This document shows positions 1-64,000 of a stretch of DNA of 64,000 nt, in pieces (the stretch's first letter is position 1; each line of letters opens with the position of its first letter). A program made the position numbers and the translations under genes. This DNA is from a virus. The DNA is taken from positions 1-64,000 of IMG/VR virus record IMGVR_UViG_3300025141_014429, one strand, 5' to 3'. Below the pieces are notes generated by a model. It was given only the letters and a program-made list of their open reading frames with translations. It was not told the DNA's origin and did no database searches.

Positions 1-8
1 GAGATAAT

Positions 9-377
9 ATGCAATTTCAATTCACACCACAAGCAGACAATTTGATGACGTCAAATATCACTTATGCTTTAAGCAGAGCAGGTATAGAACTTTTACATGG
101 AAGACAAGATATATTCAACCCCGATGTTTTAGAAGAGGTGTTTGGAGACGGTGATATGCACTGCTTTGAACCAGAACGAGGTTATTACGATCCTGAGTTT
201 TATTTCAAAGGACCGGGTGGAACTCTCTTAGGCATCTCATGGAGGTTCGGTCATGTTAGACTTAGAGGTAGCATGCGATCACTTGACGATCAGTTTATAC
301 CGGCATCAGATATCTGTGATTCTTTTGTAAGAGAACTAGTAGAACACATCAACAACTTTCAATCAATCAAGGAGTAA
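9..377 (+). CDS. hypothetical early phage protein
   Basis: 122-aa ORF, co-oriented with the early cassette array; no recognisable motif. Confidence 0.6.
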   Translation: MQFQFTPQADNLMTSNITYALSRAGIELLHGRQDIFNPDVLEEVFGDGDMHCFEPERGYYDPEFYFKGPGGTLLGISWRFGHVRLRGSMRSLDDQFIPASDICDSFVRELVEHINNFQSIKE

Positions 378-380
378 ATC

Positions 381-596
381 ATGATGAAACTATACACACA
401 ACAAGAAGTAAAAGCAAGAGCAGCAAGAATATTGTCAATGCCAGCAGGTATTCGTTTAGGAACAATCAATGAGTTTAGAGACATGGCAACAGGCGATACA
501 GCATATGGGATACGTGAAGAATATTACCCAGACAAGCCTAATCAATTCTTCAAAGATGTATTAAGCATCATTGATAAAAGTAACGGAGGTGAGTAA
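381..596 (+). CDS. small early protein, paralog family A (copy 1)
   Basis: AAGGAG SD; YTQQEV..RA.RILS..G.R.GTINEFR.MA.G.T.YGIRE.YYP.KPNQFF.DVL is shared with 7298..7510. Confidence 0.8.
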   Translation: MMKLYTQQEVKARAARILSMPAGIRLGTINEFRDMATGDTAYGIREEYYPDKPNQFFKDVLSIIDKSNGGE

Positions 597-910
597 TGAT
601 CGATCCAAATCTATGTTTCTCAGCGACTAATGAAATAATGAATATTGCCAAGTCAATAGTCATGACTTTCAAGCCGGGTTCAGACTATGTAACTGAATCA
701 GATCTTTATAAATATATTGCTGATGAAATGAGTAAGATTGAAAATAGTTGTAGTTCTGACGTAAGAGAAGGCTACACACGACATATTCTAGGCAAGTTTC
801 CAATCTGGATATCAGATGAAGCTTATAAGCGGATACGTCTGACAGAAGTTAAGTCAACACTTTCGAAGCTTAGAGGTGCTGCCAAGTCACACGTGCAAAA
901 TATCACATAA
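596..910 (+). CDS. hypothetical early protein
   Basis: GGAGGT SD, start overlaps upstream stop; ORF ends inside the next promoter spacer. Confidence 0.65.
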   Translation: MIDPNLCFSATNEIMNIAKSIVMTFKPGSDYVTESDLYKYIADEMSKIENSCSSDVREGYTRHILGKFPIWISDEAYKRIRLTEVKSTLSKLRGAAKSHVQNIT

Positions 911-957
911 CCTATTATAATATAAACACATACCAACCAACTAATAAGGAGTTTATT

Positions 958-1155
958 ATGTTAAAATATTTCAAGACACTTAAACAGGCACAAAAATATG
1001 CAGACAATAATTGCGGATCTAAAGAATTGATGGTCATCATTGATAGAGAAGCAAAAGAATATGGCGACGACTGTTATTGCGTCGTTGACCAAGCAGGCAT
1101 CAATCACCTAGACCAAATGAATTGGGACTATAGGGTGTTTGAAGTCTGGAATTAA
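958..1155 (+). CDS. hypothetical early protein
   Basis: directly after promoter unit and TAAGGAG SD. Confidence 0.75.
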   Translation: MLKYFKTLKQAQKYADNNCGSKELMVIIDREAKEYGDDCYCVVDQAGINHLDQMNWDYRVFEVWN

Positions 1156-1305
1156 AACTCCGTGGTTGGTGTTTACAGACGGCTAGAAGGTCGTCGGAGA
1201 GAGAGCTGGTTACTCTCGGGTATGGGTGGGCAAAAAACATCAACACGTGCAAAAACTGCGGAAGCATATTATAATATAACTATATTCAACCAATAAGGAG
1301 TTAAC

Positions 1306-1587
1306 ATGAAGTTTCCAACAGGAACACCAAAAGAAGTAATTGAAGGATGTGCTAAGGTCAGTGCAGAAAACGTTCGCAAACTTAAAGAAAAGCTAAAGTT
1401 TCCAGATGTCAGATCATGCGAAGTATGGCTAGAATATGAGGACGGTTCTGAATATACAGTTGATACATTTCTTAATATGGACCTGGATATCGAGGAACAA
1501 ATACGTGAAACATTTGAAGCACCAAATCTAGAAGTAGAAGAAGGTTCAAAGTTAGTCAACTTCAAGTGGAAAGAACTTGGAATATAA
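1306..1587 (+). CDS. hypothetical acidic early protein
   Basis: promoter unit plus TAAGGAG SD. Confidence 0.75.
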   Translation: MKFPTGTPKEVIEGCAKVSAENVRKLKEKLKFPDVRSCEVWLEYEDGSEYTVDTFLNMDLDIEEQIRETFEAPNLEVEEGSKLVNFKWKELGI

Positions 1588-1651
1588 ACCCGTGCAAAAA
1601 ACAAACCAACCTATTATAATATAACTATACCAACCAAATCAAGGAGTTATT

Positions 1652-1939
1652 ATGTACCCAAAAGCTAAATACATTAACATTTTCGAATCTAAGTTTGTGA
1701 GACCAAATGCCACCGGACATGCTGGCGCGACATATGTAACAAACAGTGATAAGATGGTCACCATTCGTCTCGATGCAATTATATCCATACACACAGAGAG
1801 GATCGAATATTCACATCATCGTTATTGCACAGTCACAATGTCAAACGGTTTTAGATATAAAATCACAGAGGAAACAGCAGAAGAGATTCGCCTCTGCTTG
1901 AATATCGATTCTATCCATGAAAAAAGAGGAGAAGAATAA
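1652..1939 (+). CDS. early protein, weakly FlbD-like small beta domain
   Basis: promoter plus SD; VTIRLDAIISI...CTVTMSNGFRYKITEETAEEI resembles the FlbD pattern. Confidence 0.5.
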   Translation: MYPKAKYINIFESKFVRPNATGHAGATYVTNSDKMVTIRLDAIISIHTERIEYSHHRYCTVTMSNGFRYKITEETAEEIRLCLNIDSIHEKRGEE

Positions 1940-2290
1940 TGAAAAACTTTATAATAGTCATTACATACAAAGACGGCACCGTCAGAAGACAGCCGTTATT
2001 CGGAACCATTCAACAAGCATCAGCAGCAATTCAAGCCTATGCACTAGTATCCACAATTGACAACGTTTTCTTGCAATTCAAATAGGAGAAATCATGTTAA
2101 TCAAAGTAGTTACATTAGCAAGACATAGACATAACCAACGAGGTGGTAAATGGGAAAGTATACAGTAGACGACAATAGGTCAATGCAGCTTAACGACAAC
2201 AACGACCGTTACTGGTCATCCAGAGGTATAGACATAGATGATTTCATCTATGACGACGACACAAATAATCTTTCAAAAGGAAATAAAATC

Positions 2291-2755
2291 ATGTTCATCG
2301 AAATAAATAACAAGCTTATCAATCTAGCACATGTTCACTCAATTAGTACAGAGGTGAATAAAGTCGACGTCAAAAGACACGCAATTGAATGGGATCGCAA
2401 CTGGCCTAGACGCACTCAACATCTAGCCGAGATAATTCCGGAATTTACTATCACATTTACTTCCGAACGTTGGGAAGAAAAAGTAATGATTAGTGCTAAA
2501 GTCCACGATCCGGATCGTATAGGTGATACTTACTATCCAAATAGGGGCAACAGCTATTGTAATGTCAATTATAGCTGCTATATTCCAGATGTGGATCTGC
2601 GTTCAGAGACTAAACTCTCCTATGCAACGATTGTATGCGGAGGCGAGGACTTCGATCAGCAAGCAATTAAAAAAGAGATTGAAGCGTCAAGTCATGGGCT
2701 GACACACGCGTATATCAGATCACTTTGTAGACAACACAATCCAGAATCACAATAA
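2291..2755 (+). CDS. hypothetical early protein with FlbD-like N-terminus (start revised from 2150)
   Basis: AAGGA SD before ATG 2291; MFIEINNKLINLAHVHSI. Confidence 0.5.
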   Translation: MFIEINNKLINLAHVHSISTEVNKVDVKRHAIEWDRNWPRRTQHLAEIIPEFTITFTSERWEEKVMISAKVHDPDRIGDTYYPNRGNSYCNVNYSCYIPDVDLRSETKLSYATIVCGGEDFDQQAIKKEIEASSHGLTHAYIRSLCRQHNPESQ

Positions 2756-2765
2756 AGGAGAAATC

Positions 2766-3191
2766 ATGAAACCAACTAATCAACCACAAGTTAAGTTAAA
2801 AGGAATAGAGTATCTATTGCTAGCCATTCAATCAGATCCGGGTAAGTCTCAACGACATTATCTGCGTAGGCTTTATCAATATAATCATGGTGTGCCATCA
2901 TACAATAATGGAGGCACTAATAACGGATACTTTACCAGTCAAAGTTATCGTGGCGTTTTATGGTACGACGACTCAAACGATCCAGTATCTGCTAAGTATG
3001 AGTGTTACAAATCTGTTAATAGTGTTTTTATGTGCTGGGGTCCTGCGTCTAACTATGCGTATCGATCAAAGTGTTCAGCTATGAAACTGACGCTATCTGG
3101 TCATGAACGTGCTAATAAAGTCAGAGAAAAGCTAGGTCTTGATCCTATCGATTTATTGAATGGAGCTCCAGCGCATGCAAATTGGGTTTAA
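2766..3191 (+). CDS. hypothetical early protein
   Basis: AAGGAG SD; ends inside next promoter spacer. Confidence 0.7.
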   Translation: MKPTNQPQVKLKGIEYLLLAIQSDPGKSQRHYLRRLYQYNHGVPSYNNGGTNNGYFTSQSYRGVLWYDDSNDPVSAKYECYKSVNSVFMCWGPASNYAYRSKCSAMKLTLSGHERANKVREKLGLDPIDLLNGAPAHANWV

Positions 3192-3230
3192 CTACTGTAT
3201 AATATAAGTGTATATAACCAAGGAACTAAC

Positions 3231-3842
3231 ATGACCATATTCGAAAATCCAGACTTTTATTATAATGACTTAACACATTTAATAACTAATGAAATCATTA
3301 CGTCTATTGAAAAGGGAATATCAGGCGTAGAAGGATATGCGCGATGGAAATATCCTGTCTTCATTGATGCTGAGGACGATCTTATAGATTGGAGCTTTGA
3401 TGTTCAATACGTTGACGACGTTCCTGGTAGAACGTTCGATGTTTGGGCATCTGCAGGTTTCAATGAGGACTACATTCCTGGGGTCACGTTTACAATTGTA
3501 CTACCAAGAGGAACAGCACTAAAAGATGCTGACATAGATTATCCTGAACTATTCGGTTCAGTTGCACATGAGTTGCATCACATTGCTCAGAAGAATGAAG
3601 GCATATGTGAATATGAAGGGGAGGCATATAACGATCAAGTGAGGTACTACCTCAACCCGACAGAGATACCAGCATTTCATATTGGATTTAGAGCGCAGTG
3701 TGCTCTGTCGGGTGCGGACATGGAAACAGAAATGAGATCTTACTTATCTCTTCAGAATATCAACAAAGAAGAAACTAAACTTATCATTGAGTCTTGGATG
3801 AATCCGAGTTTCGAAATAGCTGAGTTGAACTTACTAGTTTGA
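3231..3842 (+). CDS. putative zinc metallopeptidase-like protein (HExxH)
   Basis: AHELHHIAQ motif plus downstream YYLNPTE; own promoter and SD. Confidence 0.6.
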   Translation: MTIFENPDFYYNDLTHLITNEIITSIEKGISGVEGYARWKYPVFIDAEDDLIDWSFDVQYVDDVPGRTFDVWASAGFNEDYIPGVTFTIVLPRGTALKDADIDYPELFGSVAHELHHIAQKNEGICEYEGEAYNDQVRYYLNPTEIPAFHIGFRAQCALSGADMETEMRSYLSLQNINKEETKLIIESWMNPSFEIAELNLLV

Positions 3843-3897
3843 ACTCGTGTAAATAATAAAACCGAACTGTATAATAAAAGTGTAACCAATAAGGAGA

Positions 3898-4251
3898 ATG
3901 ATAATGATATATCGAAAACTATTCAACTGGATCGACGGTGATGATGCTTGTGAAGTTACATCAATTACGCTCTATTCAGCACATGATACCGGTCATGACG
4001 AAGAAAAAGACTTTATAATCCGTCGACTCAAGAGTCTTCTGGAAACTGGTGTGACAATCCAGAATATTGTACTTTATCTATGTCCCAAAGATGATCGTCC
4101 AAGATATTATCAGCAATTACCCGACAACTATTTGAATGATATCGATTCGCTCTCTAAAGCTATTGACAATCTTTACAGCGATGGACTAGAACTAGCTGAG
4201 GCTATCGAAACGATGACCATCAATGTTAGCATAAAAGAAAATGGACACTAA
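3898..4251 (+). CDS. hypothetical early protein
   Basis: promoter unit plus TAAGGAG SD. Confidence 0.7.
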   Translation: MIMIYRKLFNWIDGDDACEVTSITLYSAHDTGHDEEKDFIIRRLKSLLETGVTIQNIVLYLCPKDDRPRYYQQLPDNYLNDIDSLSKAIDNLYSDGLELAEAIETMTINVSIKENGH

Positions 4252-4310
4252 CACGTGCAAATAATAAAACCAATCTGTATAATATAAGTGTAACCAACCA
4301 AGGAGCAATC

Positions 4311-4553
4311 ATGATACCACTAACACAAATAACATGGGCGTATATCTCAAGACATGGCGATGAAAGACGTGGACGAAAGACAAAGACCATTTATCTTAAT
4401 GCTAGTCACATCTTTAAACTAGAAGAGGAAGAACACGGTACTCGTATATGCTACTCGACAAATGGCAATTGTACAGTAGAAGAGTCACCAGCACAAATAT
4501 CATCATTAATGTTACGAGTACATCAGACTCGTAGTGCAGCAACAAACTATTAG
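4311..4553 (+). CDS. FlbD-like small protein
   Basis: MIPLT...IYLNASHIFKLEE...GTRI..STNG..TVEESPAQI matches the FlbD family pattern; promoter plus SD. Confidence 0.6.
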   Translation: MIPLTQITWAYISRHGDERRGRKTKTIYLNASHIFKLEEEEHGTRICYSTNGNCTVEESPAQISSLMLRVHQTRSAATNY

Positions 4554-4562
4554 GACTTAGTC

Positions 4563-4733
4563 ATGAAAAAGAATGAAGAAATCATAACAACAATTAAAGC
4601 AGCCAGAGGAATAGAGCGAGAAGAACACTTCAAGAACGGAGGATCATTAGTCTCTTGGAGAGGTGGAACTCGAACAGTCCAGCGGAACAAAAAAACCTAC
4701 AGCCGAAAAGGGAAATCAAAATGGAAACAGTAA
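4563..4733 (+). CDS. small basic protein (56 aa, not in ORF track)
   Basis: MKKNEEIITTIKAARGIEREEHFKNGG...RNKKTYSRKGKSKWKQ; AGGA SD. Confidence 0.55.
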   Translation: MKKNEEIITTIKAARGIEREEHFKNGGSLVSWRGGTRTVQRNKKTYSRKGKSKWKQ

Positions 4734-4948
4734 AAACAATCATCGAAGCATACGGCATATGCCAGATATGTGAACATAAATATGACGGGTATACTATACA
4801 CTACACTGTAGAGATATCAGGTGTACAGATATATCTTTGTTCTAGTCTTGAAAATTGTTATACATGTGCTAACAGTATCAATAGTAGTAATCCCATATCA
4901 AGAACAGTAGATGCATTTCGATATCAACAACAAGAAGGAGTAGCATAG
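4721..4948 (+). CDS. Cys-rich putative zinc-binding protein (start revised)
   Basis: CQIC...C...CYTC; AAGGGA SD before ATG 4721. Confidence 0.55.
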   Translation: METVKTIIEAYGICQICEHKYDGYTIHYTVEISGVQIYLCSSLENCYTCANSINSSNPISRTVDAFRYQQQEGVA

Positions 4949-5099
4949 TGTATTATCAAATATGGAACAAGAAAACAGAAGAGGTCGAGTGCACATGTCC
5001 TGACTACAATTCAGCATTGCGGTTTATCGAAATGATTGGAGATTCAGATCTAACAATCAAAATGATTCCGAAAGAAGATCACCCACTCAGGAGAGGACG

Positions 5100-5306
5100 A
5101 TGACATTCCAAGTAGGTGATCTGGTCGAGCAGAAATCGAATGGAACAAAGTGGCTAGTTACAAAAACACAACTCAGTGCATACTCCCCTCAGGGCTATTG
5201 TATCACGATTCAAAGATCGACTTTTCTTAAGACCGGTCATGGTGGATCAAGGACTGACTATCCAATATATTATGACCTGTTTTCTCGTGCAAGTGCGTGC
5301 AAATAA
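5100..5306 (+). CDS. small SH3/KOW-like protein
   Basis: FQVGDLV start motif; GGAGAGG SD; stop lies in the next promoter. Confidence 0.5.
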   Translation: MTFQVGDLVEQKSNGTKWLVTKTQLSAYSPQGYCITIQRSTFLKTGHGGSRTDYPIYYDLFSRASACK

Positions 5307-5355
5307 TAAAACCAAACTGTATAATATAAACACACACCAACTAAAAGGAAATAAC

Positions 5356-5550
5356 ATGACACAATCACAATTTAGAGAAATCCTTAGAAGAGTTCAGAGC
5401 CTTCACACCGATTTTGAAGAAGGTATATCAGACGAAGCAGCATATGATATGGCACTCTTTATTCTCGATGATAACCCGGGTCTGAAAGAATATATCAATA
5501 ACAATTGCGGTGCCTCCGATGCAGTCGGCTGGCTCATGTGTGAAATGTAG
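5356..5550 (+). CDS. hypothetical early protein (start revised)
   Basis: promoter unit plus AAGGA SD before ATG 5356. Confidence 0.7.
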   Translation: MTQSQFREILRRVQSLHTDFEEGISDEAAYDMALFILDDNPGLKEYINNNCGASDAVGWLMCEM

Positions 5551-5716
5551 GAAGATAACATGACTAGACTATATAAAAACTGGACAGTACACAACCTAGT
5601 ATCACACCCACTATCAGAGATCGCGTATCTGCTAGGTTTCTCAGAAGAAACATACAACTGGATACATGACGTCTCAATACCCAAACATAAACCCGGAACA
5701 GGGAGAGGATAAAACT

Positions 5717-5956
5717 ATGAATACAGAATCATTATATAATTTCATCATGCTTTGTCTTAAAGATGATGATGGAATATCAGAGGAAGCTTATAGTGCTATA
5801 ATAGAATATCTCTTATCACAAAATGAACAAGCAATTGTAATCGAAATAAATAGTAAGTGCAAGTCAGCAAATGGGCGGAGGTATATACCTGATGATACTC
5901 CAACTGATTTATTTGAAGATACTCGAGCACGACTAAACAAATTAAACATTAGATAG
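5717..5956 (+). CDS. hypothetical early protein (start revised)
   Basis: GAGGA SD before ATG 5717; GISEEA resembles GISDEA of the preceding ORF. Confidence 0.6.
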   Translation: MNTESLYNFIMLCLKDDDGISEEAYSAIIEYLLSQNEQAIVIEINSKCKSANGRRYIPDDTPTDLFEDTRARLNKLNIR

Positions 5957-6023
5957 ACATGTACGTGCAAAACACAAAACCACTTTGTATAATATAAATG
6001 TATCTAACCAATAAGGAGTTATT

Positions 6024-6398
6024 ATGTTAAACATCCAACCAGAAAAAATACTATACACAGGACCAGAAGGCTGCAGCTATCATGCATGGAACTACGAAAT
6101 AAAGCCTAATCTTGTAGGGTCAATCGACGAACACTCTGATACTCTAGATATTACAAGGAAGCTCGACGAACATTTGTTGTATAGAAGAGATGACGTAGAA
6201 TCTTTAAAACAATACATCCATGTCATAGTTGAACTATCAAAAATACATGGATTTACTCACATTGTTGACGAGGAAATGGGAATACTAATCGATGAACCTA
6301 AGCCACTCATCGAAGTAGTCAACGAGAGCTTAAAAGGTTGGCCGACAGGAGCTCAACTAAGAGTGCTCCAAGGTTTAGATATATCACATTTAGCGTAA
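6024..6398 (+). CDS. hypothetical early protein
   Basis: promoter unit plus TAAGGAG SD. Confidence 0.75.
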   Translation: MLNIQPEKILYTGPEGCSYHAWNYEIKPNLVGSIDEHSDTLDITRKLDEHLLYRRDDVESLKQYIHVIVELSKIHGFTHIVDEEMGILIDEPKPLIEVVNESLKGWPTGAQLRVLQGLDISHLA

Positions 6399-6684
6399 CA
6401 CGTGCAAATAATAAAACCAACTTGTATAATATAAACATACCAACCAAAGGAAAATACTATGCAACAAATACCACCCAGACTTAAAAGAACACTAGACGCA
6501 GACTACGGCACTGACGGATGGACTTTTCTAGGTTATGATGAAAACTTATACATCGAAATAAGGTTTCATTTATCAGGAGCTGTCATATCATTCAACCGAG
6601 ACCACTGGTTATAAGGAGCACATAACGTGTAAATAATAAAACCAAACTGTATAATATAAACACACCACAACTTACGGAGATAAC

Positions 6685-6867
6685 ATGGAAAATATAATCA
6701 AACTATTAAAACAACTAGACGACGGTGGAATCAAAGACGGATTCAAATCAGGACACTATGATTTAGAAGGATGTGTCATTGAACTACTCGATCAATTGTA
6801 TATGCGCGGATGTGATGATGAAAGTTGTCTACAAAAAGATGCAATCATGACTTACCTTCACACTTAG
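6685..6867 (+). CDS. hypothetical early protein
   Basis: promoter unit plus GGAG SD. Confidence 0.65.
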   Translation: MENIIKLLKQLDDGGIKDGFKSGHYDLEGCVIELLDQLYMRGCDDESCLQKDAIMTYLHT

Positions 6868-7015
6868 GGAGAAAACATGGAAAAAACATTCTTATTTACA
6901 GTCACTTTACAAGGATCAGGTGACACACCCGAGGAGGCTTGGGCTGATGCAGTCGAAGCATTCATCGAAGATCCAGGTGAACCACATGTAATCGAAGAAG
7001 TCGAAGAGGAGTAAC

Positions 7016-7219
7016 ATGCTAAAGAAGTCAGACATTCCTAACCTGCCCGGGAAGACAGTTATTATAACACACACTAACAAGACATATGAAATAATCTCAG
7101 CAAGTGTAGTTAGATGGGCAGGTCTCGTCGCAGTCCTAAGAGACGCGGAAGGAGAAGAACGAAAAATAGCAATACACACCTCAGTCTGGGACCCACAACG
7201 CAATGCGTATATACTATAG
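7016..7219 (+). CDS. hypothetical early protein
   Basis: GAGGAG SD. Confidence 0.6.
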   Translation: MLKKSDIPNLPGKTVIITHTNKTYEIISASVVRWAGLVAVLRDAEGEERKIAIHTSVWDPQRNAYIL

Positions 7220-7297
7220 TCTCAAAAATCAAAAGCGTGTAAATTGCTAAAACAACTCGTATAATATAAACACCTAATAAATAAAAGGAAAACCACT

Positions 7298-7510
7298 ATG
7301 ACAGAATCATATACACAACAAGAAGTAGAAGAACGAGCTAAACGCATCTTAAGCCAGTCAGGAGGACTAAGACGAGGAACTATCAATGAGTTTCGTAATA
7401 TGGCAAGCGGTGGAACTGAATACGGTATACGTGAGACTTATTACCCTGGAAAACCAAATCAGTTCTTTAGCGATGTCTTAGCTATTATTGAAGAATCAGA
7501 AGAAGGATAA
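7298..7510 (+). CDS. small early protein, paralog family A (copy 2)
   Basis: clear sequence similarity to 381..596; own promoter. Confidence 0.8.
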   Translation: MTESYTQQEVEERAKRILSQSGGLRRGTINEFRNMASGGTEYGIRETYYPGKPNQFFSDVLAIIEESEEG

Positions 7511-7514
7511 ACAC

Positions 7515-7727
7515 ATGAAAACAAAACATACAAAACGAGACGTCGAACAACTCGGCCTTCAGATACTCGGCATGCCCGCATATGAACGTATGAATATTCT
7601 AACAGAAATGGCTGAGTACGCATCAACGCAAGATCATCCACTTAGAGACGAGTTCTATCCCCATAAGACACCCAAGTATTTCAGAGCTGTGATCTCTTAT
7701 GTCTTTCAGAACGGTGCCTTGAGTTAA
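7515..7727 (+). CDS. small early protein, divergent family A member (start revised)
   Basis: AAGGA SD; HT..DV.....IL.MP...R......LR.EFYP.K...YF..V aligns with family A. Confidence 0.6.
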   Translation: MKTKHTKRDVEQLGLQILGMPAYERMNILTEMAEYASTQDHPLRDEFYPHKTPKYFRAVISYVFQNGALS

Positions 7728-8176
7728 TCCCTATACTCCCAGAAGAGTAGGGCACGAGACGTCTTGCGCCCCGTGCACGCGATGTAGATTTCTCTTCGTT
7801 CGGCAGTGGCCAAAGAGCCACTGCCCTGGGCTCATGGAGCAGCCCTAGTACTCTGTCGTGTATAGCCTAAAAAACCTTTACAGTTCATTCCGGAAAAGAT
7901 AGCTCGCGCCCCGCGCGTGTAGAATGGACTTAGGGCGCGAGATAACTTGCGCTCGAGAACATGTTTTTTTGAAGACAACACAGCTTTTTCATTGACAGAC
8001 AGTACTTGACTGTACTCCCGCCGGACCCAGAGTCAATCCCAGACACCCCGTCATCACCCGGCAGCCCTTTTGGACAAGACGGCTCGCGCCCCGAGCGAGC
8101 GCGCGCACGTGGACACATCCCCACGCGTCACAGACAGCAACAAAGTGAACAAAGTGCGCGCCCTGGAGTCAACTTT
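7728..8176. other. GC-rich, hairpin-dense non-coding island
   Basis: perfect 9-bp stems GGCAGTGGC/GCCACTGCC (about 7802-7825) and CTCGCGCCC/GGGCGCGAG (about 7903-7940); three GCGCCCCG direct repeats; no SD-led ORF. Confidence 0.7.
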
Positions 8177-8238
8177 TCGTGTAAATCCCATCACTACACT
8201 GTATAATAAGATCATAACAAAAAACCCAAGGAAACATC

Positions 8239-8655
8239 ATGTCACTCGATCATCTTATCCCACAAGACGTATTCATAGACGGACTAGTCAATGGAGTCGC
8301 AATCCCGGCTCAGTCGTCCACTGAGCTCTACACTTTCGGCACGCGTCTTATTGACTTCGTAAATAATGCAAACAACGAGTACTGGGCAGGTTGGCACCCT
8401 TCGAAGACCGATCAGCTGATCATTGATCGCAACAACATACACATGATCGACATCGCCTTGGAAGCAGGCAAACTCATTTTCCTTATGCCCAGTAACGGCG
8501 CGGCACAGGATTTGCCAAAAGAGTTTGGACATGGCGCAGTCGGTGTTATTCTCTTCTGCATGCTTGAGAACGAGCAGATCAAAGAGACAACAGCTCCAAA
8601 GGCAGTCGAAGAGCCAAAGCCGAAGCGGCCGGCTCCCAATTTTGATATGCTGTAA
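8239..8655 (+). CDS. hypothetical early protein
   Basis: promoter unit plus AAGGA SD. Confidence 0.75.
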   Translation: MSLDHLIPQDVFIDGLVNGVAIPAQSSTELYTFGTRLIDFVNNANNEYWAGWHPSKTDQLIIDRNNIHMIDIALEAGKLIFLMPSNGAAQDLPKEFGHGAVGVILFCMLENEQIKETTAPKAVEEPKPKRPAPNFDML

Positions 8656-8763
8656 TGCACTCCCCTCTCCACAATTGTCACAAAAAACCGAGGCATGCGC
8701 AAAACACGTGCATAACCTCTTGGGCTCCTGTATAATATAGGGGCAACCAACCAAGGAGTTATT

Positions 8764-9078
8764 ATGAGTGTTTTACGTAAAGTCAAAGGTCAAGAGCTGA
8801 AGCTGGGAATATATTGGGAGCATGAAATATATTTCGCTCCTATCAAGGATAAGAACACCGGTAAGACTATTATGATACCGATGAAAAAGAAGATAGGTCC
8901 GTTTTATAACCATGTGTTTGTATGGACTGGCAGCTTCTGGTGTCCCAAGACCCGTTTTGAAAGATGGAGTGGAACACCAAAACTACAACAAATCAATCAA
9001 CGTTATGCTGATAGACCTACTCATTTTGTGGACCACATATTCGGTACCGATGAGGACGGCAACTCTAAGTTTGCTTAG
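8764..9078 (+). CDS. hypothetical early protein
   Basis: promoter unit plus AAGGAG SD. Confidence 0.75.
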   Translation: MSVLRKVKGQELKLGIYWEHEIYFAPIKDKNTGKTIMIPMKKKIGPFYNHVFVWTGSFWCPKTRFERWSGTPKLQQINQRYADRPTHFVDHIFGTDEDGNSKFA

Positions 9079-9141
9079 AATTCATGCATATTTCAAAACC
9101 ACTTATTATAATATAAACACCACCAACCAATGGAGAATATT

Positions 9142-9390
9142 ATGTCACAACATAAAACAAAATCAAATCAAGAGTTTTCAATCGAAAGACCTATCAAAAA
9201 ATCTCGTAAGGCACACAAATGCTGTTCATGTCAAAAAACAATACCCGCTAAGTCAAGCTATGTTCGAACAGTCGGTGTATCTGAATCCTATCGACATTAT
9301 GGTAACGACTTTTTTAGCAACGCATGGCATCAAGAATGTCTAGAAGACCATCAAGGATATATCCGCGATCGTTTAAGACGACAAGGATAG
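9142..9390 (+). CDS. zinc-ribbon-like protein (start revised)
   Basis: KSRKAHKCCSCQKTI...WHQEC; GGAG SD. Confidence 0.6.
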   Translation: MSQHKTKSNQEFSIERPIKKSRKAHKCCSCQKTIPAKSSYVRTVGVSESYRHYGNDFFSNAWHQECLEDHQGYIRDRLRRQG

Positions 9391-9461
9391 CAATATCCCG
9401 TGCAAATTTACAGATGCATCCGTATAATATAAACACCTACCAACCAATAAGGAAATATAAC

Positions 9462-9710
9462 ATGTTCAAAGTTTACGTTACATTTAAGACTGGAGATCGT
9501 CACCTCGACACCGATTGGTGCGATGAGAAGAAGCTGATGCAATCCTTATATCGTCTTATTCATGGACCGGTCGCTCGGTTAAACATTATCAAGGAAATAC
9601 GCGTTGTCGATCAAGATGACTATACTATATTCCTCAGTCAGGAAGGCAAACAAATCTTTCCTGCTATATTAACGCAACCGCAGGATAACAATCACATCAT
9701 TCAAAACTAA
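9462..9710 (+). CDS. hypothetical early protein (start revised)
   Basis: promoter unit plus TAAGGA SD before ATG 9462. Confidence 0.7.
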   Translation: MFKVYVTFKTGDRHLDTDWCDEKKLMQSLYRLIHGPVARLNIIKEIRVVDQDDYTIFLSQEGKQIFPAILTQPQDNNHIIQN

Positions 9711-9928
9711 AATCCTTCGTATCATTCAGTTCTCACTTAGAGCGTTCGGTCAAGAGAATAGCAGAATAGTTATCAAGGTTCTAGAAGCACTAGAACGCGA
9801 ACACATCAAAGAGGAAGAGAAGTGGTTGCGTATCAATGGCCACAACTGGAAAATCAGCAGGTGACAACTCACGTGCAAAACATAAAACCAATCTGTATAA
9901 TATAAACACACCAACCAAAGGAGAATAC

Positions 9929-10153
9929 ATGCGATCATCAATCATCATTACAGTTCTAGTTAAGAATATAGTTTGGGACACAGATAGTCAAGAGGATATT
10001 ATTGAAAATAACCTCCCAGAAGAAGTACCTGTCCAAGTCGATCTAGCTTCAATACATAGTTTTGATTGTATCAATAAACAAATATGCAATCACCTTTCAG
10101 ACGAATATGGATGGTTGATCTCTGACTATGATTTAGAAGGTTATTCAAAATAA
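9929..10153 (+). CDS. hypothetical acidic early protein (start revised)
   Basis: promoter unit plus AAGGAG SD before ATG 9929. Confidence 0.7.
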   Translation: MRSSIIITVLVKNIVWDTDSQEDIIENNLPEEVPVQVDLASIHSFDCINKQICNHLSDEYGWLISDYDLEGYSK

Positions 10154-10400
10154 ATCAAAACACGTGCAAAATCAATTAGAGTTCTGTATAATATAAACAC
10201 ATACCAACCAATAAGGAAACATTATGAAAAACCAATCACCAACACAACCTTTTTTCGATCTCATTGAAAAAGAGTTAAAAGAATATGAACAAAAAATCGC
10301 ACAAAAAAATGGACATCAATCTAAAACGCGTGCAAAATCAAAATAACCACTGTATAATATAAACACCTAACCAATAATAAACAACCAATAAGGAGTCAAT

Positions 10401-10832
10401 ATGACTATTTCAAATAAAACAACCCTTCAAGAGCTTATCAAACTCGGTCTATTTTCAGAAGCTGATATCGAAAAGTTCAATAAAAAACTTCAAAGAGCAG
10501 CTGATAGCCAAGCTCGTAAAGCCTTAGTAGATGGCACCATGTCAGCTATCAAAGCTCTAGTTCAATCAGAAGTCCATAATGGAAATAAGTATTGGTCTGT
10601 TAAAACAGCAGCTCATAGCCTTGGTTTCATGAGTTATATCCAAGCTGATAGAGGGATCGTTCTCAAAGCTCTTACAAAGTTAACTGAGGAAGGGTATTTA
10701 ACTAAGATTGGTCTTAAAACCGTCGAAGGTAAGCTAACAGAGTTAACGCCTAAACAAGTTAACGCATTCCAAATCCGTTATGTAGTTACCCCCGTTGAAG
10801 CTGAAGGCGCTATCGTTCCAGTGGCCAAGTAA
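10401..10832 (+). CDS. putative winged-helix DNA-binding protein, family B (copy 1)
   Basis: N-terminal TLQELI.LG.FSEADIEKF shared with 14265; C-terminal RGIVLKALTKLTEEGYLTK is wHTH-like. Confidence 0.55.
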   Translation: MTISNKTTLQELIKLGLFSEADIEKFNKKLQRAADSQARKALVDGTMSAIKALVQSEVHNGNKYWSVKTAAHSLGFMSYIQADRGIVLKALTKLTEEGYLTKIGLKTVEGKLTELTPKQVNAFQIRYVVTPVEAEGAIVPVAK

Positions 10833-10841
10833 GGCCCTGGA

Positions 10842-10887
10842 GGTGGGAGGACTTTAACCGGTCCCCCACTGCCCTCACTTTTATTTT
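10842..10887 (+). terminator. probable intrinsic terminator
   Basis: GTGGGAGGAC/GTCCCCCAC stem followed by a T-rich tract. Confidence 0.6.
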
Positions 10888-10944
10888 CGTGCAAAATCAA
10901 TATCATAGTTGTATAATATAAACACATCAACCAAAGGATATATT

Positions 10945-11292
10945 ATGAAATACTTTTCAATCGACTATCGTTCACCCCCTTCTGGAATGGGACAAATCAT
11001 TGACACCAAAAAACCTGAGAAGGTTGGAGATCAATATAACTTCATTCTTATTGACTACGGTACTGATCCTCATGAAGATCCCAGCTATGTCATGACAAAA
11101 TACTTCTATTCAGAACAAGCAGCAGAAGAAGGATGGGCAGGAGCAGTTCTTCCCCAAATATTTCAATTCCTTCGAGACTCCAAAGTTACACATGTCCATG
11201 ACAGTGAGCTATCATATGAAGAGGAAGGGGCAGACGAGGATGGGTATTTCCTATTAGATCGCTGGATCGAAATTATGAATTCATATTTATAG
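10945..11292 (+). CDS. hypothetical acidic early protein (start revised)
   Basis: promoter unit plus AAGGA SD before ATG 10945. Confidence 0.7.
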   Translation: MKYFSIDYRSPPSGMGQIIDTKKPEKVGDQYNFILIDYGTDPHEDPSYVMTKYFYSEQAAEEGWAGAVLPQIFQFLRDSKVTHVHDSELSYEEEGADEDGYFLLDRWIEIMNSYL

Positions 11293-11301
11293 GAGACAAA
11301 A

Positions 11302-11454
11302 ATGGATGTCAGTGCACTTACGCTCAAAGAGTTGGTAGACCTAGGTCTGATATCTCAGGAGATGATCATACGAATTCAAACCCGTGCTGATCGTCAACTT
11401 GAGAGGATGGCACAAAACCATAAGTTGAGCAATTACATAAAACGAAAAAAATAA
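11302..11454 (+). CDS. 50-aa protein consisting of the family B N-terminal domain only (not in ORF track)
   Basis: AGGAG SD; MDVSALTLKELVDLGLISQEMI resembles TLQELVDSGVITAADV. Confidence 0.6.
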   Translation: MDVSALTLKELVDLGLISQEMIIRIQTRADRQLERMAQNHKLSNYIKRKK

Positions 11455-11545
11455 ACTTTTTTTGAAGTTGGTCATTTTTTGACCGGTTTCCAATACGGAG
11501 CTCAAAATAATATGGTATAATATATCTATACCAACCAACAAGGAG
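11452..11545 (+). repeat. 94-bp sigma-gene upstream element, copy 1 (extended -10 promoter TGgTATAAT plus GGTCA-N5-TGACC palindrome)
   Basis: 83/94 identical without gaps to the reverse complement of 17747..17840 (hand alignment). Confidence 0.9.
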
Positions 11546-11552
11546 TTTATTT

Positions 11553-12017
11553 ATGAATATCAACATTAATGAATATATCAAACTAGTTCACCATATCGCT
11601 CACAAATACCGATGGGCAGGAGCCGCTCATGAGGACTTGGTCAGTGCTGGGATAGAGGGACTAGTTGAGGCTAAGGAGAGATTTGACCCTGAAATGGGGA
11701 ACAAATACATTACTTATGCACATTGGTGGGTCCGAGCTTATATCCAAAAAGCTGTCAATTCTCACATCAAAAATAATCATAAATCATTGAATCAAGAGGA
11801 TAGCCTAGGGCGTCAGGGAATAGATAAGGTTGCTGCTGAATATGAAGCTGATACCGAATCATTGATGGCACCTTATATTGAAAGACTCTTAGCTGTATTA
11901 GCTCTATCTGAGCGTGTTATTATTTCAAAAAGATTTGATTTAAAAGGTCCGATACCCACCAAAAGAGAAGAGGTCCTTGAGGAAGCCCGATCTGAGCTAT
12001 CAGCATTGAAGGTATAA
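11553..12017 (+). CDS. sigma-70-family RNA polymerase sigma factor, short form (region 2 plus truncated region 4)
   Basis: EDLVSAGIEGLVEAKERFDPEMGNKYITYAHWWVR matches region 2; C-terminal LSERVIISKRF without the 4.2 HTH first helix. Confidence 0.85.
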   Translation: MNININEYIKLVHHIAHKYRWAGAAHEDLVSAGIEGLVEAKERFDPEMGNKYITYAHWWVRAYIQKAVNSHIKNNHKSLNQEDSLGRQGIDKVAAEYEADTESLMAPYIERLLAVLALSERVIISKRFDLKGPIPTKREEVLEEARSELSALKV

Positions 12018-12140
12018 AACCCCGATGGTTAGCTAAAAAAAGATAAATAAATACGTGTAAAACTCAATATTTAGAAGTATAATATAACCATATAATAAAA
12101 CAACCCAACAAATCCAAATCAACATACCAAGGAAACAAAT

Positions 12141-13019
12141 ATGACAAATTTTTTAGAAGGAAGCAAGACTGTTAGACCCGAGACACCTATCATTGACAGT
12201 GTAGCAGAATTTACGCCTGATGCACTTAATCAAGACGGTATTTGGGCACATGCTTTCGATGAGTCAAACGACATTGAGATACCAGCGTACTTAGACAATC
12301 CTATCAAAACAGGACTAAGTTATATGGACTACATTCTTGGTGACGCAGGGTTCTATCCAACACAGTGTACCATCTTAACAGGTGACCCTGGATGTGGAAA
12401 GACTACTATGGCTCTCGAGATGGCATCTGCTATGCGTGGGCTCGGCTCTAATGTCGCATTTGCTTCCTGTGAGATGCGAAGAGAGATGGTCGCTAAATTT
12501 CAAAAGCGGCTCAAAGCAGAACATCCGATCAAAGTCATTACAGACAAGATCGTGCGAACTGCTAGAGGTTCTACCCGTGTTCCCTTTGCATCTCACGTTC
12601 CAACTCTCATTGAGACATGCGAGCGAATCCGTGCGCAAGATCCTGATAAGCCGTTCGTCCTCATTATTGATTCCCTTCAGGAGTTAGATGATGGACACTT
12701 CGGGACCGGGCGCAAGACATCGAAGACAGCATATCGTGCGCTGGACCGACTCAACAGTTACTGCAAGCAGACAGAATGTACTTTGATAGTCATTGGTCAG
12801 GTAACAAAGTCGGGTCAAATGGCCGGTAGCAATGATATCAAGCATCTCATCGATGCACATCTTCATCTATCAGTAGAACAAAAGGATGAAGAGATGCGAG
12901 GTGCTAGAATACTCCAAGCAACAAAGAATAGGTTTGCTGGATGCGGTCAGCTGGTGTTCCTCCAGATGAAGTCCGAAGGATTGCAGGAAATCGCACGTCT
13001 CAAGGAGAGCTCTTTATAA
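12141..13019 (+). CDS. radA: RadA/Sms-like RecA-fold ATPase (core domain only)
   Basis: Walker A GDPGCGKTT, Walker B IIDSLQ, GQVTKSGQMAG..DIKHLIDA and KNRF motifs; no N-terminal Zn finger or C-terminal Lon-like domain. Confidence 0.85.
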   Translation: MTNFLEGSKTVRPETPIIDSVAEFTPDALNQDGIWAHAFDESNDIEIPAYLDNPIKTGLSYMDYILGDAGFYPTQCTILTGDPGCGKTTMALEMASAMRGLGSNVAFASCEMRREMVAKFQKRLKAEHPIKVITDKIVRTARGSTRVPFASHVPTLIETCERIRAQDPDKPFVLIIDSLQELDDGHFGTGRKTSKTAYRALDRLNSYCKQTECTLIVIGQVTKSGQMAGSNDIKHLIDAHLHLSVEQKDEEMRGARILQATKNRFAGCGQLVFLQMKSEGLQEIARLKESSL

Positions 13020-13030
13020 GTTATTAGATG

Positions 13031-13116
13031 TGTGTCGTTCATTGGTTGGTTACCTTTATGGGCGGTAGGTAAGAACGACACAAACTCCGATGGTTGGACC
13101 TACCGCCCACTTTTTT
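13031..13116 (+). terminator. intrinsic terminator with a mutually exclusive upstream hairpin (attenuator-like)
   Basis: 12-bp stem 13059-13070/13098-13109 plus T6; alternative 10-bp stem 13031-13040/13073-13082 encloses its 5' arm. Confidence 0.65.
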
Positions 13117-13117
13117 A

Positions 13118-13191
13118 GCACCAATAGCTCAAATGGAAAGAGCATCCGCCTTCTAAGCGGACGGTTGCAGGTTCGAGTCCTGCTTGGTGTA
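13118..13191 (+). tRNA. tRNA-Arg (anticodon TCT), CCA not encoded
   Basis: GCACCAA/TTGGTGT acceptor stem, D-arm AGCTCAAATGGAAAGAGC, anticodon stem TCCGC/GCGGA with loop CTTCTAA, T-loop GTTCGAGTC. Confidence 0.95.
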
Positions 13192-13223
13192 CAGACTTAA
13201 ACATACGAATCGATTCTGGGTTC

Positions 13224-13278
13224 GGGTGCTATGGTAGGATCGGTTCGTTCCTTGGTTGACCATAGCACCCTTTTTTTT
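13224..13278 (+). terminator. intrinsic terminator after the tRNA, with a large loop
   Basis: 12-bp perfect stem GGGTGCTATGGT/ACCATAGCACCC plus T8. Confidence 0.85.
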
Positions 13279-13333
13279 GCGTGTAACTCTCGTGATAACA
13301 AAGTATAATAACAACACATCCAACGGAGGCTCT

Positions 13334-13519
13334 ATGAAAAGAGGTACACATGTAACAATCACACAACACGAAACTGAAAGTGTGGTGGGTCAACAAGGTA
13401 TTATAACAGCTGCACATTGTGTGACAGGATCTGTGAGATATCATGTCAAAACTGAAACAGCTACATATTATTGTTCAGTCACTCAGCTCAAATTAAGTAA
13501 CGCAATTGCGTGCAAATAA
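13334..13519 (+). CDS. small SH3-like hypothetical protein (start revised)
   Basis: promoter unit plus GGAGG SD; stop lies in the next promoter. Confidence 0.65.
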   Translation: MKRGTHVTITQHETESVVGQQGIITAAHCVTGSVRYHVKTETATYYCSVTQLKLSNAIACK

Positions 13520-13569
13520 ACATTAAACCACGTATAATAGATACACACCCAAACAATCAAGGAAATATT

Positions 13570-14169
13570 ATGACCCATACAAAACAACAAGTTCTTGACC
13601 TTCTTCAAGACCCTGACTATGTCGGAGCAGCAATCATTCTTATCGGACAAAATCAGACTCAGGATGAATTGAGAACCAAGCATACCCATAATCTTAATGG
13701 AGAAGGATTCTCAGCCGCATATGCAAAGGTTGGTACAAGGTTTTATGAGTTTGTTACAGGTATTCAAACCTCAACTGGTAAGAAGAAGTGGCAATCCCGA
13801 TCCCTCGCTCACCCAAAAGCTGATCAGATATTTCGTCGTTATATCAACAATCGTGGCTGTAACAATGCTATTGACTATGCTCGTGATATTGCAGCTCTCC
13901 ATTGGAAACAACTAGGTGCTATGTTTGAAGTTGGTTTTACTGTTCCATCATATGACGTTCAAGTTGGAGAACCTGAAGCTGCACCAGCTAAACAAGAACC
14001 AGCACGTATATTGTTGGCTTGCCAGTTTATCAAAGTCAGTGGTAAGGCCGTCCAAGTCAAGATGAATGGGAATGGCAAAAAGATTTGGTTACCAAAGTCT
14101 CAAGTCCAATCAACAGAAGATGGATTGAGTATACCAACATGGTTGGCTTCCAACAAAGGACTCCTGTAA
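13570..14169 (+). CDS. hypothetical early protein (start revised)
   Basis: promoter plus AAGGA SD; C-terminal KKIWLPKSQV small beta domain. Confidence 0.75.
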   Translation: MTHTKQQVLDLLQDPDYVGAAIILIGQNQTQDELRTKHTHNLNGEGFSAAYAKVGTRFYEFVTGIQTSTGKKKWQSRSLAHPKADQIFRRYINNRGCNNAIDYARDIAALHWKQLGAMFEVGFTVPSYDVQVGEPEAAPAKQEPARILLACQFIKVSGKAVQVKMNGNGKKIWLPKSQVQSTEDGLSIPTWLASNKGLL

Positions 14170-14264
14170 GGGGTCCAACTTCATCTTTCATTTTCGTGCA
14201 AAACTCTAATCTAACCCGTATAATATAAACACATAATCCAATAACAACAACCAAGGAGAATATT

Positions 14265-14678
14265 ATGTCATTCAATCAAAAAACCCTTCAAGAGCTTGTA
14301 GATTCAGGCGTCATTACAGCAGCTGATGTTGCTAAGTTTGAAAAACGTCTAGCTCGTTTAGATAAGAAAGCAGCTAAGGAAGCTAGAGCAGCTGAAGTCC
14401 TTACCAAAGTTGGAGATGCTTTTCATGAGCTGACCAAGGAAGGTAATCCAACAAAGCATCGTGCAATTTGGGAAAAAGTTGGTCGTGAAGCTCATAGCCG
14501 TGACGAAGTCCTAGATGCTCTTAGAACTCTACGAGATAACGGAGAAGCCCGTACCTATAAGCTTAGTAACAATAACTTTCAAATCTTTTGGGCTCAACCT
14601 CTACCTGTTGTAGAAGAAGCTGATGAAGATGCAGATGCAGAAGCTCTTGCTGTTATCCCTGGTGTTGATGAGGTTTAG
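14265..14678 (+). CDS. putative winged-helix DNA-binding protein, family B (copy 2)
   Basis: TLQELVDSGVITAADVAKF N-terminus; HRAIWEKVGR...SRDEVLDALRTLRDNGEA is wHTH-like. Confidence 0.55.
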   Translation: MSFNQKTLQELVDSGVITAADVAKFEKRLARLDKKAAKEARAAEVLTKVGDAFHELTKEGNPTKHRAIWEKVGREAHSRDEVLDALRTLRDNGEARTYKLSNNNFQIFWAQPLPVVEEADEDADAEALAVIPGVDEV

Positions 14679-14742
14679 GCCTCATCACCTAGCGTGTAAA
14701 CATCGAAGTTCAGTTGTATAATATAAACATCAAGGAGATAAC

Positions 14743-14922
14743 ATGACAATAACACTTAAATCACTTTTCACTGCCTTCATCTCTCTGGTTATGCCAGGAG
14801 TGGGCCAACTCTTCTATGGAGAACTAGGTTGGGCACTATTTTGGTTTGTAACAGCAATCATCACAGGTGGACTTACAATATGGCCATCAGCAATTCACTG
14901 TCTTTTTTTAGCAAACAAATAG
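14743..14922 (+). CDS. small membrane protein, TM2-like (not in ORF track)
   Basis: 59 aa, ISLVMPGVGQLFYGELGWALFWF; own promoter and AAGGAG SD. Confidence 0.65.
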   Translation: MTITLKSLFTAFISLVMPGVGQLFYGELGWALFWFVTAIITGGLTIWPSAIHCLFLANK

Positions 14923-14931
14923 GAGTATCAC

Positions 14932-15213
14932 ATGAAACTAACAGATCTATCCGCAGCATTAGCTAATCTAACACCGCTAGAACGTACACAAATCGAAGCA
15001 GCAAAGAGTAGCTATATGTTGCATGTTGCTATAGTAACATCTGAATATATTAAGCAAAAGGAAGAGCTGGAAAATTTTGAATTGTTCACCGATCCAGAAG
15101 ATGCCATATCTCAGCAAACACTAGTACTAATCCGTAAGCAGGTCGCAGAGATGGAGATGAAGGTATCACAACTAGCATGTGAGCTGGAGAATCATTTCAA
15201 TATATCAGCGTAA
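14932..15213 (+). CDS. hypothetical coiled-coil protein
   Basis: AGGAG SD; heptad-like C-terminus. Confidence 0.65.
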   Translation: MKLTDLSAALANLTPLERTQIEAAKSSYMLHVAIVTSEYIKQKEELENFELFTDPEDAISQQTLVLIRKQVAEMEMKVSQLACELENHFNISA

Positions 15214-15272
15214 TACGTGTAAAACGATCGATTGACTAGTATAATATAAACACACCAACCAAAGGAAACAAC

Positions 15273-15896
15273 ATGATCACACTACTTATTCTTACAGCAT
15301 GCGGAAACGAAAACCAAATCATTGACACATCCCCACCCTCAGCTAGTGTCGAAGAAGTGACAGAAGAATGTGCACCGGCAGAACAACCTGTCATCAACCT
15401 CACATGTCCGGAAGTGCAGCTAACATGCCCTGAACCGGTTATCAATGTCCAAGTTTCAGCTCCGGATGTACAGGTTGATGTTGCAGCTCCAGATGTCGAT
15501 GTCACTGTGGAAGGCCCTGATATGTCAGGTATAGAAGCAGCAATTGATGAAATGATTGATGCGTTGAGCAGCAATTCTGGCGGCACTTCAGGAGACAAGG
15601 AATGGATATTCTTTGCTAGTGATATAACAGTCGCATCAGGAGATGTTATAACTGCTACAAACACTAGAACCACCGATCTGATCATAACAGAGATAAGACT
15701 ATCCAATACCATTGAATGCTGGATAGAAGGATCTGCAGGTATTATTGCTTACGTTGGGCACAACACCGGTGCACCAACAAATAGTCAACAAGGCTCAAAT
15801 CAACTAAGTCTCCCTATACATCAAGGTGAAACACTATATTGCAGCACCCATGAAAGTGGTGCAGGATACGTATTTGTCAACGGTTACTATCAATAA
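15273..15896 (+). CDS. putative lipoprotein with P/V/D-rich repeat linker
   Basis: very short signal MITLLILTAC (lipobox-like); CPEVQL/CPEPVI/APDVQV/APDVDV/GPD repeats. Confidence 0.6.
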   Translation: MITLLILTACGNENQIIDTSPPSASVEEVTEECAPAEQPVINLTCPEVQLTCPEPVINVQVSAPDVQVDVAAPDVDVTVEGPDMSGIEAAIDEMIDALSSNSGGTSGDKEWIFFASDITVASGDVITATNTRTTDLIITEIRLSNTIECWIEGSAGIIAYVGHNTGAPTNSQQGSNQLSLPIHQGETLYCSTHESGAGYVFVNGYYQ

Positions 15897-16187
15897 CATG
15901 CAAATTCTAGATAGGTATAGTATAATAACAATGCATACCAACTAGGAGTTAAACTATGACAACCATCACCTGGAAGAACCGACAAGGTACACACACTGTA
16001 ACATTCACCCATTCAATCGCACGAGTATTCATAATGAAACTACGAACACTTGGCCTCACCTTTACTCTAACCAAGGAGCTCTAACCATGGGCGCAATCAT
16101 CTTCTTAATCATCTGCTTTATCATGGTCTGTGACATTGCAAATACCCTAGACAAACAATACAACCCCAACAACAAAAGGAAATAAAC

Positions 16188-16454
16188 ATGACTATAAAAC
16201 AGTTATCTGAATACATTAATAAATATAAGAACAATCCACTTGGTGTCTGTGTCGACGCACTTGAGGATATGATACACCGCTTTGATCATCCTGAAGCTGA
16301 CGGCTATGTCTCAGCTATAGTTGGTGACGCTGATGTTCTGCTTATGCGTGCCTATGAAGCTCACAATGCAGCAATTGACTCAGAAGTAGCTACTGAGGTT
16401 CATCTTGGCAACCCTATTTTGCTAGAAGTTGCAAGGCAATGCCCATGTTGTTAG
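16188..16454 (+). CDS. hypothetical protein
   Basis: AAGGA SD. Confidence 0.6.
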   Translation: MTIKQLSEYINKYKNNPLGVCVDALEDMIHRFDHPEADGYVSAIVGDADVLLMRAYEAHNAAIDSEVATEVHLGNPILLEVARQCPCC

Positions 16455-16648
16455 CATTATACAACATCTTTGTTTTAGTTGTGGGATCAGCAGCAATCAT
16501 ATGTGCTTCACTATGTGCTGTTGCTCTCGTCAACATCTTTGCAGCATCTGCAATCACCTACCGCGATGATAAGCTACTACTTGCATGGTCACTACCATGC
16601 ACAATGCTTTTTGTTGGGTTACTTATGATAATGTTAGGTTATATATAG
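16439..16648 (+). CDS. small two-TM membrane protein
   Basis: two hydrophobic stretches; start uncertain. Confidence 0.45.
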   Translation: MPMLLALYNIFVLVVGSAAIICASLCAVALVNIFAASAITYRDDKLLLAWSLPCTMLFVGLLMIMLGYI

Positions 16649-16702
16649 AAGACGTTGATCACGGTTGAACTCCGTCCAACTAAATAGGTTAACCTAGGTA
16701 TA

Positions 16703-16948
16703 ATGAAAGAAGAAGCAACCAACAGCAAAGCTATTGAGGACGCACCACTTCGCGCTGGCGACTTGGTGCTTTGCAAGCTTCGCAATGGATATCAGCGACA
16801 TGTACTAGTGCTGAGTGTAATACCCTATCAGTTATGGAAGGGAGACACCACTGGCTATAGGTACCGCTACAGAGTACTTTATAGACGAGGCACTATCGGT
16901 AAGATGGGATTGCGAAGTCATTGGCTGGTACAGAGAGCTGATGTATGA
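16703..16948 (+). CDS. small SH3/KOW-like protein
   Basis: LRAGDLVLCK motif. Confidence 0.5.
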   Translation: MKEEATNSKAIEDAPLRAGDLVLCKLRNGYQRHVLVLSVIPYQLWKGDTTGYRYRYRVLYRRGTIGKMGLRSHWLVQRADV

Positions 16949-17244
16949 GTGGAGCTGAAAGCACTTTTTTCGTGGGAGATGTGGTTGAATTACTCTTTGA
17001 ATACCGCATGCGGAACGACAATGAATATGATCACAGGTCCCTGCAGCGTGGAATCGTCTTATACGTGGACGAAGTATGGGAAGCTTATACAGTAATGTGG
17101 ACAGACGGAACTGTGAGCCGGAACATGTTCTTGGACGAATGCACAACTCGGTGCATCATTCCAGCGAAAGGAACTTCGCGCTCGAACACAGCACTTCGAA
17201 CTTTGCGCCCGGGAATGCTGCATAGCGGATCTTTGGGGTGGTGA
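16945..17244 (+). CDS. small SH3/KOW-like protein
   Basis: FFVGDVVEL...GIVLYV...YTVMWTDG; ATGA overlap with upstream ORF. Confidence 0.55.
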   Translation: MSGAESTFFVGDVVELLFEYRMRNDNEYDHRSLQRGIVLYVDEVWEAYTVMWTDGTVSRNMFLDECTTRCIIPAKGTSRSNTALRTLRPGMLHSGSLGW

Positions 17245-17257
17245 ATTGAGGTACCTC

Positions 17258-17740
17258 TTACTTAAGTAAGGCAGCAAGCTCCTCACGTGCCTCAGCAAGG
17301 TGAGCTTCTCGTTTAGGTTCTACTTCAAAATCAAAATCAAATCTTCTTGCAATAATAACTCTTTCCTTTACGGAGAGAACTGCCAACATACGGTCCACAT
17401 ATGGGCCCATGATATCTTGCATGCTAGGGCCTGAAGTATCGGGGACCTCAGCTAACTTTTCATGCATAGATTTGCCACAACTGTCTTGCGATTCAATGGA
17501 GACTAAACCACTTTGCGCGCGAATATGACGGTCAGCTGCTTGTTGTACTTTACCCCGTATCCACCACCAAGCGAAGGTAATAAACTTGTTCCCGGTATCC
17601 GGATCGAAACGTTCCTTAGCGATTTGTAAACCCATATATCCCTCTGCGACGAGGTCGTCGTACTCTGCGCCACACCACGCGTATCGCTTCGCCATTTGGT
17701 GGATAAGAGGGACTAGATTTGGATATTCTACATTTGACAT
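17258..17740 (-). CDS. sigma-70-family sigma factor, short form; paralog of 11553..12017
   Basis: DDLVAEGYMGLQIAKERFDPDTGNKFITFAWWWIR; same truncated region 4 (LSVKERVIIARRF...PKREAHLAEAR). Confidence 0.85.
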   Translation of the reverse strand: MSNVEYPNLVPLIHQMAKRYAWCGAEYDDLVAEGYMGLQIAKERFDPDTGNKFITFAWWWIRGKVQQAADRHIRAQSGLVSIESQDSCGKSMHEKLAEVPDTSGPSMQDIMGPYVDRMLAVLSVKERVIIARRFDFDFEVEPKREAHLAEAREELAALLK

Positions 17741-17746
17741 ATTATA

Positions 17747-17840
17747 CTCCTTGGTTGTTTGTATAGATATATTATACCATATTATTTTTAAGTCTGTATC
17801 CGGAACCGGTCAAAAAATGACCAACTTAAAAAAAAGTTTA
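17747..17840 (-). repeat. 94-bp sigma-gene upstream element, copy 2 (inverted)
   Basis: 88% identical to 11452..11545; contains TGGTATAAT and AAGGAG on the minus strand. Confidence 0.9.
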
Positions 17841-17859
17841 AAAAAGTTTTTTGTACTTG

Positions 17860-18000
17860 GAGCTCGAATGTGCGAAGCCGATATGCATCTCGCGCTAAGG
17901 GCTAGGGCGCCTAGGCCCTGCCCGGGGGCGCTGCGTCGGGGCCCGCGTCTAGCCCACCGGCGCGGCCTGCGCCAGCCCCTGGCCCGCCTAAGGACGTTCA
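17860..18000. other. extremely GC-rich palindromic island at the early/late boundary
   Basis: about 110 bp almost entirely G/C with nested inverted repeats (GGGCTAG/CTAGCCC, CTAGG/CCTAG, GGCGC/GCGCC) between divergent transcription units. Confidence 0.75.
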
Positions 18001-18181
18001 CTCTGCTCGAGAATTTTTCAAAAACTTTTAGTACAGCCAGACAACGAAGAGAACGATATATCACGATTATCACACGAAACACACGAAGTAACTCATTTTC
18101 TGCACGGAAGAGCAGTGGCTATAGACCAAAATCAAAAAAAATTCTTCGGGAAAATTTCAAAACTTTTTCCTATTTATATTC

Positions 18182-19564
18182 ATGAAGATTACAAGAAGAC
18201 AACTTAGACAAATCATTGAATCAAGTGTTATCAAGCGAGGCGACGATTACGTCGCTCCCGTTGAAGCCCCACTCACAGATCCGCGAGATTATGATTTTGA
18301 CCTATCAGATGAAAACAAAGAAAAACTCCATGCATTAGCAGGATCAGATCCGAATTCAGGCGGACCGGCTCAGGCAGACAGCTTAGCTGACACCTTAGAT
18401 TTCCCTAGTTCAGGTCGTTTCGGTGCAGATACGCTAAGCATGCAAACAAAAATGTATGACATGGGCTTGGATTTAATTAATGATCCGGAAGTCGATCAAC
18501 TACTAGATCGTGCAATTGAACTCTCTGTTAAAGATAATTATTCAGAACACATAACTGATGATCTCATTTACGTTCTAAATGCAGGTTATAAGTATCCAGA
18601 AGGGCCGGGTGGTTTTCAGTTATTTTTAAATGGTGATCCGGATTTTAATGATGAAAATCTGGATACTGAATGGGGAGGGCTAAATACTACAGTTTTTCAT
18701 CCAGGTCGGCCGGCGATTACCTCTGATCTGATTACCTTTGTCATGAGAAAAATGTACTTCCTAATTGGGATAAAACTCACCGGTATTCAAGATTCAATGC
18801 GCAGGGATGGTACCTCAGCTTTAGAATTGGTCGATGACTTCAGCTCCGATAGAAATGTAGAAGAACTTGCTCCGGAATACTTGAAGCAACGTTTTGAAAA
18901 GTTTGAGAAAGTCAAAGAATTATTTAAAAAAAGAACATCGAAGGCAAGATATCCTGCGGTTGCTCAGCATGTATACGACAAGTTGATGAAGCCAATGTAC
19001 GAGATATTCACCTCAGCTCATAAAGCTTATAAGCATGTTGACCCAGAGATAGACATGAGCCAAATCAAAGAGAGTAAGTTAGGAGACAACATGAAGCTAA
19101 ACAGAAAATCACTGCGCCGACTCATTATGGAAGAAATCGAAATTCTTGCAGAAGCGCCAGAAAACTCGCCCTTTCCTTATCGCGCAAAGGTCATGCTCGG
19201 TCTAGTACCTGGTGTGGACGTTTTACCAACTAGTGCAGTTGAAGAGCCATGGAATTCAGATGATGATGAACATCGAGCACTCTATGTCGCGCTACAAGAT
19301 CTAGGTGACATTGTCATGCCCGGATCACAAAACAGCACAGGTCAAGTTCAACTCAGGCAGGAAAAACTACGAGGTGGTGAGCGCTTACCCTTTCTTATGG
19401 ATAAGCTTAACATTGCAAAGAGTATCATCATGGATTCTGTCGATCCTTCTACAGAAAGAAAATGGTTTGTTAGAGAGGAAGACGCTCTAGTCCACTTTAT
19501 TACAGAACTAGGGCGTGTACTAACTAGAGAATCAGGCGGTCCGGACTTTAGCGTACTACAGTAG
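18182..19564 (+). CDS. hypothetical virion-type protein with conserved N-terminal leader and an internal in-frame second leader at 19091
   Basis: MKITRRQLRQIIES; internal AGGAG SD plus ATG giving MKLNRKSLRRLIMEE. Confidence 0.75.
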   Translation: MKITRRQLRQIIESSVIKRGDDYVAPVEAPLTDPRDYDFDLSDENKEKLHALAGSDPNSGGPAQADSLADTLDFPSSGRFGADTLSMQTKMYDMGLDLINDPEVDQLLDRAIELSVKDNYSEHITDDLIYVLNAGYKYPEGPGGFQLFLNGDPDFNDENLDTEWGGLNTTVFHPGRPAITSDLITFVMRKMYFLIGIKLTGIQDSMRRDGTSALELVDDFSSDRNVEELAPEYLKQRFEKFEKVKELFKKRTSKARYPAVAQHVYDKLMKPMYEIFTSAHKAYKHVDPEIDMSQIKESKLGDNMKLNRKSLRRLIMEEIEILAEAPENSPFPYRAKVMLGLVPGVDVLPTSAVEEPWNSDDDEHRALYVALQDLGDIVMPGSQNSTGQVQLRQEKLRGGERLPFLMDKLNIAKSIIMDSVDPSTERKWFVREEDALVHFITELGRVLTRESGGPDFSVLQ

Positions 19565-19571
19565 GTTAATA

Positions 19572-19664
19572 ATGAAACTTACAAGAGTACAATTGCGAAG
19601 TCTGATAGACGAGCTCATGAGCTTAGACTACCAATTAACACCCGTTGTAATTGCAAATCGATAA
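19572..19664 (+). pseudogene. leader-only remnant (MKLTRVQLRSLIDE...) running into the convergent gene
   Basis: 30-aa ORF, not in track; only the leader motif is recognisable and the rest overlaps 19628..20164. Confidence 0.5.
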
Positions 19665-20164
19665 TAGTCCTTCACATCGGGTATATAAGCCACATGAACA
19701 GGTACACTAAACTTACCTGCCTGCTGTGTCCATCCTACAGCAGTTACTAAATGAAAATAATGTTCCTGATTAGATGGGTCATATATAGTACCATTCACGC
19801 CCACACCTAGCTGTAGAGCCTCGTTGATCTCGAAGCCTACCAATACATTAGCACTAGGTGCTAGTACACTCTGGTCAATACCAGAGACCATGATGTTTTG
19901 TATATAGAGGATATCTAGCCAGTCACCCCCATGCATTGTCTGCTGCATCTCGAATCCGAGTGAAACCATATGTGGACTTTCTAGTCTGTCGCTTGTGTCA
20001 GCTTTATTTGCGTAAGTGTAGCCAAAACGCATACCTTTTCTCGTCGTCCATTCTTCACCCGTCAGGTCATACACTTCATCGTTTTTTGCATATGATATAG
20101 TGGGTATCATTGTGAAGATAATTGTTATCAGTACTATGATTAATCCTATGAAATTCTTTAACAT
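19628..20164 (-). CDS. secreted, probable outer-membrane beta-barrel-like protein
   Basis: signal peptide ending in ISYA, alternating beta-strand pattern, C-terminal ...TTGVNW; AAGGAG SD. Confidence 0.55.
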   Translation of the reverse strand: MLKNFIGLIIVLITIIFTMIPTISYAKNDEVYDLTGEEWTTRKGMRFGYTYANKADTSDRLESPHMVSLGFEMQQTMHGGDWLDILYIQNIMVSGIDQSVLAPSANVLVGFEINEALQLGVGVNGTIYDPSNQEHYFHLVTAVGWTQQAGKFSVPVHVAYIPDVKDYYRFAITTGVNW

Positions 20165-20275
20165 AGTGTCTCCTTTATAATAGATTGATTCAATTATAAC
20201 CGGTCAATACAAGAAGTACTAACTAATTTATAACTTTTGCAAATTATTTCATATTTATCGATAGAGGGGTATCTT

Positions 20276-20869
20276 ATGAAAATAACAAGACGACAATTAA
20301 GAAAACTTATTATGGAGCAACTCAATACAGATCAGCTTCAAAAACTAAGTGGTTATCTATATAGCGATAATGAAGAAGACCTCAGGCAAGGCTTAGCACT
20401 AGTGCAATCTTTTATTGATGAAGAGGGCATGTATCCAGGAGTGACGCAATTATATAATGAAGTGGCTGCTGCTAAAAATGCAAAAATTGAACAGGTAAGA
20501 GGTGAGCTCACCAGTTTAGAACAGCAAAATACTGATATCCGCAATAAAACACGTAGTGTCTTAAAACAAATTGATGTACATCGTGATAGTTTTATAACAG
20601 GTGAGGAACCGAGTACTGGGCATAGCATGCTTAAACAAATAGCTGGTGTCGACATGCCGCAAGATAAGCTTAATGTGATGAAAAGAGAATTTACCCACCT
20701 CATACACAGAGGTTTTAAAGCCGAAAAAGCATTGGAAGCAAAGCATGCAGAACTCCAAAAACTTTTAAATAATTACAGAATATTTGAAGAATTCCCTATT
20801 GAATTAGACTATGGTAACAGGGGAAGTGTTGTCATACAAGACCCACTGATGGAATCTAAGTGGAAATAA
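20276..20869 (+). CDS. coiled-coil protein with conserved N-terminal leader (start revised)
   Basis: MKITRRQLRKLIMEQ; GAGGGG SD. Confidence 0.75.
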   Translation: MKITRRQLRKLIMEQLNTDQLQKLSGYLYSDNEEDLRQGLALVQSFIDEEGMYPGVTQLYNEVAAAKNAKIEQVRGELTSLEQQNTDIRNKTRSVLKQIDVHRDSFITGEEPSTGHSMLKQIAGVDMPQDKLNVMKREFTHLIHRGFKAEKALEAKHAELQKLLNNYRIFEEFPIELDYGNRGSVVIQDPLMESKWK

Positions 20870-20945
20870 GTCGAGAAGGACCCGTGGTCCTACTCGGCGC
20901 TCGTAGAGTAAAAGTCGCGCCGGCGGACGGCGGGAATTCTTTTTT
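20870..20945 (+). ncRNA. candidate structured RNA or regulatory element
   Basis: GC-rich intergenic stretch with stems GTCGAG..AGGAC/GTCCT..CTCGGC, GGCGC/GCGCC, CGCCG/CGGCG, then a T tract. Confidence 0.35.
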
Positions 20946-21050
20946 AATGTTTTTTAGGTTGATTAAGAATAATTATGTATAGGTTAATGGGATGAGGTTG
21001 GTTGTGTGTCCCATTTATTAAATGAATTGTTTAAACATAAGGTGAGTTAA

Positions 21051-21764
21051 ATGAAGTTAAACAGAATTAAACTGCGACAATTAATTATTGAAGTTCTGGT
21101 TGAGGGAAGTCACAAGTATGTTGCTAAGTCTGGAATTGGTGGAGAAGATGATGAAGTTTATACGATGGATCAAACCCATGTAGCTAAATTAACTGGAAGA
21201 ACACTTGACGCGATGTCAAAAGGCAAGCACCCAAATCTTGGTGCGTTAAAGGTGAGTGACCCAGACTATGCAAGTAAATTAGCATCAGATGCAGGATATC
21301 AACCAGAAACAACTACTATCGAGCGCGGTGCGCAAAATATTCCAGACAGCGAATTTACTAAACCAGACTCACCACTCCAAGATTATTCACAAGGTAAGTC
21401 AATAGAATTTACGAAGTATTTGAAAAAAGAATGCAGGAAAAGAGGATATACTTGTACTGTTAAAGACGAGAGAAACTTTGACCCTGAGGATCCTTTTCTT
21501 GCTGTGAGTGTTATGGATGATAATGCAATTGAAAGGAAAAAACTTTACGGTGAAAGTGAGTATGGTATTGATGCTAGTATTCATTTGAGTGACGATGGAG
21601 AAGGTATCTTTATTGAAATTTTTGACAACAGAGTCGATGCATCACCATTCAGCTTTAATGATGCTAGTATTGGTTTTGGTGAAGCAGAGACTGCACCATA
21701 TTTTAAACAGTCTGGTGGTTTAGATGAACTAGCAAAAAGAATTTTAGATAGTACTGCATATTGA
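21051..21764 (+). CDS. hypothetical protein with conserved N-terminal leader
   Basis: MKLNRIKLRQLIIEV; AAGGTGAG SD. Confidence 0.75.
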   Translation: MKLNRIKLRQLIIEVLVEGSHKYVAKSGIGGEDDEVYTMDQTHVAKLTGRTLDAMSKGKHPNLGALKVSDPDYASKLASDAGYQPETTTIERGAQNIPDSEFTKPDSPLQDYSQGKSIEFTKYLKKECRKRGYTCTVKDERNFDPEDPFLAVSVMDDNAIERKKLYGESEYGIDASIHLSDDGEGIFIEIFDNRVDASPFSFNDASIGFGEAETAPYFKQSGGLDELAKRILDSTAY

Positions 21765-21778
21765 ATGAAGGAGTATGT

Positions 21779-22624
21779 GTGAGTGAAAAAAATAACTTAT
21801 TAGATATTGATGGTTTTGTTGACTTAGTTAAAATGTTGGATGAAGAATTGCTATCAGAAAACCCTAGCGTAAATGTTAAAAAACATTCTCTACAAGAGCA
21901 ATTCATAGAAGTAATTAGAGATGCTGATGCTTTTGAAGAGTGGCAAGAATTATCGAATCAAAGAAAAATTGAGATGCAGGAAAGCTTTTCAGAATTTGGT
22001 AAAAAAACTAGAGGTCGAAGACGTAGATTGTTTGTACCTATAATAAATTCTGGTCCCGGTGCTATTGTTCAGGGAAATGCACAACAAATAAATTTCACAG
22101 GACAAAATTTTGGTAATAGTGAAATACAAATTCAATATGTCTTTGGAGGATCCTCAGCAACATCAACTGCTACACCAGAAAATCAAGGAACTTCTGCAAA
22201 TACATTTGTTCCAGCGGCTGTTTATGGACAAACGTTAGGTACCAGCATTACTATGTCTATAGTTGCAAATAACTTTACATCAAATGAATTTACAACAAAT
22301 GTTTTAGGCATTGTTATAGCACAACCTAACATTTTAAGCATTACAGGAGATATAAAGAATGGAGCTGTAACTACATTAACAATTGCCGGATCTAACTTTG
22401 GATCCGGAGCACCGGGACATCCTGCAATAGTTCAATTTAATGTAGGTGGTTCAATTACAAATCAAAATGCTGTGTCTACTAGTCAAACTTTAGTTACAGT
22501 TGAGGTACCGCCTGCTATTTATAGTCAGCCTGTTGGAACTACAGTTAATATTAAAGTTTTACGGAATGATGGTGGATCACCAGTTCCATCAGGCAACAGT
22601 ATTAATAAAACAATTATATCTTAA
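21779..22624 (+). CDS. IPT/TIG (Ig-like) repeat protein, probably virion-associated (GTG start revised)
   Basis: two ...FTGQNFG / IAGSNFG...TVEVPP repeats typical of IPT/TIG; AAGGAG SD. Confidence 0.6.
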   Translation: MSEKNNLLDIDGFVDLVKMLDEELLSENPSVNVKKHSLQEQFIEVIRDADAFEEWQELSNQRKIEMQESFSEFGKKTRGRRRRLFVPIINSGPGAIVQGNAQQINFTGQNFGNSEIQIQYVFGGSSATSTATPENQGTSANTFVPAAVYGQTLGTSITMSIVANNFTSNEFTTNVLGIVIAQPNILSITGDIKNGAVTTLTIAGSNFGSGAPGHPAIVQFNVGGSITNQNAVSTSQTLVTVEVPPAIYSQPVGTTVNIKVLRNDGGSPVPSGNSINKTIIS

Positions 22625-22669
22625 AATTAGCTTATTCCTTAATAATTATACTTGTATTACGGAGTATAT

Positions 22670-23122
22670 ATGGATTCAATGTTAGATATACTGTTAAATC
22701 ATGGCTCTCTCGGTGTATTTGCTGCTTTTTTAATTTGGTTATATACCAATATGCAGCAACGCATGGATGAGTTAGTCAATAAATTTCAAACTCAAATAGA
22801 TGAGATGCGCAAAGATCAAAAAGATGAACAAGAATTACTACGTGTTCGTTATGATGATGTAATTGCAAAGTATGATTCTGAACGTAAACAAATGCGACTT
22901 CAAATCAAAGATAGATTAGAAAAGGTTGGATTGCGAACACAAAAAATCGATCAAAGAACATCTAACATTCTGATTAGACAAGAAAGCGGCAATGATGATA
23001 TTGGTTCTCTTGATAAGAAAATAGAAATAATGGCAGATCTGCTCAAACAAATGGAACAAGAGCAAAGAGTTAGAAATTTAGTTAAAATGGCTCATGGTGA
23101 TAATACTATTCCCCCAAAATAG
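22670..23122 (+). CDS. single-TM coiled-coil protein, holin-like
   Basis: N-terminal HGSLGVFAAFLIWLY followed by a long coiled coil; GGAG SD. Confidence 0.45.
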   Translation: MDSMLDILLNHGSLGVFAAFLIWLYTNMQQRMDELVNKFQTQIDEMRKDQKDEQELLRVRYDDVIAKYDSERKQMRLQIKDRLEKVGLRTQKIDQRTSNILIRQESGNDDIGSLDKKIEIMADLLKQMEQEQRVRNLVKMAHGDNTIPPK

Positions 23123-23132
23123 AAGTGATTAA

Positions 23133-23858
23133 ATGAAAATATCAGAAAACAAAATAAGAAGATTGATAAGAGAATCTTTGTTTGGTAAAAGAATAAAGAC
23201 TATTAATGAAAGTATCATTGATAATTTTGTTGCAAAAGCAAAAGAAATAGGTGGTGACATTGCTAACAAAGCTGCTGAGTTTGGGGAAAATTTTCTTAAA
23301 TTTTATTCGGCAACACCTGCAGGATTAATATTTAGTTCATTAACTGGATGTTCATCATCAGGATGTAGTAAAGCAGGTTGTCATTGGGTTTGGTGGTTTA
23401 ACAACGGTATAATGAGTACTTGCAAATATAATCTATATGCTGTATCTGCTCAAGATGGTTCTATTCAGAAAAATTTTCACATTATTCACTGGCCTAAAGA
23501 ATCTTTTGATGAATTAATATCTGAAGATAGTATTTTTTGTGAAAAAGACTTTTCTAAAGCTTTTGGAAAATCTGAATGGGGAGATATTTTTGAAATGTTG
23601 CAAAATAGAAAAAAAGATGAAGAGCTTCTAGAATACACACTCAGTGAAGAAACTAATCGCGACTTAGATAACGGAGGTGTGTGCTGGGCCATTGACATGT
23701 CTCCTGGCACTATTTCAGATGCAAGGATTCCTCAAACACCAGGAATACTCATTGGAATAGATTTAGACGGGTACATTGATGTGCTTAATGAACCTAATAA
23801 TTTTCAAATCATAGGGGATCCTGTTTTAGTTGAAAGTGGTGGTGGCGCTAGCGGGTAA
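23133..23858 (+). CDS. hypothetical protein with conserved N-terminal leader
   Basis: MKISENKIRRLIRES. Confidence 0.7.
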   Translation: MKISENKIRRLIRESLFGKRIKTINESIIDNFVAKAKEIGGDIANKAAEFGENFLKFYSATPAGLIFSSLTGCSSSGCSKAGCHWVWWFNNGIMSTCKYNLYAVSAQDGSIQKNFHIIHWPKESFDELISEDSIFCEKDFSKAFGKSEWGDIFEMLQNRKKDEELLEYTLSEETNRDLDNGGVCWAIDMSPGTISDARIPQTPGILIGIDLDGYIDVLNEPNNFQIIGDPVLVESGGGASG

Positions 23859-23883
23859 TAATTTTTAATATATTAAAAATATT

Positions 23884-23912
23884 TTGTAAACCCACCCCTT
23901 TATGTGTATAAT
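23884..23912 (+). promoter_or_regulatory. sigma70-type promoter TTGTAA-N17-TATAAT
   Basis: 17-bp spacer, upstream of 23976. Confidence 0.65.
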
Positions 23913-23975
23913 ATTATTAATTGGTTCAACAAATACCAGTTAAAAATCATAAAAAATTAAAGGGAGATATAATTT

Positions 23976-24176
23976 ATGAGATACAATAAATCAAAAGCTA
24001 CTACAAGATTCAATTTCAACATTAACCGTGATACAATCTCACACAAGAAAGGCGTTAATCGACTAGTAATTGGAACACGTGACAGTGGAACATATGGTAC
24101 TACTTCATCACAGTTTACATTGACTGTTAAAGAAGCAAAAGCACTTCGAAGCTTTTTGAATGAACATCTAGGTTAA
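23976..24176 (+). CDS. small basic protein, monocistronic
   Basis: AGGGAG SD, own promoter and terminator. Confidence 0.75.
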   Translation: MRYNKSKATTRFNFNINRDTISHKKGVNRLVIGTRDSGTYGTTSSQFTLTVKEAKALRSFLNEHLG

Positions 24177-24204
24177 TTAGTTAAAGCTTTAGATTATAAA
24201 AAAA

Positions 24205-24232
24205 AGAAAACCTCCCTTATGGGAGGTTTTCT
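24205..24232. terminator. bidirectional intrinsic terminator
   Basis: AGAAAACCTCCC-TTAT-GGGAGGTTTTCT between convergent genes. Confidence 0.85.
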
Positions 24233-24233
24233 A

Positions 24234-25253
24234 TTATCTTCTTCGATCCCAAATTCTTGCGTTATTTCTTTTCTTTTGTTTTTTTGCTGCGTAATATAAT
24301 CTTTTAAATGCATTTCGTACATTTTCATTTCCAGATCCTAAGTTTGACATATATTGTAGATTTTCCTCTAATTCTCTGTCATACTGGTTATCAAATCCGC
24401 TTTTTCTAACATTTTTATACCACGTATTTAAAAGCCATATAAAATTCTCTTTTAGCGCTTTCTTTTCTGACATACTATAGTCAGTGTAATTTTTAAGCTC
24501 TTCTAAGTATGTATTAAAGAAATCTTTCATATTGTTAATGGCATCAAATTTATCGCCCATATTATCTTCATCTTCATAGTATCCTATCTTGTAACCTAAT
24601 TCAATAACAAGATTGTAAAAATGATCCATCATATCAACACCTGTATCTAAACTTGATATGAGATTATAAGACATTCTACCGGATCCTGGTGCCGCATTTG
24701 TATCAAAAAATCCGGCATCCAACATTTGTTGAAACCATGTTTCTTTTGTCCTAGAGTCTATCGGTGCCATTAACCAATCTACTGTTTTTAAAAATTCCGC
24801 AGCTGCTGACTGTGCTGAGGATATCCTCCTATCAGCATTTCTTATTGGGGGGCTCACGTTGCGTGCCATGTTACATAGTGAAATATAAGCCTTAAGAAAT
24901 TCTTTGGCGTTCTGTATTTTTACAATATTTTGTGCGCCGGCAGCTAATTCTTGCATGGAATGTTGTTGTTGCTCTTGTTGTTGCTCTTCCTGCGCTAAAA
25001 TAATTTCTTCAGCTTGAGAAAAGCTCATCAAACCATCATCAACTTTTCCAAGAATATTAAAAATATTTCCCAAATCTTGGAAAGATTTACTTGCTGTAGG
25101 GTCAGGATTCTTATCCGGATGATAAGTTCTAGCAAATTCCCTATACTTGCTTTTAAAATCATTTTTTTCATATGCATCAAGCAAATCTTGTTTTTGTTTC
25201 TGGCTTAATTGTTCACTAATTAATATTTTGATAATTAATTTATCTACGAGCAC
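24234..25253 (-). CDS. J-domain (DnaJ-like) protein with leader-like N-terminus
   Basis: YREFARTYHPDKNP..ASKSFQDLGNIFNIL with HPD motif; poly-Q linker; MLVDKLIIKILISEQ. Confidence 0.8.
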   Translation of the reverse strand: MLVDKLIIKILISEQLSQKQKQDLLDAYEKNDFKSKYREFARTYHPDKNPDPTASKSFQDLGNIFNILGKVDDGLMSFSQAEEIILAQEEQQQEQQQHSMQELAAGAQNIVKIQNAKEFLKAYISLCNMARNVSPPIRNADRRISSAQSAAAEFLKTVDWLMAPIDSRTKETWFQQMLDAGFFDTNAAPGSGRMSYNLISSLDTGVDMMDHFYNLVIELGYKIGYYEDEDNMGDKFDAINNMKDFFNTYLEELKNYTDYSMSEKKALKENFIWLLNTWYKNVRKSGFDNQYDRELEENLQYMSNLGSGNENVRNAFKRLYYAAKKQKKRNNARIWDRRR

Positions 25254-25312
25254 TATTCACCTCTTGTTTATAGTTAATTATGTGGTGATATTGTAATTTT
25301 CTATGTAAAGTA

Positions 25313-25597
25313 ATGAGCAGCAGAATAAAATATAATGAAGAGAGCGCAACTCAAAGTATTGAGGGATATTGGTGCATAAGGGACTTAAGGGTTGGAGATG
25401 TTATCAAGATCAAACCTGCTTTAGAAAAAAAGCAACCTACTCTCTTTCCTCAGTCTGGATACTGCATTGTAATAAAAGTTATAAAACATATATACAAAGA
25501 TTACCCAGATGAGCATCTTCTTCACGTCCTTAGTAAAAAAAGAGGAATATTTAAAATTCAACCAGAGTGTTGCATGTTAGTAGTAGGCGTTTCATGA
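25313..25597 (+). CDS. small SH3/KOW-like protein
   Basis: LRVGDVIKIK motif. Confidence 0.5.
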   Translation: MSSRIKYNEESATQSIEGYWCIRDLRVGDVIKIKPALEKKQPTLFPQSGYCIVIKVIKHIYKDYPDEHLLHVLSKKRGIFKIQPECCMLVVGVS

Positions 25598-25839
25598 AAG
25601 ACAAATTTAAAATAGAAAAAGGTGATTTACTGAAGATCGGGTTAGAAACCTTAGGAACATTCTGGTGTGACTCAGGGGAAAGCTTTGACTACATAGTACC
25701 TAGAGGAACAGTAACTGTGGCTATGTCAAATATTAATCAGATTCCTGGTTGGGAAATATTAGAACTAGATATACTATTAGACAATAGAATTGTTACCTTA
25801 ATTTTAAATACTGATTTAGCTGAGATAGATATAATTTAA
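25594..25839 (+). CDS. small SH3/KOW-like protein (start revised)
   Basis: KIEKGDLLKI motif; ATGA overlap. Confidence 0.5.
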   Translation: MKDKFKIEKGDLLKIGLETLGTFWCDSGESFDYIVPRGTVTVAMSNINQIPGWEILELDILLDNRIVTLILNTDLAEIDII

Positions 25840-26051
25840 TGGAATCAATAAGAAACAGTTATTGGGTAATTCACATCAATCAGGAAATGATTACTGATCA
25901 TGAAGGGAAGTACTTAATTTTTGAATCTTTATCAACATTAATACTATATCTTGGTTACGAACTGGATGAAGATTTAAGAAAAATTGCAAACTACGATCAG
26001 ATTGCAATAGATACAGAAGATTTAGATATGGGAATAAATATAATAAACTAG
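25839..26051 (+). CDS. hypothetical protein
   Basis: start overlaps upstream stop. Confidence 0.55.
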   Translation: MESIRNSYWVIHINQEMITDHEGKYLIFESLSTLILYLGYELDEDLRKIANYDQIAIDTEDLDMGINIIN

Positions 26052-26063
26052 ATATTTATTTTT

Positions 26064-26447
26064 ATGTTAATAAGCGAAACAATACTGAGATTGTCTATTG
26101 CTAGGCTGATTATTGAGAGTGACAATGTGGACAGCAAAAAGGCTGTTGAGTATGTGAAAAAGTATCTTGGCCCGGAGTACTTATATCTTTTAGCGCAACC
26201 TGCATTAATACAAGTGCTAGGCTCAACTTTTCAACCGATAACTGTACCTTCACATGTAAGAGACGTAAGAATAGAAGATCATGAAAAAGATGCAAAAGAG
26301 TCAGAAAAACTTAGCAAAGGATCATTAAAAATAGGTAAAGCAGGTGAATTTGATATTTATGATGTCAATATCGATTCAATTGAAGACATAACAGATGAAT
26401 TAAAATTTCGTGATGAAACTAGTTTCTTAGATAAGAAAAAGAAGTAG
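26064..26447 (+). CDS. hypothetical protein with leader-like N-terminus
   Basis: MLISETILRLSIARLIIES. Confidence 0.65.
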   Translation: MLISETILRLSIARLIIESDNVDSKKAVEYVKKYLGPEYLYLLAQPALIQVLGSTFQPITVPSHVRDVRIEDHEKDAKESEKLSKGSLKIGKAGEFDIYDVNIDSIEDITDELKFRDETSFLDKKKK

Positions 26448-26457
26448 CAATCGATAT

Positions 26458-26724
26458 ATGTCTTCAAAAAAGAAATGTTGCAAAATAAAGACTTATGATC
26501 TAGTCTCATCGCAGGTATTTTCTGCAGGCTATTCGGCGCCGGGTCCTAATCAGACTTTTATAGAAGCTAGTAGGCAAAGAATGTTTACTGGTTACGCAAT
26601 AGTCCTAGAACCTGTGGATGAAGATGTAACAGACCCCACTTGCAAAATTATGTTGTCAAATGGTAGTACACTTAGAGTTCGTTCAGGATATTTATTAATA
26701 TTGTCTAACTATGAAGAATCATAA
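26458..26724 (+). CDS. small SH3-like hypothetical protein
   Basis: YAIVLEPV...CKIMLSNGSTLRV. Confidence 0.5.
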   Translation: MSSKKKCCKIKTYDLVSSQVFSAGYSAPGPNQTFIEASRQRMFTGYAIVLEPVDEDVTDPTCKIMLSNGSTLRVRSGYLLILSNYEES

Positions 26725-26725
26725 A

Positions 26726-27196
26726 ATGAAATTATCTAGAAAAATCATAAGAAAAATAATAATTGAGTCACTTTCAGAAGATCGTCATGATCCCAACAAG
26801 CTAAATCTTCACGATGCAAAAATTGGTGATATACCAATTAAAATTCAAATATGCGATGAAATTGAAGATAGAAAGAAAGGACTCATGTTTCGTCACAGCA
26901 TGCCAAAAAATGAAGGAATGTTGTTTATTCATGATGCACCGATAGAAGCTAGTTATTATATGAAAAATACCTACATTCCTTTAACAATTGCTTTTGCGGA
27001 TGAAGAAGGTGTTATATTTCAAATGGAAGACATGTCACCTGAAGATTTAACAAGTAAAGTATCAATTCAACCTGCTTTATATGCTTTAGAAATGAATCAG
27101 GGATGGTTTGATCGGAACGGAATAGTTATAGGTGACAATATAGATTTTAAGGAGAGATTGTGCAAAGACTTAATAAATATGAACTCAGATATCTGA
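26726..27196 (+). CDS. DUF192-family protein with conserved N-terminal leader
   Basis: RKKGLMFRHSMPKNEGMLF...YMKNTYIPLTIAF...YALEMNQGWF matches DUF192; MKLSRKIIRKIIIES. Confidence 0.85.
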   Translation: MKLSRKIIRKIIIESLSEDRHDPNKLNLHDAKIGDIPIKIQICDEIEDRKKGLMFRHSMPKNEGMLFIHDAPIEASYYMKNTYIPLTIAFADEEGVIFQMEDMSPEDLTSKVSIQPALYALEMNQGWFDRNGIVIGDNIDFKERLCKDLINMNSDI

Positions 27197-28077
27197 TTAA
27201 TGAAGAATCTAAATCAACTCAATATAGTCAACAAAAGCTAGATGAAGGTGCATTAGACTACGTAGAAAATCTTGCTGTTACTGCACTAGGACATGCAGGA
27301 TTTGGTGATGCTGCTGCTGCTATTAAAGCTGTAGGACCTGATGCTTATAGAGTTGGAAAAAGTGCTATGGAACTTAATACTGAATTAGAGAAAGCAACAA
27401 ATGGAATGTTAAATTTAGTAGACTTTTTTCGTGAAGATATTGACGATAACCCAGAAATGCAAGAAGCTTTAATGATTATATCAAGTCCGGAGTTAAGTCA
27501 GCCAGATAGAGATTTAATCAAGCAAAAGTTGGTCCGGTTAGGTGAAAATACGAAAAAGTTATTAGTATCTATAGTTTCAATATTTCCTGATGTTGTAATA
27601 TCAGGAAGCATTGCCTTAGCCATAACAAATATGCCTATTGAAAAGTTTTTAATAGAAGCAGCTGGAGTTTTCGCTGATATGATGGATAAAGCTGAAGAAT
27701 CTATGTTTGGCGGTGTAATGAAAGGATTTTTAGAGTTCATGGCTAAACTAGCTAATGGGCCGGCAGGATTACTATTTAACAGTCCGCTAATTACATTTAA
27801 GAATATGGGTGCTTTAGCTAATGCAACACTAAACCCGGGTGTTACCCCTTTTAAACAGTTTAGTTCTTCTCTTTCTGATGCAGGCGTTACAGATATGGCA
27901 AAAGGTATTGCTAAAGACAAAGCTTTAGGTTATTTAGACAACTTTAGTGCTATTGATGATTTTGACTTAGATGCGCCTGATTTGCAAATGGTAGCTGAAT
28001 CTAGAAAAAGAACAGCAGTAAATCAAGGACCTTCATTCAATGAAGCGAGAATGCTAAAACTAGCAGGAATCAAATGA
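27160..28077 (+). CDS. hypothetical protein with N-terminal leader and C-terminal RMLKLAGI motif
   Basis: RLNKYELRYLINEE...FNEARMLKLAGIK. Confidence 0.7.
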   Translation: MQRLNKYELRYLINEESKSTQYSQQKLDEGALDYVENLAVTALGHAGFGDAAAAIKAVGPDAYRVGKSAMELNTELEKATNGMLNLVDFFREDIDDNPEMQEALMIISSPELSQPDRDLIKQKLVRLGENTKKLLVSIVSIFPDVVISGSIALAITNMPIEKFLIEAAGVFADMMDKAEESMFGGVMKGFLEFMAKLANGPAGLLFNSPLITFKNMGALANATLNPGVTPFKQFSSSLSDAGVTDMAKGIAKDKALGYLDNFSAIDDFDLDAPDLQMVAESRKRTAVNQGPSFNEARMLKLAGIK

Positions 28078-28532
28078 GACTAACAAGAAGACAATTAAGA
28101 CAGTTAATCTTAGAGCAAGCAGATGTAGTTATTGTTGATCCAAAAACAGAAGATGAAGCTGAAGCGAATAATAGAGATCAAGATAAATTAAAAAAACAAA
28201 TAGCAGATGATAATCCAGATGCATCTCCTGAGGATGTTGACAGTGCATATGAAAAGATAAAATCCGAACAAAATGAATCAATTACTCTTATGAAAAAACC
28301 CATGCATAATCATGACAGTGTATCAATAGTTGACTTTATGGGTAGGCCAGATCACGAAGGTAAGATGGCTTATAAACAACTTAAGAGAACTAGTTCGATG
28401 TCTCAATCACTCTGTCACAGACTGGAAGATAAAGAAAACATACAACTTCCTGCCTGGGTACAGTCAAAAATAACAAAAGCAGCTGACTATATACAAACTG
28501 TATACAACTACTTGGATGAAGATCTAGACTAA
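28074..28532 (+). CDS. hypothetical virion-type protein with conserved N-terminal leader
   Basis: MRLTRRQLRQLILEQ; DHEGKMA..QL...LPAWVQSKITKAADYI helical domain. Confidence 0.75.
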   Translation: MRLTRRQLRQLILEQADVVIVDPKTEDEAEANNRDQDKLKKQIADDNPDASPEDVDSAYEKIKSEQNESITLMKKPMHNHDSVSIVDFMGRPDHEGKMAYKQLKRTSSMSQSLCHRLEDKENIQLPAWVQSKITKAADYIQTVYNYLDEDLD

Positions 28533-28601
28533 TAAACTGTACTTTTCTTTCTAAACGTATATGTAGTTTATATAGGTTTAGATTAGTTTAGTGAGTTATT
28601 T

Positions 28602-28937
28602 GTGCCAGAATTTCAGTCGCTTGTATTATTTTTAATTACTGTCATTGTTTCATCAGTATACATTTTAGGTAGATTTGTTGATCATCATGATCCTAATTCA
28701 AAACAAAATTATTACGATTATAATTCGAACAATAAGGCAAACAACAGAGAAAATCATACTGCGATGATTAAAAAACAATCTATAAAAATGATAGAGCAAG
28801 AACTTCGTGATCGAAAGTTAGTTAATCAAACTGTTCATAAGATTATGTCTTTACAGAATAAAAACAATCTTGAAGAGATGGAAGTCTACGATATAAAGAC
28901 AGGAAAGAAAATCAAATACTATAAAGAAAATAGTTGA
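28602..28937 (+). CDS. membrane-anchored hypothetical protein
   Basis: N-terminal hydrophobic helix. Confidence 0.55.
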   Translation: MPEFQSLVLFLITVIVSSVYILGRFVDHHDPNSKQNYYDYNSNNKANNRENHTAMIKKQSIKMIEQELRDRKLVNQTVHKIMSLQNKNNLEEMEVYDIKTGKKIKYYKENS

Positions 28938-29003
28938 TATTTTCATATCTTTAGAATAAACGTGGTGCAGTAGATATTTATAAGTATAATTTTGGGGGTT
29001 GCC

Positions 29004-29357
29004 GTGAAAAATATTAACAGAAAACTACTAAGGGAATTAATAGTTGAGGAAATTCTTAATGAGTGCGGTTGTAAAGCTGCAGCTCCAGATCCAAGAGAAT
29101 TAATTCCTCAATTTGAAATTGTAGGACTTGAGAATCATCCGCATTTTGATATGATATCAGATTATGAATTAGATCGAGAAGGTCATGCGCTAGATGCAAA
29201 ATGCCCGGGATCTTATGCAAAAACTGCAGATCAACTTGTAATTAATCCAGAATTTGTTGCTAGTATAATAAAGATTTTAATGGATAAGTCCGGATCAACA
29301 TGTCCACAAAGTTCTGCAAAAGCTTTAAATGACATTGCTACGCTGTATAATTTTTAA
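29004..29357 (+). CDS. hypothetical protein with conserved N-terminal leader (GTG start revised)
   Basis: MKNINRKLLRELIVEE. Confidence 0.65.
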   Translation: MKNINRKLLRELIVEEILNECGCKAAAPDPRELIPQFEIVGLENHPHFDMISDYELDREGHALDAKCPGSYAKTADQLVINPEFVASIIKILMDKSGSTCPQSSAKALNDIATLYNF

Positions 29358-29373
29358 GGAGAATTAGAATAAA

Positions 29374-30150
29374 ATGAAAAAATCTAAAAGAACACTTTTA
29401 AAAAGTAATAAAATTGCTCAATTAGTCTTGATGGAAGCCAAACTATTAACAGAAGAAAAAAGAATTCTTGATGGCTTGATACTTGAAGGTCGAAAAATGG
29501 AAATGGCTGGATATGATCAGATTGCAATCAATGAAGGCATTATGGATATGCTCAAAAAATTCGGTGGTGATGCTCTAAGCGGAGGTATTGAAAAGATGAA
29601 AGAATATTTTGTTGAAGGCATGCTTAAATTTTTCGGCTTGGACCCTAAAGCTAATACTGCAATGGGTTTAGTAGGATGCGCAATAAAAAATAGTTTAGGT
29701 AATCTTTCAATTGAGAAATTTCAAGAACTAATCACCGGAACAAGAGAAGGATTTTCTGGATTCAATGCAGAAAGTATGAAAACTGTCTGGGGAAATGTTT
29801 GCAATGATGTTGCTGATTTAATAATTCAAGGTATTACAGAGTGTGGTGTAGAAAAAGCACAGAATTCTAAATTTGTTGAAAACTTTTATGGTGCAATTGT
29901 TGGTCAGACAACTGCAGCTGCTGCTAAAGATAATCCTCTTTGGCAAATAAGTGATGAAATGTTCCAGAACTTTATTAACAATACAGAAGTAATGGGATCT
30001 ATAAGAGGTGCAATTACTGAATTTGTTTGTAATTTAAATATTGTAGAAATGCTAGACTATGCTACAAAACAATTAGGTAATATGGCTGGCGGGTTTTTGG
30101 ATATGTTTGGACTAGGAAATATGTTTGGTGGTACACCTGCTAAAGCTTAA
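29374..30150 (+). CDS. hypothetical helical protein with leader-like N-terminus
   Basis: AAGGAG SD; KIAQLVLMEA. Confidence 0.7.
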   Translation: MKKSKRTLLKSNKIAQLVLMEAKLLTEEKRILDGLILEGRKMEMAGYDQIAINEGIMDMLKKFGGDALSGGIEKMKEYFVEGMLKFFGLDPKANTAMGLVGCAIKNSLGNLSIEKFQELITGTREGFSGFNAESMKTVWGNVCNDVADLIIQGITECGVEKAQNSKFVENFYGAIVGQTTAAAAKDNPLWQISDEMFQNFINNTEVMGSIRGAITEFVCNLNIVEMLDYATKQLGNMAGGFLDMFGLGNMFGGTPAKA

Positions 30151-30163
30151 TTAGGAATCGTTA

Positions 30164-33067
30164 ATGAATAAAAAAAATAAAAGAAAAATCAGATTAACAG
30201 AATCGCAGCTTCAAAAACTAATCTTAAAAGAATTTAGACCTAAAAAGACTATGCCCGGTGGGGATGTCATTACTTCAAGTGGTAAAAAGTATCGAGTACC
30301 TGGAAGTCCTAAAAAGACTAGAAATAGACAAGCAGTTGAGGATATTGGTGATGGTGCAGGTGATAGAGAAATAGCTTTTTTTGATTCAACACAAAAACTC
30401 ATATTAAATTTTGAATCTACACCTAGCTTGCTGGAAGCAACTTATGCAAGTGTACAATCCTTTGTATCTAATAATTGGGATGATTTAACTAACGGCTTGA
30501 TTGAAGGTCTTTACTTTGGAGATCCTAATAATCCCGGTAATATAGTATCTGATCCTATAGATACAATCTGGAATTGGACAGCATCATTTCTTATACAACG
30601 AGGTCAGTCAATATCTGATGTTGCTTCAAATTTTGAACTTGCACAAGTGAGTGAGAGATTAAGCAAGCTTCGAGCTTTTGAAGGTGTAGACGTCGTTGGT
30701 TCTTTCGCGGGTCAGCTTTTAATATCAATAGAAAGTTTAGAACAACTTTGTGATTTTGGAATTACACTCCTCTCAGAGCCTATATCTACGGAAAACATTG
30801 ATGATCTTTTTCAAATAGTTTCTCTACTTGCAGGCAACAAAAGATCAATAAAGGATGCACTTGGAAGATCAGGAGAATTAAACTCTGTGTGGTCTGATTT
30901 TAAACAAAAATACATGAAAGGTGCTATAGAAATATTTAACGCAACAACAAACGCGAAAATACAGACAGGTGAGGCAGACTTTGCAAATCCTGGCCCAGTT
31001 ATGGCCACAGATAAGCAAATTGTTGTTAACGCATTGGAATATTTCAAACACGCACTCTGGGAACAAGGTGGATTGAATCAGTGGGTAATGTTTGAAGGTG
31101 ATGTACAAATAGCAACAAAGACTGTAAGTAGAAATGAGGCCGGCCCTCTTGATAAACTGCTTACATTCATTGGATATGGAGATGCTAATCAAGAGATTGA
31201 AGTTCCTGATCCTGAAAATAGTACGTTTAATTTTACTAGGACATCACCTGGTAATCAGACTATTATTGAACGATTGGACTTTCTTGATGACTACTACGGA
31301 AGACAACGACAGGAAGCTCAAAATACTTTAAATAGTTTAGGTAATACAATACAGAATAGTTTAGGTGATCAAGCTAAACAACAACTAGAAGCATTTAAAT
31401 CTTTACAAGCCATAATGGCTTCAACTATGAAAATATCTAGAGCTATTAGAAGAAATTTACAGGTTGCGCAAGCTTTAAGACTTCCAGGTCAAGGTAGTGA
31501 CACTAGTGTACAATTAGCCCTCCAGTTCGATGAATCAATTAGAGATAGAAGAAAAAATAAGAAGCTTCTACTAGAGCAGGCCAGTGCTGTAAACTATGCT
31601 GGTAATTTTGGTGACTACGTAGATCAGTTAGCAAATTCACAAGGAGGACCGTTTACAGGAAGTGAGCTTCAAAATTATACTCTAACTGATGAAGACGAAG
31701 CAGCTCTCTGGTTAGGTCCTGATCAAAATGCTGACCCTTTTAAAATGGATAATTTAATGGGTAATGACACTTGGCCAGGCCCTGATTATGCAGGTCTAGC
31801 CAGTGCAGTAGTAGCATTTATGTTTACTGAAGAAGGTATGGCGCGAACAGGTGCTTACATTAATGATGATGAAAGTGAAGTTGGCTTACCTAATGAAGAC
31901 ACAGTAGCATTTTACATACTAGATATGAAGTCAGAAGACGAAGACAATCCAAAGTGGATAAATATTTTATATCAACCTGACTTTGCTGTTGCTTTTGAGG
32001 AGGCATTAGAAAGACAATTTGGGCAGTACCAACGTGTTATAAAATTACCCCCCAATCCAGAAGAAGATCCAGAAAAACCTGAAGAAGAAGATAAAAAAGG
32101 TAAAAATTGTCCTAAGGATAAGTTAAGCGTTGAGATTGAAGCACTCCCTGATAACAAAGCTAGAACTTTAAAATTCCAGAAAATTATAAACAAATATATA
32201 ACTCATCACGATTTAATGGGCGGTTCAATTGGTGAAGATGGAAAATGGGGACCTAGGACTGATGAAGGTTTTGAAAGGGTGCTTATTCATGGTTTGTCAG
32301 ATACACTAAATCATCCTGTTTACGGTGACTTAAATTTAAATAATAATGCTATATCATCTATGGCTTCTAAATGGAAACAAAACGCTAGAAGGCTAAATAG
32401 GACAGGTTACATCAACAGTAATGATAATGGAGATATAACAGGAGCACTTGCTTTAGTTTATGACCTCTATAATTGTAATGATGAGTACGGAAAGAAAACA
32501 ATTAAAAGAAGTGGAGTGCCAAAAAAATCTACACCTGAAAAATCTGGTAAACCTAGGAAAGTAGGGGCAAAGAATGATGATGATGGTGTAGAATCTAAAG
32601 GTAAGTGCGCTGATGGTTCTGCTATGAAGAAGGCAACTTGGCGCGATATACAAATTCAATTTAATCAAAAATCAAAAAAGTTTGCTCTAGATCCGAAATC
32701 TGTTGATCAGTTAAAGGTTGATTTGGCAAAACAAACAGCTGCATTTATTGTTAACCCACCGCATAATATGAATCCAGTCGATCGTGAGCATGTAGGGACA
32801 TTTACAGTTGGTATGGGCGGAAGAATTAAAAATAGAAAATCTCATGACTGGAATGTTCCAGATGCTTATGAGAAGATCATTGATAAGGCTATGAAGAATC
32901 TAATTCAAAAAGCAAAAAAAGACTCTAAAGGTTTAGACGTTGTTAGAAATTCTAACATTATTATTACAATTCCTTGTGGAAACTATACTACACTTGCTGA
33001 GTCAATTAGGCAGAAAAGAGAAAAAGATTTTGAGAATCTTTTGCGTGAATTGATTAAAAAGGTATAG
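30164..33067 (+). CDS. large virion-type protein with leader and a peptidoglycan-binding-like segment
   Basis: RLTESQLQKLILKE; LKFQKIIN...EDGKWGPRTDEG resembles the PG_binding_1 DG.WG..T motif. Confidence 0.65.
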   Translation: MNKKNKRKIRLTESQLQKLILKEFRPKKTMPGGDVITSSGKKYRVPGSPKKTRNRQAVEDIGDGAGDREIAFFDSTQKLILNFESTPSLLEATYASVQSFVSNNWDDLTNGLIEGLYFGDPNNPGNIVSDPIDTIWNWTASFLIQRGQSISDVASNFELAQVSERLSKLRAFEGVDVVGSFAGQLLISIESLEQLCDFGITLLSEPISTENIDDLFQIVSLLAGNKRSIKDALGRSGELNSVWSDFKQKYMKGAIEIFNATTNAKIQTGEADFANPGPVMATDKQIVVNALEYFKHALWEQGGLNQWVMFEGDVQIATKTVSRNEAGPLDKLLTFIGYGDANQEIEVPDPENSTFNFTRTSPGNQTIIERLDFLDDYYGRQRQEAQNTLNSLGNTIQNSLGDQAKQQLEAFKSLQAIMASTMKISRAIRRNLQVAQALRLPGQGSDTSVQLALQFDESIRDRRKNKKLLLEQASAVNYAGNFGDYVDQLANSQGGPFTGSELQNYTLTDEDEAALWLGPDQNADPFKMDNLMGNDTWPGPDYAGLASAVVAFMFTEEGMARTGAYINDDESEVGLPNEDTVAFYILDMKSEDEDNPKWINILYQPDFAVAFEEALERQFGQYQRVIKLPPNPEEDPEKPEEEDKKGKNCPKDKLSVEIEALPDNKARTLKFQKIINKYITHHDLMGGSIGEDGKWGPRTDEGFERVLIHGLSDTLNHPVYGDLNLNNNAISSMASKWKQNARRLNRTGYINSNDNGDITGALALVYDLYNCNDEYGKKTIKRSGVPKKSTPEKSGKPRKVGAKNDDDGVESKGKCADGSAMKKATWRDIQIQFNQKSKKFALDPKSVDQLKVDLAKQTAAFIVNPPHNMNPVDREHVGTFTVGMGGRIKNRKSHDWNVPDAYEKIIDKAMKNLIQKAKKDSKGLDVVRNSNIIITIPCGNYTTLAESIRQKREKDFENLLRELIKKV

Positions 33068-33070
33068 AGT

Positions 33071-33811
33071 ATGATTATTAACGAATTAATGCTTAGAAAA
33101 ATCATAAAAGATCAGCTAGTCAAAGAGCAGGTTTCTGCTAGAGGTTCTATAGTTCCAGGAGCAGAAACCGGTTCATCTGATTCTTCTGATGAAAGCGAAG
33201 ACGTAAATATTGATGCTGTCACTAAAAAAGGAGGTAAGTTTTATTTAGGTAATATCTCCACCGGTCTATCAGGAGATAAGTTTAAAAAATTAATGGCTGA
33301 TATGCAAAACTTTATTAATAAAGAGTACCCAGAAGTTGGCATACAGATAGAGTCCCTAGGTATTATGAGAGACTTAGAGTCTGCAGCTGATACTTCAAAT
33401 CCTAATAGGATCCCAGGATCTAAACACGGAGCAGGATTAGCTTTGGATGTTAAATATCATACAAAAAAACACGGAAGATATACAAATTATGAAAAAAATA
33501 ATGCAAAATTAGCTAAGGATCCTAAGTTTTTAAAAACACTGCAAAAGTTTAATGAAACTCAAAGTGATATCGGGTGGGGTGGTACTTGGGGTAAATCAAA
33601 TCCGGCAGAGGGTATGGCTCAAGGTAAAGGAATTACTGAATTACACCACTGGGAAATTAGAGACGCCAGCGTGCCGGAATATTTTGAAAAATTTCCAAAA
33701 GTTAAAAAAGCTATAGAAGATTTAGGAATGACTTCTAAGGATATGATCAAAAAAGATAACAGGTCTAAGCTTTATAAAGCACTGGTAAGTAGTGCAAAAA
33801 AGTCTTCTTAA
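33071..33811 (+). CDS. M15-family (VanY/endolysin-like) zinc peptidoglycan peptidase with N-terminal leader
   Basis: MR..., SKHGAGLALDV (SxHxxGxAxD), GWGGTW, ELHHWE. Confidence 0.75.
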   Translation: MIINELMLRKIIKDQLVKEQVSARGSIVPGAETGSSDSSDESEDVNIDAVTKKGGKFYLGNISTGLSGDKFKKLMADMQNFINKEYPEVGIQIESLGIMRDLESAADTSNPNRIPGSKHGAGLALDVKYHTKKHGRYTNYEKNNAKLAKDPKFLKTLQKFNETQSDIGWGGTWGKSNPAEGMAQGKGITELHHWEIRDASVPEYFEKFPKVKKAIEDLGMTSKDMIKKDNRSKLYKALVSSAKKSS

Positions 33812-33820
33812 AACACTGTT

Positions 33821-34228
33821 TTAATGATATATCATCTTTCTATGTGGTTTGCTTTTAGCAAACCTTTTTATTATCTCACCAGCTCGAGCATTTGCTTGAT
33901 CTTCGTGAAAACCACCTGCGTCTCTAATGTTTCCACCTTCTAAGAGGCCTAACTCATCTTGCATCATATGTGTCATTTCATGTGCTATTGATCTTAACAC
34001 ATCGACAAAAGCTCTATCTTTTGCATAAATAATACACTTGTTTTCACCAATATGATAAGCAGCTGTTGTTGCGATACCATATGGCTTTCTTTTACTTACA
34101 ATTTGGATGTCATAGTTACCAGTAATCGGTAGGAAATCAGCACAGAAGTTACAAAATTCGCCCACTAAATGTACTTTATTCCTATCTTCACACATTGGAA
34201 GATCTTTACTTATTTTTAATTTACTCAT
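33821..34228 (-). CDS. putative zinc metallopeptidase-like protein (HExxH)
   Basis: LRSIAHEMTHMMQ plus downstream EDQANA. Confidence 0.6.
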   Translation of the reverse strand: MSKLKISKDLPMCEDRNKVHLVGEFCNFCADFLPITGNYDIQIVSKRKPYGIATTAAYHIGENKCIIYAKDRAFVDVLRSIAHEMTHMMQDELGLLEGGNIRDAGGFHEDQANARAGEIIKRFAKSKPHRKMIYH

Positions 34229-34243
34229 GTTAGTAAATATATT

Positions 34244-35104
34244 CTAATAAAGTATTATGCCTGTTTCTTTGTCAAAGTCAAGTAAAAACTTTCTTATTTC
34301 ATCAACATGAGGTCCTGCTGATATGTTTTGGAATGGTATGATTGATATAGATACTACACTGATTAGTTGTCCTTTCTTATTAAGAACTAAACTACCCGAA
34401 CTACCGTAAGTTGCAGGTATTGTATACATACAACCGTATCTAGAGTCACAACCACCGTAATTACCGTTAAAATGTAATCTAAAAGATTTTCCGTATATAG
34501 AGAGTGGAGAACTTACTGTAAATATATTTTCACCAATATCAGGCATTTTTTTAGCTAATTTAATGTTATCAAAATCAAATTTTCTTGTTTCTAACTCATT
34601 AATTCTAAAAGACAATAAACACAAATCAGACTTAGGATCGATTTTTTCTATATAGGCACTAGTTGCAGTATTTAAAAAATGAACAATGATTAACTTTTTA
34701 TATTCAATATATTTTCCATCCTCACCGGTAGCTAATAAATCTTCTTCAGTGTCAAAACAAAAGTGTGCTGCTGTTAGTGCAAACAGTATATCATCTTCTA
34801 TACCAATGACTCCGCCAGAAGCTGAAGAGAGACTAGCAGTTTCTACTTTATCATTATCACATTCTTCACCGACAACACAAAATTCTAGATACTTGTTTAT
34901 TAGAACATGTTTTTCAAAGTATACAAAATAATCATTATTGTAAGGTGTATCTTTTGACGTCTCGAGAGAAACTAAATTAGTTCCATTTTGAATATCTCCT
35001 TTCATAACTCTTATGCAAGAAAATACAAAAACAACAAAAATTAATGCTAACATCACTTCCCCCAATATCAAATATGTGTATCTTTTAAACATATTTGCCT
35101 CCAT
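34244..35104 (-). CDS. membrane-anchored trypsin-like serine protease (S1)
   Basis: N-terminal TM helix; LTAAHFC (His), SDLCLL (Asp), GSSGS (Ser). Confidence 0.8.
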   Translation of the reverse strand: MEANMFKRYTYLILGEVMLALIFVVFVFSCIRVMKGDIQNGTNLVSLETSKDTPYNNDYFVYFEKHVLINKYLEFCVVGEECDNDKVETASLSSASGGVIGIEDDILFALTAAHFCFDTEEDLLATGEDGKYIEYKKLIIVHFLNTATSAYIEKIDPKSDLCLLSFRINELETRKFDFDNIKLAKKMPDIGENIFTVSSPLSIYGKSFRLHFNGNYGGCDSRYGCMYTIPATYGSSGSLVLNKKGQLISVVSISIIPFQNISAGPHVDEIRKFLLDFDKETGIILY

Positions 35105-35199
35105 AATATTACTTAACTTTCTGTGGAGAAAATGACACTTTTTTTTATTAATTTAACTTTAGCAAACCCTACATGATAATTAATATCAGGAGTGAAATT

Positions 35200-35892
35200 A
35201 TGTCTGAGCTTAACATGCGATCATTTTTACCTCATGATAAACTTTCTAAAAAAATTTGGGAAGATGATGAAAATATGCGCCCTGATGTACTGAGAGCATT
35301 AGAAAATATTGCAAATGAATTTTTAAATTACTTAAAGATTGATGTTGATGTTGATGATGTAACTTTTACAGGATCTTATGCAAATTACAATTATACTCCT
35401 TACAGTGATATAGATTTGCATATAGTGATTGATTTCAATAAAGTTTCTAGTGATGAAGATCTAGTAGAAGGTTTTATGAATGCTAAAAAAAGTTACTGGA
35501 ATGATAGATATGATATAAAAGTTAATGATATTGAAGTTGAAATTTATCCACAAGATTCTTCTGAAGATCATATATCTTCAGGTATTTATAGTATTGATAA
35601 AGAAAAATGGTTAATAAGACCCGAGAAATTTCAAAAAGAACCTAATTTAAAGTCAGCTAATAAAAAGTTTCAAATGTTAAAAAGAGAAATTTCTTCTGCT
35701 ATAGAATCTGAAGATCTGAAAAGTATAGAGAGGCTTTTAAAGAAAATAAGAGATATGAGAAAATCAGCTTTAAGTAAGTCAGGAGAAATGTCTGTTGAAA
35801 ATATAGCTTATAAGATGTTAAGATCTGAAGATTTGATACAGAAAATGTATGATTTAAAATTTAATTTATATGGAGATTCTATTTCATTATGA
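35200..35892 (+). CDS. polymerase-beta-superfamily nucleotidyltransferase (start revised)
   Basis: TFTGSYANYNY..YSDIDLHIV (GS...DxD) and IEVEIY third acidic residue; CAGGAG SD. Confidence 0.7.
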   Translation: MSELNMRSFLPHDKLSKKIWEDDENMRPDVLRALENIANEFLNYLKIDVDVDDVTFTGSYANYNYTPYSDIDLHIVIDFNKVSSDEDLVEGFMNAKKSYWNDRYDIKVNDIEVEIYPQDSSEDHISSGIYSIDKEKWLIRPEKFQKEPNLKSANKKFQMLKREISSAIESEDLKSIERLLKKIRDMRKSALSKSGEMSVENIAYKMLRSEDLIQKMYDLKFNLYGDSISL

Positions 35893-36011
35893 ATAATATT
35901 ATTAATAAGATAATACAGAACTATAATCTACTTTTACAAATTAAATTTAAATTAATTTATTTTTGTAAATTCAGTATTTATGATTTAAATTAATTCTAAG
36001 AGGTTTATATA

Positions 36012-37190
36012 ATGTCAATATTTAAAGAACATAAAACTATAGCAGATAGATCAGCTACAGATAGAAGAAGACATAAAAAGAAAATAGAAAAAGCTATCAA
36101 GGAAGGTATTCATGATATTATTGCTGAAGAGAATATTATTGGAAAAGATGGCAAGAAGAAAATAAAAATTCCTGTAAGAGGTATTAAAGAATTCAGGTTT
36201 ATATACAATGATGAGCCGGGAAATGGCCAAAAAAAGGTAGGATCAGCACAAGGTAAAAATATATCAAAAGGACAAAAAATATCTAGTGGTAAACAAAAGA
36301 AGGGTAAAGGTAAAAAAACAGATAAACCGGGTAATGAATCAGGTGATGAATACTATGAGGTAGAAATTTCTTTAGAAGAATTAGCAAATTATCTTTTTGA
36401 TGATTTAGACTTGCCTGAATTGGAAAAGAAGAATTTCACTAATATTGTTAGTGAAAAGTATAAAAGAAAAGGTTACAGACCTCAAGGTATAAGGCCTAGA
36501 TTATCAAAAAAAGAGACAATTAAAAATAAAATTCGTAGAAAGAAAAAAGCAATAAAGACAGGCACATATGATCCTGAGTCTGAAGAAAGATTCACATTTC
36601 ACGAAAGTGATCTAAAATACAAACACATTGCAGTTACACAAAAAGAAGTTACAAATGCTGTGATATTTTTTATCATGGATGTCTCAGGATCAATGGGGAA
36701 AACTAAGAAATTTCTTGCAAGAAGCTTTTTCTTCTTATTGTATCAATTCTTAAGACATAGATATCAAAAAGTAGAAATTGTTTTTATATCACACACAACA
36801 GAAGCATGGGAAGTTGATGAGGAACAATTCTTTTCTAGGGGCTCATCAGGAGGTACATTCATAAGTTCAGGAATAGAAAGATGCTTAGAGATAATAACAC
36901 AGCGATACTCGCCTGAAAATTGGAACATATATAGTTTTCACTGCAGTGATGGTGATAACTGGTCAGAAGATAATAAAAAAGCATTAGATTTAACTGATCA
37001 ACTAAAAGAAATGTGTCAATTATGTGCATATATCCAAATACTGGGTAGGAATAGTTTCGGTGCCGGAGACGGTAATAAGATGGCAGATGTATATGATCAA
37101 ATGCAGGATAAGAAATTTAAAGTTTCTAAAATAAACAATAAGAAAGATGTTTGGCCTGAATTTGCTAAGTTATTTGGAGGTAAATTATGA
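36012..37190 (+). CDS. yeaH: YeaH/YhbH (DUF444) vWA-domain protein
   Basis: DRRRHKKKIE, IMDVSGSM MIDAS motif, SGGTFISS, HCSDGDNW. Confidence 0.9.
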   Translation: MSIFKEHKTIADRSATDRRRHKKKIEKAIKEGIHDIIAEENIIGKDGKKKIKIPVRGIKEFRFIYNDEPGNGQKKVGSAQGKNISKGQKISSGKQKKGKGKKTDKPGNESGDEYYEVEISLEELANYLFDDLDLPELEKKNFTNIVSEKYKRKGYRPQGIRPRLSKKETIKNKIRRKKKAIKTGTYDPESEERFTFHESDLKYKHIAVTQKEVTNAVIFFIMDVSGSMGKTKKFLARSFFFLLYQFLRHRYQKVEIVFISHTTEAWEVDEEQFFSRGSSGGTFISSGIERCLEIITQRYSPENWNIYSFHCSDGDNWSEDNKKALDLTDQLKEMCQLCAYIQILGRNSFGAGDGNKMADVYDQMQDKKFKVSKINNKKDVWPEFAKLFGGKL

Positions 37191-38509
37191 CATGGAAGAT
37201 AAATGATCTTACTAGTTGGGATGATAAAATCATAGAAATTGCTAAAAAATACAATTTAGACTGGTATGATATCAACTATGAGATATGTGATTATTACGAA
37301 ATGATGGGTCATATGTCATATCACGGCATGCCAAGTCATTACAATCACTGGAGTTATGGAAAGTCATTCGAACAAACACGACAACTTTACAATTTAGGAG
37401 CACAAGGTCTACCATACGAATTAATTATAAATTCAGACCCATCTATAGCTTATCTCATGAGACAAAATGATTTATATCTTCAGATATTAATTATGGCACA
37501 CTGTATTGGTCATAGTGATTTTTTTAAAAATAATCGCTGTTTTCAGCATACAGATGCAAAAAATATTGTAGCTAAATTTAGAAATGCAAGAAATAGAATT
37601 CAAAAATATTCCGAAGATCCCAGTATAGGAATTGATGTTGTTGAAGAATTTATTGATTGTTTACATAGTATAAGATTCCAAACATGCAGACATAATATTC
37701 CACGTAAATCAAAAAATCAAATCAAACGTGATCTGATTAAAAAATACAACAAGGATAAAAACAACCAATTGATTAAGAAAGTATCCTTGAATAGATTAGA
37801 ATCATCACAACTATTAGAAGATGATCATGATTTGCTTTCATTTTTACTAGAATACGGAACACATTTTGAAGATTGGCAACTAGATATAATTAATATAGTT
37901 AGAGAAGACAGCATGTATTTTATTCCTCAAATAAAGACAAAGATACTTAATGAGGGATGGGCTTCTTTTTGGCATTATAAAATTCTTCATGAGTTGGAAT
38001 TGCCACAAGAATATCATATTCCTTTTTTGAAAATGCATAATGCAGTAGTCAGACCTCATATAGGTGGAATCAATCCTTATCATGTAGGCTTTTATCTTTT
38101 TCAAAAAATTGAAAAAGAAATGGGATTAGATGAATGTTTTCTAATACGAGAAGTGCACGACGATGAATCAGCGATAAGAATGTATTTAGATGAAGATGAT
38201 TTTAGAAAATTAAACTTGTTTACATATTCAAAAGATAAAAATAATGATACTTTTATCGATGAAGTATCAGATCATGATGACTGGAAAGTTGTTAGAAATA
38301 CACTGCTGCAGAACACCGGTGTTAATTCAATCCCAAGAATATATGCACATGATATAAAGAAAGATAAGTCATTGGTTCTTAAGCACGATCATGACGGAAG
38401 AGATCTAGACTTAGAATATGCTGATAAAGTTATTGAAAACGTTCGACATCTCTGGCCAGAAGGCGCAGTTCTTTTTACTGTAATAGAAGATGAGATATGG
38501 GAAATATAG
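37187..38509 (+). CDS. spoVR: SpoVR/YcgB family protein
   Basis: GMPSHYNHWSYGKSF, YELIINSDP, MAHCIGHSDFFKNN, KILNEGWASFWH. Confidence 0.92.
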   Translation: MTWKINDLTSWDDKIIEIAKKYNLDWYDINYEICDYYEMMGHMSYHGMPSHYNHWSYGKSFEQTRQLYNLGAQGLPYELIINSDPSIAYLMRQNDLYLQILIMAHCIGHSDFFKNNRCFQHTDAKNIVAKFRNARNRIQKYSEDPSIGIDVVEEFIDCLHSIRFQTCRHNIPRKSKNQIKRDLIKKYNKDKNNQLIKKVSLNRLESSQLLEDDHDLLSFLLEYGTHFEDWQLDIINIVREDSMYFIPQIKTKILNEGWASFWHYKILHELELPQEYHIPFLKMHNAVVRPHIGGINPYHVGFYLFQKIEKEMGLDECFLIREVHDDESAIRMYLDEDDFRKLNLFTYSKDKNNDTFIDEVSDHDDWKVVRNTLLQNTGVNSIPRIYAHDIKKDKSLVLKHDHDGRDLDLEYADKVIENVRHLWPEGAVLFTVIEDEIWEI

Positions 38510-38576
38510 GGTAAACTTTTTTTAATATATAGTTATAATAGTATATGACAGCAATTAATTTCATAGGAAAATAAAA

Positions 38577-40511
38577 ATGGCCAACAAAGATTTTTTAAAA
38601 ATTATCAAAAAGCAGAGATCAAAAAGCAAGAAAAAGAAATTTCAAGGTACTCTTTTAGAGTATTTAGATATCATACAGGAAGATCCTAGCGCAGTTCAAT
38701 TAGCTCATAGAAGACTTTATGATGTAATTAATAATAAAGGTTGCAAAACAGTTGATATTGATGACGATGGTTACAGAGGCATCTTTAATGGTGATAAGAT
38801 TAGAACATATGATTATTTTAAAGAAGAATTCTTTGGAATGGAACTCATCATCAATAAGCTTATGAGGTATATGAAATCAGCTGCACTTAAAGGTGAAGAA
38901 TCTAGACAAGTACTTTTACTTATGGGGCCGGTAGGTGCAGGTAAATCAGCACTAACAGAGCATGTTAAAAGAGCACTTGAACTAGCAGAACCTGCATATC
39001 ATTTAGATGGTTGTCCAATTCGTGAAGAACCTCTTCATTTAATTCCTAGAAGTTTAAGACCTGAATTTGAAAAAATACTTGGTGTTAAAATTGAAGGTGA
39101 TCTATGCCCTATTTGTCGTCATAGGCTTATCAATGATTTTAATGGAGAGTATGAAAAATTTCCAGTTAAACAATCATCATTTTCACAAAGAGGACGAAGA
39201 GGTATTGCAACAGTGCCGCCTATGGATGCAAATTCACAGGATGTATCTGTTTTAATCGGAACTGAAGATATTAGTAAACTAGATCTTTATCCAGAAGATG
39301 ATCCTAGAGTATTATCGCTGAATGGTGCATTCAATGTGGGTAATAGAGGAATAGTAGAATTTGTTGAGGTATTTAAAAATGAAATTGAGTTTTTGCATAC
39401 TATGTTAACAGCAACTCAAGAAAAGCGTGTACCTTCGCCAGGTAAAAACGATATGATCTATTTTGATGGAGTCATATTATCCCATTGTAATGAAGCAGAG
39501 TGGAACAGATTTAAAGGTGAACACACGAATGAGGCTATTTTAGACAGGGTCATGAGAATAGAAGTACCTTACGTGCTAGAACTAGATCAAGAAATGAAAA
39601 TTTATGAAAAGATGATAAATAGATCTGATTTCAAAGGTGCACATATTGCACCGCATACTATTAAAATTGCATCGATGTTCTCAATAATGTCACGACTTAA
39701 AACGTCAAACAAGTGTGATATCCTTACTAAAATGAAAATATATAATGGTGAAGATATTATAGAAAAAGGAAAAGTAAGAAAAGTAGACATTAGAGACTTA
39801 AAAGATGAAGCAAGAAAAGAAGGGATGACGGGTATATCTACAAGATTTATTATGAAAGCCCTAGATGCAGCATTATCTGATTCTGACAGGAATATGATCA
39901 CTCCAATAAGTGTAATGGAAAGTCTAAGTAAACAAGTCAAAGAACAAATAATTGCTGAAGATGTTAAGGAAACTTACTTAGAAATAATCCAAAAGATAAT
40001 AAGGGAAGAATACCTTCGAATTCTAGAAACTGAAATAGCTAAAGCATTTATCACTGCTTACGAAGAACAAGCACAATCATTGTTTGAATCTTATCTTGAT
40101 AATGCAGAGTGTTACACAACAGGTGCTAACGTCAAGGATAAGATAACAAGAGAAGAACGTGAACCTGATGAAAAATTCATGAAGTCTATAGAAGAAATGA
40201 TAGGTGTTGTAGGTTCTGCACGTGACGGGTTCAGATCAGATGTTACTTCATATATGTTTTCTAAGATGAGAAGAGGAGAAACTATTGATTTTAAATCGTA
40301 TGGACCACTCAGAGAAGCAATCGAAGAATATATGATAATGTCAGTTAAAGATATATCTAGAATTGTAACTAGATCTAGATCAAGAGATGATGATCAAAAG
40401 AAAAAGTATAGTGAAATGGTCAGTACGTTGATTGAAGAGTATGGGTATGATGAATGGTCAGCTGAAGAAATACTGACTTATGCTTCAAATAACCTCTGGA
40501 GAGACTCATAA
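38577..40511 (+). CDS. prkA: PrkA/YeaG family AAA+ serine protein kinase/ATPase
   Basis: LLLMGPVGAGKS Walker A, GCPIREEPL, GAFNVGNRGIVEFVE, AILDR, GISTRF. Confidence 0.93.
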   Translation: MANKDFLKIIKKQRSKSKKKKFQGTLLEYLDIIQEDPSAVQLAHRRLYDVINNKGCKTVDIDDDGYRGIFNGDKIRTYDYFKEEFFGMELIINKLMRYMKSAALKGEESRQVLLLMGPVGAGKSALTEHVKRALELAEPAYHLDGCPIREEPLHLIPRSLRPEFEKILGVKIEGDLCPICRHRLINDFNGEYEKFPVKQSSFSQRGRRGIATVPPMDANSQDVSVLIGTEDISKLDLYPEDDPRVLSLNGAFNVGNRGIVEFVEVFKNEIEFLHTMLTATQEKRVPSPGKNDMIYFDGVILSHCNEAEWNRFKGEHTNEAILDRVMRIEVPYVLELDQEMKIYEKMINRSDFKGAHIAPHTIKIASMFSIMSRLKTSNKCDILTKMKIYNGEDIIEKGKVRKVDIRDLKDEARKEGMTGISTRFIMKALDAALSDSDRNMITPISVMESLSKQVKEQIIAEDVKETYLEIIQKIIREEYLRILETEIAKAFITAYEEQAQSLFESYLDNAECYTTGANVKDKITREEREPDEKFMKSIEEMIGVVGSARDGFRSDVTSYMFSKMRRGETIDFKSYGPLREAIEEYMIMSVKDISRIVTRSRSRDDDQKKKYSEMVSTLIEEYGYDEWSAEEILTYASNNLWRDS

Positions 40512-40515
40512 AGTC

Positions 40516-41802
40516 ATGGACTTTATTGAACTTAAAGACAAGGAATTCCTAGAAAAATTACTTAGAGAGGAATACAAATCTTTTAAAAATTCTAGTGAAG
40601 ATGATACAGTTTATGAAAAAGGCTTTTTAGTAAAAGGAAAGTCTTTCAATTACTTAAATTCAAAAAGTGGAAATGAATCACAAAGTATATTTAGACCCCT
40701 GATAACAAATATATTTTCTGATTTAGAGTCGATTTATCCAGGACTAGGAGAACAATTTATTGATATTACTATGTCAGAAATTTCCAAACCCGGGTTTAAA
40801 GATGAGAAATTATCTGATATTGAAAACAGTATTAGTGAAATGATCAATGTAGTAAAGTCCAAGTCGATCAATATGTGTAAAAATGACTTTAGATATTTTG
40901 TTACAAATGAAATTTCTAAATGTAACAGAAAAATAATAAGAACAATTGTAGATAATATGAGAGTTTCTACAAGACTTTTTATTGAAGAAAGTCATATTGA
41001 TAAAAATATTATTCTTAAAACAAATAGTATAACATTTAATTTAGACTTTGATGGTGATTTTTTATTAAATAAACAAAAATGGGAAGCTAAAGACTATAAT
41101 TTTGTTATTATAGATGGTTTTATAGATACAGTAGGTGAAATATATCATCTGTTGCAAAATGCAAGTGAAAATAAAGAACCTTATGTAATATTTTGCAAAG
41201 GAATGAGCCCAGAGGTCAAAGATGTATTTTTGCAAAATTTAAAAAGAAGAACAATAAATGTTTTTCCTGTTTCGCTAGATATCAATGAATTGAATGTTAA
41301 TATTCTTATTGATTTTGCAATGCTTCATGGATCAGATGTTGTTAGTTCATTAAAAGGTGAAACAATATCAATAGCAATAAGGCGAAAACTTAAGAAAGGA
41401 CAAAAAATAAGCATAGATAAAAACGGAATTAATTTTAAACCATTAATATCCGACAACATTATTGCAAGGCATGTAGAATACTTAGAAAAAAGAAAAGCAG
41501 CGTCTAGTATAGAAGTAAATACAGAAATATTAGAAAAAAGAATAAAGATGTTATCAGCTGATAAAATTATATTAAAAATAGATAAAAGTGACAGTATTTT
41601 GGCAAGAGATGTAAAAAAGACTTTGTTCTTTCTTAAAACAGGATCTTCGGGAGTGTTTTACGGTAAGAAAAATCATATTACAGAATTAAAGATAATTCCA
41701 ACATACTCAATAATTCATCTACTTAAGAAAACTTTGTCATTCTTAAAAACAATTTACACTATTGATTGCGCAGTTATAATTAGAAAGAAAACTGGTCAAT
41801 AG
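40516..41802 (+). CDS. degenerate GroEL/Cpn60-like protein (start revised)
   Basis: FVIIDGFIDTVGEIYHLLQNASENKEPYVIFCKGM...LIDFAMLHGSDVVS...LEKRIKMLS aligns with the GroEL apical and intermediate domains; GDGTTT motif absent. Confidence 0.7.
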   Translation: MDFIELKDKEFLEKLLREEYKSFKNSSEDDTVYEKGFLVKGKSFNYLNSKSGNESQSIFRPLITNIFSDLESIYPGLGEQFIDITMSEISKPGFKDEKLSDIENSISEMINVVKSKSINMCKNDFRYFVTNEISKCNRKIIRTIVDNMRVSTRLFIEESHIDKNIILKTNSITFNLDFDGDFLLNKQKWEAKDYNFVIIDGFIDTVGEIYHLLQNASENKEPYVIFCKGMSPEVKDVFLQNLKRRTINVFPVSLDINELNVNILIDFAMLHGSDVVSSLKGETISIAIRRKLKKGQKISIDKNGINFKPLISDNIIARHVEYLEKRKAASSIEVNTEILEKRIKMLSADKIILKIDKSDSILARDVKKTLFFLKTGSSGVFYGKKNHITELKIIPTYSIIHLLKKTLSFLKTIYTIDCAVIIRKKTGQ

Positions 41803-41810
41803 GAGAAATA

Positions 41811-42038
41811 ATGGCTTTAAAAGAATCTGATGTTACGAGATCATTTATAACAGTAGTTAGTCACGTAAAAAATCAAACAAAAAACAATGTTGTATTGGCA
41901 CATCAAAAAGGTATGTTTGGAGAGCTTAATAAGAGTCAAATTGAAAGAATATGCAATATTATTGAAAGCTCAATTGAACAAGCAGCAACTGCTGCTATAG
42001 CTTCAGAAGCAAGAGGATTAGCAAAAGCTTCAGAATAG
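41811..42038 (+). CDS. hypothetical protein
   Basis: AGGAG SD, in operon. Confidence 0.7.
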   Translation: MALKESDVTRSFITVVSHVKNQTKNNVVLAHQKGMFGELNKSQIERICNIIESSIEQAATAAIASEARGLAKASE

Positions 42039-42041
42039 TCT

Positions 42042-42533
42042 ATGACCAAGTACAAAGGAATTAAGCATCTTATTGAATGTCATTGTATTTTACCTCAATA
42101 CAAGCGGCGAGATCCGCCTTTTTATCATAAATTTACTGTGTACTCTAAAATAATAGATGGTTTAGTTTATGAAAAATATGCACAATGTAATAATTGTGAC
42201 ATTGTGCATAAAGTTTTTGATATATGCAAATCTGAAATAGTTGTAGGTAAAGAAGAGTTTAATACAGGTTTGACAATATCTGACATGTCTCTACAGTTGT
42301 CAGATAAATTAAGTATGCTACTTTCTAATAGTAACTGTGACTATGCAACATGGGAACATGTACTTGATATCATAGATGAAGAAAGGTGGGAAGAACCTGT
42401 TGTAATTAAAAGAGAAATAGTAGATGATAAGACAGTTGTAAAAATTTTAAAAATACAATCAGGTGAAAGAATTAAGATACAGACAAAAACTATAGAGGAT
42501 CAATTAGTAGGAGAGTACTATGAAAATAGGTAA
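42042..42533 (+). CDS. putative zinc-binding protein
   Basis: IECHC, CNNC..VH, C motifs. Confidence 0.6.
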   Translation: MTKYKGIKHLIECHCILPQYKRRDPPFYHKFTVYSKIIDGLVYEKYAQCNNCDIVHKVFDICKSEIVVGKEEFNTGLTISDMSLQLSDKLSMLLSNSNCDYATWEHVLDIIDEERWEEPVVIKREIVDDKTVVKILKIQSGERIKIQTKTIEDQLVGEYYENR

Positions 42534-42789
42534 AACAGAAAGTGAGAAAGATATCAAAAATATCCAAGAGTCTAGAGAAATTGTTAAAACTATAATAGAT
42601 TACGGTGTCAATGAAGAGCATAAGGTGAACATACTTTATTTTTTATCTCTTGAATTAGAAAATAGATCTGCGCTTGAGGATATAACTAAAATTTTAAAAA
42701 AATATAGGTCTGGTATTAAACCTGATGAAGAATCACAGTATGATGATAAAGAACCTGATGGCGATAATAGAAAGCTATTAGGGGTTTGA
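42520..42789 (+). CDS. hypothetical protein
   Basis: AGGAG SD, overlaps upstream gene. Confidence 0.65.
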   Translation: MKIGKTESEKDIKNIQESREIVKTIIDYGVNEEHKVNILYFLSLELENRSALEDITKILKKYRSGIKPDEESQYDDKEPDGDNRKLLGV

Positions 42790-42808
42790 CAAATTTAAGG
42801 AGTGAAAA

Positions 42809-43012
42809 ATGTCTGAATCAAACTTACTTTTAGGACAGTGGGAAGAGTTGAAAACTTTAGTTGAGTCCCTAGAGAGCGATATACAAAAAAACGCTGTCAA
42901 AGGAAATAAATCAGCAGGAGTTAGAGTTAGAAAAGGTCTAAGGCTAGTAAAAAAGCAAGCTACAGAACTGGTCAAAGCAACACTAAATAATGACAAAGCA
43001 GAAGAAGCTTAG
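42809..43012 (+). CDS. histone H1-like protein, Hc1 family
   Basis: WEELKTLVESLESD..K..KGNKSAGVRVRKGLRLVKK matches the Hc1 pattern; AAGGAG SD. Confidence 0.7.
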   Translation: MSESNLLLGQWEELKTLVESLESDIQKNAVKGNKSAGVRVRKGLRLVKKQATELVKATLNNDKAEEA

Positions 43013-43037
43013 TATTTATATTTTCCATAATTTGTTT

Positions 43038-43066
43038 AAAAGCTCACTTTATGTGAGCTTTTTTTT
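43038..43066. terminator. bidirectional intrinsic terminator
   Basis: AAAAGCTCAC-TTTAT-GTGAGCTTTT plus T run, between convergent genes. Confidence 0.85.
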
Positions 43067-43289
43067 ATAAATTAATTTTCTTTTTAATCTTTTTAAGAAC
43101 TTGTTTTTCTATTTGACAAATTCTCATTCTTGTTACATTAAAAAGATTCCCTATATCTTGAAGGGTCCATTCTTTTCTTTTTGTTCCTACAATTACACAA
43201 TTACCAGATGATTTATCTTTGATCCAATATCTGCACGCTTTTAATTTACAGCCTGTGCAATTTTGTTCTTGAAACTTATAACATTTCAT
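43065..43289 (-). CDS. stand-alone sigma-70 region 4 HTH protein with Cys-rich N-terminus (start revised)
   Basis: WTLQDIGNLFNVTRMRICQIEKQVLKKI versus sigma70 TLEEVG..FDVTRERIRQIE.KALRKL; AAGGAG SD before ATG 43289. Confidence 0.8.
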   Translation of the reverse strand: MKCYKFQEQNCTGCKLKACRYWIKDKSSGNCVIVGTKRKEWTLQDIGNLFNVTRMRICQIEKQVLKKIKKKINL

Positions 43290-43365
43290 TCTCACTCCTT
43301 ATACTAGAAATAGTTTAAGCATATTATACACAGATGAGATAATTAAGAACAATAAGGAGTTAATT

Positions 43366-44688
43366 TTGTCTAAACTAAAAAACCGAAAACTATTTGTAAT
43401 TGATACTAGTGTTCTACTTTATGATAAATCATCAATACACTCATTCCCAGGAAATGACTTAATCATACCATTAGTTGTTCTAGACGAATTAGACAGATTC
43501 AAAGACAAGAAAGGAATTGTTGGTGAAAATGCAAGATATATAAATCGCTATCTTGACAACCTTAGAAGTACAGGAAAGCTTTATCAAGGAATAGAGATAC
43601 AAAATAAACAAACAATTAGAGTTGAATTAGGTGGAATGAGAGATGTTCCTGTTGGATTGGATCCTAATCTTGCAGATAATAAAATCATTTCTGTTGCCAT
43701 GAATTTGCAAGGAAAAACAAAGCAAAAGGTTGTAGTTGTCACTAAAGATATAAATTTCAGAGTTAAATGTGATGCATTAAGTATACTTGCAGAAGACTAC
43801 TATAAAGACAAAATCATTGAAAGTTCAGAAGAAATATATCAAGGGCACATTGAAATAGACGTTGAAAGTAGTTTCATTGATGATGTCTACAGCGAAAAAA
43901 TTAAAAACATATCAGACATTGAAGAATTATGTCAAAAAAGAATTTATGAAAATCATTTTTTCTGTCTAAAGAATGGTAGTCAGTCTTTCATAGGAATGAA
44001 CAACGGAGGACAAGTAAAAAAAGCTCCTGAAAATTCTCAACTTTTAGAAGATTTCATGGGTATCAAGCCAAGAAATAGAGAACAGGTATATGCCTTAAAT
44101 CTACTATGTGATGAAAATATTCCTCTTGTTTCACTTGCCGGTCTTGCTGGGTCAGGAAAAACTTTCTTAACACTTATGGCTGCGATTGATTCACTTAATA
44201 AGAAAAAGTATGAGAGGATTGTAATAACAAGAAATATACAACCTGTAGGTAGAGACATTGGTTTTTTACCTGGAGACGTTAACGATAAGATGATGCCTTG
44301 GATGGCACCAATTATGGATAACTTTAGACATGGGCTAAAAGATAAGAACTTAATGTATTTTCATGCAATGAAAGATAAAGGACATATAGAAATAGCACCA
44401 CTTTCATTCATCAGAGGTAGAACATTTTCAAATACATTTCTCATACTTGACGAAGCTCAAAATGCATCCATTCATGAACTTAAGACAGTAATTACAAGAA
44501 TGGGAGAAAATAGCAAAATTGTGTTACTTGGAGACATTGATCAAATTGATACGCCTTATTTAGATTCGCTTTCAAACGGTCTAACAATTGTTGCAGAAAA
44601 GTTTAAAGAGAGTAATTTAGCAGGTCATGTCTTACTTAAAAAAGGTGAGAGATCTTCACTGGCAACAATAGCTTCGAAGATAATTTAG
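43366..44688 (+). CDS. phoH: PIN-PhoH fusion (PhoH2/YlaK-like) ATPase/ribonuclease
   Basis: FVIDTSVLL...LDELDRFK PIN domain; GLAGSGKT, RGRTF, LDEAQN, GDIDQID PhoH motifs. Confidence 0.92.
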   Translation: MSKLKNRKLFVIDTSVLLYDKSSIHSFPGNDLIIPLVVLDELDRFKDKKGIVGENARYINRYLDNLRSTGKLYQGIEIQNKQTIRVELGGMRDVPVGLDPNLADNKIISVAMNLQGKTKQKVVVVTKDINFRVKCDALSILAEDYYKDKIIESSEEIYQGHIEIDVESSFIDDVYSEKIKNISDIEELCQKRIYENHFFCLKNGSQSFIGMNNGGQVKKAPENSQLLEDFMGIKPRNREQVYALNLLCDENIPLVSLAGLAGSGKTFLTLMAAIDSLNKKKYERIVITRNIQPVGRDIGFLPGDVNDKMMPWMAPIMDNFRHGLKDKNLMYFHAMKDKGHIEIAPLSFIRGRTFSNTFLILDEAQNASIHELKTVITRMGENSKIVLLGDIDQIDTPYLDSLSNGLTIVAEKFKESNLAGHVLLKKGERSSLATIASKII

Positions 44689-44731
44689 ATAAATTTAATA
44701 TTGTCGGATATTTATACCATGAGGAACAATC

Positions 44732-45064
44732 ATGGCAAAGCGAGATAAAAATAGATTTAGAAAAACATATCCTTATTTGAGAAGAAAACCGGTTTTTGAA
44801 ACTGTGTTAGGCGGCGGGTCTAGTATTGGAGAAATTGAAGTAGGCATCATAAGTTACAATAAGACAGATGTCGGTACACATACCTTTACTACGTCTTTCA
44901 GTTCAGTACCCACAATAACAGCAGTTGCGGCAGAAACATCAGGTGGTACTCCTGCAAATGTAAATGTTTATGTTGAAGCTGTCGACTTAGGGTCAGTTCA
45001 AATAAGAGTTAGCGATGCAAACTTTGTAGGAAACGTTCATTTTCACGCAATAACTCCGAGTTAG
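44732..45064 (+). CDS. small tail-fibre-associated protein, H-type-lectin/gp53-like
   Basis: HTFTTSFSSVPTITA...VEAVDLGSVQIR...VHFHAI. Confidence 0.5.
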   Translation: MAKRDKNRFRKTYPYLRRKPVFETVLGGGSSIGEIEVGIISYNKTDVGTHTFTTSFSSVPTITAVAAETSGGTPANVNVYVEAVDLGSVQIRVSDANFVGNVHFHAITPS

Positions 45065-45067
45065 ATC

Positions 45068-45292
45068 ATGTCATCATTTACAATAGAAGTTCATAGCGTA
45101 ACGTTTACAGGAAGCAGTCAGCAATCTATTTCTTTTTCTAATTCTTACATATCAGTACCATCTGTGGCGGTAGTTGCTGACTCTGATAATGTCAACGCTT
45201 ACATAGAAAATATTACGACTACTGGCGCAACAATAAGAGTTAGTGACGATATATTTAATGGAACTGTTCAAGTACAAGTAATTGGAATTTAG
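45068..45292 (+). CDS. small tail-fibre-associated protein, paralog of the preceding gene
   Basis: ISFSNSYISVPSVAV...IENITTTGATIR...VQVQVI. Confidence 0.5.
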   Translation: MSSFTIEVHSVTFTGSSQQSISFSNSYISVPSVAVVADSDNVNAYIENITTTGATIRVSDDIFNGTVQVQVIGI

Positions 45293-45300
45293 GAGACACA

Positions 45301-46953
45301 ATGCCATCAAAAGATTTTACATCAAATCAAATTAGAGTAACAAAATTAATAGCTTCAGGAGGCCTTTCAGGTGGAGGAGCTCAGGCAGGAAACAATATAG
45401 GCATAGCTATTTATTCTGCATCTGATGCATCAGATGTTGCTGGAGGAATAGCTGACTCATCTATGCTTGATAAAGTTGGAAAAGATGTTTTTATGTTTAT
45501 ATCGGGTAGCACCACACCAAAAGGTAAGGATCACATAGAAGGATCAATAACTTTAATAGGGGGTGACCTTCATGTCTCTGGTGCATTGACAACAACAGGA
45601 ATTCTGTCAGGTGCTATACCTCCAGCAAGTATACTCGGCAGTGCTAATAGAATTCCTTTTTACAATAATGCTGCACCCCATAGTTTGACTAGTGATTCAC
45701 AGTTTAAATATTTTCATACAACAACAAATAAAGGGTTTTTGATGGGAGGCCCATCAAGTATTGTAGCTTCAAATGCTGCTAAATTATCTGTTGCCGCAGA
45801 ACTTGGTGTCGATTGCCAAGGACAGAATGATCCATCAAAATACGCACTAATGGTAAACGGGTTTAAAGACGATGGTGGTGGTGGTGTGAGCCTTGTTGAT
45901 ACAGAAGGTGGTGTAGGACTTGGGTTCTCTAGAAACTATACAGATGTAGGTGCCAGTATTGTTCATGATTCTTATGCCTCCTCAACAGGTGATTACTCAA
46001 GAGGAAGTCTTAAGTTCTTCAACAAAAATAACAACACCGACGGAGGAGTTCAGGCACAATGTTTTGAAATCGTAGGATCACACAATGGTTTAGTTAGAGC
46101 TACAGCAGGTCTTTCCATTGATGGTGGACTTATGGGTGGAATGTTTAATGTTGGTGACCCTACTATGGCTTCTGTAGGCTCAGGCACACGTCATCTTGAA
46201 TTTGACAAAAGAACAATGCAAGCTAAGGGTGATGAATGGGTACCTATGGTAGAAACGCATACAGGGGTTAAAACACTAAATACACTTTATATACATCCTT
46301 ACGGTGGTCATGTTTCAATAGGATATGACGGGATTACTAGACGTCCTTTACCTAATAGCATGCTAAGAGTAGCATCAGCTTCAATTTATGAAACTTCAGT
46401 AAATACTAATAGATATGTAGCTGACTTTAGGCATACAACTTGGAATGGAGACTCATCAGGTTCACCTAATCCAGGTGATGCTCAACATGGTGGTATAAGA
46501 ATTCAATGTGGTCAATATGCTGCCAGCGCAGATGACTCTGCATTGTGGATTAATTTCTTTGATGGAGATGGAACAGGTGGTTCACTAGGTAGAATTGCTA
46601 TGAAGAATGGAGTTGGCGCATTCTTGTGGAATAGTTCAGATGAGAGGATTAAGGCAGATATAAAACCTACATCTGTTAATGCGCTCAGTTTATTAAATAA
46701 GATAAATCTAAAATCCTTTAAAAAAGTACATAAGTCAGGAATTACTGGTTCTGCAAACCCAATTGGATTCGTTGCGCAAGATGTTGAAAGTTCAATTCCA
46801 GAATTAGTATCTGATTATAATGACGAAGCTTATGATTTCAAAGTCAAAAGTCTTGGATATTCTGGATTTGTTCCATATCTTGTAAAGGCTGTTCAAGAAT
46901 TAAGTGCAGAAAACGATGCTTTAAAAGCTAGGATTGAAGCTTTAGAAAATTAA
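45301..46953 (+). CDS. tail fibre/spike protein with C-terminal peptidase S74 intramolecular chaperone
   Basis: Gly/Ser-rich beta body; SSDERIKADI...IGFVAQDVE..IPELV...LVKAVQELSAEN..LKARIEALE. Confidence 0.85.
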   Translation: MPSKDFTSNQIRVTKLIASGGLSGGGAQAGNNIGIAIYSASDASDVAGGIADSSMLDKVGKDVFMFISGSTTPKGKDHIEGSITLIGGDLHVSGALTTTGILSGAIPPASILGSANRIPFYNNAAPHSLTSDSQFKYFHTTTNKGFLMGGPSSIVASNAAKLSVAAELGVDCQGQNDPSKYALMVNGFKDDGGGGVSLVDTEGGVGLGFSRNYTDVGASIVHDSYASSTGDYSRGSLKFFNKNNNTDGGVQAQCFEIVGSHNGLVRATAGLSIDGGLMGGMFNVGDPTMASVGSGTRHLEFDKRTMQAKGDEWVPMVETHTGVKTLNTLYIHPYGGHVSIGYDGITRRPLPNSMLRVASASIYETSVNTNRYVADFRHTTWNGDSSGSPNPGDAQHGGIRIQCGQYAASADDSALWINFFDGDGTGGSLGRIAMKNGVGAFLWNSSDERIKADIKPTSVNALSLLNKINLKSFKKVHKSGITGSANPIGFVAQDVESSIPELVSDYNDEAYDFKVKSLGYSGFVPYLVKAVQELSAENDALKARIEALEN

Positions 46954-47030
46954 GAATCTATGTAATAATTAAAAAATAGTTTTATCTCTTGGTCAATAAG
47001 CTGTATTATTGGCACAAAAGGAGATAAAAT

Positions 47031-48965
47031 ATGTTAACTAGTCCATTTGACACAGGAAGTGTTAGTAGGTTTGATTCAAACAAATTTAATCAAGCACAAG
47101 TTATTTTTGTTGCAGATATGTTTGTCGATGAATATGTTGGAGGTGCTGAACTTACAACTCAAGCACTTATAGATTCTGCTACAACTCCAACTTACTGGGT
47201 AAAAGCTAATCAGATTACACCTGAATTAATCCAAGCAGGTGTAGGTAAACATTGGGTATTCTGCAATTACACATCAATGCAACAACAACTTATTCCTGTG
47301 GTTATTGCCAATCTAAGTTATTCAATCATAGAATACGATTATAAATTTTGCAAGTATCGATCAATTGAGAAGCATGAAGTTGCCGAAGGAAAACCTTGTG
47401 ACTGTCATGATGAAATGCAAGGAAAATTAACGTCAGCATTCTTTCACGGTGCTGACAATGTTTTCTGGATGTCACAGAAGCAGTCAGATTTGTACGTGGA
47501 ACGTTTTCCTTTTCTTTCCGGTGGTAATAATCATATTTTATCTTCTGTGTTCTCTATTAACACTCTAGATAAGCTAAAAGAACTAAGAAGTAAATATCGC
47601 GGCAAGAAAAACGACAAGTGGTTAATAATTGGCTCTACAAGCTGGATTAAGGGTGCAAGTGAGTCAGAAGAGACTTGCAAAATAAATAATTTAGAATACG
47701 AAACAGTCTGGGGTTTACCTTATGAGGAAATGCTAGAAAAATTGGCACAATCAAAAGGACATGTTTACTCTCCTCCTGGTGGAGATACATGCCCAAGAGT
47801 CGTTATAGAGGCTAAACTTTTAGGCTGTGATCTTTTAATTAACGATAATGTCCAGCACAAATATGAAGACTGGTTCAATAGCAGGGTTGAGGTAATTGAT
47901 GAGTATCTAAGAGAGTCACCAGATAGATTCTGGAAAGTTATTGAAAGTCAAATCAATCATGTACCTACTATTAGTGGCTATACAACAACACGTAATTGTA
48001 TTTCTCAAAAATATCCCTTTAAGCAATGTATTGAGTCACTTTTAGGATTTTGTGATCAGGTTGTTGTTGTAGATGGCGGTTCCACAGATGGGACGTGGGA
48101 GGCTCTGGAGGAACTTTCTGTCGCAAATGATAGAATTATCATTGCACAAAACAAAAGGGACTGGGACCACCCTCGCTTCGCTGTATTTGATGGTTTACAA
48201 AAGGCTTACGCTAGAAGTTTATGTACTGGAGAATGGTGTTGGCAAATGGACTCAGATGAGGTTGTTCATGAGAAAGATTATGGCAAAGTAAAGGAAGTTA
48301 TTAAAAGATTACCTAAAGCAACAGATCTCATTGCATTACCTGTTATTGAATACTGGGGAGGCCCAGAGAAAGTTCGCATAGATGTTAATCCTTGGAAATG
48401 GAGGCTGAGTAGAAATAGAAAATATATTACACATGGAATACCTAAACAACTTAGAGTCATTGATGAAGAAGATCAATTATATGCTAGGCCAGGAACTGAC
48501 GGATGTGATTATATTGATACAGAGACACATGAAATAATACCTTGCACAACATTTTACACAAAAGAAGTGCACCAGCTTAGAGAAAATGCATTTAAAAATG
48601 GTAATCAAGGTGTAAATGGTTACGAAAATTGGTATAATCAAATAGTAAACGTTCTGCCTAGTGTTTATCATTATTCTTGGTTTGACATAGAGAGGAAAAT
48701 CAAGACTTATCGTGGATACTGGACAAAGCATTGGCAAAGTCTATATAATATTAAACAAGAAGATACTCCTGAAAACAACATGTTTTTTAAAAAGAAATGG
48801 TCTGATGTAGCAGATGAAGAAATAGAACAGTTATCAAAAGAGCTAGGAGAGAAAATGGGTGGTTGGATATTTCATGAGCCCATTAACTTTAATAAACCTA
48901 CACCTTGGGTAAAAATAAATAGAGGTCAACCTGAGTTGATGAAAAGTTGGAATGATAAGAAATAA
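47031..48965 (+). CDS. two-domain glycosyltransferase (GT4-like plus GT2)
   Basis: DTCPRVVIEAKLLGC (GT-B Ex7E-like); VVVVDGGSTDGT and WQMDSDEV (GT2). Confidence 0.8.
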   Translation: MLTSPFDTGSVSRFDSNKFNQAQVIFVADMFVDEYVGGAELTTQALIDSATTPTYWVKANQITPELIQAGVGKHWVFCNYTSMQQQLIPVVIANLSYSIIEYDYKFCKYRSIEKHEVAEGKPCDCHDEMQGKLTSAFFHGADNVFWMSQKQSDLYVERFPFLSGGNNHILSSVFSINTLDKLKELRSKYRGKKNDKWLIIGSTSWIKGASESEETCKINNLEYETVWGLPYEEMLEKLAQSKGHVYSPPGGDTCPRVVIEAKLLGCDLLINDNVQHKYEDWFNSRVEVIDEYLRESPDRFWKVIESQINHVPTISGYTTTRNCISQKYPFKQCIESLLGFCDQVVVVDGGSTDGTWEALEELSVANDRIIIAQNKRDWDHPRFAVFDGLQKAYARSLCTGEWCWQMDSDEVVHEKDYGKVKEVIKRLPKATDLIALPVIEYWGGPEKVRIDVNPWKWRLSRNRKYITHGIPKQLRVIDEEDQLYARPGTDGCDYIDTETHEIIPCTTFYTKEVHQLRENAFKNGNQGVNGYENWYNQIVNVLPSVYHYSWFDIERKIKTYRGYWTKHWQSLYNIKQEDTPENNMFFKKKWSDVADEEIEQLSKELGEKMGGWIFHEPINFNKPTPWVKINRGQPELMKSWNDKK

Positions 48966-49672
48966 TGACACCTAATAAAGTAATTTTCATAACGCCAATG
49001 TACAACTCAGAAGAGTACTTACCAGAATTAGTGTCGTCAATTATATCTCAAAAAAATCAAAATTGGGAACATATAATAGTTGATGACATGTCATCTGATG
49101 AGAGTTATGAAAAAGCTTTAGAATTAACCAAAGAATATTCTAGATTTAAAGTAATAAAAAGTAATGAAAAGAAATATCCGATTAGAATTACTATTGAAGA
49201 AAGTAAAAAATATCAAGATGAAAATGTAATAATAGCGATGATTGATTCTGACGACGCACTAATGAATAATAATACAGTAGATATTATATTAAATCATTAT
49301 AGTGATGAAGAATTAGATACAGCTTGGACTGCACATTACTGGGATGTTCACGGCATGAATATATCAGGAGATTTATATCCTGATGAAGATCCTTACGAAG
49401 TAGATTGGACAACATCACACCTTAAAACTTTTAGATCATCCATTGTCAAAAATTTAAGTAATAAAAACTTTAAAGATGATCAAGGTAAATGGTTTAAATC
49501 TGCTTCTGACCAGGTAGTGTACTTACCGCTTTTGTACATTAGTAGGAAGCGAAAATTCATAAGCGATATCTGTTACCTGTATAGGGTTAATTTAAAAGGT
49601 GAGACTAATACAAATACGCATAATCAACAATCTACTGTTGATTTTATTAGAAAGCGAGGTTTTATAAAATGA
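48965..49672 (+). CDS. glycosyltransferase family 2
   Basis: ITPMYN, IIVDDMSSD, IDSDD. Confidence 0.85.
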   Translation: MTPNKVIFITPMYNSEEYLPELVSSIISQKNQNWEHIIVDDMSSDESYEKALELTKEYSRFKVIKSNEKKYPIRITIEESKKYQDENVIIAMIDSDDALMNNNTVDIILNHYSDEELDTAWTAHYWDVHGMNISGDLYPDEDPYEVDWTTSHLKTFRSSIVKNLSNKNFKDDQGKWFKSASDQVVYLPLLYISRKRKFISDICYLYRVNLKGETNTNTHNQQSTVDFIRKRGFIK

Positions 49673-50037
49673 AAGATAATGTAAAGCATATAAGTGAGTG
49701 TAAAAAAACTGACAAACCTTGGGGTTATGAAGTACTATGGGCTCAGACAGATGAATATGTTGCAAAATTAATGCAAATTAGAGCCGGTCATAGAATGAGT
49801 CTACAATATCACGAAAAGAAAGAAGAGACTTTATACGTAATGTCTGGATTGTTAATTGTTTGGCAAAGTGAAGATGATGAAAAATGGATTGCACTCCGCC
49901 CCGGTGACATATATCACGTCAAACCCGGTCAAATTCATAGGTTTGGTGCAGACGCTACTGGTGATACAATGCTAATGGAAGTCAGTACAAATTTTTTAGA
50001 TGATGTTTTTAGAATAAAGGATGATTATGAAAGATAA
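49669..50037 (+). CDS. cupin, mannose-6-phosphate isomerase type II C-terminal-like
   Basis: KPWGYE, MSLQYHEKKEET, HRF. Confidence 0.85.
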   Translation: MKDNVKHISECKKTDKPWGYEVLWAQTDEYVAKLMQIRAGHRMSLQYHEKKEETLYVMSGLLIVWQSEDDEKWIALRPGDIYHVKPGQIHRFGADATGDTMLMEVSTNFLDDVFRIKDDYER

Positions 50038-50854
50038 AAATGAAAGATATTTTAAGGTAGGCAAGGTAAATATTGATTTAGATAATTTCTTTAAGACTGA
50101 CTGGGATCAGGTTAAAGTTAATGCATTGATTGACTTATTATACTTTCCTTTAAGAATATTAAATTCTTTGGAAGGAGTTGAGATAGACAAAGAGTCTAAT
50201 CAAAAAATATATCAAATATTTGAAAGAGAGATTAATCATAAATCATATTATGAACTTTCACAAAGCTGGAAAGCTTTGTTTGGAGAGGGTTCTTTTTTAC
50301 CTTATCATTTAGACGGCTGTATTTTAGATGGTGATGAAGAATCTTTTGACATTCCTGTTTTTGAGCATATTTTAAAAAATAACGATATCAAATCTATTAT
50401 TGATGTAGGCTGTGGCTCCGGACATGTAACAAATTATTTCAAAGAAAAAGGTAAAATATGCACTGGCGTTGATGGCTCACCAAGAGCAATAAAATATGCC
50501 AGGAATAAATTTAAAAACATAGAATTTATAGAACATGACTTTGCAAAAGGTAAAAACAATATTGTAATTAGTCATGATATAGCAATATCAATAGAATTTT
50601 TAGAGCATGTCGAAGAAAAGTACCAAGAAAATTATATGAATATATTCGAAAAATCAAAAAAGTGTTATGTTACTTTTGCTCCGGAAGGACAACCCGGTTA
50701 TCATCATGTCAATTGCAGAAATCAAGAATACTGGATTAATGTATTTGACAAATATAATTTTGATTTTTGCGAAGAAGAAACTGACTTAGTTAGATCTATT
50801 GCTAGCGGCTACTATTTTAAGAATAATGGTTTAGTTTTTAAAAAAAGAGAATAA
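50027..50854 (+). CDS. class I SAM-dependent methyltransferase
   Basis: IIDVGCGSG, GVDGS, EFLEHV, GYHHVN. Confidence 0.85.
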   Translation: MKDKNERYFKVGKVNIDLDNFFKTDWDQVKVNALIDLLYFPLRILNSLEGVEIDKESNQKIYQIFEREINHKSYYELSQSWKALFGEGSFLPYHLDGCILDGDEESFDIPVFEHILKNNDIKSIIDVGCGSGHVTNYFKEKGKICTGVDGSPRAIKYARNKFKNIEFIEHDFAKGKNNIVISHDIAISIEFLEHVEEKYQENYMNIFEKSKKCYVTFAPEGQPGYHHVNCRNQEYWINVFDKYNFDFCEEETDLVRSIASGYYFKNNGLVFKKRE

Positions 50855-50857
50855 CAA

Positions 50858-51703
50858 ATGAAAATTGTTACTAATGATTATCGCTGCGGAACTAGTTCTT
50901 CTATACTGGACTATAATATAGTAGATGTAGTAATTGTTTCTGAAGAAAATTACGATCATGTATATGATATAGAAGATGATCTTTTTTTTGTAGGGCATGA
51001 TTTTTTATTCTACTTGTGGGACACAGAAGAAAAGGTGCAAAAATGGATATCACACAAGCACAGAAAAGCAGTTTGGTGCTTTGAAAGAATTGATGCAATA
51101 GTACCACAGTGGAAAGCAAAATCTGAATACAGTATATCCCTTCTTAAGCGGTTTGTAGACCAAATATACGTTTGTGACGAAGATGATGCAAATACTTATG
51201 GAGACTGGTTTCCACAGTGGGCCAGTAGAAAGTTTTTTGATAACAGAGATAAAAAGATAAACAATGATAAAATACTATTTTCCGGACAAGCAGGTAAACC
51301 TGAGTATGCATCAAGGAATAAACTTTTAAACGATATCATTGCAGACCGAGATCTCAAAAACAAAATTAATATTACTAATTTTTCTAGAGACTATTCTTGG
51401 GATGATTATTGCAATAATTTACTTTCTTATGAAAAAATATTAAATCCCGTAGGGATTCTAAGAGGTTTTAATACTAGAACTTACGAAGTATTATATTCAG
51501 GAAGACTTTTACTACAACAAACCTATGGTAATTACGCTAAGCATTCTAGCATAGTTGAATCATGTCCAAATGTTGTTTTGTTCCAAACTTTACCTGAATT
51601 AAAATCAAAAATTAAATTATTAAAAACTGAAGATAGTACAAAATTTTTTGAAAATAACAACATATATGCACGCTTCAAGTCTATAGGGTGTGAAATAAAA
51701 TAA
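50858..51703 (+). CDS. glycosyltransferase (CgeB/GT-B-like)
   Basis: ILFSGQ, ILNP, FNTRTYEVLYSG.LLL. Confidence 0.7.
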   Translation: MKIVTNDYRCGTSSSILDYNIVDVVIVSEENYDHVYDIEDDLFFVGHDFLFYLWDTEEKVQKWISHKHRKAVWCFERIDAIVPQWKAKSEYSISLLKRFVDQIYVCDEDDANTYGDWFPQWASRKFFDNRDKKINNDKILFSGQAGKPEYASRNKLLNDIIADRDLKNKINITNFSRDYSWDDYCNNLLSYEKILNPVGILRGFNTRTYEVLYSGRLLLQQTYGNYAKHSSIVESCPNVVLFQTLPELKSKIKLLKTEDSTKFFENNNIYARFKSIGCEIK

Positions 51704-51712
51704 GAGAAAATA

Positions 51713-52630
51713 ATGCAAATTACAGAGCAACAACTCAAAGATCAGTGGAAAAATTTATGTACAAACTTTCCACTAGTTTGTGGAATAAACACATACAATA
51801 ATGAGCTAACTATATATGCTTGTTTACAGCAAGCAGTTAAAAACTTTCACAAAGTAATAGTATTTGATGACGGTAGTACAGATAGAACTTTTACGTTTAT
51901 AAATAAATTTATTGAAGATTTTGAGCCTAAAAATTTAATAGTAATGTCTGTTGATCATATAGATCCCTGGCCTGATCAAAAAATTGAAAAAGATCATGGT
52001 CCTGATGAGGGTGTTCTTATGAAGAAGACTCATGCAAAATCAAAGGCAAAAGCTCATAGCATAATAAAACAAAATTTTCCTAATGCTTTGTATATTTCTT
52101 TAGAGTCAGATGTTATTTGTAATGACAACATAACAAGTAGAATCTATGATAGAATATCTAAGTGGGACGATCCCTTAAGGGATGTTGAATTTTTTAATGT
52201 TATGATGGCAATTGATAGAGAGTATTTTAGAGCAATATCATCATCAGAAGAAAAATGGATACCGTTAAAAGGTATAAAGCAAAGAGGCCCTTGTGACCAT
52301 CCAGGAGACTGGACACTCGCTTGTTTTTGGAATGGAGGTATAACTAGCATACAACCTGATCCAAGTTTTCCTTACGGTGCATGTACATTTCCGTGGTCAG
52401 CAAAAAATCAAACACAGAAAAAAGGACAGGACACAGATAATCCTTATGGTTTCCACATGTACAATTATAATAACAAATGTCTAGATGCAGATGTATCTAA
52501 GTCTTTAAAATTTACTTATAAAGAACTTAATGATCCTTTTATAGATATAAATACTTTAAAAAATGTTTGGTTTCCTAAAGAGTTGAAAATAAATAAAGAA
52601 GGAAAAAGATATGTGGAGGTTTTGCAATGA
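51713..52630 (+). CDS. GT2-like glycosyltransferase
   Basis: INTYNNE, VIVFDDGSTD, SLESDV. Confidence 0.7.
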   Translation: MQITEQQLKDQWKNLCTNFPLVCGINTYNNELTIYACLQQAVKNFHKVIVFDDGSTDRTFTFINKFIEDFEPKNLIVMSVDHIDPWPDQKIEKDHGPDEGVLMKKTHAKSKAKAHSIIKQNFPNALYISLESDVICNDNITSRIYDRISKWDDPLRDVEFFNVMMAIDREYFRAISSSEEKWIPLKGIKQRGPCDHPGDWTLACFWNGGITSIQPDPSFPYGACTFPWSAKNQTQKKGQDTDNPYGFHMYNYNNKCLDADVSKSLKFTYKELNDPFIDINTLKNVWFPKELKINKEGKRYVEVLQ

Positions 52631-53523
52631 GGTATGTTGTAACAGGAGGAAGGGGTTTTATAGGATCACATTTTGTTGAAAAATTGCTCAAATTAGGACA
52701 CAGTGTAGTTGATATAGATAAAATGACTTATGCTGCTTCTAAAGAATTACCTTGGGACGATCATTCAAATTATACACATCTTAAAGAAGATATATGTAGT
52801 ATTAATCACATACCTCCATGTGATTATTTAGTTAATTTTGCTGCAGAGTCTCACGTTGATAATTCAATACATGAATCAAAAACATTTTTAAAAAGTAATA
52901 CAGAAGGTGTACACAATATACTGGAGTTACTAAGAGGAAAAGTATATGAAAGACCTCTTTTCATTCATATAAGCACAGACGAAGTCTATGGTGATACAAT
53001 CAGTGGAACTTTTAAAGAAAGTGATGTTTTAAACCCGAGCAATCCTTACGCTGCCTCAAAGGCAGCTGCAGAAATGTTTGTTCTTTCTCATGGTAGAACT
53101 TATGGAATAGATTATATTATCACTAGATCTGGCAACAATTATGGTGAGAGGCAATATATTGAAAAATTAATAGCAAATACAATCGACTGTATGAAACTAG
53201 GCAGAAAAATACCTATTCATGGTGATGGTATGTATATTAGAGATTGGATATACGTCAAGGATAATGTAGATGCTATACTAAAAATAATAGAGTCTGGCCA
53301 AAAAAATCAAACATTTAATATTGCTTCTCACAATGAAATGACCAATTTAGAAGTTGTAAGAACAGTTGTTTCTTGGTTTACTGATAAAGACTACAAAGAG
53401 TTTATCAACTTTGTCCCAAATAGATTAGGTCAAGATGTTAGATATTCAATATGCAATAAAAAAGTTAAAAAATTAGGTTGGATACCGAAGCACACAAAAG
53501 GAATAAAGAGGTTTATAAAATGA
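52627..53523 (+). CDS. rfbB: dTDP-glucose 4,6-dehydratase
   Basis: VTGGRGFIGS, NFAAESHVDNSI, HISTDEVYG, PYAASKA, NNYG. Confidence 0.92.
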   Translation: MRYVVTGGRGFIGSHFVEKLLKLGHSVVDIDKMTYAASKELPWDDHSNYTHLKEDICSINHIPPCDYLVNFAAESHVDNSIHESKTFLKSNTEGVHNILELLRGKVYERPLFIHISTDEVYGDTISGTFKESDVLNPSNPYAASKAAAEMFVLSHGRTYGIDYIITRSGNNYGERQYIEKLIANTIDCMKLGRKIPIHGDGMYIRDWIYVKDNVDAILKIIESGQKNQTFNIASHNEMTNLEVVRTVVSWFTDKDYKEFINFVPNRLGQDVRYSICNKKVKKLGWIPKHTKGIKRFIK

Positions 53524-54470
53524 GAAATTTAGTAACAATATCAGATAAAAAGTATCTAGAAAAAGGAATAACATTATTTGAGTCGTTAATGAATACACAG
53601 TCAGAAAAAAGTTTTACTTTATTTTATATTTGCTTAGATGATCAAACATTTAAAAAGATTGAAGAAATTTCTAAAAATAATAGTCATGTCAAACCAATTC
53701 ACATTAATAGTGTAGAAAATGATAATTTTGAATTGAAAGCACATAGAAAGTGTACTCCTTCTAATGAGGCAATTTCTAATGGAAACGCACAGGGAAGAGA
53801 CCCAAGTTATATACAGTTTTGCTGGTCCCTATCTGCATATATGTGTCATTATTTTTTAAATAGAGTAGGATTGGATAACATTTACTACCTAGATGCTGAT
53901 TTGTTTTTCTATGAAGACTTGAAAATTTTTGATGATGAGTTAGATAATAGAAGCATCGGTATTGTACGACACAGAATAGATTATCTACCGGGAAGTGGCG
54001 AATATAATGTCGGCATAGTATATTTTAAAAATGATTATCAAGGTAAGCAATGTTCGCTATGGTGGAAAAAACAACTTTTCAAAGATCCTAATAGCAATCC
54101 ATATTATGCTTGGTATGGGCAATGTGGCGATCAAAAATACTTAGAACTTTTTCCAAAGATCTTTGGAGATTCTGTTGCAATTATTGACAAAGATATTGGG
54201 CATTTAGCGCCTTGGAATGCTACTTTTCATGAATACAAAGATGGTAAAGTGATTTGGGAAGGCAGAAAACAGACTTTACTATACTTTCATTTTGCACATT
54301 TTAAAAGAGATCAAAAGACAAATAATTACAAAACCTCTTATAATAATGAGTGGATATGGGGTGCACCAGAACTTTATCATAGTTTTGTAAAAGACAAATA
54401 TGATGATTATTATTTAAAGACAAAAGATGCAATCGAAAAATACAAAATAACGGAAATAGATAATGAGTAA
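53520..54470 (+). CDS. GT-A fold glycosyltransferase (start revised)
   Basis: YYLDADL (DxD), YNVG, GDQKYL, LAPWN. Confidence 0.75.
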   Translation: MRNLVTISDKKYLEKGITLFESLMNTQSEKSFTLFYICLDDQTFKKIEEISKNNSHVKPIHINSVENDNFELKAHRKCTPSNEAISNGNAQGRDPSYIQFCWSLSAYMCHYFLNRVGLDNIYYLDADLFFYEDLKIFDDELDNRSIGIVRHRIDYLPGSGEYNVGIVYFKNDYQGKQCSLWWKKQLFKDPNSNPYYAWYGQCGDQKYLELFPKIFGDSVAIIDKDIGHLAPWNATFHEYKDGKVIWEGRKQTLLYFHFAHFKRDQKTNNYKTSYNNEWIWGAPELYHSFVKDKYDDYYLKTKDAIEKYKITEIDNE

Positions 54471-55974
54471 TTTAAAGAGTAAAATAGCATTTGGAATGAT
54501 AGTTTTTGAAGGCGATTATGTTTTAGAGGCAAGTTTAGAATCAGTTTACCCTTATGCTTCACAAATTTTAATTGCTGAAGGACCGGTCAAATTTTGGCAA
54601 GACAAAGGAAGAGTCACATCAAAAGACAACACTAATAGTATTATTGATAACTTCCCGGATCCTGAGAATAAAATAACAATAGTTCATGGTCAATTTTCTG
54701 AAAAAGACGAACAGTGTTCTGCTTATATGAAATATCTCAAAGACGATATTGACTTTGTTTGGAATCTAGATTCTGATGAAGTATTTAAAGGTGAAGATAT
54801 TGAAAATTTAATAAAAATAATGGAAGACAACAACTATACTAGCGCTGATTTAAAAAGCTGCAGTTTTTTTGGAGGATTCGACAGGTACATCGGAGGCTTT
54901 GAAGAAAAGAAAGGAAACTTTCATAGAGTGTTTAAAGTTTATCCAGGATCTACTTGGCTGACTCATAGACCTCCAACAATAATTCATAAAAAAGAATATG
55001 ATCATATACCTAAAAAGCACATTGATGGCGATACACTATGGTTTAAACATAACATTCGAATGTATCACTATTCCTATGTTTTTCCAAATCAAGTAAAAAA
55101 TAAAATTGAGTACTATGAAGCAAAAGTTAGTAAAGAAAACTGTTTTAAAAATTATTATGAAACAATCTATAAACCATGGGTGACTTCAAGCAGTGAAGAT
55201 GAAAAATTTAAAATAGAATCAATTAACAGTGGCGTTCATGAATTTATTAAAAGTGTAAGAACACACGCTTATACAAAGAAATTTTTAGGTTCTCACCCAG
55301 ACGTAATAAACAAAAGAATTAAAAACTACAAGGAAAGAATCATGAGAGAAATTAAAAAAGATAATGAAAATCAATGCTGGGACAATCCAAACATATACAA
55401 ACATATGCTAGATGGAGCTAAAGGTAAGATTTTTGCCAAACTAGAGCATTCAGATCACTGGCCTCATCTTAAGAGTCTACTAGACATAAGCAGTAAATCA
55501 GGTTCTAAAAAATTATGTGATTTAGGTTGTGGGGCAGCTGCACTAGGTGAAATTTATAAAGATATGGAGTATACGGGCAGTGATTTAGATAATGTCATAG
55601 AAAATGTTGCTCAAAAATTTTATCCAGAAGGTAATTTTATAAAGTCAGATATTAAAAGATCAAATTTGCAATTTTTAAATAATTTTGACTGTATTTTGCT
55701 TAATGGGCTTATAGAAGTTGTTGAAAATCCTATTGAGTGTTTGGATAAAATATTAAAAAATGCAAAACATCAAGTAATTATTCATCGTCAATGCATTGGT
55801 AACGAAACTAAATCTTGGCTCATCCCTTCTTACGGAGGAATGGACTCTTATAGAAGTCAATTCTCTGAAAATGACATTAACAATCTATTGTCTAAGCATA
55901 ACTTTAAACTAATTAAACTAATTCATATACAGCAACTTGATCAGTATAGTTTTTTAATTGAGAAAAATAAATGA
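54463..55974 (+). CDS. GT2-like glycosyltransferase fused to a SAM methyltransferase
   Basis: WNLDSDEV in the N-terminal half; CDLGCGAA in the C-terminal half. Confidence 0.75.
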   Translation: MSNLKSKIAFGMIVFEGDYVLEASLESVYPYASQILIAEGPVKFWQDKGRVTSKDNTNSIIDNFPDPENKITIVHGQFSEKDEQCSAYMKYLKDDIDFVWNLDSDEVFKGEDIENLIKIMEDNNYTSADLKSCSFFGGFDRYIGGFEEKKGNFHRVFKVYPGSTWLTHRPPTIIHKKEYDHIPKKHIDGDTLWFKHNIRMYHYSYVFPNQVKNKIEYYEAKVSKENCFKNYYETIYKPWVTSSSEDEKFKIESINSGVHEFIKSVRTHAYTKKFLGSHPDVINKRIKNYKERIMREIKKDNENQCWDNPNIYKHMLDGAKGKIFAKLEHSDHWPHLKSLLDISSKSGSKKLCDLGCGAAALGEIYKDMEYTGSDLDNVIENVAQKFYPEGNFIKSDIKRSNLQFLNNFDCILLNGLIEVVENPIECLDKILKNAKHQVIIHRQCIGNETKSWLIPSYGGMDSYRSQFSENDINNLLSKHNFKLIKLIHIQQLDQYSFLIEKNK

Positions 55975-57008
55975 AATTTTTAGATACAACTTCTGAATAT
56001 ATTTTTTTTAAAAAAGAGATAGACAGTATTGTCAATAAAACTGCAATGAGTGGGAAATACTTATTAGGAGACAATACAAAAAGTTTGGAAAGCAAATTTA
56101 ATCTAATAGTAGGGAATGAATATAGTAACGTAGCAGTTAAAAACTGTACAGATGCAATTACTATGATTGTAAAGAAAATATGGCGTCCTAATATGCCAAT
56201 TATTTTGCCAAATTTTGGAGCTTACCCTACAAGCGTAGCAGTTCATGCAATAACTAAAAATGTTCATTATGTTGATGTTGATAAAACTTTTACTATTGAT
56301 GCTGATAAGCTTCCAGACATTAAAAACGGAATTATAATACCTGTTCACTTATTTGGGAATAACTGTGACATGAAAAAAATTATGGATTACGCAAAGTCTA
56401 ATAATCACATTGTCATAGAAGACTGTGCTCAATCAACTGGATCTGGTACTGGAAATTTTGGGCACTACAGCGTTTTTAGCTTTTATCCAACAAAACCCTT
56501 AGCGTCGATGGGTGATGGAGGAATGATATGTACAAGAATGGGTGACGAAGAATATTTTAGAAAATTTAGATTCTATGGGCAACTAGGAAGAAATATGGAG
56601 TTTGTTGGTATTAACTCTAGAATTGATGAATTCCAAGCAGGTATTGTTCTTTCAAAATTAAGTAAATTTCATGAACTTAATGAAAAAAGAAAAGAAATAG
56701 CTTGCAGATATTCTGAGTTTGTTGTAGGCATGAAACCTAGAGGAAACTGTGTATATCACCAGTTTCCATTGCTTTTTAAAAATAGAGAAAAAGTAATTAA
56801 TTTGATGAAAAATCTTAAAATTCCTTTTATAATTCACTATGAAAAACACGTAACAGACTTTAAATTTTTAAACGATCTAAATTATAAAGCAAATTTTAGA
56901 GTATCTGATAAAATATTATCAATACCAGTGCATCCTTTTATGAGGGAGGATGAAATCAAAATAGTATGTGAATTCTTAAAAGAAGTAGGTAAATATGAAA
57001 TTAAGTAG
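55971..57008 (+). CDS. DegT/DnrJ/EryC1/StrS PLP sugar aminotransferase (FdtB-like)
   Basis: PVHLFG, IEDCAQS, FSFYPTKPL..MGDGG, NSRIDEFQA. Confidence 0.9.
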   Translation: MKFLDTTSEYIFFKKEIDSIVNKTAMSGKYLLGDNTKSLESKFNLIVGNEYSNVAVKNCTDAITMIVKKIWRPNMPIILPNFGAYPTSVAVHAITKNVHYVDVDKTFTIDADKLPDIKNGIIIPVHLFGNNCDMKKIMDYAKSNNHIVIEDCAQSTGSGTGNFGHYSVFSFYPTKPLASMGDGGMICTRMGDEEYFRKFRFYGQLGRNMEFVGINSRIDEFQAGIVLSKLSKFHELNEKRKEIACRYSEFVVGMKPRGNCVYHQFPLLFKNREKVINLMKNLKIPFIIHYEKHVTDFKFLNDLNYKANFRVSDKILSIPVHPFMREDEIKIVCEFLKEVGKYEIK

Positions 57009-57381
57009 TAAACTAGTGTCTGGAGAAAGAGGTGATCTTAATGAATTTAGTTTTGATAAAATAGATATTAAAAGAATATTTGTTGTTTCTAATGTTCCTG
57101 ACGGATCGATAAGAGGATATCATGCCCATAAAAATACAAGACAGTATCTTTGTTGTATAGCAGGCAAGTTAGAAATTGTTTTAGACAATGGAAATGAAAG
57201 AACTAAATATTTTTTAGAAAAGTCTGACTACATATATCAAGATTCTCTAATTTGGTCAGAAATAAAGTTTATTGATAAAGAATCAAAACTGCTTGTTGCC
57301 AGCGCTACCCGTCATAACGAAAGCGACTATATAAGAGACTATAAAGAATTTACTCTTCTAACGAAAGGACAAAACAAGTGA
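56995..57381 (+). CDS. fdtA: dTDP-6-deoxy-3,4-keto-hexulose isomerase (FdtA/QdtA cupin)
   Basis: RGDL, IKRIF, RGYHAHK, LLVAS, YIRDY. Confidence 0.85.
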   Translation: MKLSSKLVSGERGDLNEFSFDKIDIKRIFVVSNVPDGSIRGYHAHKNTRQYLCCIAGKLEIVLDNGNERTKYFLEKSDYIYQDSLIWSEIKFIDKESKLLVASATRHNESDYIRDYKEFTLLTKGQNK

Positions 57382-58160
57382 ACAAAGATAAGGTACTTAT
57401 TATAGGAAATAAGCCATATAAAAATCTAAGCATAGGAAAGTTAATTGATAATTTTCAAAACAATGTAAGATGTAATTTTTCTATACCTTTGCCAGAATTT
57501 AATAATGGGGCAATTTACGACGAGTTAGCCTTGTGCAATCATCAATGGAGTAATCTAGTACAAAAAAATCTTTCCTTAGACGACATTATTAAAATTTATC
57601 GAGATGCATATAGTGTCGAATATATGCAGAAGTACTATAGTTTATATAAAAAAAGTCTGAAAAATTATAAAAGGGTATGGTATGCGAAAGAAGATACTAG
57701 AAATTTTAACATAGGGTTGTCAATAATTGGTTGCCCGTATACACTTAATGCAATACCTAGAACGGGATATACAGCAATGTTGCAAAAAATTCTAGAAGGC
57801 AAAGATGTATTCGTAACTAATTTTAGTATCCAAAAAGAAGTTCGTTATACGTCATATGTATGCAAAGAATATGCTTTAAAAATATATGAAAGCGAAAAAA
57901 ATAAAAAGCAAGGAAAAAAAGAGTCTGTTCCAACTTGTCATGATTCTGAAACAGATGTGAAAATTTTGAGATGGCTTCATGACAATAAAATAATTGATGC
58001 ATCTTTATGTTTTTTACAAGATGTTGATGATAAAAATTTTCTCTTAGATTTTGAGTCAGAAAAATTAATAGTATCAGACTTCATTAGAGAATTAATCTAC
58101 AAATTCAAAAGAAATAAAGAAAAAATATTAAAAATGAAAACTTTTAATCAGAAAGAATAA
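57378..58160 (+). CDS. GT29 (sialyltransferase)-like protein
   Basis: VLIIGN.P...IG..IDNF..NVRCN resembles sialylmotif L; PRTG. Confidence 0.6.
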   Translation: MNKDKVLIIGNKPYKNLSIGKLIDNFQNNVRCNFSIPLPEFNNGAIYDELALCNHQWSNLVQKNLSLDDIIKIYRDAYSVEYMQKYYSLYKKSLKNYKRVWYAKEDTRNFNIGLSIIGCPYTLNAIPRTGYTAMLQKILEGKDVFVTNFSIQKEVRYTSYVCKEYALKIYESEKNKKQGKKESVPTCHDSETDVKILRWLHDNKIIDASLCFLQDVDDKNFLLDFESEKLIVSDFIRELIYKFKRNKEKILKMKTFNQKE

Positions 58161-58169
58161 GCTTATTCT

Positions 58170-58198
58170 TTGTAAATTAAAAATAATATATGTATAAT
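58170..58198 (+). promoter_or_regulatory. internal sigma70-type promoter TTGTAA-N17-TATAAT
   Basis: 17-bp spacer; same form as the promoter at 23884. Confidence 0.6.
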
Positions 58199-58256
58199 AA
58201 CAACAAATATTAAATATTGGATTGCAAAAGTGACTATAAAAAGAAAAATATTAAAA

Positions 58257-58691
58257 ATGAAAACTGGCAAATTATTTACAAATATCACAAAAGAAGTTGT
58301 TGAATTTTGCAATATTCAAGAAGTAAAAGAAGGAATAATTTGTATATTCTCAAAACATACAACATGTTGTGTTAAAATATTAGAAGATGAATTATTTCAC
58401 AAAGCTGATGTTAGGTTTTTTCTTGATAAAATAGCACCAAAGTGGAAAGAACCAGAAGGTGATCACAAAAATATAAAATATCTTCACGATCTTATATCAT
58501 TAAGAGAAGATTGTCCTTTAGATGAGCCAATAAATGGTCATAGTCACATAAGAAGTTTATTTTTTAATTCTTCTGAAACAATACCTGTAATTGATGGATC
58601 ACCCATACTAGGGAAATGGCAAAGTATTTTCGTAGTTGAGCTAGATCCGACTAGAGACAGGGAAATATCTTTAACATTTTTAGAAGGGTAA
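58257..58691 (+). CDS. yjbQ: YjbQ/UPF0047 family protein
   Basis: HTTC.VKI.E, NGHSHIRS, LGKWQSIF.VELD..R.R. Confidence 0.85.
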   Translation: MKTGKLFTNITKEVVEFCNIQEVKEGIICIFSKHTTCCVKILEDELFHKADVRFFLDKIAPKWKEPEGDHKNIKYLHDLISLREDCPLDEPINGHSHIRSLFFNSSETIPVIDGSPILGKWQSIFVVELDPTRDREISLTFLEG

Positions 58692-59411
58692 ATGATGAAA
58701 AATCAGAAATATAATTTTTTATATAGATCATCTTCAACAGATAGCGTAAAAGCAGAGCTTGGTACAATTGAAAAAGACGCATCTGGATTTAATGGATTGT
58801 TTAACCCAGAGAGATTCAGGGGCGAAGAGATAATAAGAAAACTTCTTTCTAAAGATTTTTCAACAGTTTTGGATATTGGTGCAGGAAAGAAAGAGCAGAC
58901 AAACTTTCTATCGAAACATGGAAAAAAAGTTTACACAAACGGTATCACAAAGGGCTCAAATGCTTTAGACTTCTATGACTATGATGGAGATTTTAACTCT
59001 ATTAGTTTTAATAAAAAGTTTGATGCATCTTTATGTAGTCACGTCTTAGAACATCAGCTTAATACTCATGAGTTTTTAGAAAATGTTGTAAGCGTAACAA
59101 AAGAGAATGGATACATTGTAATAATAGTGCCTCCAAGAAAACCGTTTATTATAGGAGGACATGTCAGTATATGGAATGCAGGCCTTGTTTTATATCATCT
59201 TGTTCTTGCTGGAGTTGACTGCTCTGTCGAGTGCAATATAAAACAATATGACTATAATATTGGAATAATTGTTAAAAATGTTCCCATTAAAGAGGACATA
59301 AAGAGTAGTATAACTTTTGACGGCGGTGATATTGATAACTTTTTATCAAAATATTTCCCCGTCAATGCTCATGATGGATTTAACGGAGACATAATGGAGT
59401 TTAACTGGTGA
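58692..59411 (+). CDS. class I SAM-dependent methyltransferase
   Basis: VLDIGAG, CSHVLEHQ, GGHVS.W. Confidence 0.85.
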   Translation: MMKNQKYNFLYRSSSTDSVKAELGTIEKDASGFNGLFNPERFRGEEIIRKLLSKDFSTVLDIGAGKKEQTNFLSKHGKKVYTNGITKGSNALDFYDYDGDFNSISFNKKFDASLCSHVLEHQLNTHEFLENVVSVTKENGYIVIIVPPRKPFIIGGHVSIWNAGLVLYHLVLAGVDCSVECNIKQYDYNIGIIVKNVPIKEDIKSSITFDGGDIDNFLSKYFPVNAHDGFNGDIMEFNW

Positions 59412-60097
59412 AAATATTTACATATATTAAAAATAATTCATCTCGAATATCGAGAAAGAACTTTAAGATACTAGGGGGTATACCCTTGTGGAAGCATTTA
59501 ATATACAATGTTAATTCATTTTCTGAAGTTTTTATAGACACTGATAGTCAGGAAGTTATAGATGAGTGCAATAGAGACGAAATGCTGATGGGTGTTACTG
59601 CTTACTCTAGGTCTCAAAAGTTTATAGACATGGAGAACGATCTAAAAAATAAATTAAGCCCTGCGCTTCTAATGACTAAAAATTTTTTATCTAAATTTGT
59701 AGATGATGAAAATGAAGTAATTGTTTTAACACATGTAACTTCTCCATTTTTAAAAATTGAAACAATTTTAGATGCAATTACTTTCCTGGGTAAAGGATAC
59801 GATGCAGTTCATTCAGTCACTTCAAAACAAGATTTTGCATGGTTGAATTCTTTTGATTACCCGATCAATTTCAACCCTAGCGTTGTACAAAGAACACAAG
59901 ATTTAGAAAAGATTTATTTCTCAAATGGTGCTTTTTTTATATTCACAAAAAAAACTTTTCTAGAAAACAATAATAGATTTGGTAAAAAAAATTACTTGTA
60001 TGAAATCAATGATGTTGAAGGGATAGAAATTGATACTTTGAATGACTTAGATTTTGCGAAAATAGTTTATAAAGGAGTTAAAAATGGAAATAATTGA
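59408..60097 (+). CDS. neuA: CMP-ulosonic acid synthetase (acylneuraminate cytidylyltransferase family)
   Basis: SSRISRKN..ILGGIPL, IDTDS, TSPFL, QRTQDL, NGAFFI, EIDT..DL. Confidence 0.85.
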   Translation: MKIFTYIKNNSSRISRKNFKILGGIPLWKHLIYNVNSFSEVFIDTDSQEVIDECNRDEMLMGVTAYSRSQKFIDMENDLKNKLSPALLMTKNFLSKFVDDENEVIVLTHVTSPFLKIETILDAITFLGKGYDAVHSVTSKQDFAWLNSFDYPINFNPSVVQRTQDLEKIYFSNGAFFIFTKKTFLENNNRFGKKNYLYEINDVEGIEIDTLNDLDFAKIVYKGVKNGNN

Positions 60098-61019
60098 TGT
60101 TACACTTAGGGACGGTGGTCACGCTGTTAATTTTGATTGGCCTGTTCATGTTGCTAGAGAATATTATAAATTAATTTCTAATATTGACAGTGTAACTTAT
60201 GTTGAAATGGGTTACTGGAAGCAGACTTCAAAGACTAGTAATAGATTCTACAATCTAGATATAGCGAAATTAGTAGAAGTCATTGGTGATAAACCAAAAA
60301 AGAAAGTTGCTGTAATGATAGACTATCACTATTGCAAAAAAGACTTAAACGAATATCCAGACTGTAAACAAAATGTTGTTGGAATGATTAGAGTCTGTAG
60401 TAGAAAAAATGATATCGATAAAGCACTCCCATTTATCCAGAAATTAAAAAATAAGACAGGCTTGAAAGTAAGTCTTAATGTTTTCAACATTTCAAATTAC
60501 AGTAAAAAAGAAATAGATGATGTTGCAGAAAAAGTAAAAAATTATAATTTAGATTATGTTTACTTTGCTGATACGCACGGCTCACTTGATTTTGAAGTAG
60601 ATAGTCAAAGATTTAAAGATGCAGTTAGTGTCTTAAGAGAAAGTAATATAAAGGTTGGTATGCACTTACATGACCATAGAGGTAAAGCTTATAGTAACTT
60701 TAAGCACCTTAAAAGTATTGGTTTTACTGGTTTCGATGCATCTACGAGAGGCATGGGAAAAGGTGTTGGTAATTTAAGATTAGAAAATGTTATTGAAGAC
60801 AAAGAATTAATTGATCTAATGAGCTTTGTTGCTAGAAATGAAAAAAAATTCACTATGAGAGCAAGTCCATACGGAGTAATTACAGCCAAATATGGAATTA
60901 CTGATTATTACGCGTATTATGCAGAAAAAAATAAAATTACTATCGAATTATTTGATAGAATATGTAAAAACATAGAAGACATAGATAAAGATGTCTTCAA
61001 TATAGAAAAGATAAAATAA
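60084..61019 (+). CDS. DRE-TIM/HMGL-like pyruvate aldolase
   Basis: IDVTLRDGG, YFADTHG, GMHLHD, DAS..GMGKGVGNL. Confidence 0.85.
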   Translation: MEIIDVTLRDGGHAVNFDWPVHVAREYYKLISNIDSVTYVEMGYWKQTSKTSNRFYNLDIAKLVEVIGDKPKKKVAVMIDYHYCKKDLNEYPDCKQNVVGMIRVCSRKNDIDKALPFIQKLKNKTGLKVSLNVFNISNYSKKEIDDVAEKVKNYNLDYVYFADTHGSLDFEVDSQRFKDAVSVLRESNIKVGMHLHDHRGKAYSNFKHLKSIGFTGFDASTRGMGKGVGNLRLENVIEDKELIDLMSFVARNEKKFTMRASPYGVITAKYGITDYYAYYAEKNKITIELFDRICKNIEDIDKDVFNIEKIK

Positions 61020-61020
61020 A

Positions 61021-61710
61021 ATGAAAGTAATAATAACAGGCACAAGTTCAGGTTTAGGAAAGGCTCTCGCAAATCAATTTGTAGAATTAGGTCATGAAAC
61101 GATAGGTATCAGTAGATCTAATTCTAAAGAAACAAAATATGTTTGTGACTTAAGTGAAGATAGAAATATTAAAAACACTCTTAGTAAAATAACTACTGAG
61201 TATGCTAACAAGTCTATAGAGTATTTATTTTTAAATGCAGGTGTTTTAGGAGATATTAAAAAAGCTTCAAAAGTAGAAAACAAGGAGCTCCAAGAAGCTT
61301 TGCAAGTTAATTTATTTGCAAACAAACTAATAATTGATACTTTTTTAAATTCTAAAGTTAAAGTTAAAAACATTATAATGATATCGTCAGGAGCTTCTAT
61401 TAAAGCATACGATGGTTGGCTTTCTTATTGTTTGTCAAAAGCAGCATTAAATCAACTTGCCAGATGCTACGCTATAGAAAATACAGATATAAATTTTCTA
61501 AGTTTAGCTCCAGGAATAATTCAAACAAAAATGCAAGATAAAATTATTGAATATTCTACAGAAAAATTTTCTTCAATTAAGAAATTTAAAGATTTGTACG
61601 GAAAAAATCCATCACCAGAAGAAATTGCAAATAAAGTAATTAGAAGCTTAGGAACGCTTAATAAACAAAAAAGTGGAAGCTTTTTTGACTTAAGGAGTAT
61701 AGATGATTAG
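61021..61710 (+). CDS. short-chain dehydrogenase/reductase
   Basis: ITGTSSGLG, LNAG, ISSGA, YCLSK, APG. Confidence 0.88.
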   Translation: MKVIITGTSSGLGKALANQFVELGHETIGISRSNSKETKYVCDLSEDRNIKNTLSKITTEYANKSIEYLFLNAGVLGDIKKASKVENKELQEALQVNLFANKLIIDTFLNSKVKVKNIIMISSGASIKAYDGWLSYCLSKAALNQLARCYAIENTDINFLSLAPGIIQTKMQDKIIEYSTEKFSSIKKFKDLYGKNPSPEEIANKVIRSLGTLNKQKSGSFFDLRSIDD

Positions 61711-62128
61711 TAAGATATACAATGAAAATGACAACAGACCTTCACTACTTAAGGATGAATTTAAGCAAATAGGTGTTGATTTCGACGGTGTTATTCATGC
61801 ATGTTCAAAAGGTTATCATGATGGAACAATTTATGACGATCCTATACCCGGCTCATTGGAAGCTGTAAAAAGATTAGCCAGTAAATATAAAGTAATAGTA
61901 TATACTGCCAAAGCTCGTCATGACAGGCCATTAGTTAACGGAAAAACTGGTGTTGAATTGGTTTGGGAGTGGCTCAAAGAAAAAGGGTTTAGTAAGTATA
62001 TTTCCGAAGTGACAGCTGAGAAGCCAAGAGTAGTTTTTTATATTGACGACAGGGCGATTAGGTTTACAGATTGGAAACAAACAATAAGAGAATTAAATTC
62101 ATTTGGGATAGATATAGATGGAACATAG
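61703..62128 (+). CDS. HAD-superfamily phosphatase-like protein
   Basis: VDFDGVI, YTA, KP, YIDDRA. Confidence 0.75.
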   Translation: MISKIYNENDNRPSLLKDEFKQIGVDFDGVIHACSKGYHDGTIYDDPIPGSLEAVKRLASKYKVIVYTAKARHDRPLVNGKTGVELVWEWLKEKGFSKYISEVTAEKPRVVFYIDDRAIRFTDWKQTIRELNSFGIDIDGT

Positions 62129-62183
62129 AGTCTTCCGATATGCATGTAAGTTTACTGATAAATAGAACTAGAAGGAAAAATTT

Positions 62184-63104
62184 ATGAATATTCTGATAAC
62201 AGGAGGTACCGGTTTAGTGGGCTCATCCTTTAAAAATATTATAACAGATAATAAACTTGCTTACATAGGGTCAGAATACGACTTAACAAAAAAAAGAGAG
62301 TCTGATCGTATGTTATACGATTTTTCTCCTGATGCTGTAATACATCTCGCTGCTAAAGTTGGAGGTGTAAAAGGTAATATGACAATGATGTATGATTTTT
62401 ACACAGACAACATTAAAATCAATACAAACGTTATTGATTCTTGTAAAGAGTTTGGAATAAAAAAAGTTGTGTCTCTTTTATCCACATGTGTTTATCCGGA
62501 TAATGTTAAATATCCGTTAACTGAAGATCAAATTCATAATGGTGAACCTCATGTTAGTAATTATGGATATGCATATGCAAAAAGAATGTTAGACGTACAC
62601 AGCAGAGCAGTAAGAAGCCAACATAACTTAAATTATATAACAGCAATACCTAACAACATATACGGCCCCAATGATAATTTTGATTTAGAAAACGGACATG
62701 TAATACCTGCGATAATTAGAAAAATATATGAAGCAAAAAAGACAAATAAGATTCCGGTGTTCTGGGGTTCCGGTATGCCGCTTAGAGAGTTTACATGTTC
62801 AAAAGATATAGCAAGGGCTATTCTACGCTTACTAGAGAATTATAATGGAATCAATCCAGTTAATATTGGTAAAACAGGAGATGTTAGCATCAAAGAGGTC
62901 GTCGAAATAATATCTGAGTGTTTAAGCTATAGCGGTGAAATTCAATGGGATAAGACAAAACCAGAAGGTCAGTACAAGAAACCAAGCAGTAATAAAAAAT
63001 TTTTGAACATGTTTGAAGATTTTGAGTATACTTCTTTTAAACAAGGGATTAAAGAAACTTGTGAGTGGTTTGTAGAAAAATATCCAAAAGTAAGAGGAGT
63101 TTAA
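62184..63104 (+). CDS. fcl: GDP-L-fucose synthase
   Basis: [57 protein letters not shown]. Confidence 0.92.
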
Positions 63105-63105
63105 A

Positions 63106-64000
63106 TTGAAAACAGCACTAATCACAGGAGTAACTGGTCAAGATGGTTCGTATCTTGCTGAATTACTTTTGAGTAAAGGTTATCAAGTAATTGGAATTAA
63201 AAGAAGAAATTCTTTGATATCAACTGATAGAATTGATCATATAATGAATGATGAAAAATTGGTTTTAAATTTTACACTTGTTTATGGTAATATGAATGAT
63301 TCTGGTAATTTGCACAGAACTCTACTAAAGTACAAACCTGATGAAGTATACAATCTGGCAGCACAATCTCATGTTAGAGTTTCTTTTGATACTCCTGAAG
63401 AAACAACAGAGTTTGTGGCAATGGGAACATTAAGACTCTTGGAAGCAATGAGAAATGTCTGCCCAGAAGCAAGATACTACCAGGCATCTTCATCAGAAAT
63501 GTTTGGAGACAATCCGGATCATCCTCAGAATGAAGACACTAGATTAATGCCGGCTAGCCCTTATGCTTGTGCAAAAACATATGCACATAATATATGTAGG
63601 AATTATAGGCAGTCTTATGGTATGCATATTTCTTCTGGGATACTATTTAACCATGAAAGCCCACGAAGAGGTGAGACTTTTGTCACAAGAAAGATTACAA
63701 TTGCTGCAGCAAAAATAAAATTAGGCTTACAGAAGAAATTATATTTAGGAAATTTAGACGCAAAGAGGGATTGGGGGCATGCCAAAGATTATGTTGAAGC
63801 TATGTGGTTAATGTTGCAGCAAGATATACCCGATGATTATGTCATAGCGACTGGTGAAACTTGTGCTGTATCTGACTTTTTAAGAATTGTGTTTGACATT
63901 GCTGGGTTAGATGAACGTAAATATGTGGAAATAGATGAAAGGCTTTATAGGCCTCATGAGGTACCACTTCTACTCGGAGACGCTACAAAAGCTAGAAAAA
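63106..64000 (+). CDS. gmd: GDP-mannose 4,6-dehydratase (TTG start, truncated by window end; not in ORF track)
   Basis: [79 protein letters not shown]. Confidence 0.95.

Follow-up and report, generated by a model that had tools for sequence, protein, structure and literature searches.

Split sigma factors are known from a handful of systems, none of which, to our knowledge, divides region 4 itself. In Bacillus subtilis SigO-RsoA and Tn916 Sig7-Sig8, two proteins jointly give regions 2 and 4 and both act on RNA polymerase, with the split in or next to region 2. The two genes of each pair are adjacent. Among phages, T4 gp55 is described as a region-2-like protein that operates with a second small RNA-polymerase-binding protein, gp33, and with the gp45 clamp. 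The late promoters of T4 lack a -35 element, and gp33 is not known to share ancestry with sigma4 or to recognise DNA. In T4 sigma appropriation by AsiA and MotA, sigma70 loses its own -35 reading and the upstream box is served by another DNA-binding protein, MotA, which docks on the C-terminal tail of sigma70. Cysteine clusters occur together with sigma region 4 in the WhiB-like Fe-S proteins (Cys motif C-Xn-C-X2-C-X5-C) and in the Cys-rich extension of OrbS, where a functional coupling is reported.

The locus analysed here lies in a window of 64,000 nucleotides, with which a 123-kb fragment of a phage genome of ~300 kb begins, and comprises two short sigma genes and a separate gene for a region 4.2 mini-protein (Table 1). 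Its likeness to SigO-RsoA and Sig7-Sig8 is at the gene level; in contrast to them, region 4 is cut between 4.1 and 4.2, the genes stand far from each other (30-180 kb) and a Cys4 head is part of the small subunit. Unlike in T4 gp55/gp33, a genuine 4.2 helix-turn-helix (HTH) makes up the second piece, 4.1 stays in the sigma and a -35-type box is present in the promoters. The parallel with AsiA and MotA is a putative one, in which a separate protein would again take over the upstream box, and by analogy the truncated sigmas have a conserved tail that could serve as the MotA-docking tail does; however, there is no sequence similarity, and the sigma here is phage-encoded and genetically truncated, not remodelled. 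A literature search found no description of a 4.1/4.2 split or of the RMRICQ motif discussed below.

Table 1. Positions of the genes and promoter elements in the window.
Feature	Position	Strand	Description
SigA	11553..12017	+	154-aa sigma70-family protein; region 2, 4.1 motif and one terminal helix, without 4.2 HTH
SigB	17258..17740	-	160-aa SigA paralogue, 45% identity, same architecture
Mini-protein	43065..43289	-	74 aa; Cys4 head (C3, C14, C19, C31), then sigma70 region 4.2 HTH
Region with 22 CGTGYAA-N15-18-TATAAT promoters	892..15245	+	mostly TGTATAAT; pattern matches
Nearest class promoter upstream of sigA	10888-10917	+	
Class promoter downstream of sigA	12054-12083	+	
Extended -10 upstream of sigB	17771..17779	-	TGGTATAAT; no TGYAA box at -35; consensus match only
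Hc1 histone-H1-like protein	42809..43012	+	67 aa; Pfam Hc1 E 5.6e-12; convergent with mini-protein gene
PIN-PhoH protein	43366..44688	+	Pfam PIN_4 and PhoH; divergent from mini-protein gene
Putative mini-protein gene promoter	43323..43352	-	TTGTTC-N18-TATAAT with TG extension; consensus match only
Mini-protein ribosome-binding site	43295-43300		AAGGAG; read from the sequence

The one Pfam family matched by both short proteins is Sigma70_r2 (PF04542), well above its curated cut-off of 24 bits (SigA, E 5.7e-12, 45.7 bits; SigB, E 4.1e-14, 52.6 bits), and neither gives a region-4 match with PF04545 or PF08281 even at E<=1, so that neither carries a complete region 4 with a 4.2 HTH. In an alignment with RpoS the 4.1 motif (SERVIISKRFD) is kept and the similarity ends there. 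The preliminary description had the two sigmas jump from 4.1 to the terminal helix, with 4.2 deleted, and the alignment and the Pfam searches bear out the loss of 4.2; the terminal helix may instead be what is left of the first helix of the HTH, not of the last, because related sigmas terminate in F-P-I-T-x-x-E tails. In the AlphaFold2 model of SigA the sigma2 part corresponds to sigma70 (Z 11 over 68 aa, 34-37% identity), and the C-terminus forms three helices (101-114, 118-127 and 138-153; pLDDT ~70-78) and not the four-helix sigma4 domain, in agreement with the expectation that no complete HTH domain would form there. When the entire 123-kb record was searched in six frames with PF04545 and PF08281 (E<=1), no other region-4 segment was returned, and a hidden 4.2 exon, a frameshift or a read-through is therefore ruled out. 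On sequence grounds, SigA and SigB are putative core-RNA-polymerase-binding, promoter-specific initiation factors. Homologues of SigA of 154-155 aa are known at 78-89% identity. No relatives of this short type were found in the viral collection or its contigs, an observation that weighs against a region 4 fission in the lineage; one further relative, G004, has a short sigma of comparable build. The GC-rich island upstream of sigB has no Rfam match and folds no better than shuffled sequences.

The stand-alone gene, which had been taken to encode exactly the missing HTH, does so: the mini-protein matches Sigma70_r4 (PF04545; E 1.2e-9, 37.9 bits against a curated cut-off of 24.1) over profile positions 12-50 only, and shares ~50% identity with the primary-sigma 4.2 HTH over 31 residues. 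In its model, residues 33-74 superpose on residues 565-606 of E. coli sigma70 with 38% identity; the region 4.1 helices are missing, and for the first 32 residues sigma4 has no alignable counterpart. Compared with region 4.2 of the primary sigmas (RpoD, SigA, RpoS), the mini-protein is free-standing, its recognition helix (TRMRICQIEK) has Met and Cys as the equivalents of E585 and R588, and it adds an N-terminal Cys4 module, for which neither Foldseek nor a VIA-wide comparison returned a known fold above noise (Z<=3.3). The Cys4 head is probably a metal site. Its spacing, C-x10-C-x4-C-x11-C, is unlike that of WhiB, no Pfam Whib match was obtained, and Sigma70_r4 is the only Pfam family on the protein; a WhiB-like reading was rejected on the cysteine spacing. 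The altered helix and the Cys-rich N-terminus of the preliminary description are real features of a family, as the four cysteines and the TRMRICQxEK helix are invariant across 51 members, most of them 36-55% identical to the protein of the window. This family counts 250 viral loci and, at E<=1e-10, 147 clusters, nearly all of them stand-alone proteins of 40-145 aa, and an Atlas search with the mini-protein returned its own viral family alone. AlphaFold2 gives the mini-protein a pLDDT of 90.4 and packs other helices of the protein against the HTH; the protein is thus predicted to be a self-contained fold and not a bare fragment.

Relatives of the phage carry an RpoD-like sigma (342 viral loci), which ends 9-59 residues past RFG(L/I/V) in 79 of the best 80 of these loci. 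In eight large relatives the Pfam region-4 match of this sigma is confined to profile positions 1-18/20, and the match of the relatives' mini-protein covers positions 19-49; at the level of the Pfam profile the two are exact complements, with sigma2 and sigma4 determinants on separate proteins. The same complementarity is seen in a 306-kb mis-binned phage contig, whereas the bacterial sigmas of the same MAG match positions 1-50. The mini-protein and a 4.2-less sigma occur together in all five near-complete related genomes (G005, G012, G038, G048 and the 306-kb contig), as a co-occurrence check on a two-part sigma had called for, and among fragments the finding of both genes rises with completeness. 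The mini-protein was absent from 50,697 GenBank phage records, 144 of which hold RpoD-like sigmas, the two that were checked being full-length with 4.2. A fused form of sigma and mini-protein was found neither by a full profile search nor by a longer-length word search, the latter being weak evidence.

The phages with this split are a widespread, cosmopolitan clade of uncultured giant (jumbo) marine phages, with a GC content of ~33% to 59% in the ten genomes sampled. Cultured relatives were not found, GenBank phages lacking the mini-protein and DNA-level matches being limited to tRNA. The six prokaryote-genome matches are all to MAGs of unrelated taxa and probably mis-binned phage contigs, and a host inference from them was rejected. 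A chimeric assembly was considered for the GC step at ~20 kb and rejected, since relatives bearing the mini-protein contain homologues, at 33-47% identity, of the helicase-like gene that adjoins sigA.

A non-canonical -35 element had also been proposed, and such a box is found at canonical spacing from the -10. The pattern CGTGYAA-N15-18-TATAAT occurs 22 times in the window, always on the + strand, against 0.02 expected, and nearly all of these promoters bear a TG-extended -10; the closest one upstream of sigA is ~640 bp away from it. Similar promoters are present in five relatives: forward and reverse counts of CGTGYAA/KTGYAA-N17-TATAAT are 28/0 in G000, 17/0 in G038, 0/11 in G001 and 5/8 in G048, and a TGTAA variant is found in G005 and G006. 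The signal in G012 is weak (8 vs 1) and comes from a pattern picked post hoc. The promoters look lineage-specific, not host-specific. The class is not enriched in G025, G026 and G013, and TGYAA-type promoters immediately precede the sigma genes of G001, G005, G006 and G038; both observations count against a fission model. From the position of these sigma genes and of sigA it follows that the class must fire without the phage sigma on at least one occasion, and that host RNA polymerase must be the first to fire at least some of the promoters.

Taking these observations together, we propose, with evenly balanced confidence, that region 4 underwent fission at the 4.1/4.2 boundary, that the split became fixed in this uncultured jumbo-phage clade and that the mini-protein acts in trans as the -35 reader. 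The phage sigmas (the RpoD-like form in relatives, SigA and SigB here) would keep region 2 for -10 recognition and core binding and would retain region 4.1, the main beta-flap contact, followed by a short helix at the end, and the -35-reading HTH would survive as a separate protein of ~75 aa scaffolded by its Cys4 head. We infer from sequence that the mini-protein may join the holoenzyme with the 4.2-less sigma, perhaps via the conserved sigma tail or via 4.1 and the flap, and that it may bind a -35-type box with the core TGYA(A/C), ~17-19 bp upstream of the extended -10. Of the two-part sigma of the preliminary description, co-occurrence and exact Pfam complementarity thus stand, and a simple complementation of sigma4 fragments is not indicated because the mini-protein is predicted to fold by itself; this predicted independence (pLDDT 90) leaves it without an obvious need of sigma 4.1 and speaks against the fission model. 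A weak gp55-like gene is present in the same genome (positions 70385-71185 of the record). It is conceivable, although we are doubtful, that one trans-acting sigma-4.2 subunit serves the RpoD-like form, SigA, SigB and perhaps this gp55-like factor in a combinatorial sigma system, whose metal- or redox-sensitive Cys4 -35 reader would have its own timing and would act on a phage-specific TGYA(A/C) box, independently of the host sigma across very different hosts.

The genomic setting of the mini-protein gene is constant: the Hc1 gene adjoins it in 75 of 80 related loci, the PIN-PhoH gene is adjacent and divergent in 80/80, and the gene always runs against its neighbours. This orientation suggests a separate timing and, with the self-contained predicted fold, the prevalence of TG-extended -10 elements and the TGYAA-class promoters that drive the sigma genes themselves, is what would be expected if the mini-protein were an autonomous, metal-stabilised HTH regulator derived from sigma 4.2, which binds -35-like boxes alone and is not a sigma subunit. 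It might then shut off early promoters by -35 occlusion or activate in a MotA-like manner, and the 4.2-less sigmas would use extended -10 promoters without -35 contact, as sigma70 extended -10 promoters can do. We give this possibility limited credence; it leaves unexplained why all the sigmas of these phages have lost exactly the piece that the mini-protein carries, and why their 4.1, including the hydrophobic core residues, remains close to the bacterial consensus.

The genes for sigma and mini-protein are not adjacent, with 26-32 kb between them here and ~94-182 kb in relatives, a distance that sits uneasily with the fission model, and any two core genes of one clade co-occur. Both proteins could accordingly be core genes of one phage lineage with no functional link, their co-occurrence equalling clade membership and their complementarity a historical leftover; we regard this as unlikely, given that complementary loss and retention have held under strong purifying selection, over 33-59% GC and in two sigma types. 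Least probable to us is a mini-protein that targets the host polymerase, occupying the beta-flap or competing with host sigma70 region 4 to turn off -35-dependent host promoters and favour those of the phage, with an effect comparable to that of T4 AsiA or gp33: it closely mimics primary-sigma 4.2 (~50% identical) and the phage promoters are of the extended -10 type, but it lacks 4.1, the main flap-binding part in sigma70 genetics, and its invariant DNA-contact helix argues for DNA reading and not for protein binding alone.

If region 4 fission is true, flap docking and -35 reading would be separable onto different polypeptides, and these phages would offer a natural, ready-made system to study sigma4 assembly on RNA polymerase. 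It would also assign a function to a frequent viral ORFan family annotated as "Sigma70_r4 domain", and could explain the transcription programming of a large, cosmopolitan and uncultured phage lineage.

Sigma region 4 is divided between separate genes in this phage (handle G000). Two short sigma70-family paralogues, SigA and SigB, lack the -35-reading HTH of region 4.2, and a stand-alone Cys4 protein, here called the mini-protein, carries it. An AAGGAG site precedes the start of the mini-protein gene by 6 nt. The gene product matches the Pfam Sigma70_r4 profile and shares about 50% identity with the 4.2 HTH of primary sigmas, confirming the preliminary description, which had assigned this HTH to a separate gene. 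The equivalents of E585 and R588 are Met and Cys. An alignment of 51 family members, most of which share 36-55% identity with the mini-protein of the window, showed that C3, C14, C19, C31 and the motif TRMRICQxEK are invariant or nearly so, and the altered recognition helix and Cys-rich N-terminus described earlier are thus borne out.

Coordinates of the features discussed (window positions unless marked as record positions)
Feature	Position	Strand	Remarks
SigA	11553-12017	+	154 aa
SigB	17258-17740	minus	160 aa
Mini-protein	43065-43289	minus	74 aa; Sigma70_r4 profile positions 12-50
Hc1 histone-H1-like gene	42809-43012		
Putative promoter array	892-15245	+	CGTGYAA-N17-TGTATAATATAAA
tRNA-Arg(TCT)	13118-13192		amid early-type promoters
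GC-rich island	17880-18000		~120 bp, 78-85% GC
J-domain (DnaJ) protein	24234-25253	minus	
YeaH (DUF444)-SpoVR-PrkA trio	36012-40511		complete; Pfam E 1e-113 to 1e-142
Glycosyltransferase and methyltransferase cluster	47031-55974		
gp55-like candidate	record 70385-71185 (L096:1408-2208)		266 aa; phrog_234, E 3.4e-5
ORF directly after it	record 71192-71560 (L096:2215-2583)		122 aa

The family comprises 20 close relatives of 74-81 aa in marine metagenomes, and viral contigs contain 250 loci. When 1.84 billion representatives were searched with a profile, 147 clusters scored E<=1e-10; almost all of these are stand-alone proteins 40-145 aa long. In the three long proteins among the best 150 matches listed, similarity was confined to the HTH, and a search aimed at longer proteins did not turn up any fused form. 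AlphaFold2 predicted a compact fold (pLDDT 90.4; helices 3-10, 32-38, 43-49, 54-73), of which residues 33-74 superposed on E. coli sigma70 565-606 (40 aligned, rmsd 3.2 Å, 38% identity); the low Z of 2.3 reflects how short this stretch is. Structure searches found no similar solved structure for residues 1-32. All 80 loci have a PIN-PhoH gene divergent from the mini-protein gene, and the Hc1 gene is convergent with it in 75 of 80 related loci, a pairing that may link it to nucleoid or DNA compaction. Many relatives (L010, L018, L021, L029, L033, L036, L058, L083) carry a palindromic TGTACA/CTGTACA box ~40-70 nt upstream of the gene, which may be a sign of autoregulation.

SigA and SigB are 45% identical to each other; both match Pfam Sigma70_r2 strongly and neither matches any Pfam region-4 model, even at E<=1. 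Their region 2 aligned with solved RpoS and RpoD structures (E ~1e-12), and a second, weak alignment covered the 4.1 motif only (LSERVIISKRFDLKG versus L..RE.V..RFGL) and ended there, upholding the earlier claim that both lack the 4.2 HTH. In an AlphaFold2 model of SigA built from a 15-sequence alignment, the sigma2 domain matched sigma70 (Z 11, 68 residues, 34-37% identity), and the C-terminus was predicted with moderate confidence (pLDDT ~70-78) as three helices (101-114, 118-127, 138-153), one fewer than the four-helix sigma4 domain, rather than as a complete HTH. No further region-4 coding segment was found in any frame across the 123-kb record. The GC-rich island lies in the AT-rich spacer upstream of sigB; Rfam returned nothing for it, and shuffled sequence was predicted to fold at least as well.

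The same division was seen in related phages. Of 30 large viral records bearing the mini-protein, eight matched Sigma70_r2 strongly, and the two records with a completeness of 99% or more were among the eight. Seven of these sigmas are RpoD-like, with regions 1.2, 2, 3 and 4.1 and a C-terminus 28-31 residues past RFG(L/I); the eighth, from relative G004, is short and resembles SigA and SigB in build. When ten of these records were searched for region 4, every mini-protein covered Pfam positions 12/19-49 and seven of the eight sigmas positions 1-18/20 only, the G004 sigma giving no match. The truncated RpoD-like family counts 342 viral loci, and for 79 of the 80 top-ranking ones the C-terminus lies 9-59 residues past RFG[LIV]; its tail is frequently F/Y-P-I/V-T/S-x-x-E, and those of SigA and SigB are similar. 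On a phage contig of 306 kb that had been wrongly binned with a bacterial MAG, region 4 was likewise split (1-18 plus 18-50), and the MAG's own four bacterial sigmas, an internal control, covered positions 1-50. Reciprocally, both sigma-selected records at least 92% complete contained the mini-protein; the co-occurrence check proposed earlier held in the near-complete genomes. Among fragments, the probability of finding both genes increased with completeness, which fits two core genes ~0.3-0.55 genome apart, as estimated from coordinates. As a negative control, 50,697 GenBank phage records contained no mini-protein; RpoD-like sigmas occurred in 144 of them, and 4.2 was intact in the two jumbo phages examined.

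The pattern CGTGYAA-N15-18-TATAAT occurred 22 times in the window versus 0.02 expected, all on one strand, most with a TG-extended -10. These near-identical putative promoters form a dense array, each ahead of small ORFs, in a stretch that resembles an early or host-takeover region. The looser KTGYAA-N16-18-TATAAT (reversed-pattern controls 0-2) gave 28 forward and 0 reverse matches in G000, 17 and 0 in relative G038, 0 and 11 in G001, and 5 and 8 in G048. G005 and G006 have a variant, TTCTGTAAAAAA then TGGTATAAT, where the box is shifted upstream by 2 bp; G012 (59% GC) showed a weak signal with a pattern chosen after looking, and G025, G026 and G013 showed no enrichment. In G001, G005, G006 and G038, such promoters directly precede the truncated sigma genes, and the nearest one to sigA (10888) is ~640 bp upstream; initial firing of this class, at the least, must therefore be the work of host polymerase.

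The source record (123 kb, the window being its first 64 kb) is 41% complete by CheckV, suggesting a genome of ~300 kb. GC is 0.38-0.44 up to ~20 kb and ~0.31-0.35 beyond (1-20000 versus 20001-64000), with a step from ~0.40 to ~0.31 near 20 kb, the promoter array falling in the higher-GC part. A chimeric contig as the source of this step is argued against by the DnaB/KaiC-like gene beside sigA, which has homologues (33-47% identity) in three mini-protein-bearing relatives, and we treated the contig as one genome. The YeaH-SpoVR-PrkA trio is normally a bacterial operon associated with stress or sporulation. Outside the window, the weak gp55-like late-sigma candidate and the ORF after it have acidic-aromatic C-termini, DDFNVFIT and DDIFNQIEG, that recall clamp-binding motifs; a family search at E<=0.001 gave no match.

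Our literature search found no paper on this system. The established split sigmas (T4 gp55/gp33, SPO1 gp33/gp34, SigO-RsoA, Tn916 Sig7-Sig8) differ in having neither a split at the 4.1/4.2 boundary nor a Cys4-4.2 subunit. "Moraphages" share or frequently carry a sigma factor, a "mediator of transcription", PhoH and DnaJ, and the DnaJ and glycosyltransferase/methyltransferase features of our contig are reported there too (PMC12619734); that lineage may overlap the mini-protein clade.

We hold with high confidence that the clean fission of region 4, with both halves conserved and no fused form, is solid genomic fact, and -35 reading in trans is its most economical reading. The mini-protein is predicted to fold alone, so nothing points to a simple reassembly of sigma4 from two fragments. 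It could act as an autonomous -35-box regulator, which we think rather unlikely given the split itself. That the two proteins have no functional link is improbable, and a competitor at host polymerase or flap is the least probable. MotA docks on the sigma70 tail; as a reasonable alternative to such reassembly of sigma4, the mini-protein might dock in a MotA-like manner by way of the conserved sigma tail. Given a GC range of ~33-59% over the ten sampled genomes, the TGYAA box looks specific to the lineage and not to the host, an argument for a reader encoded by the phage. In conclusion, the mini-protein may provide -35 reading in trans to holoenzymes with 4.2-less sigmas, a proposal for which we see the balance as about even.
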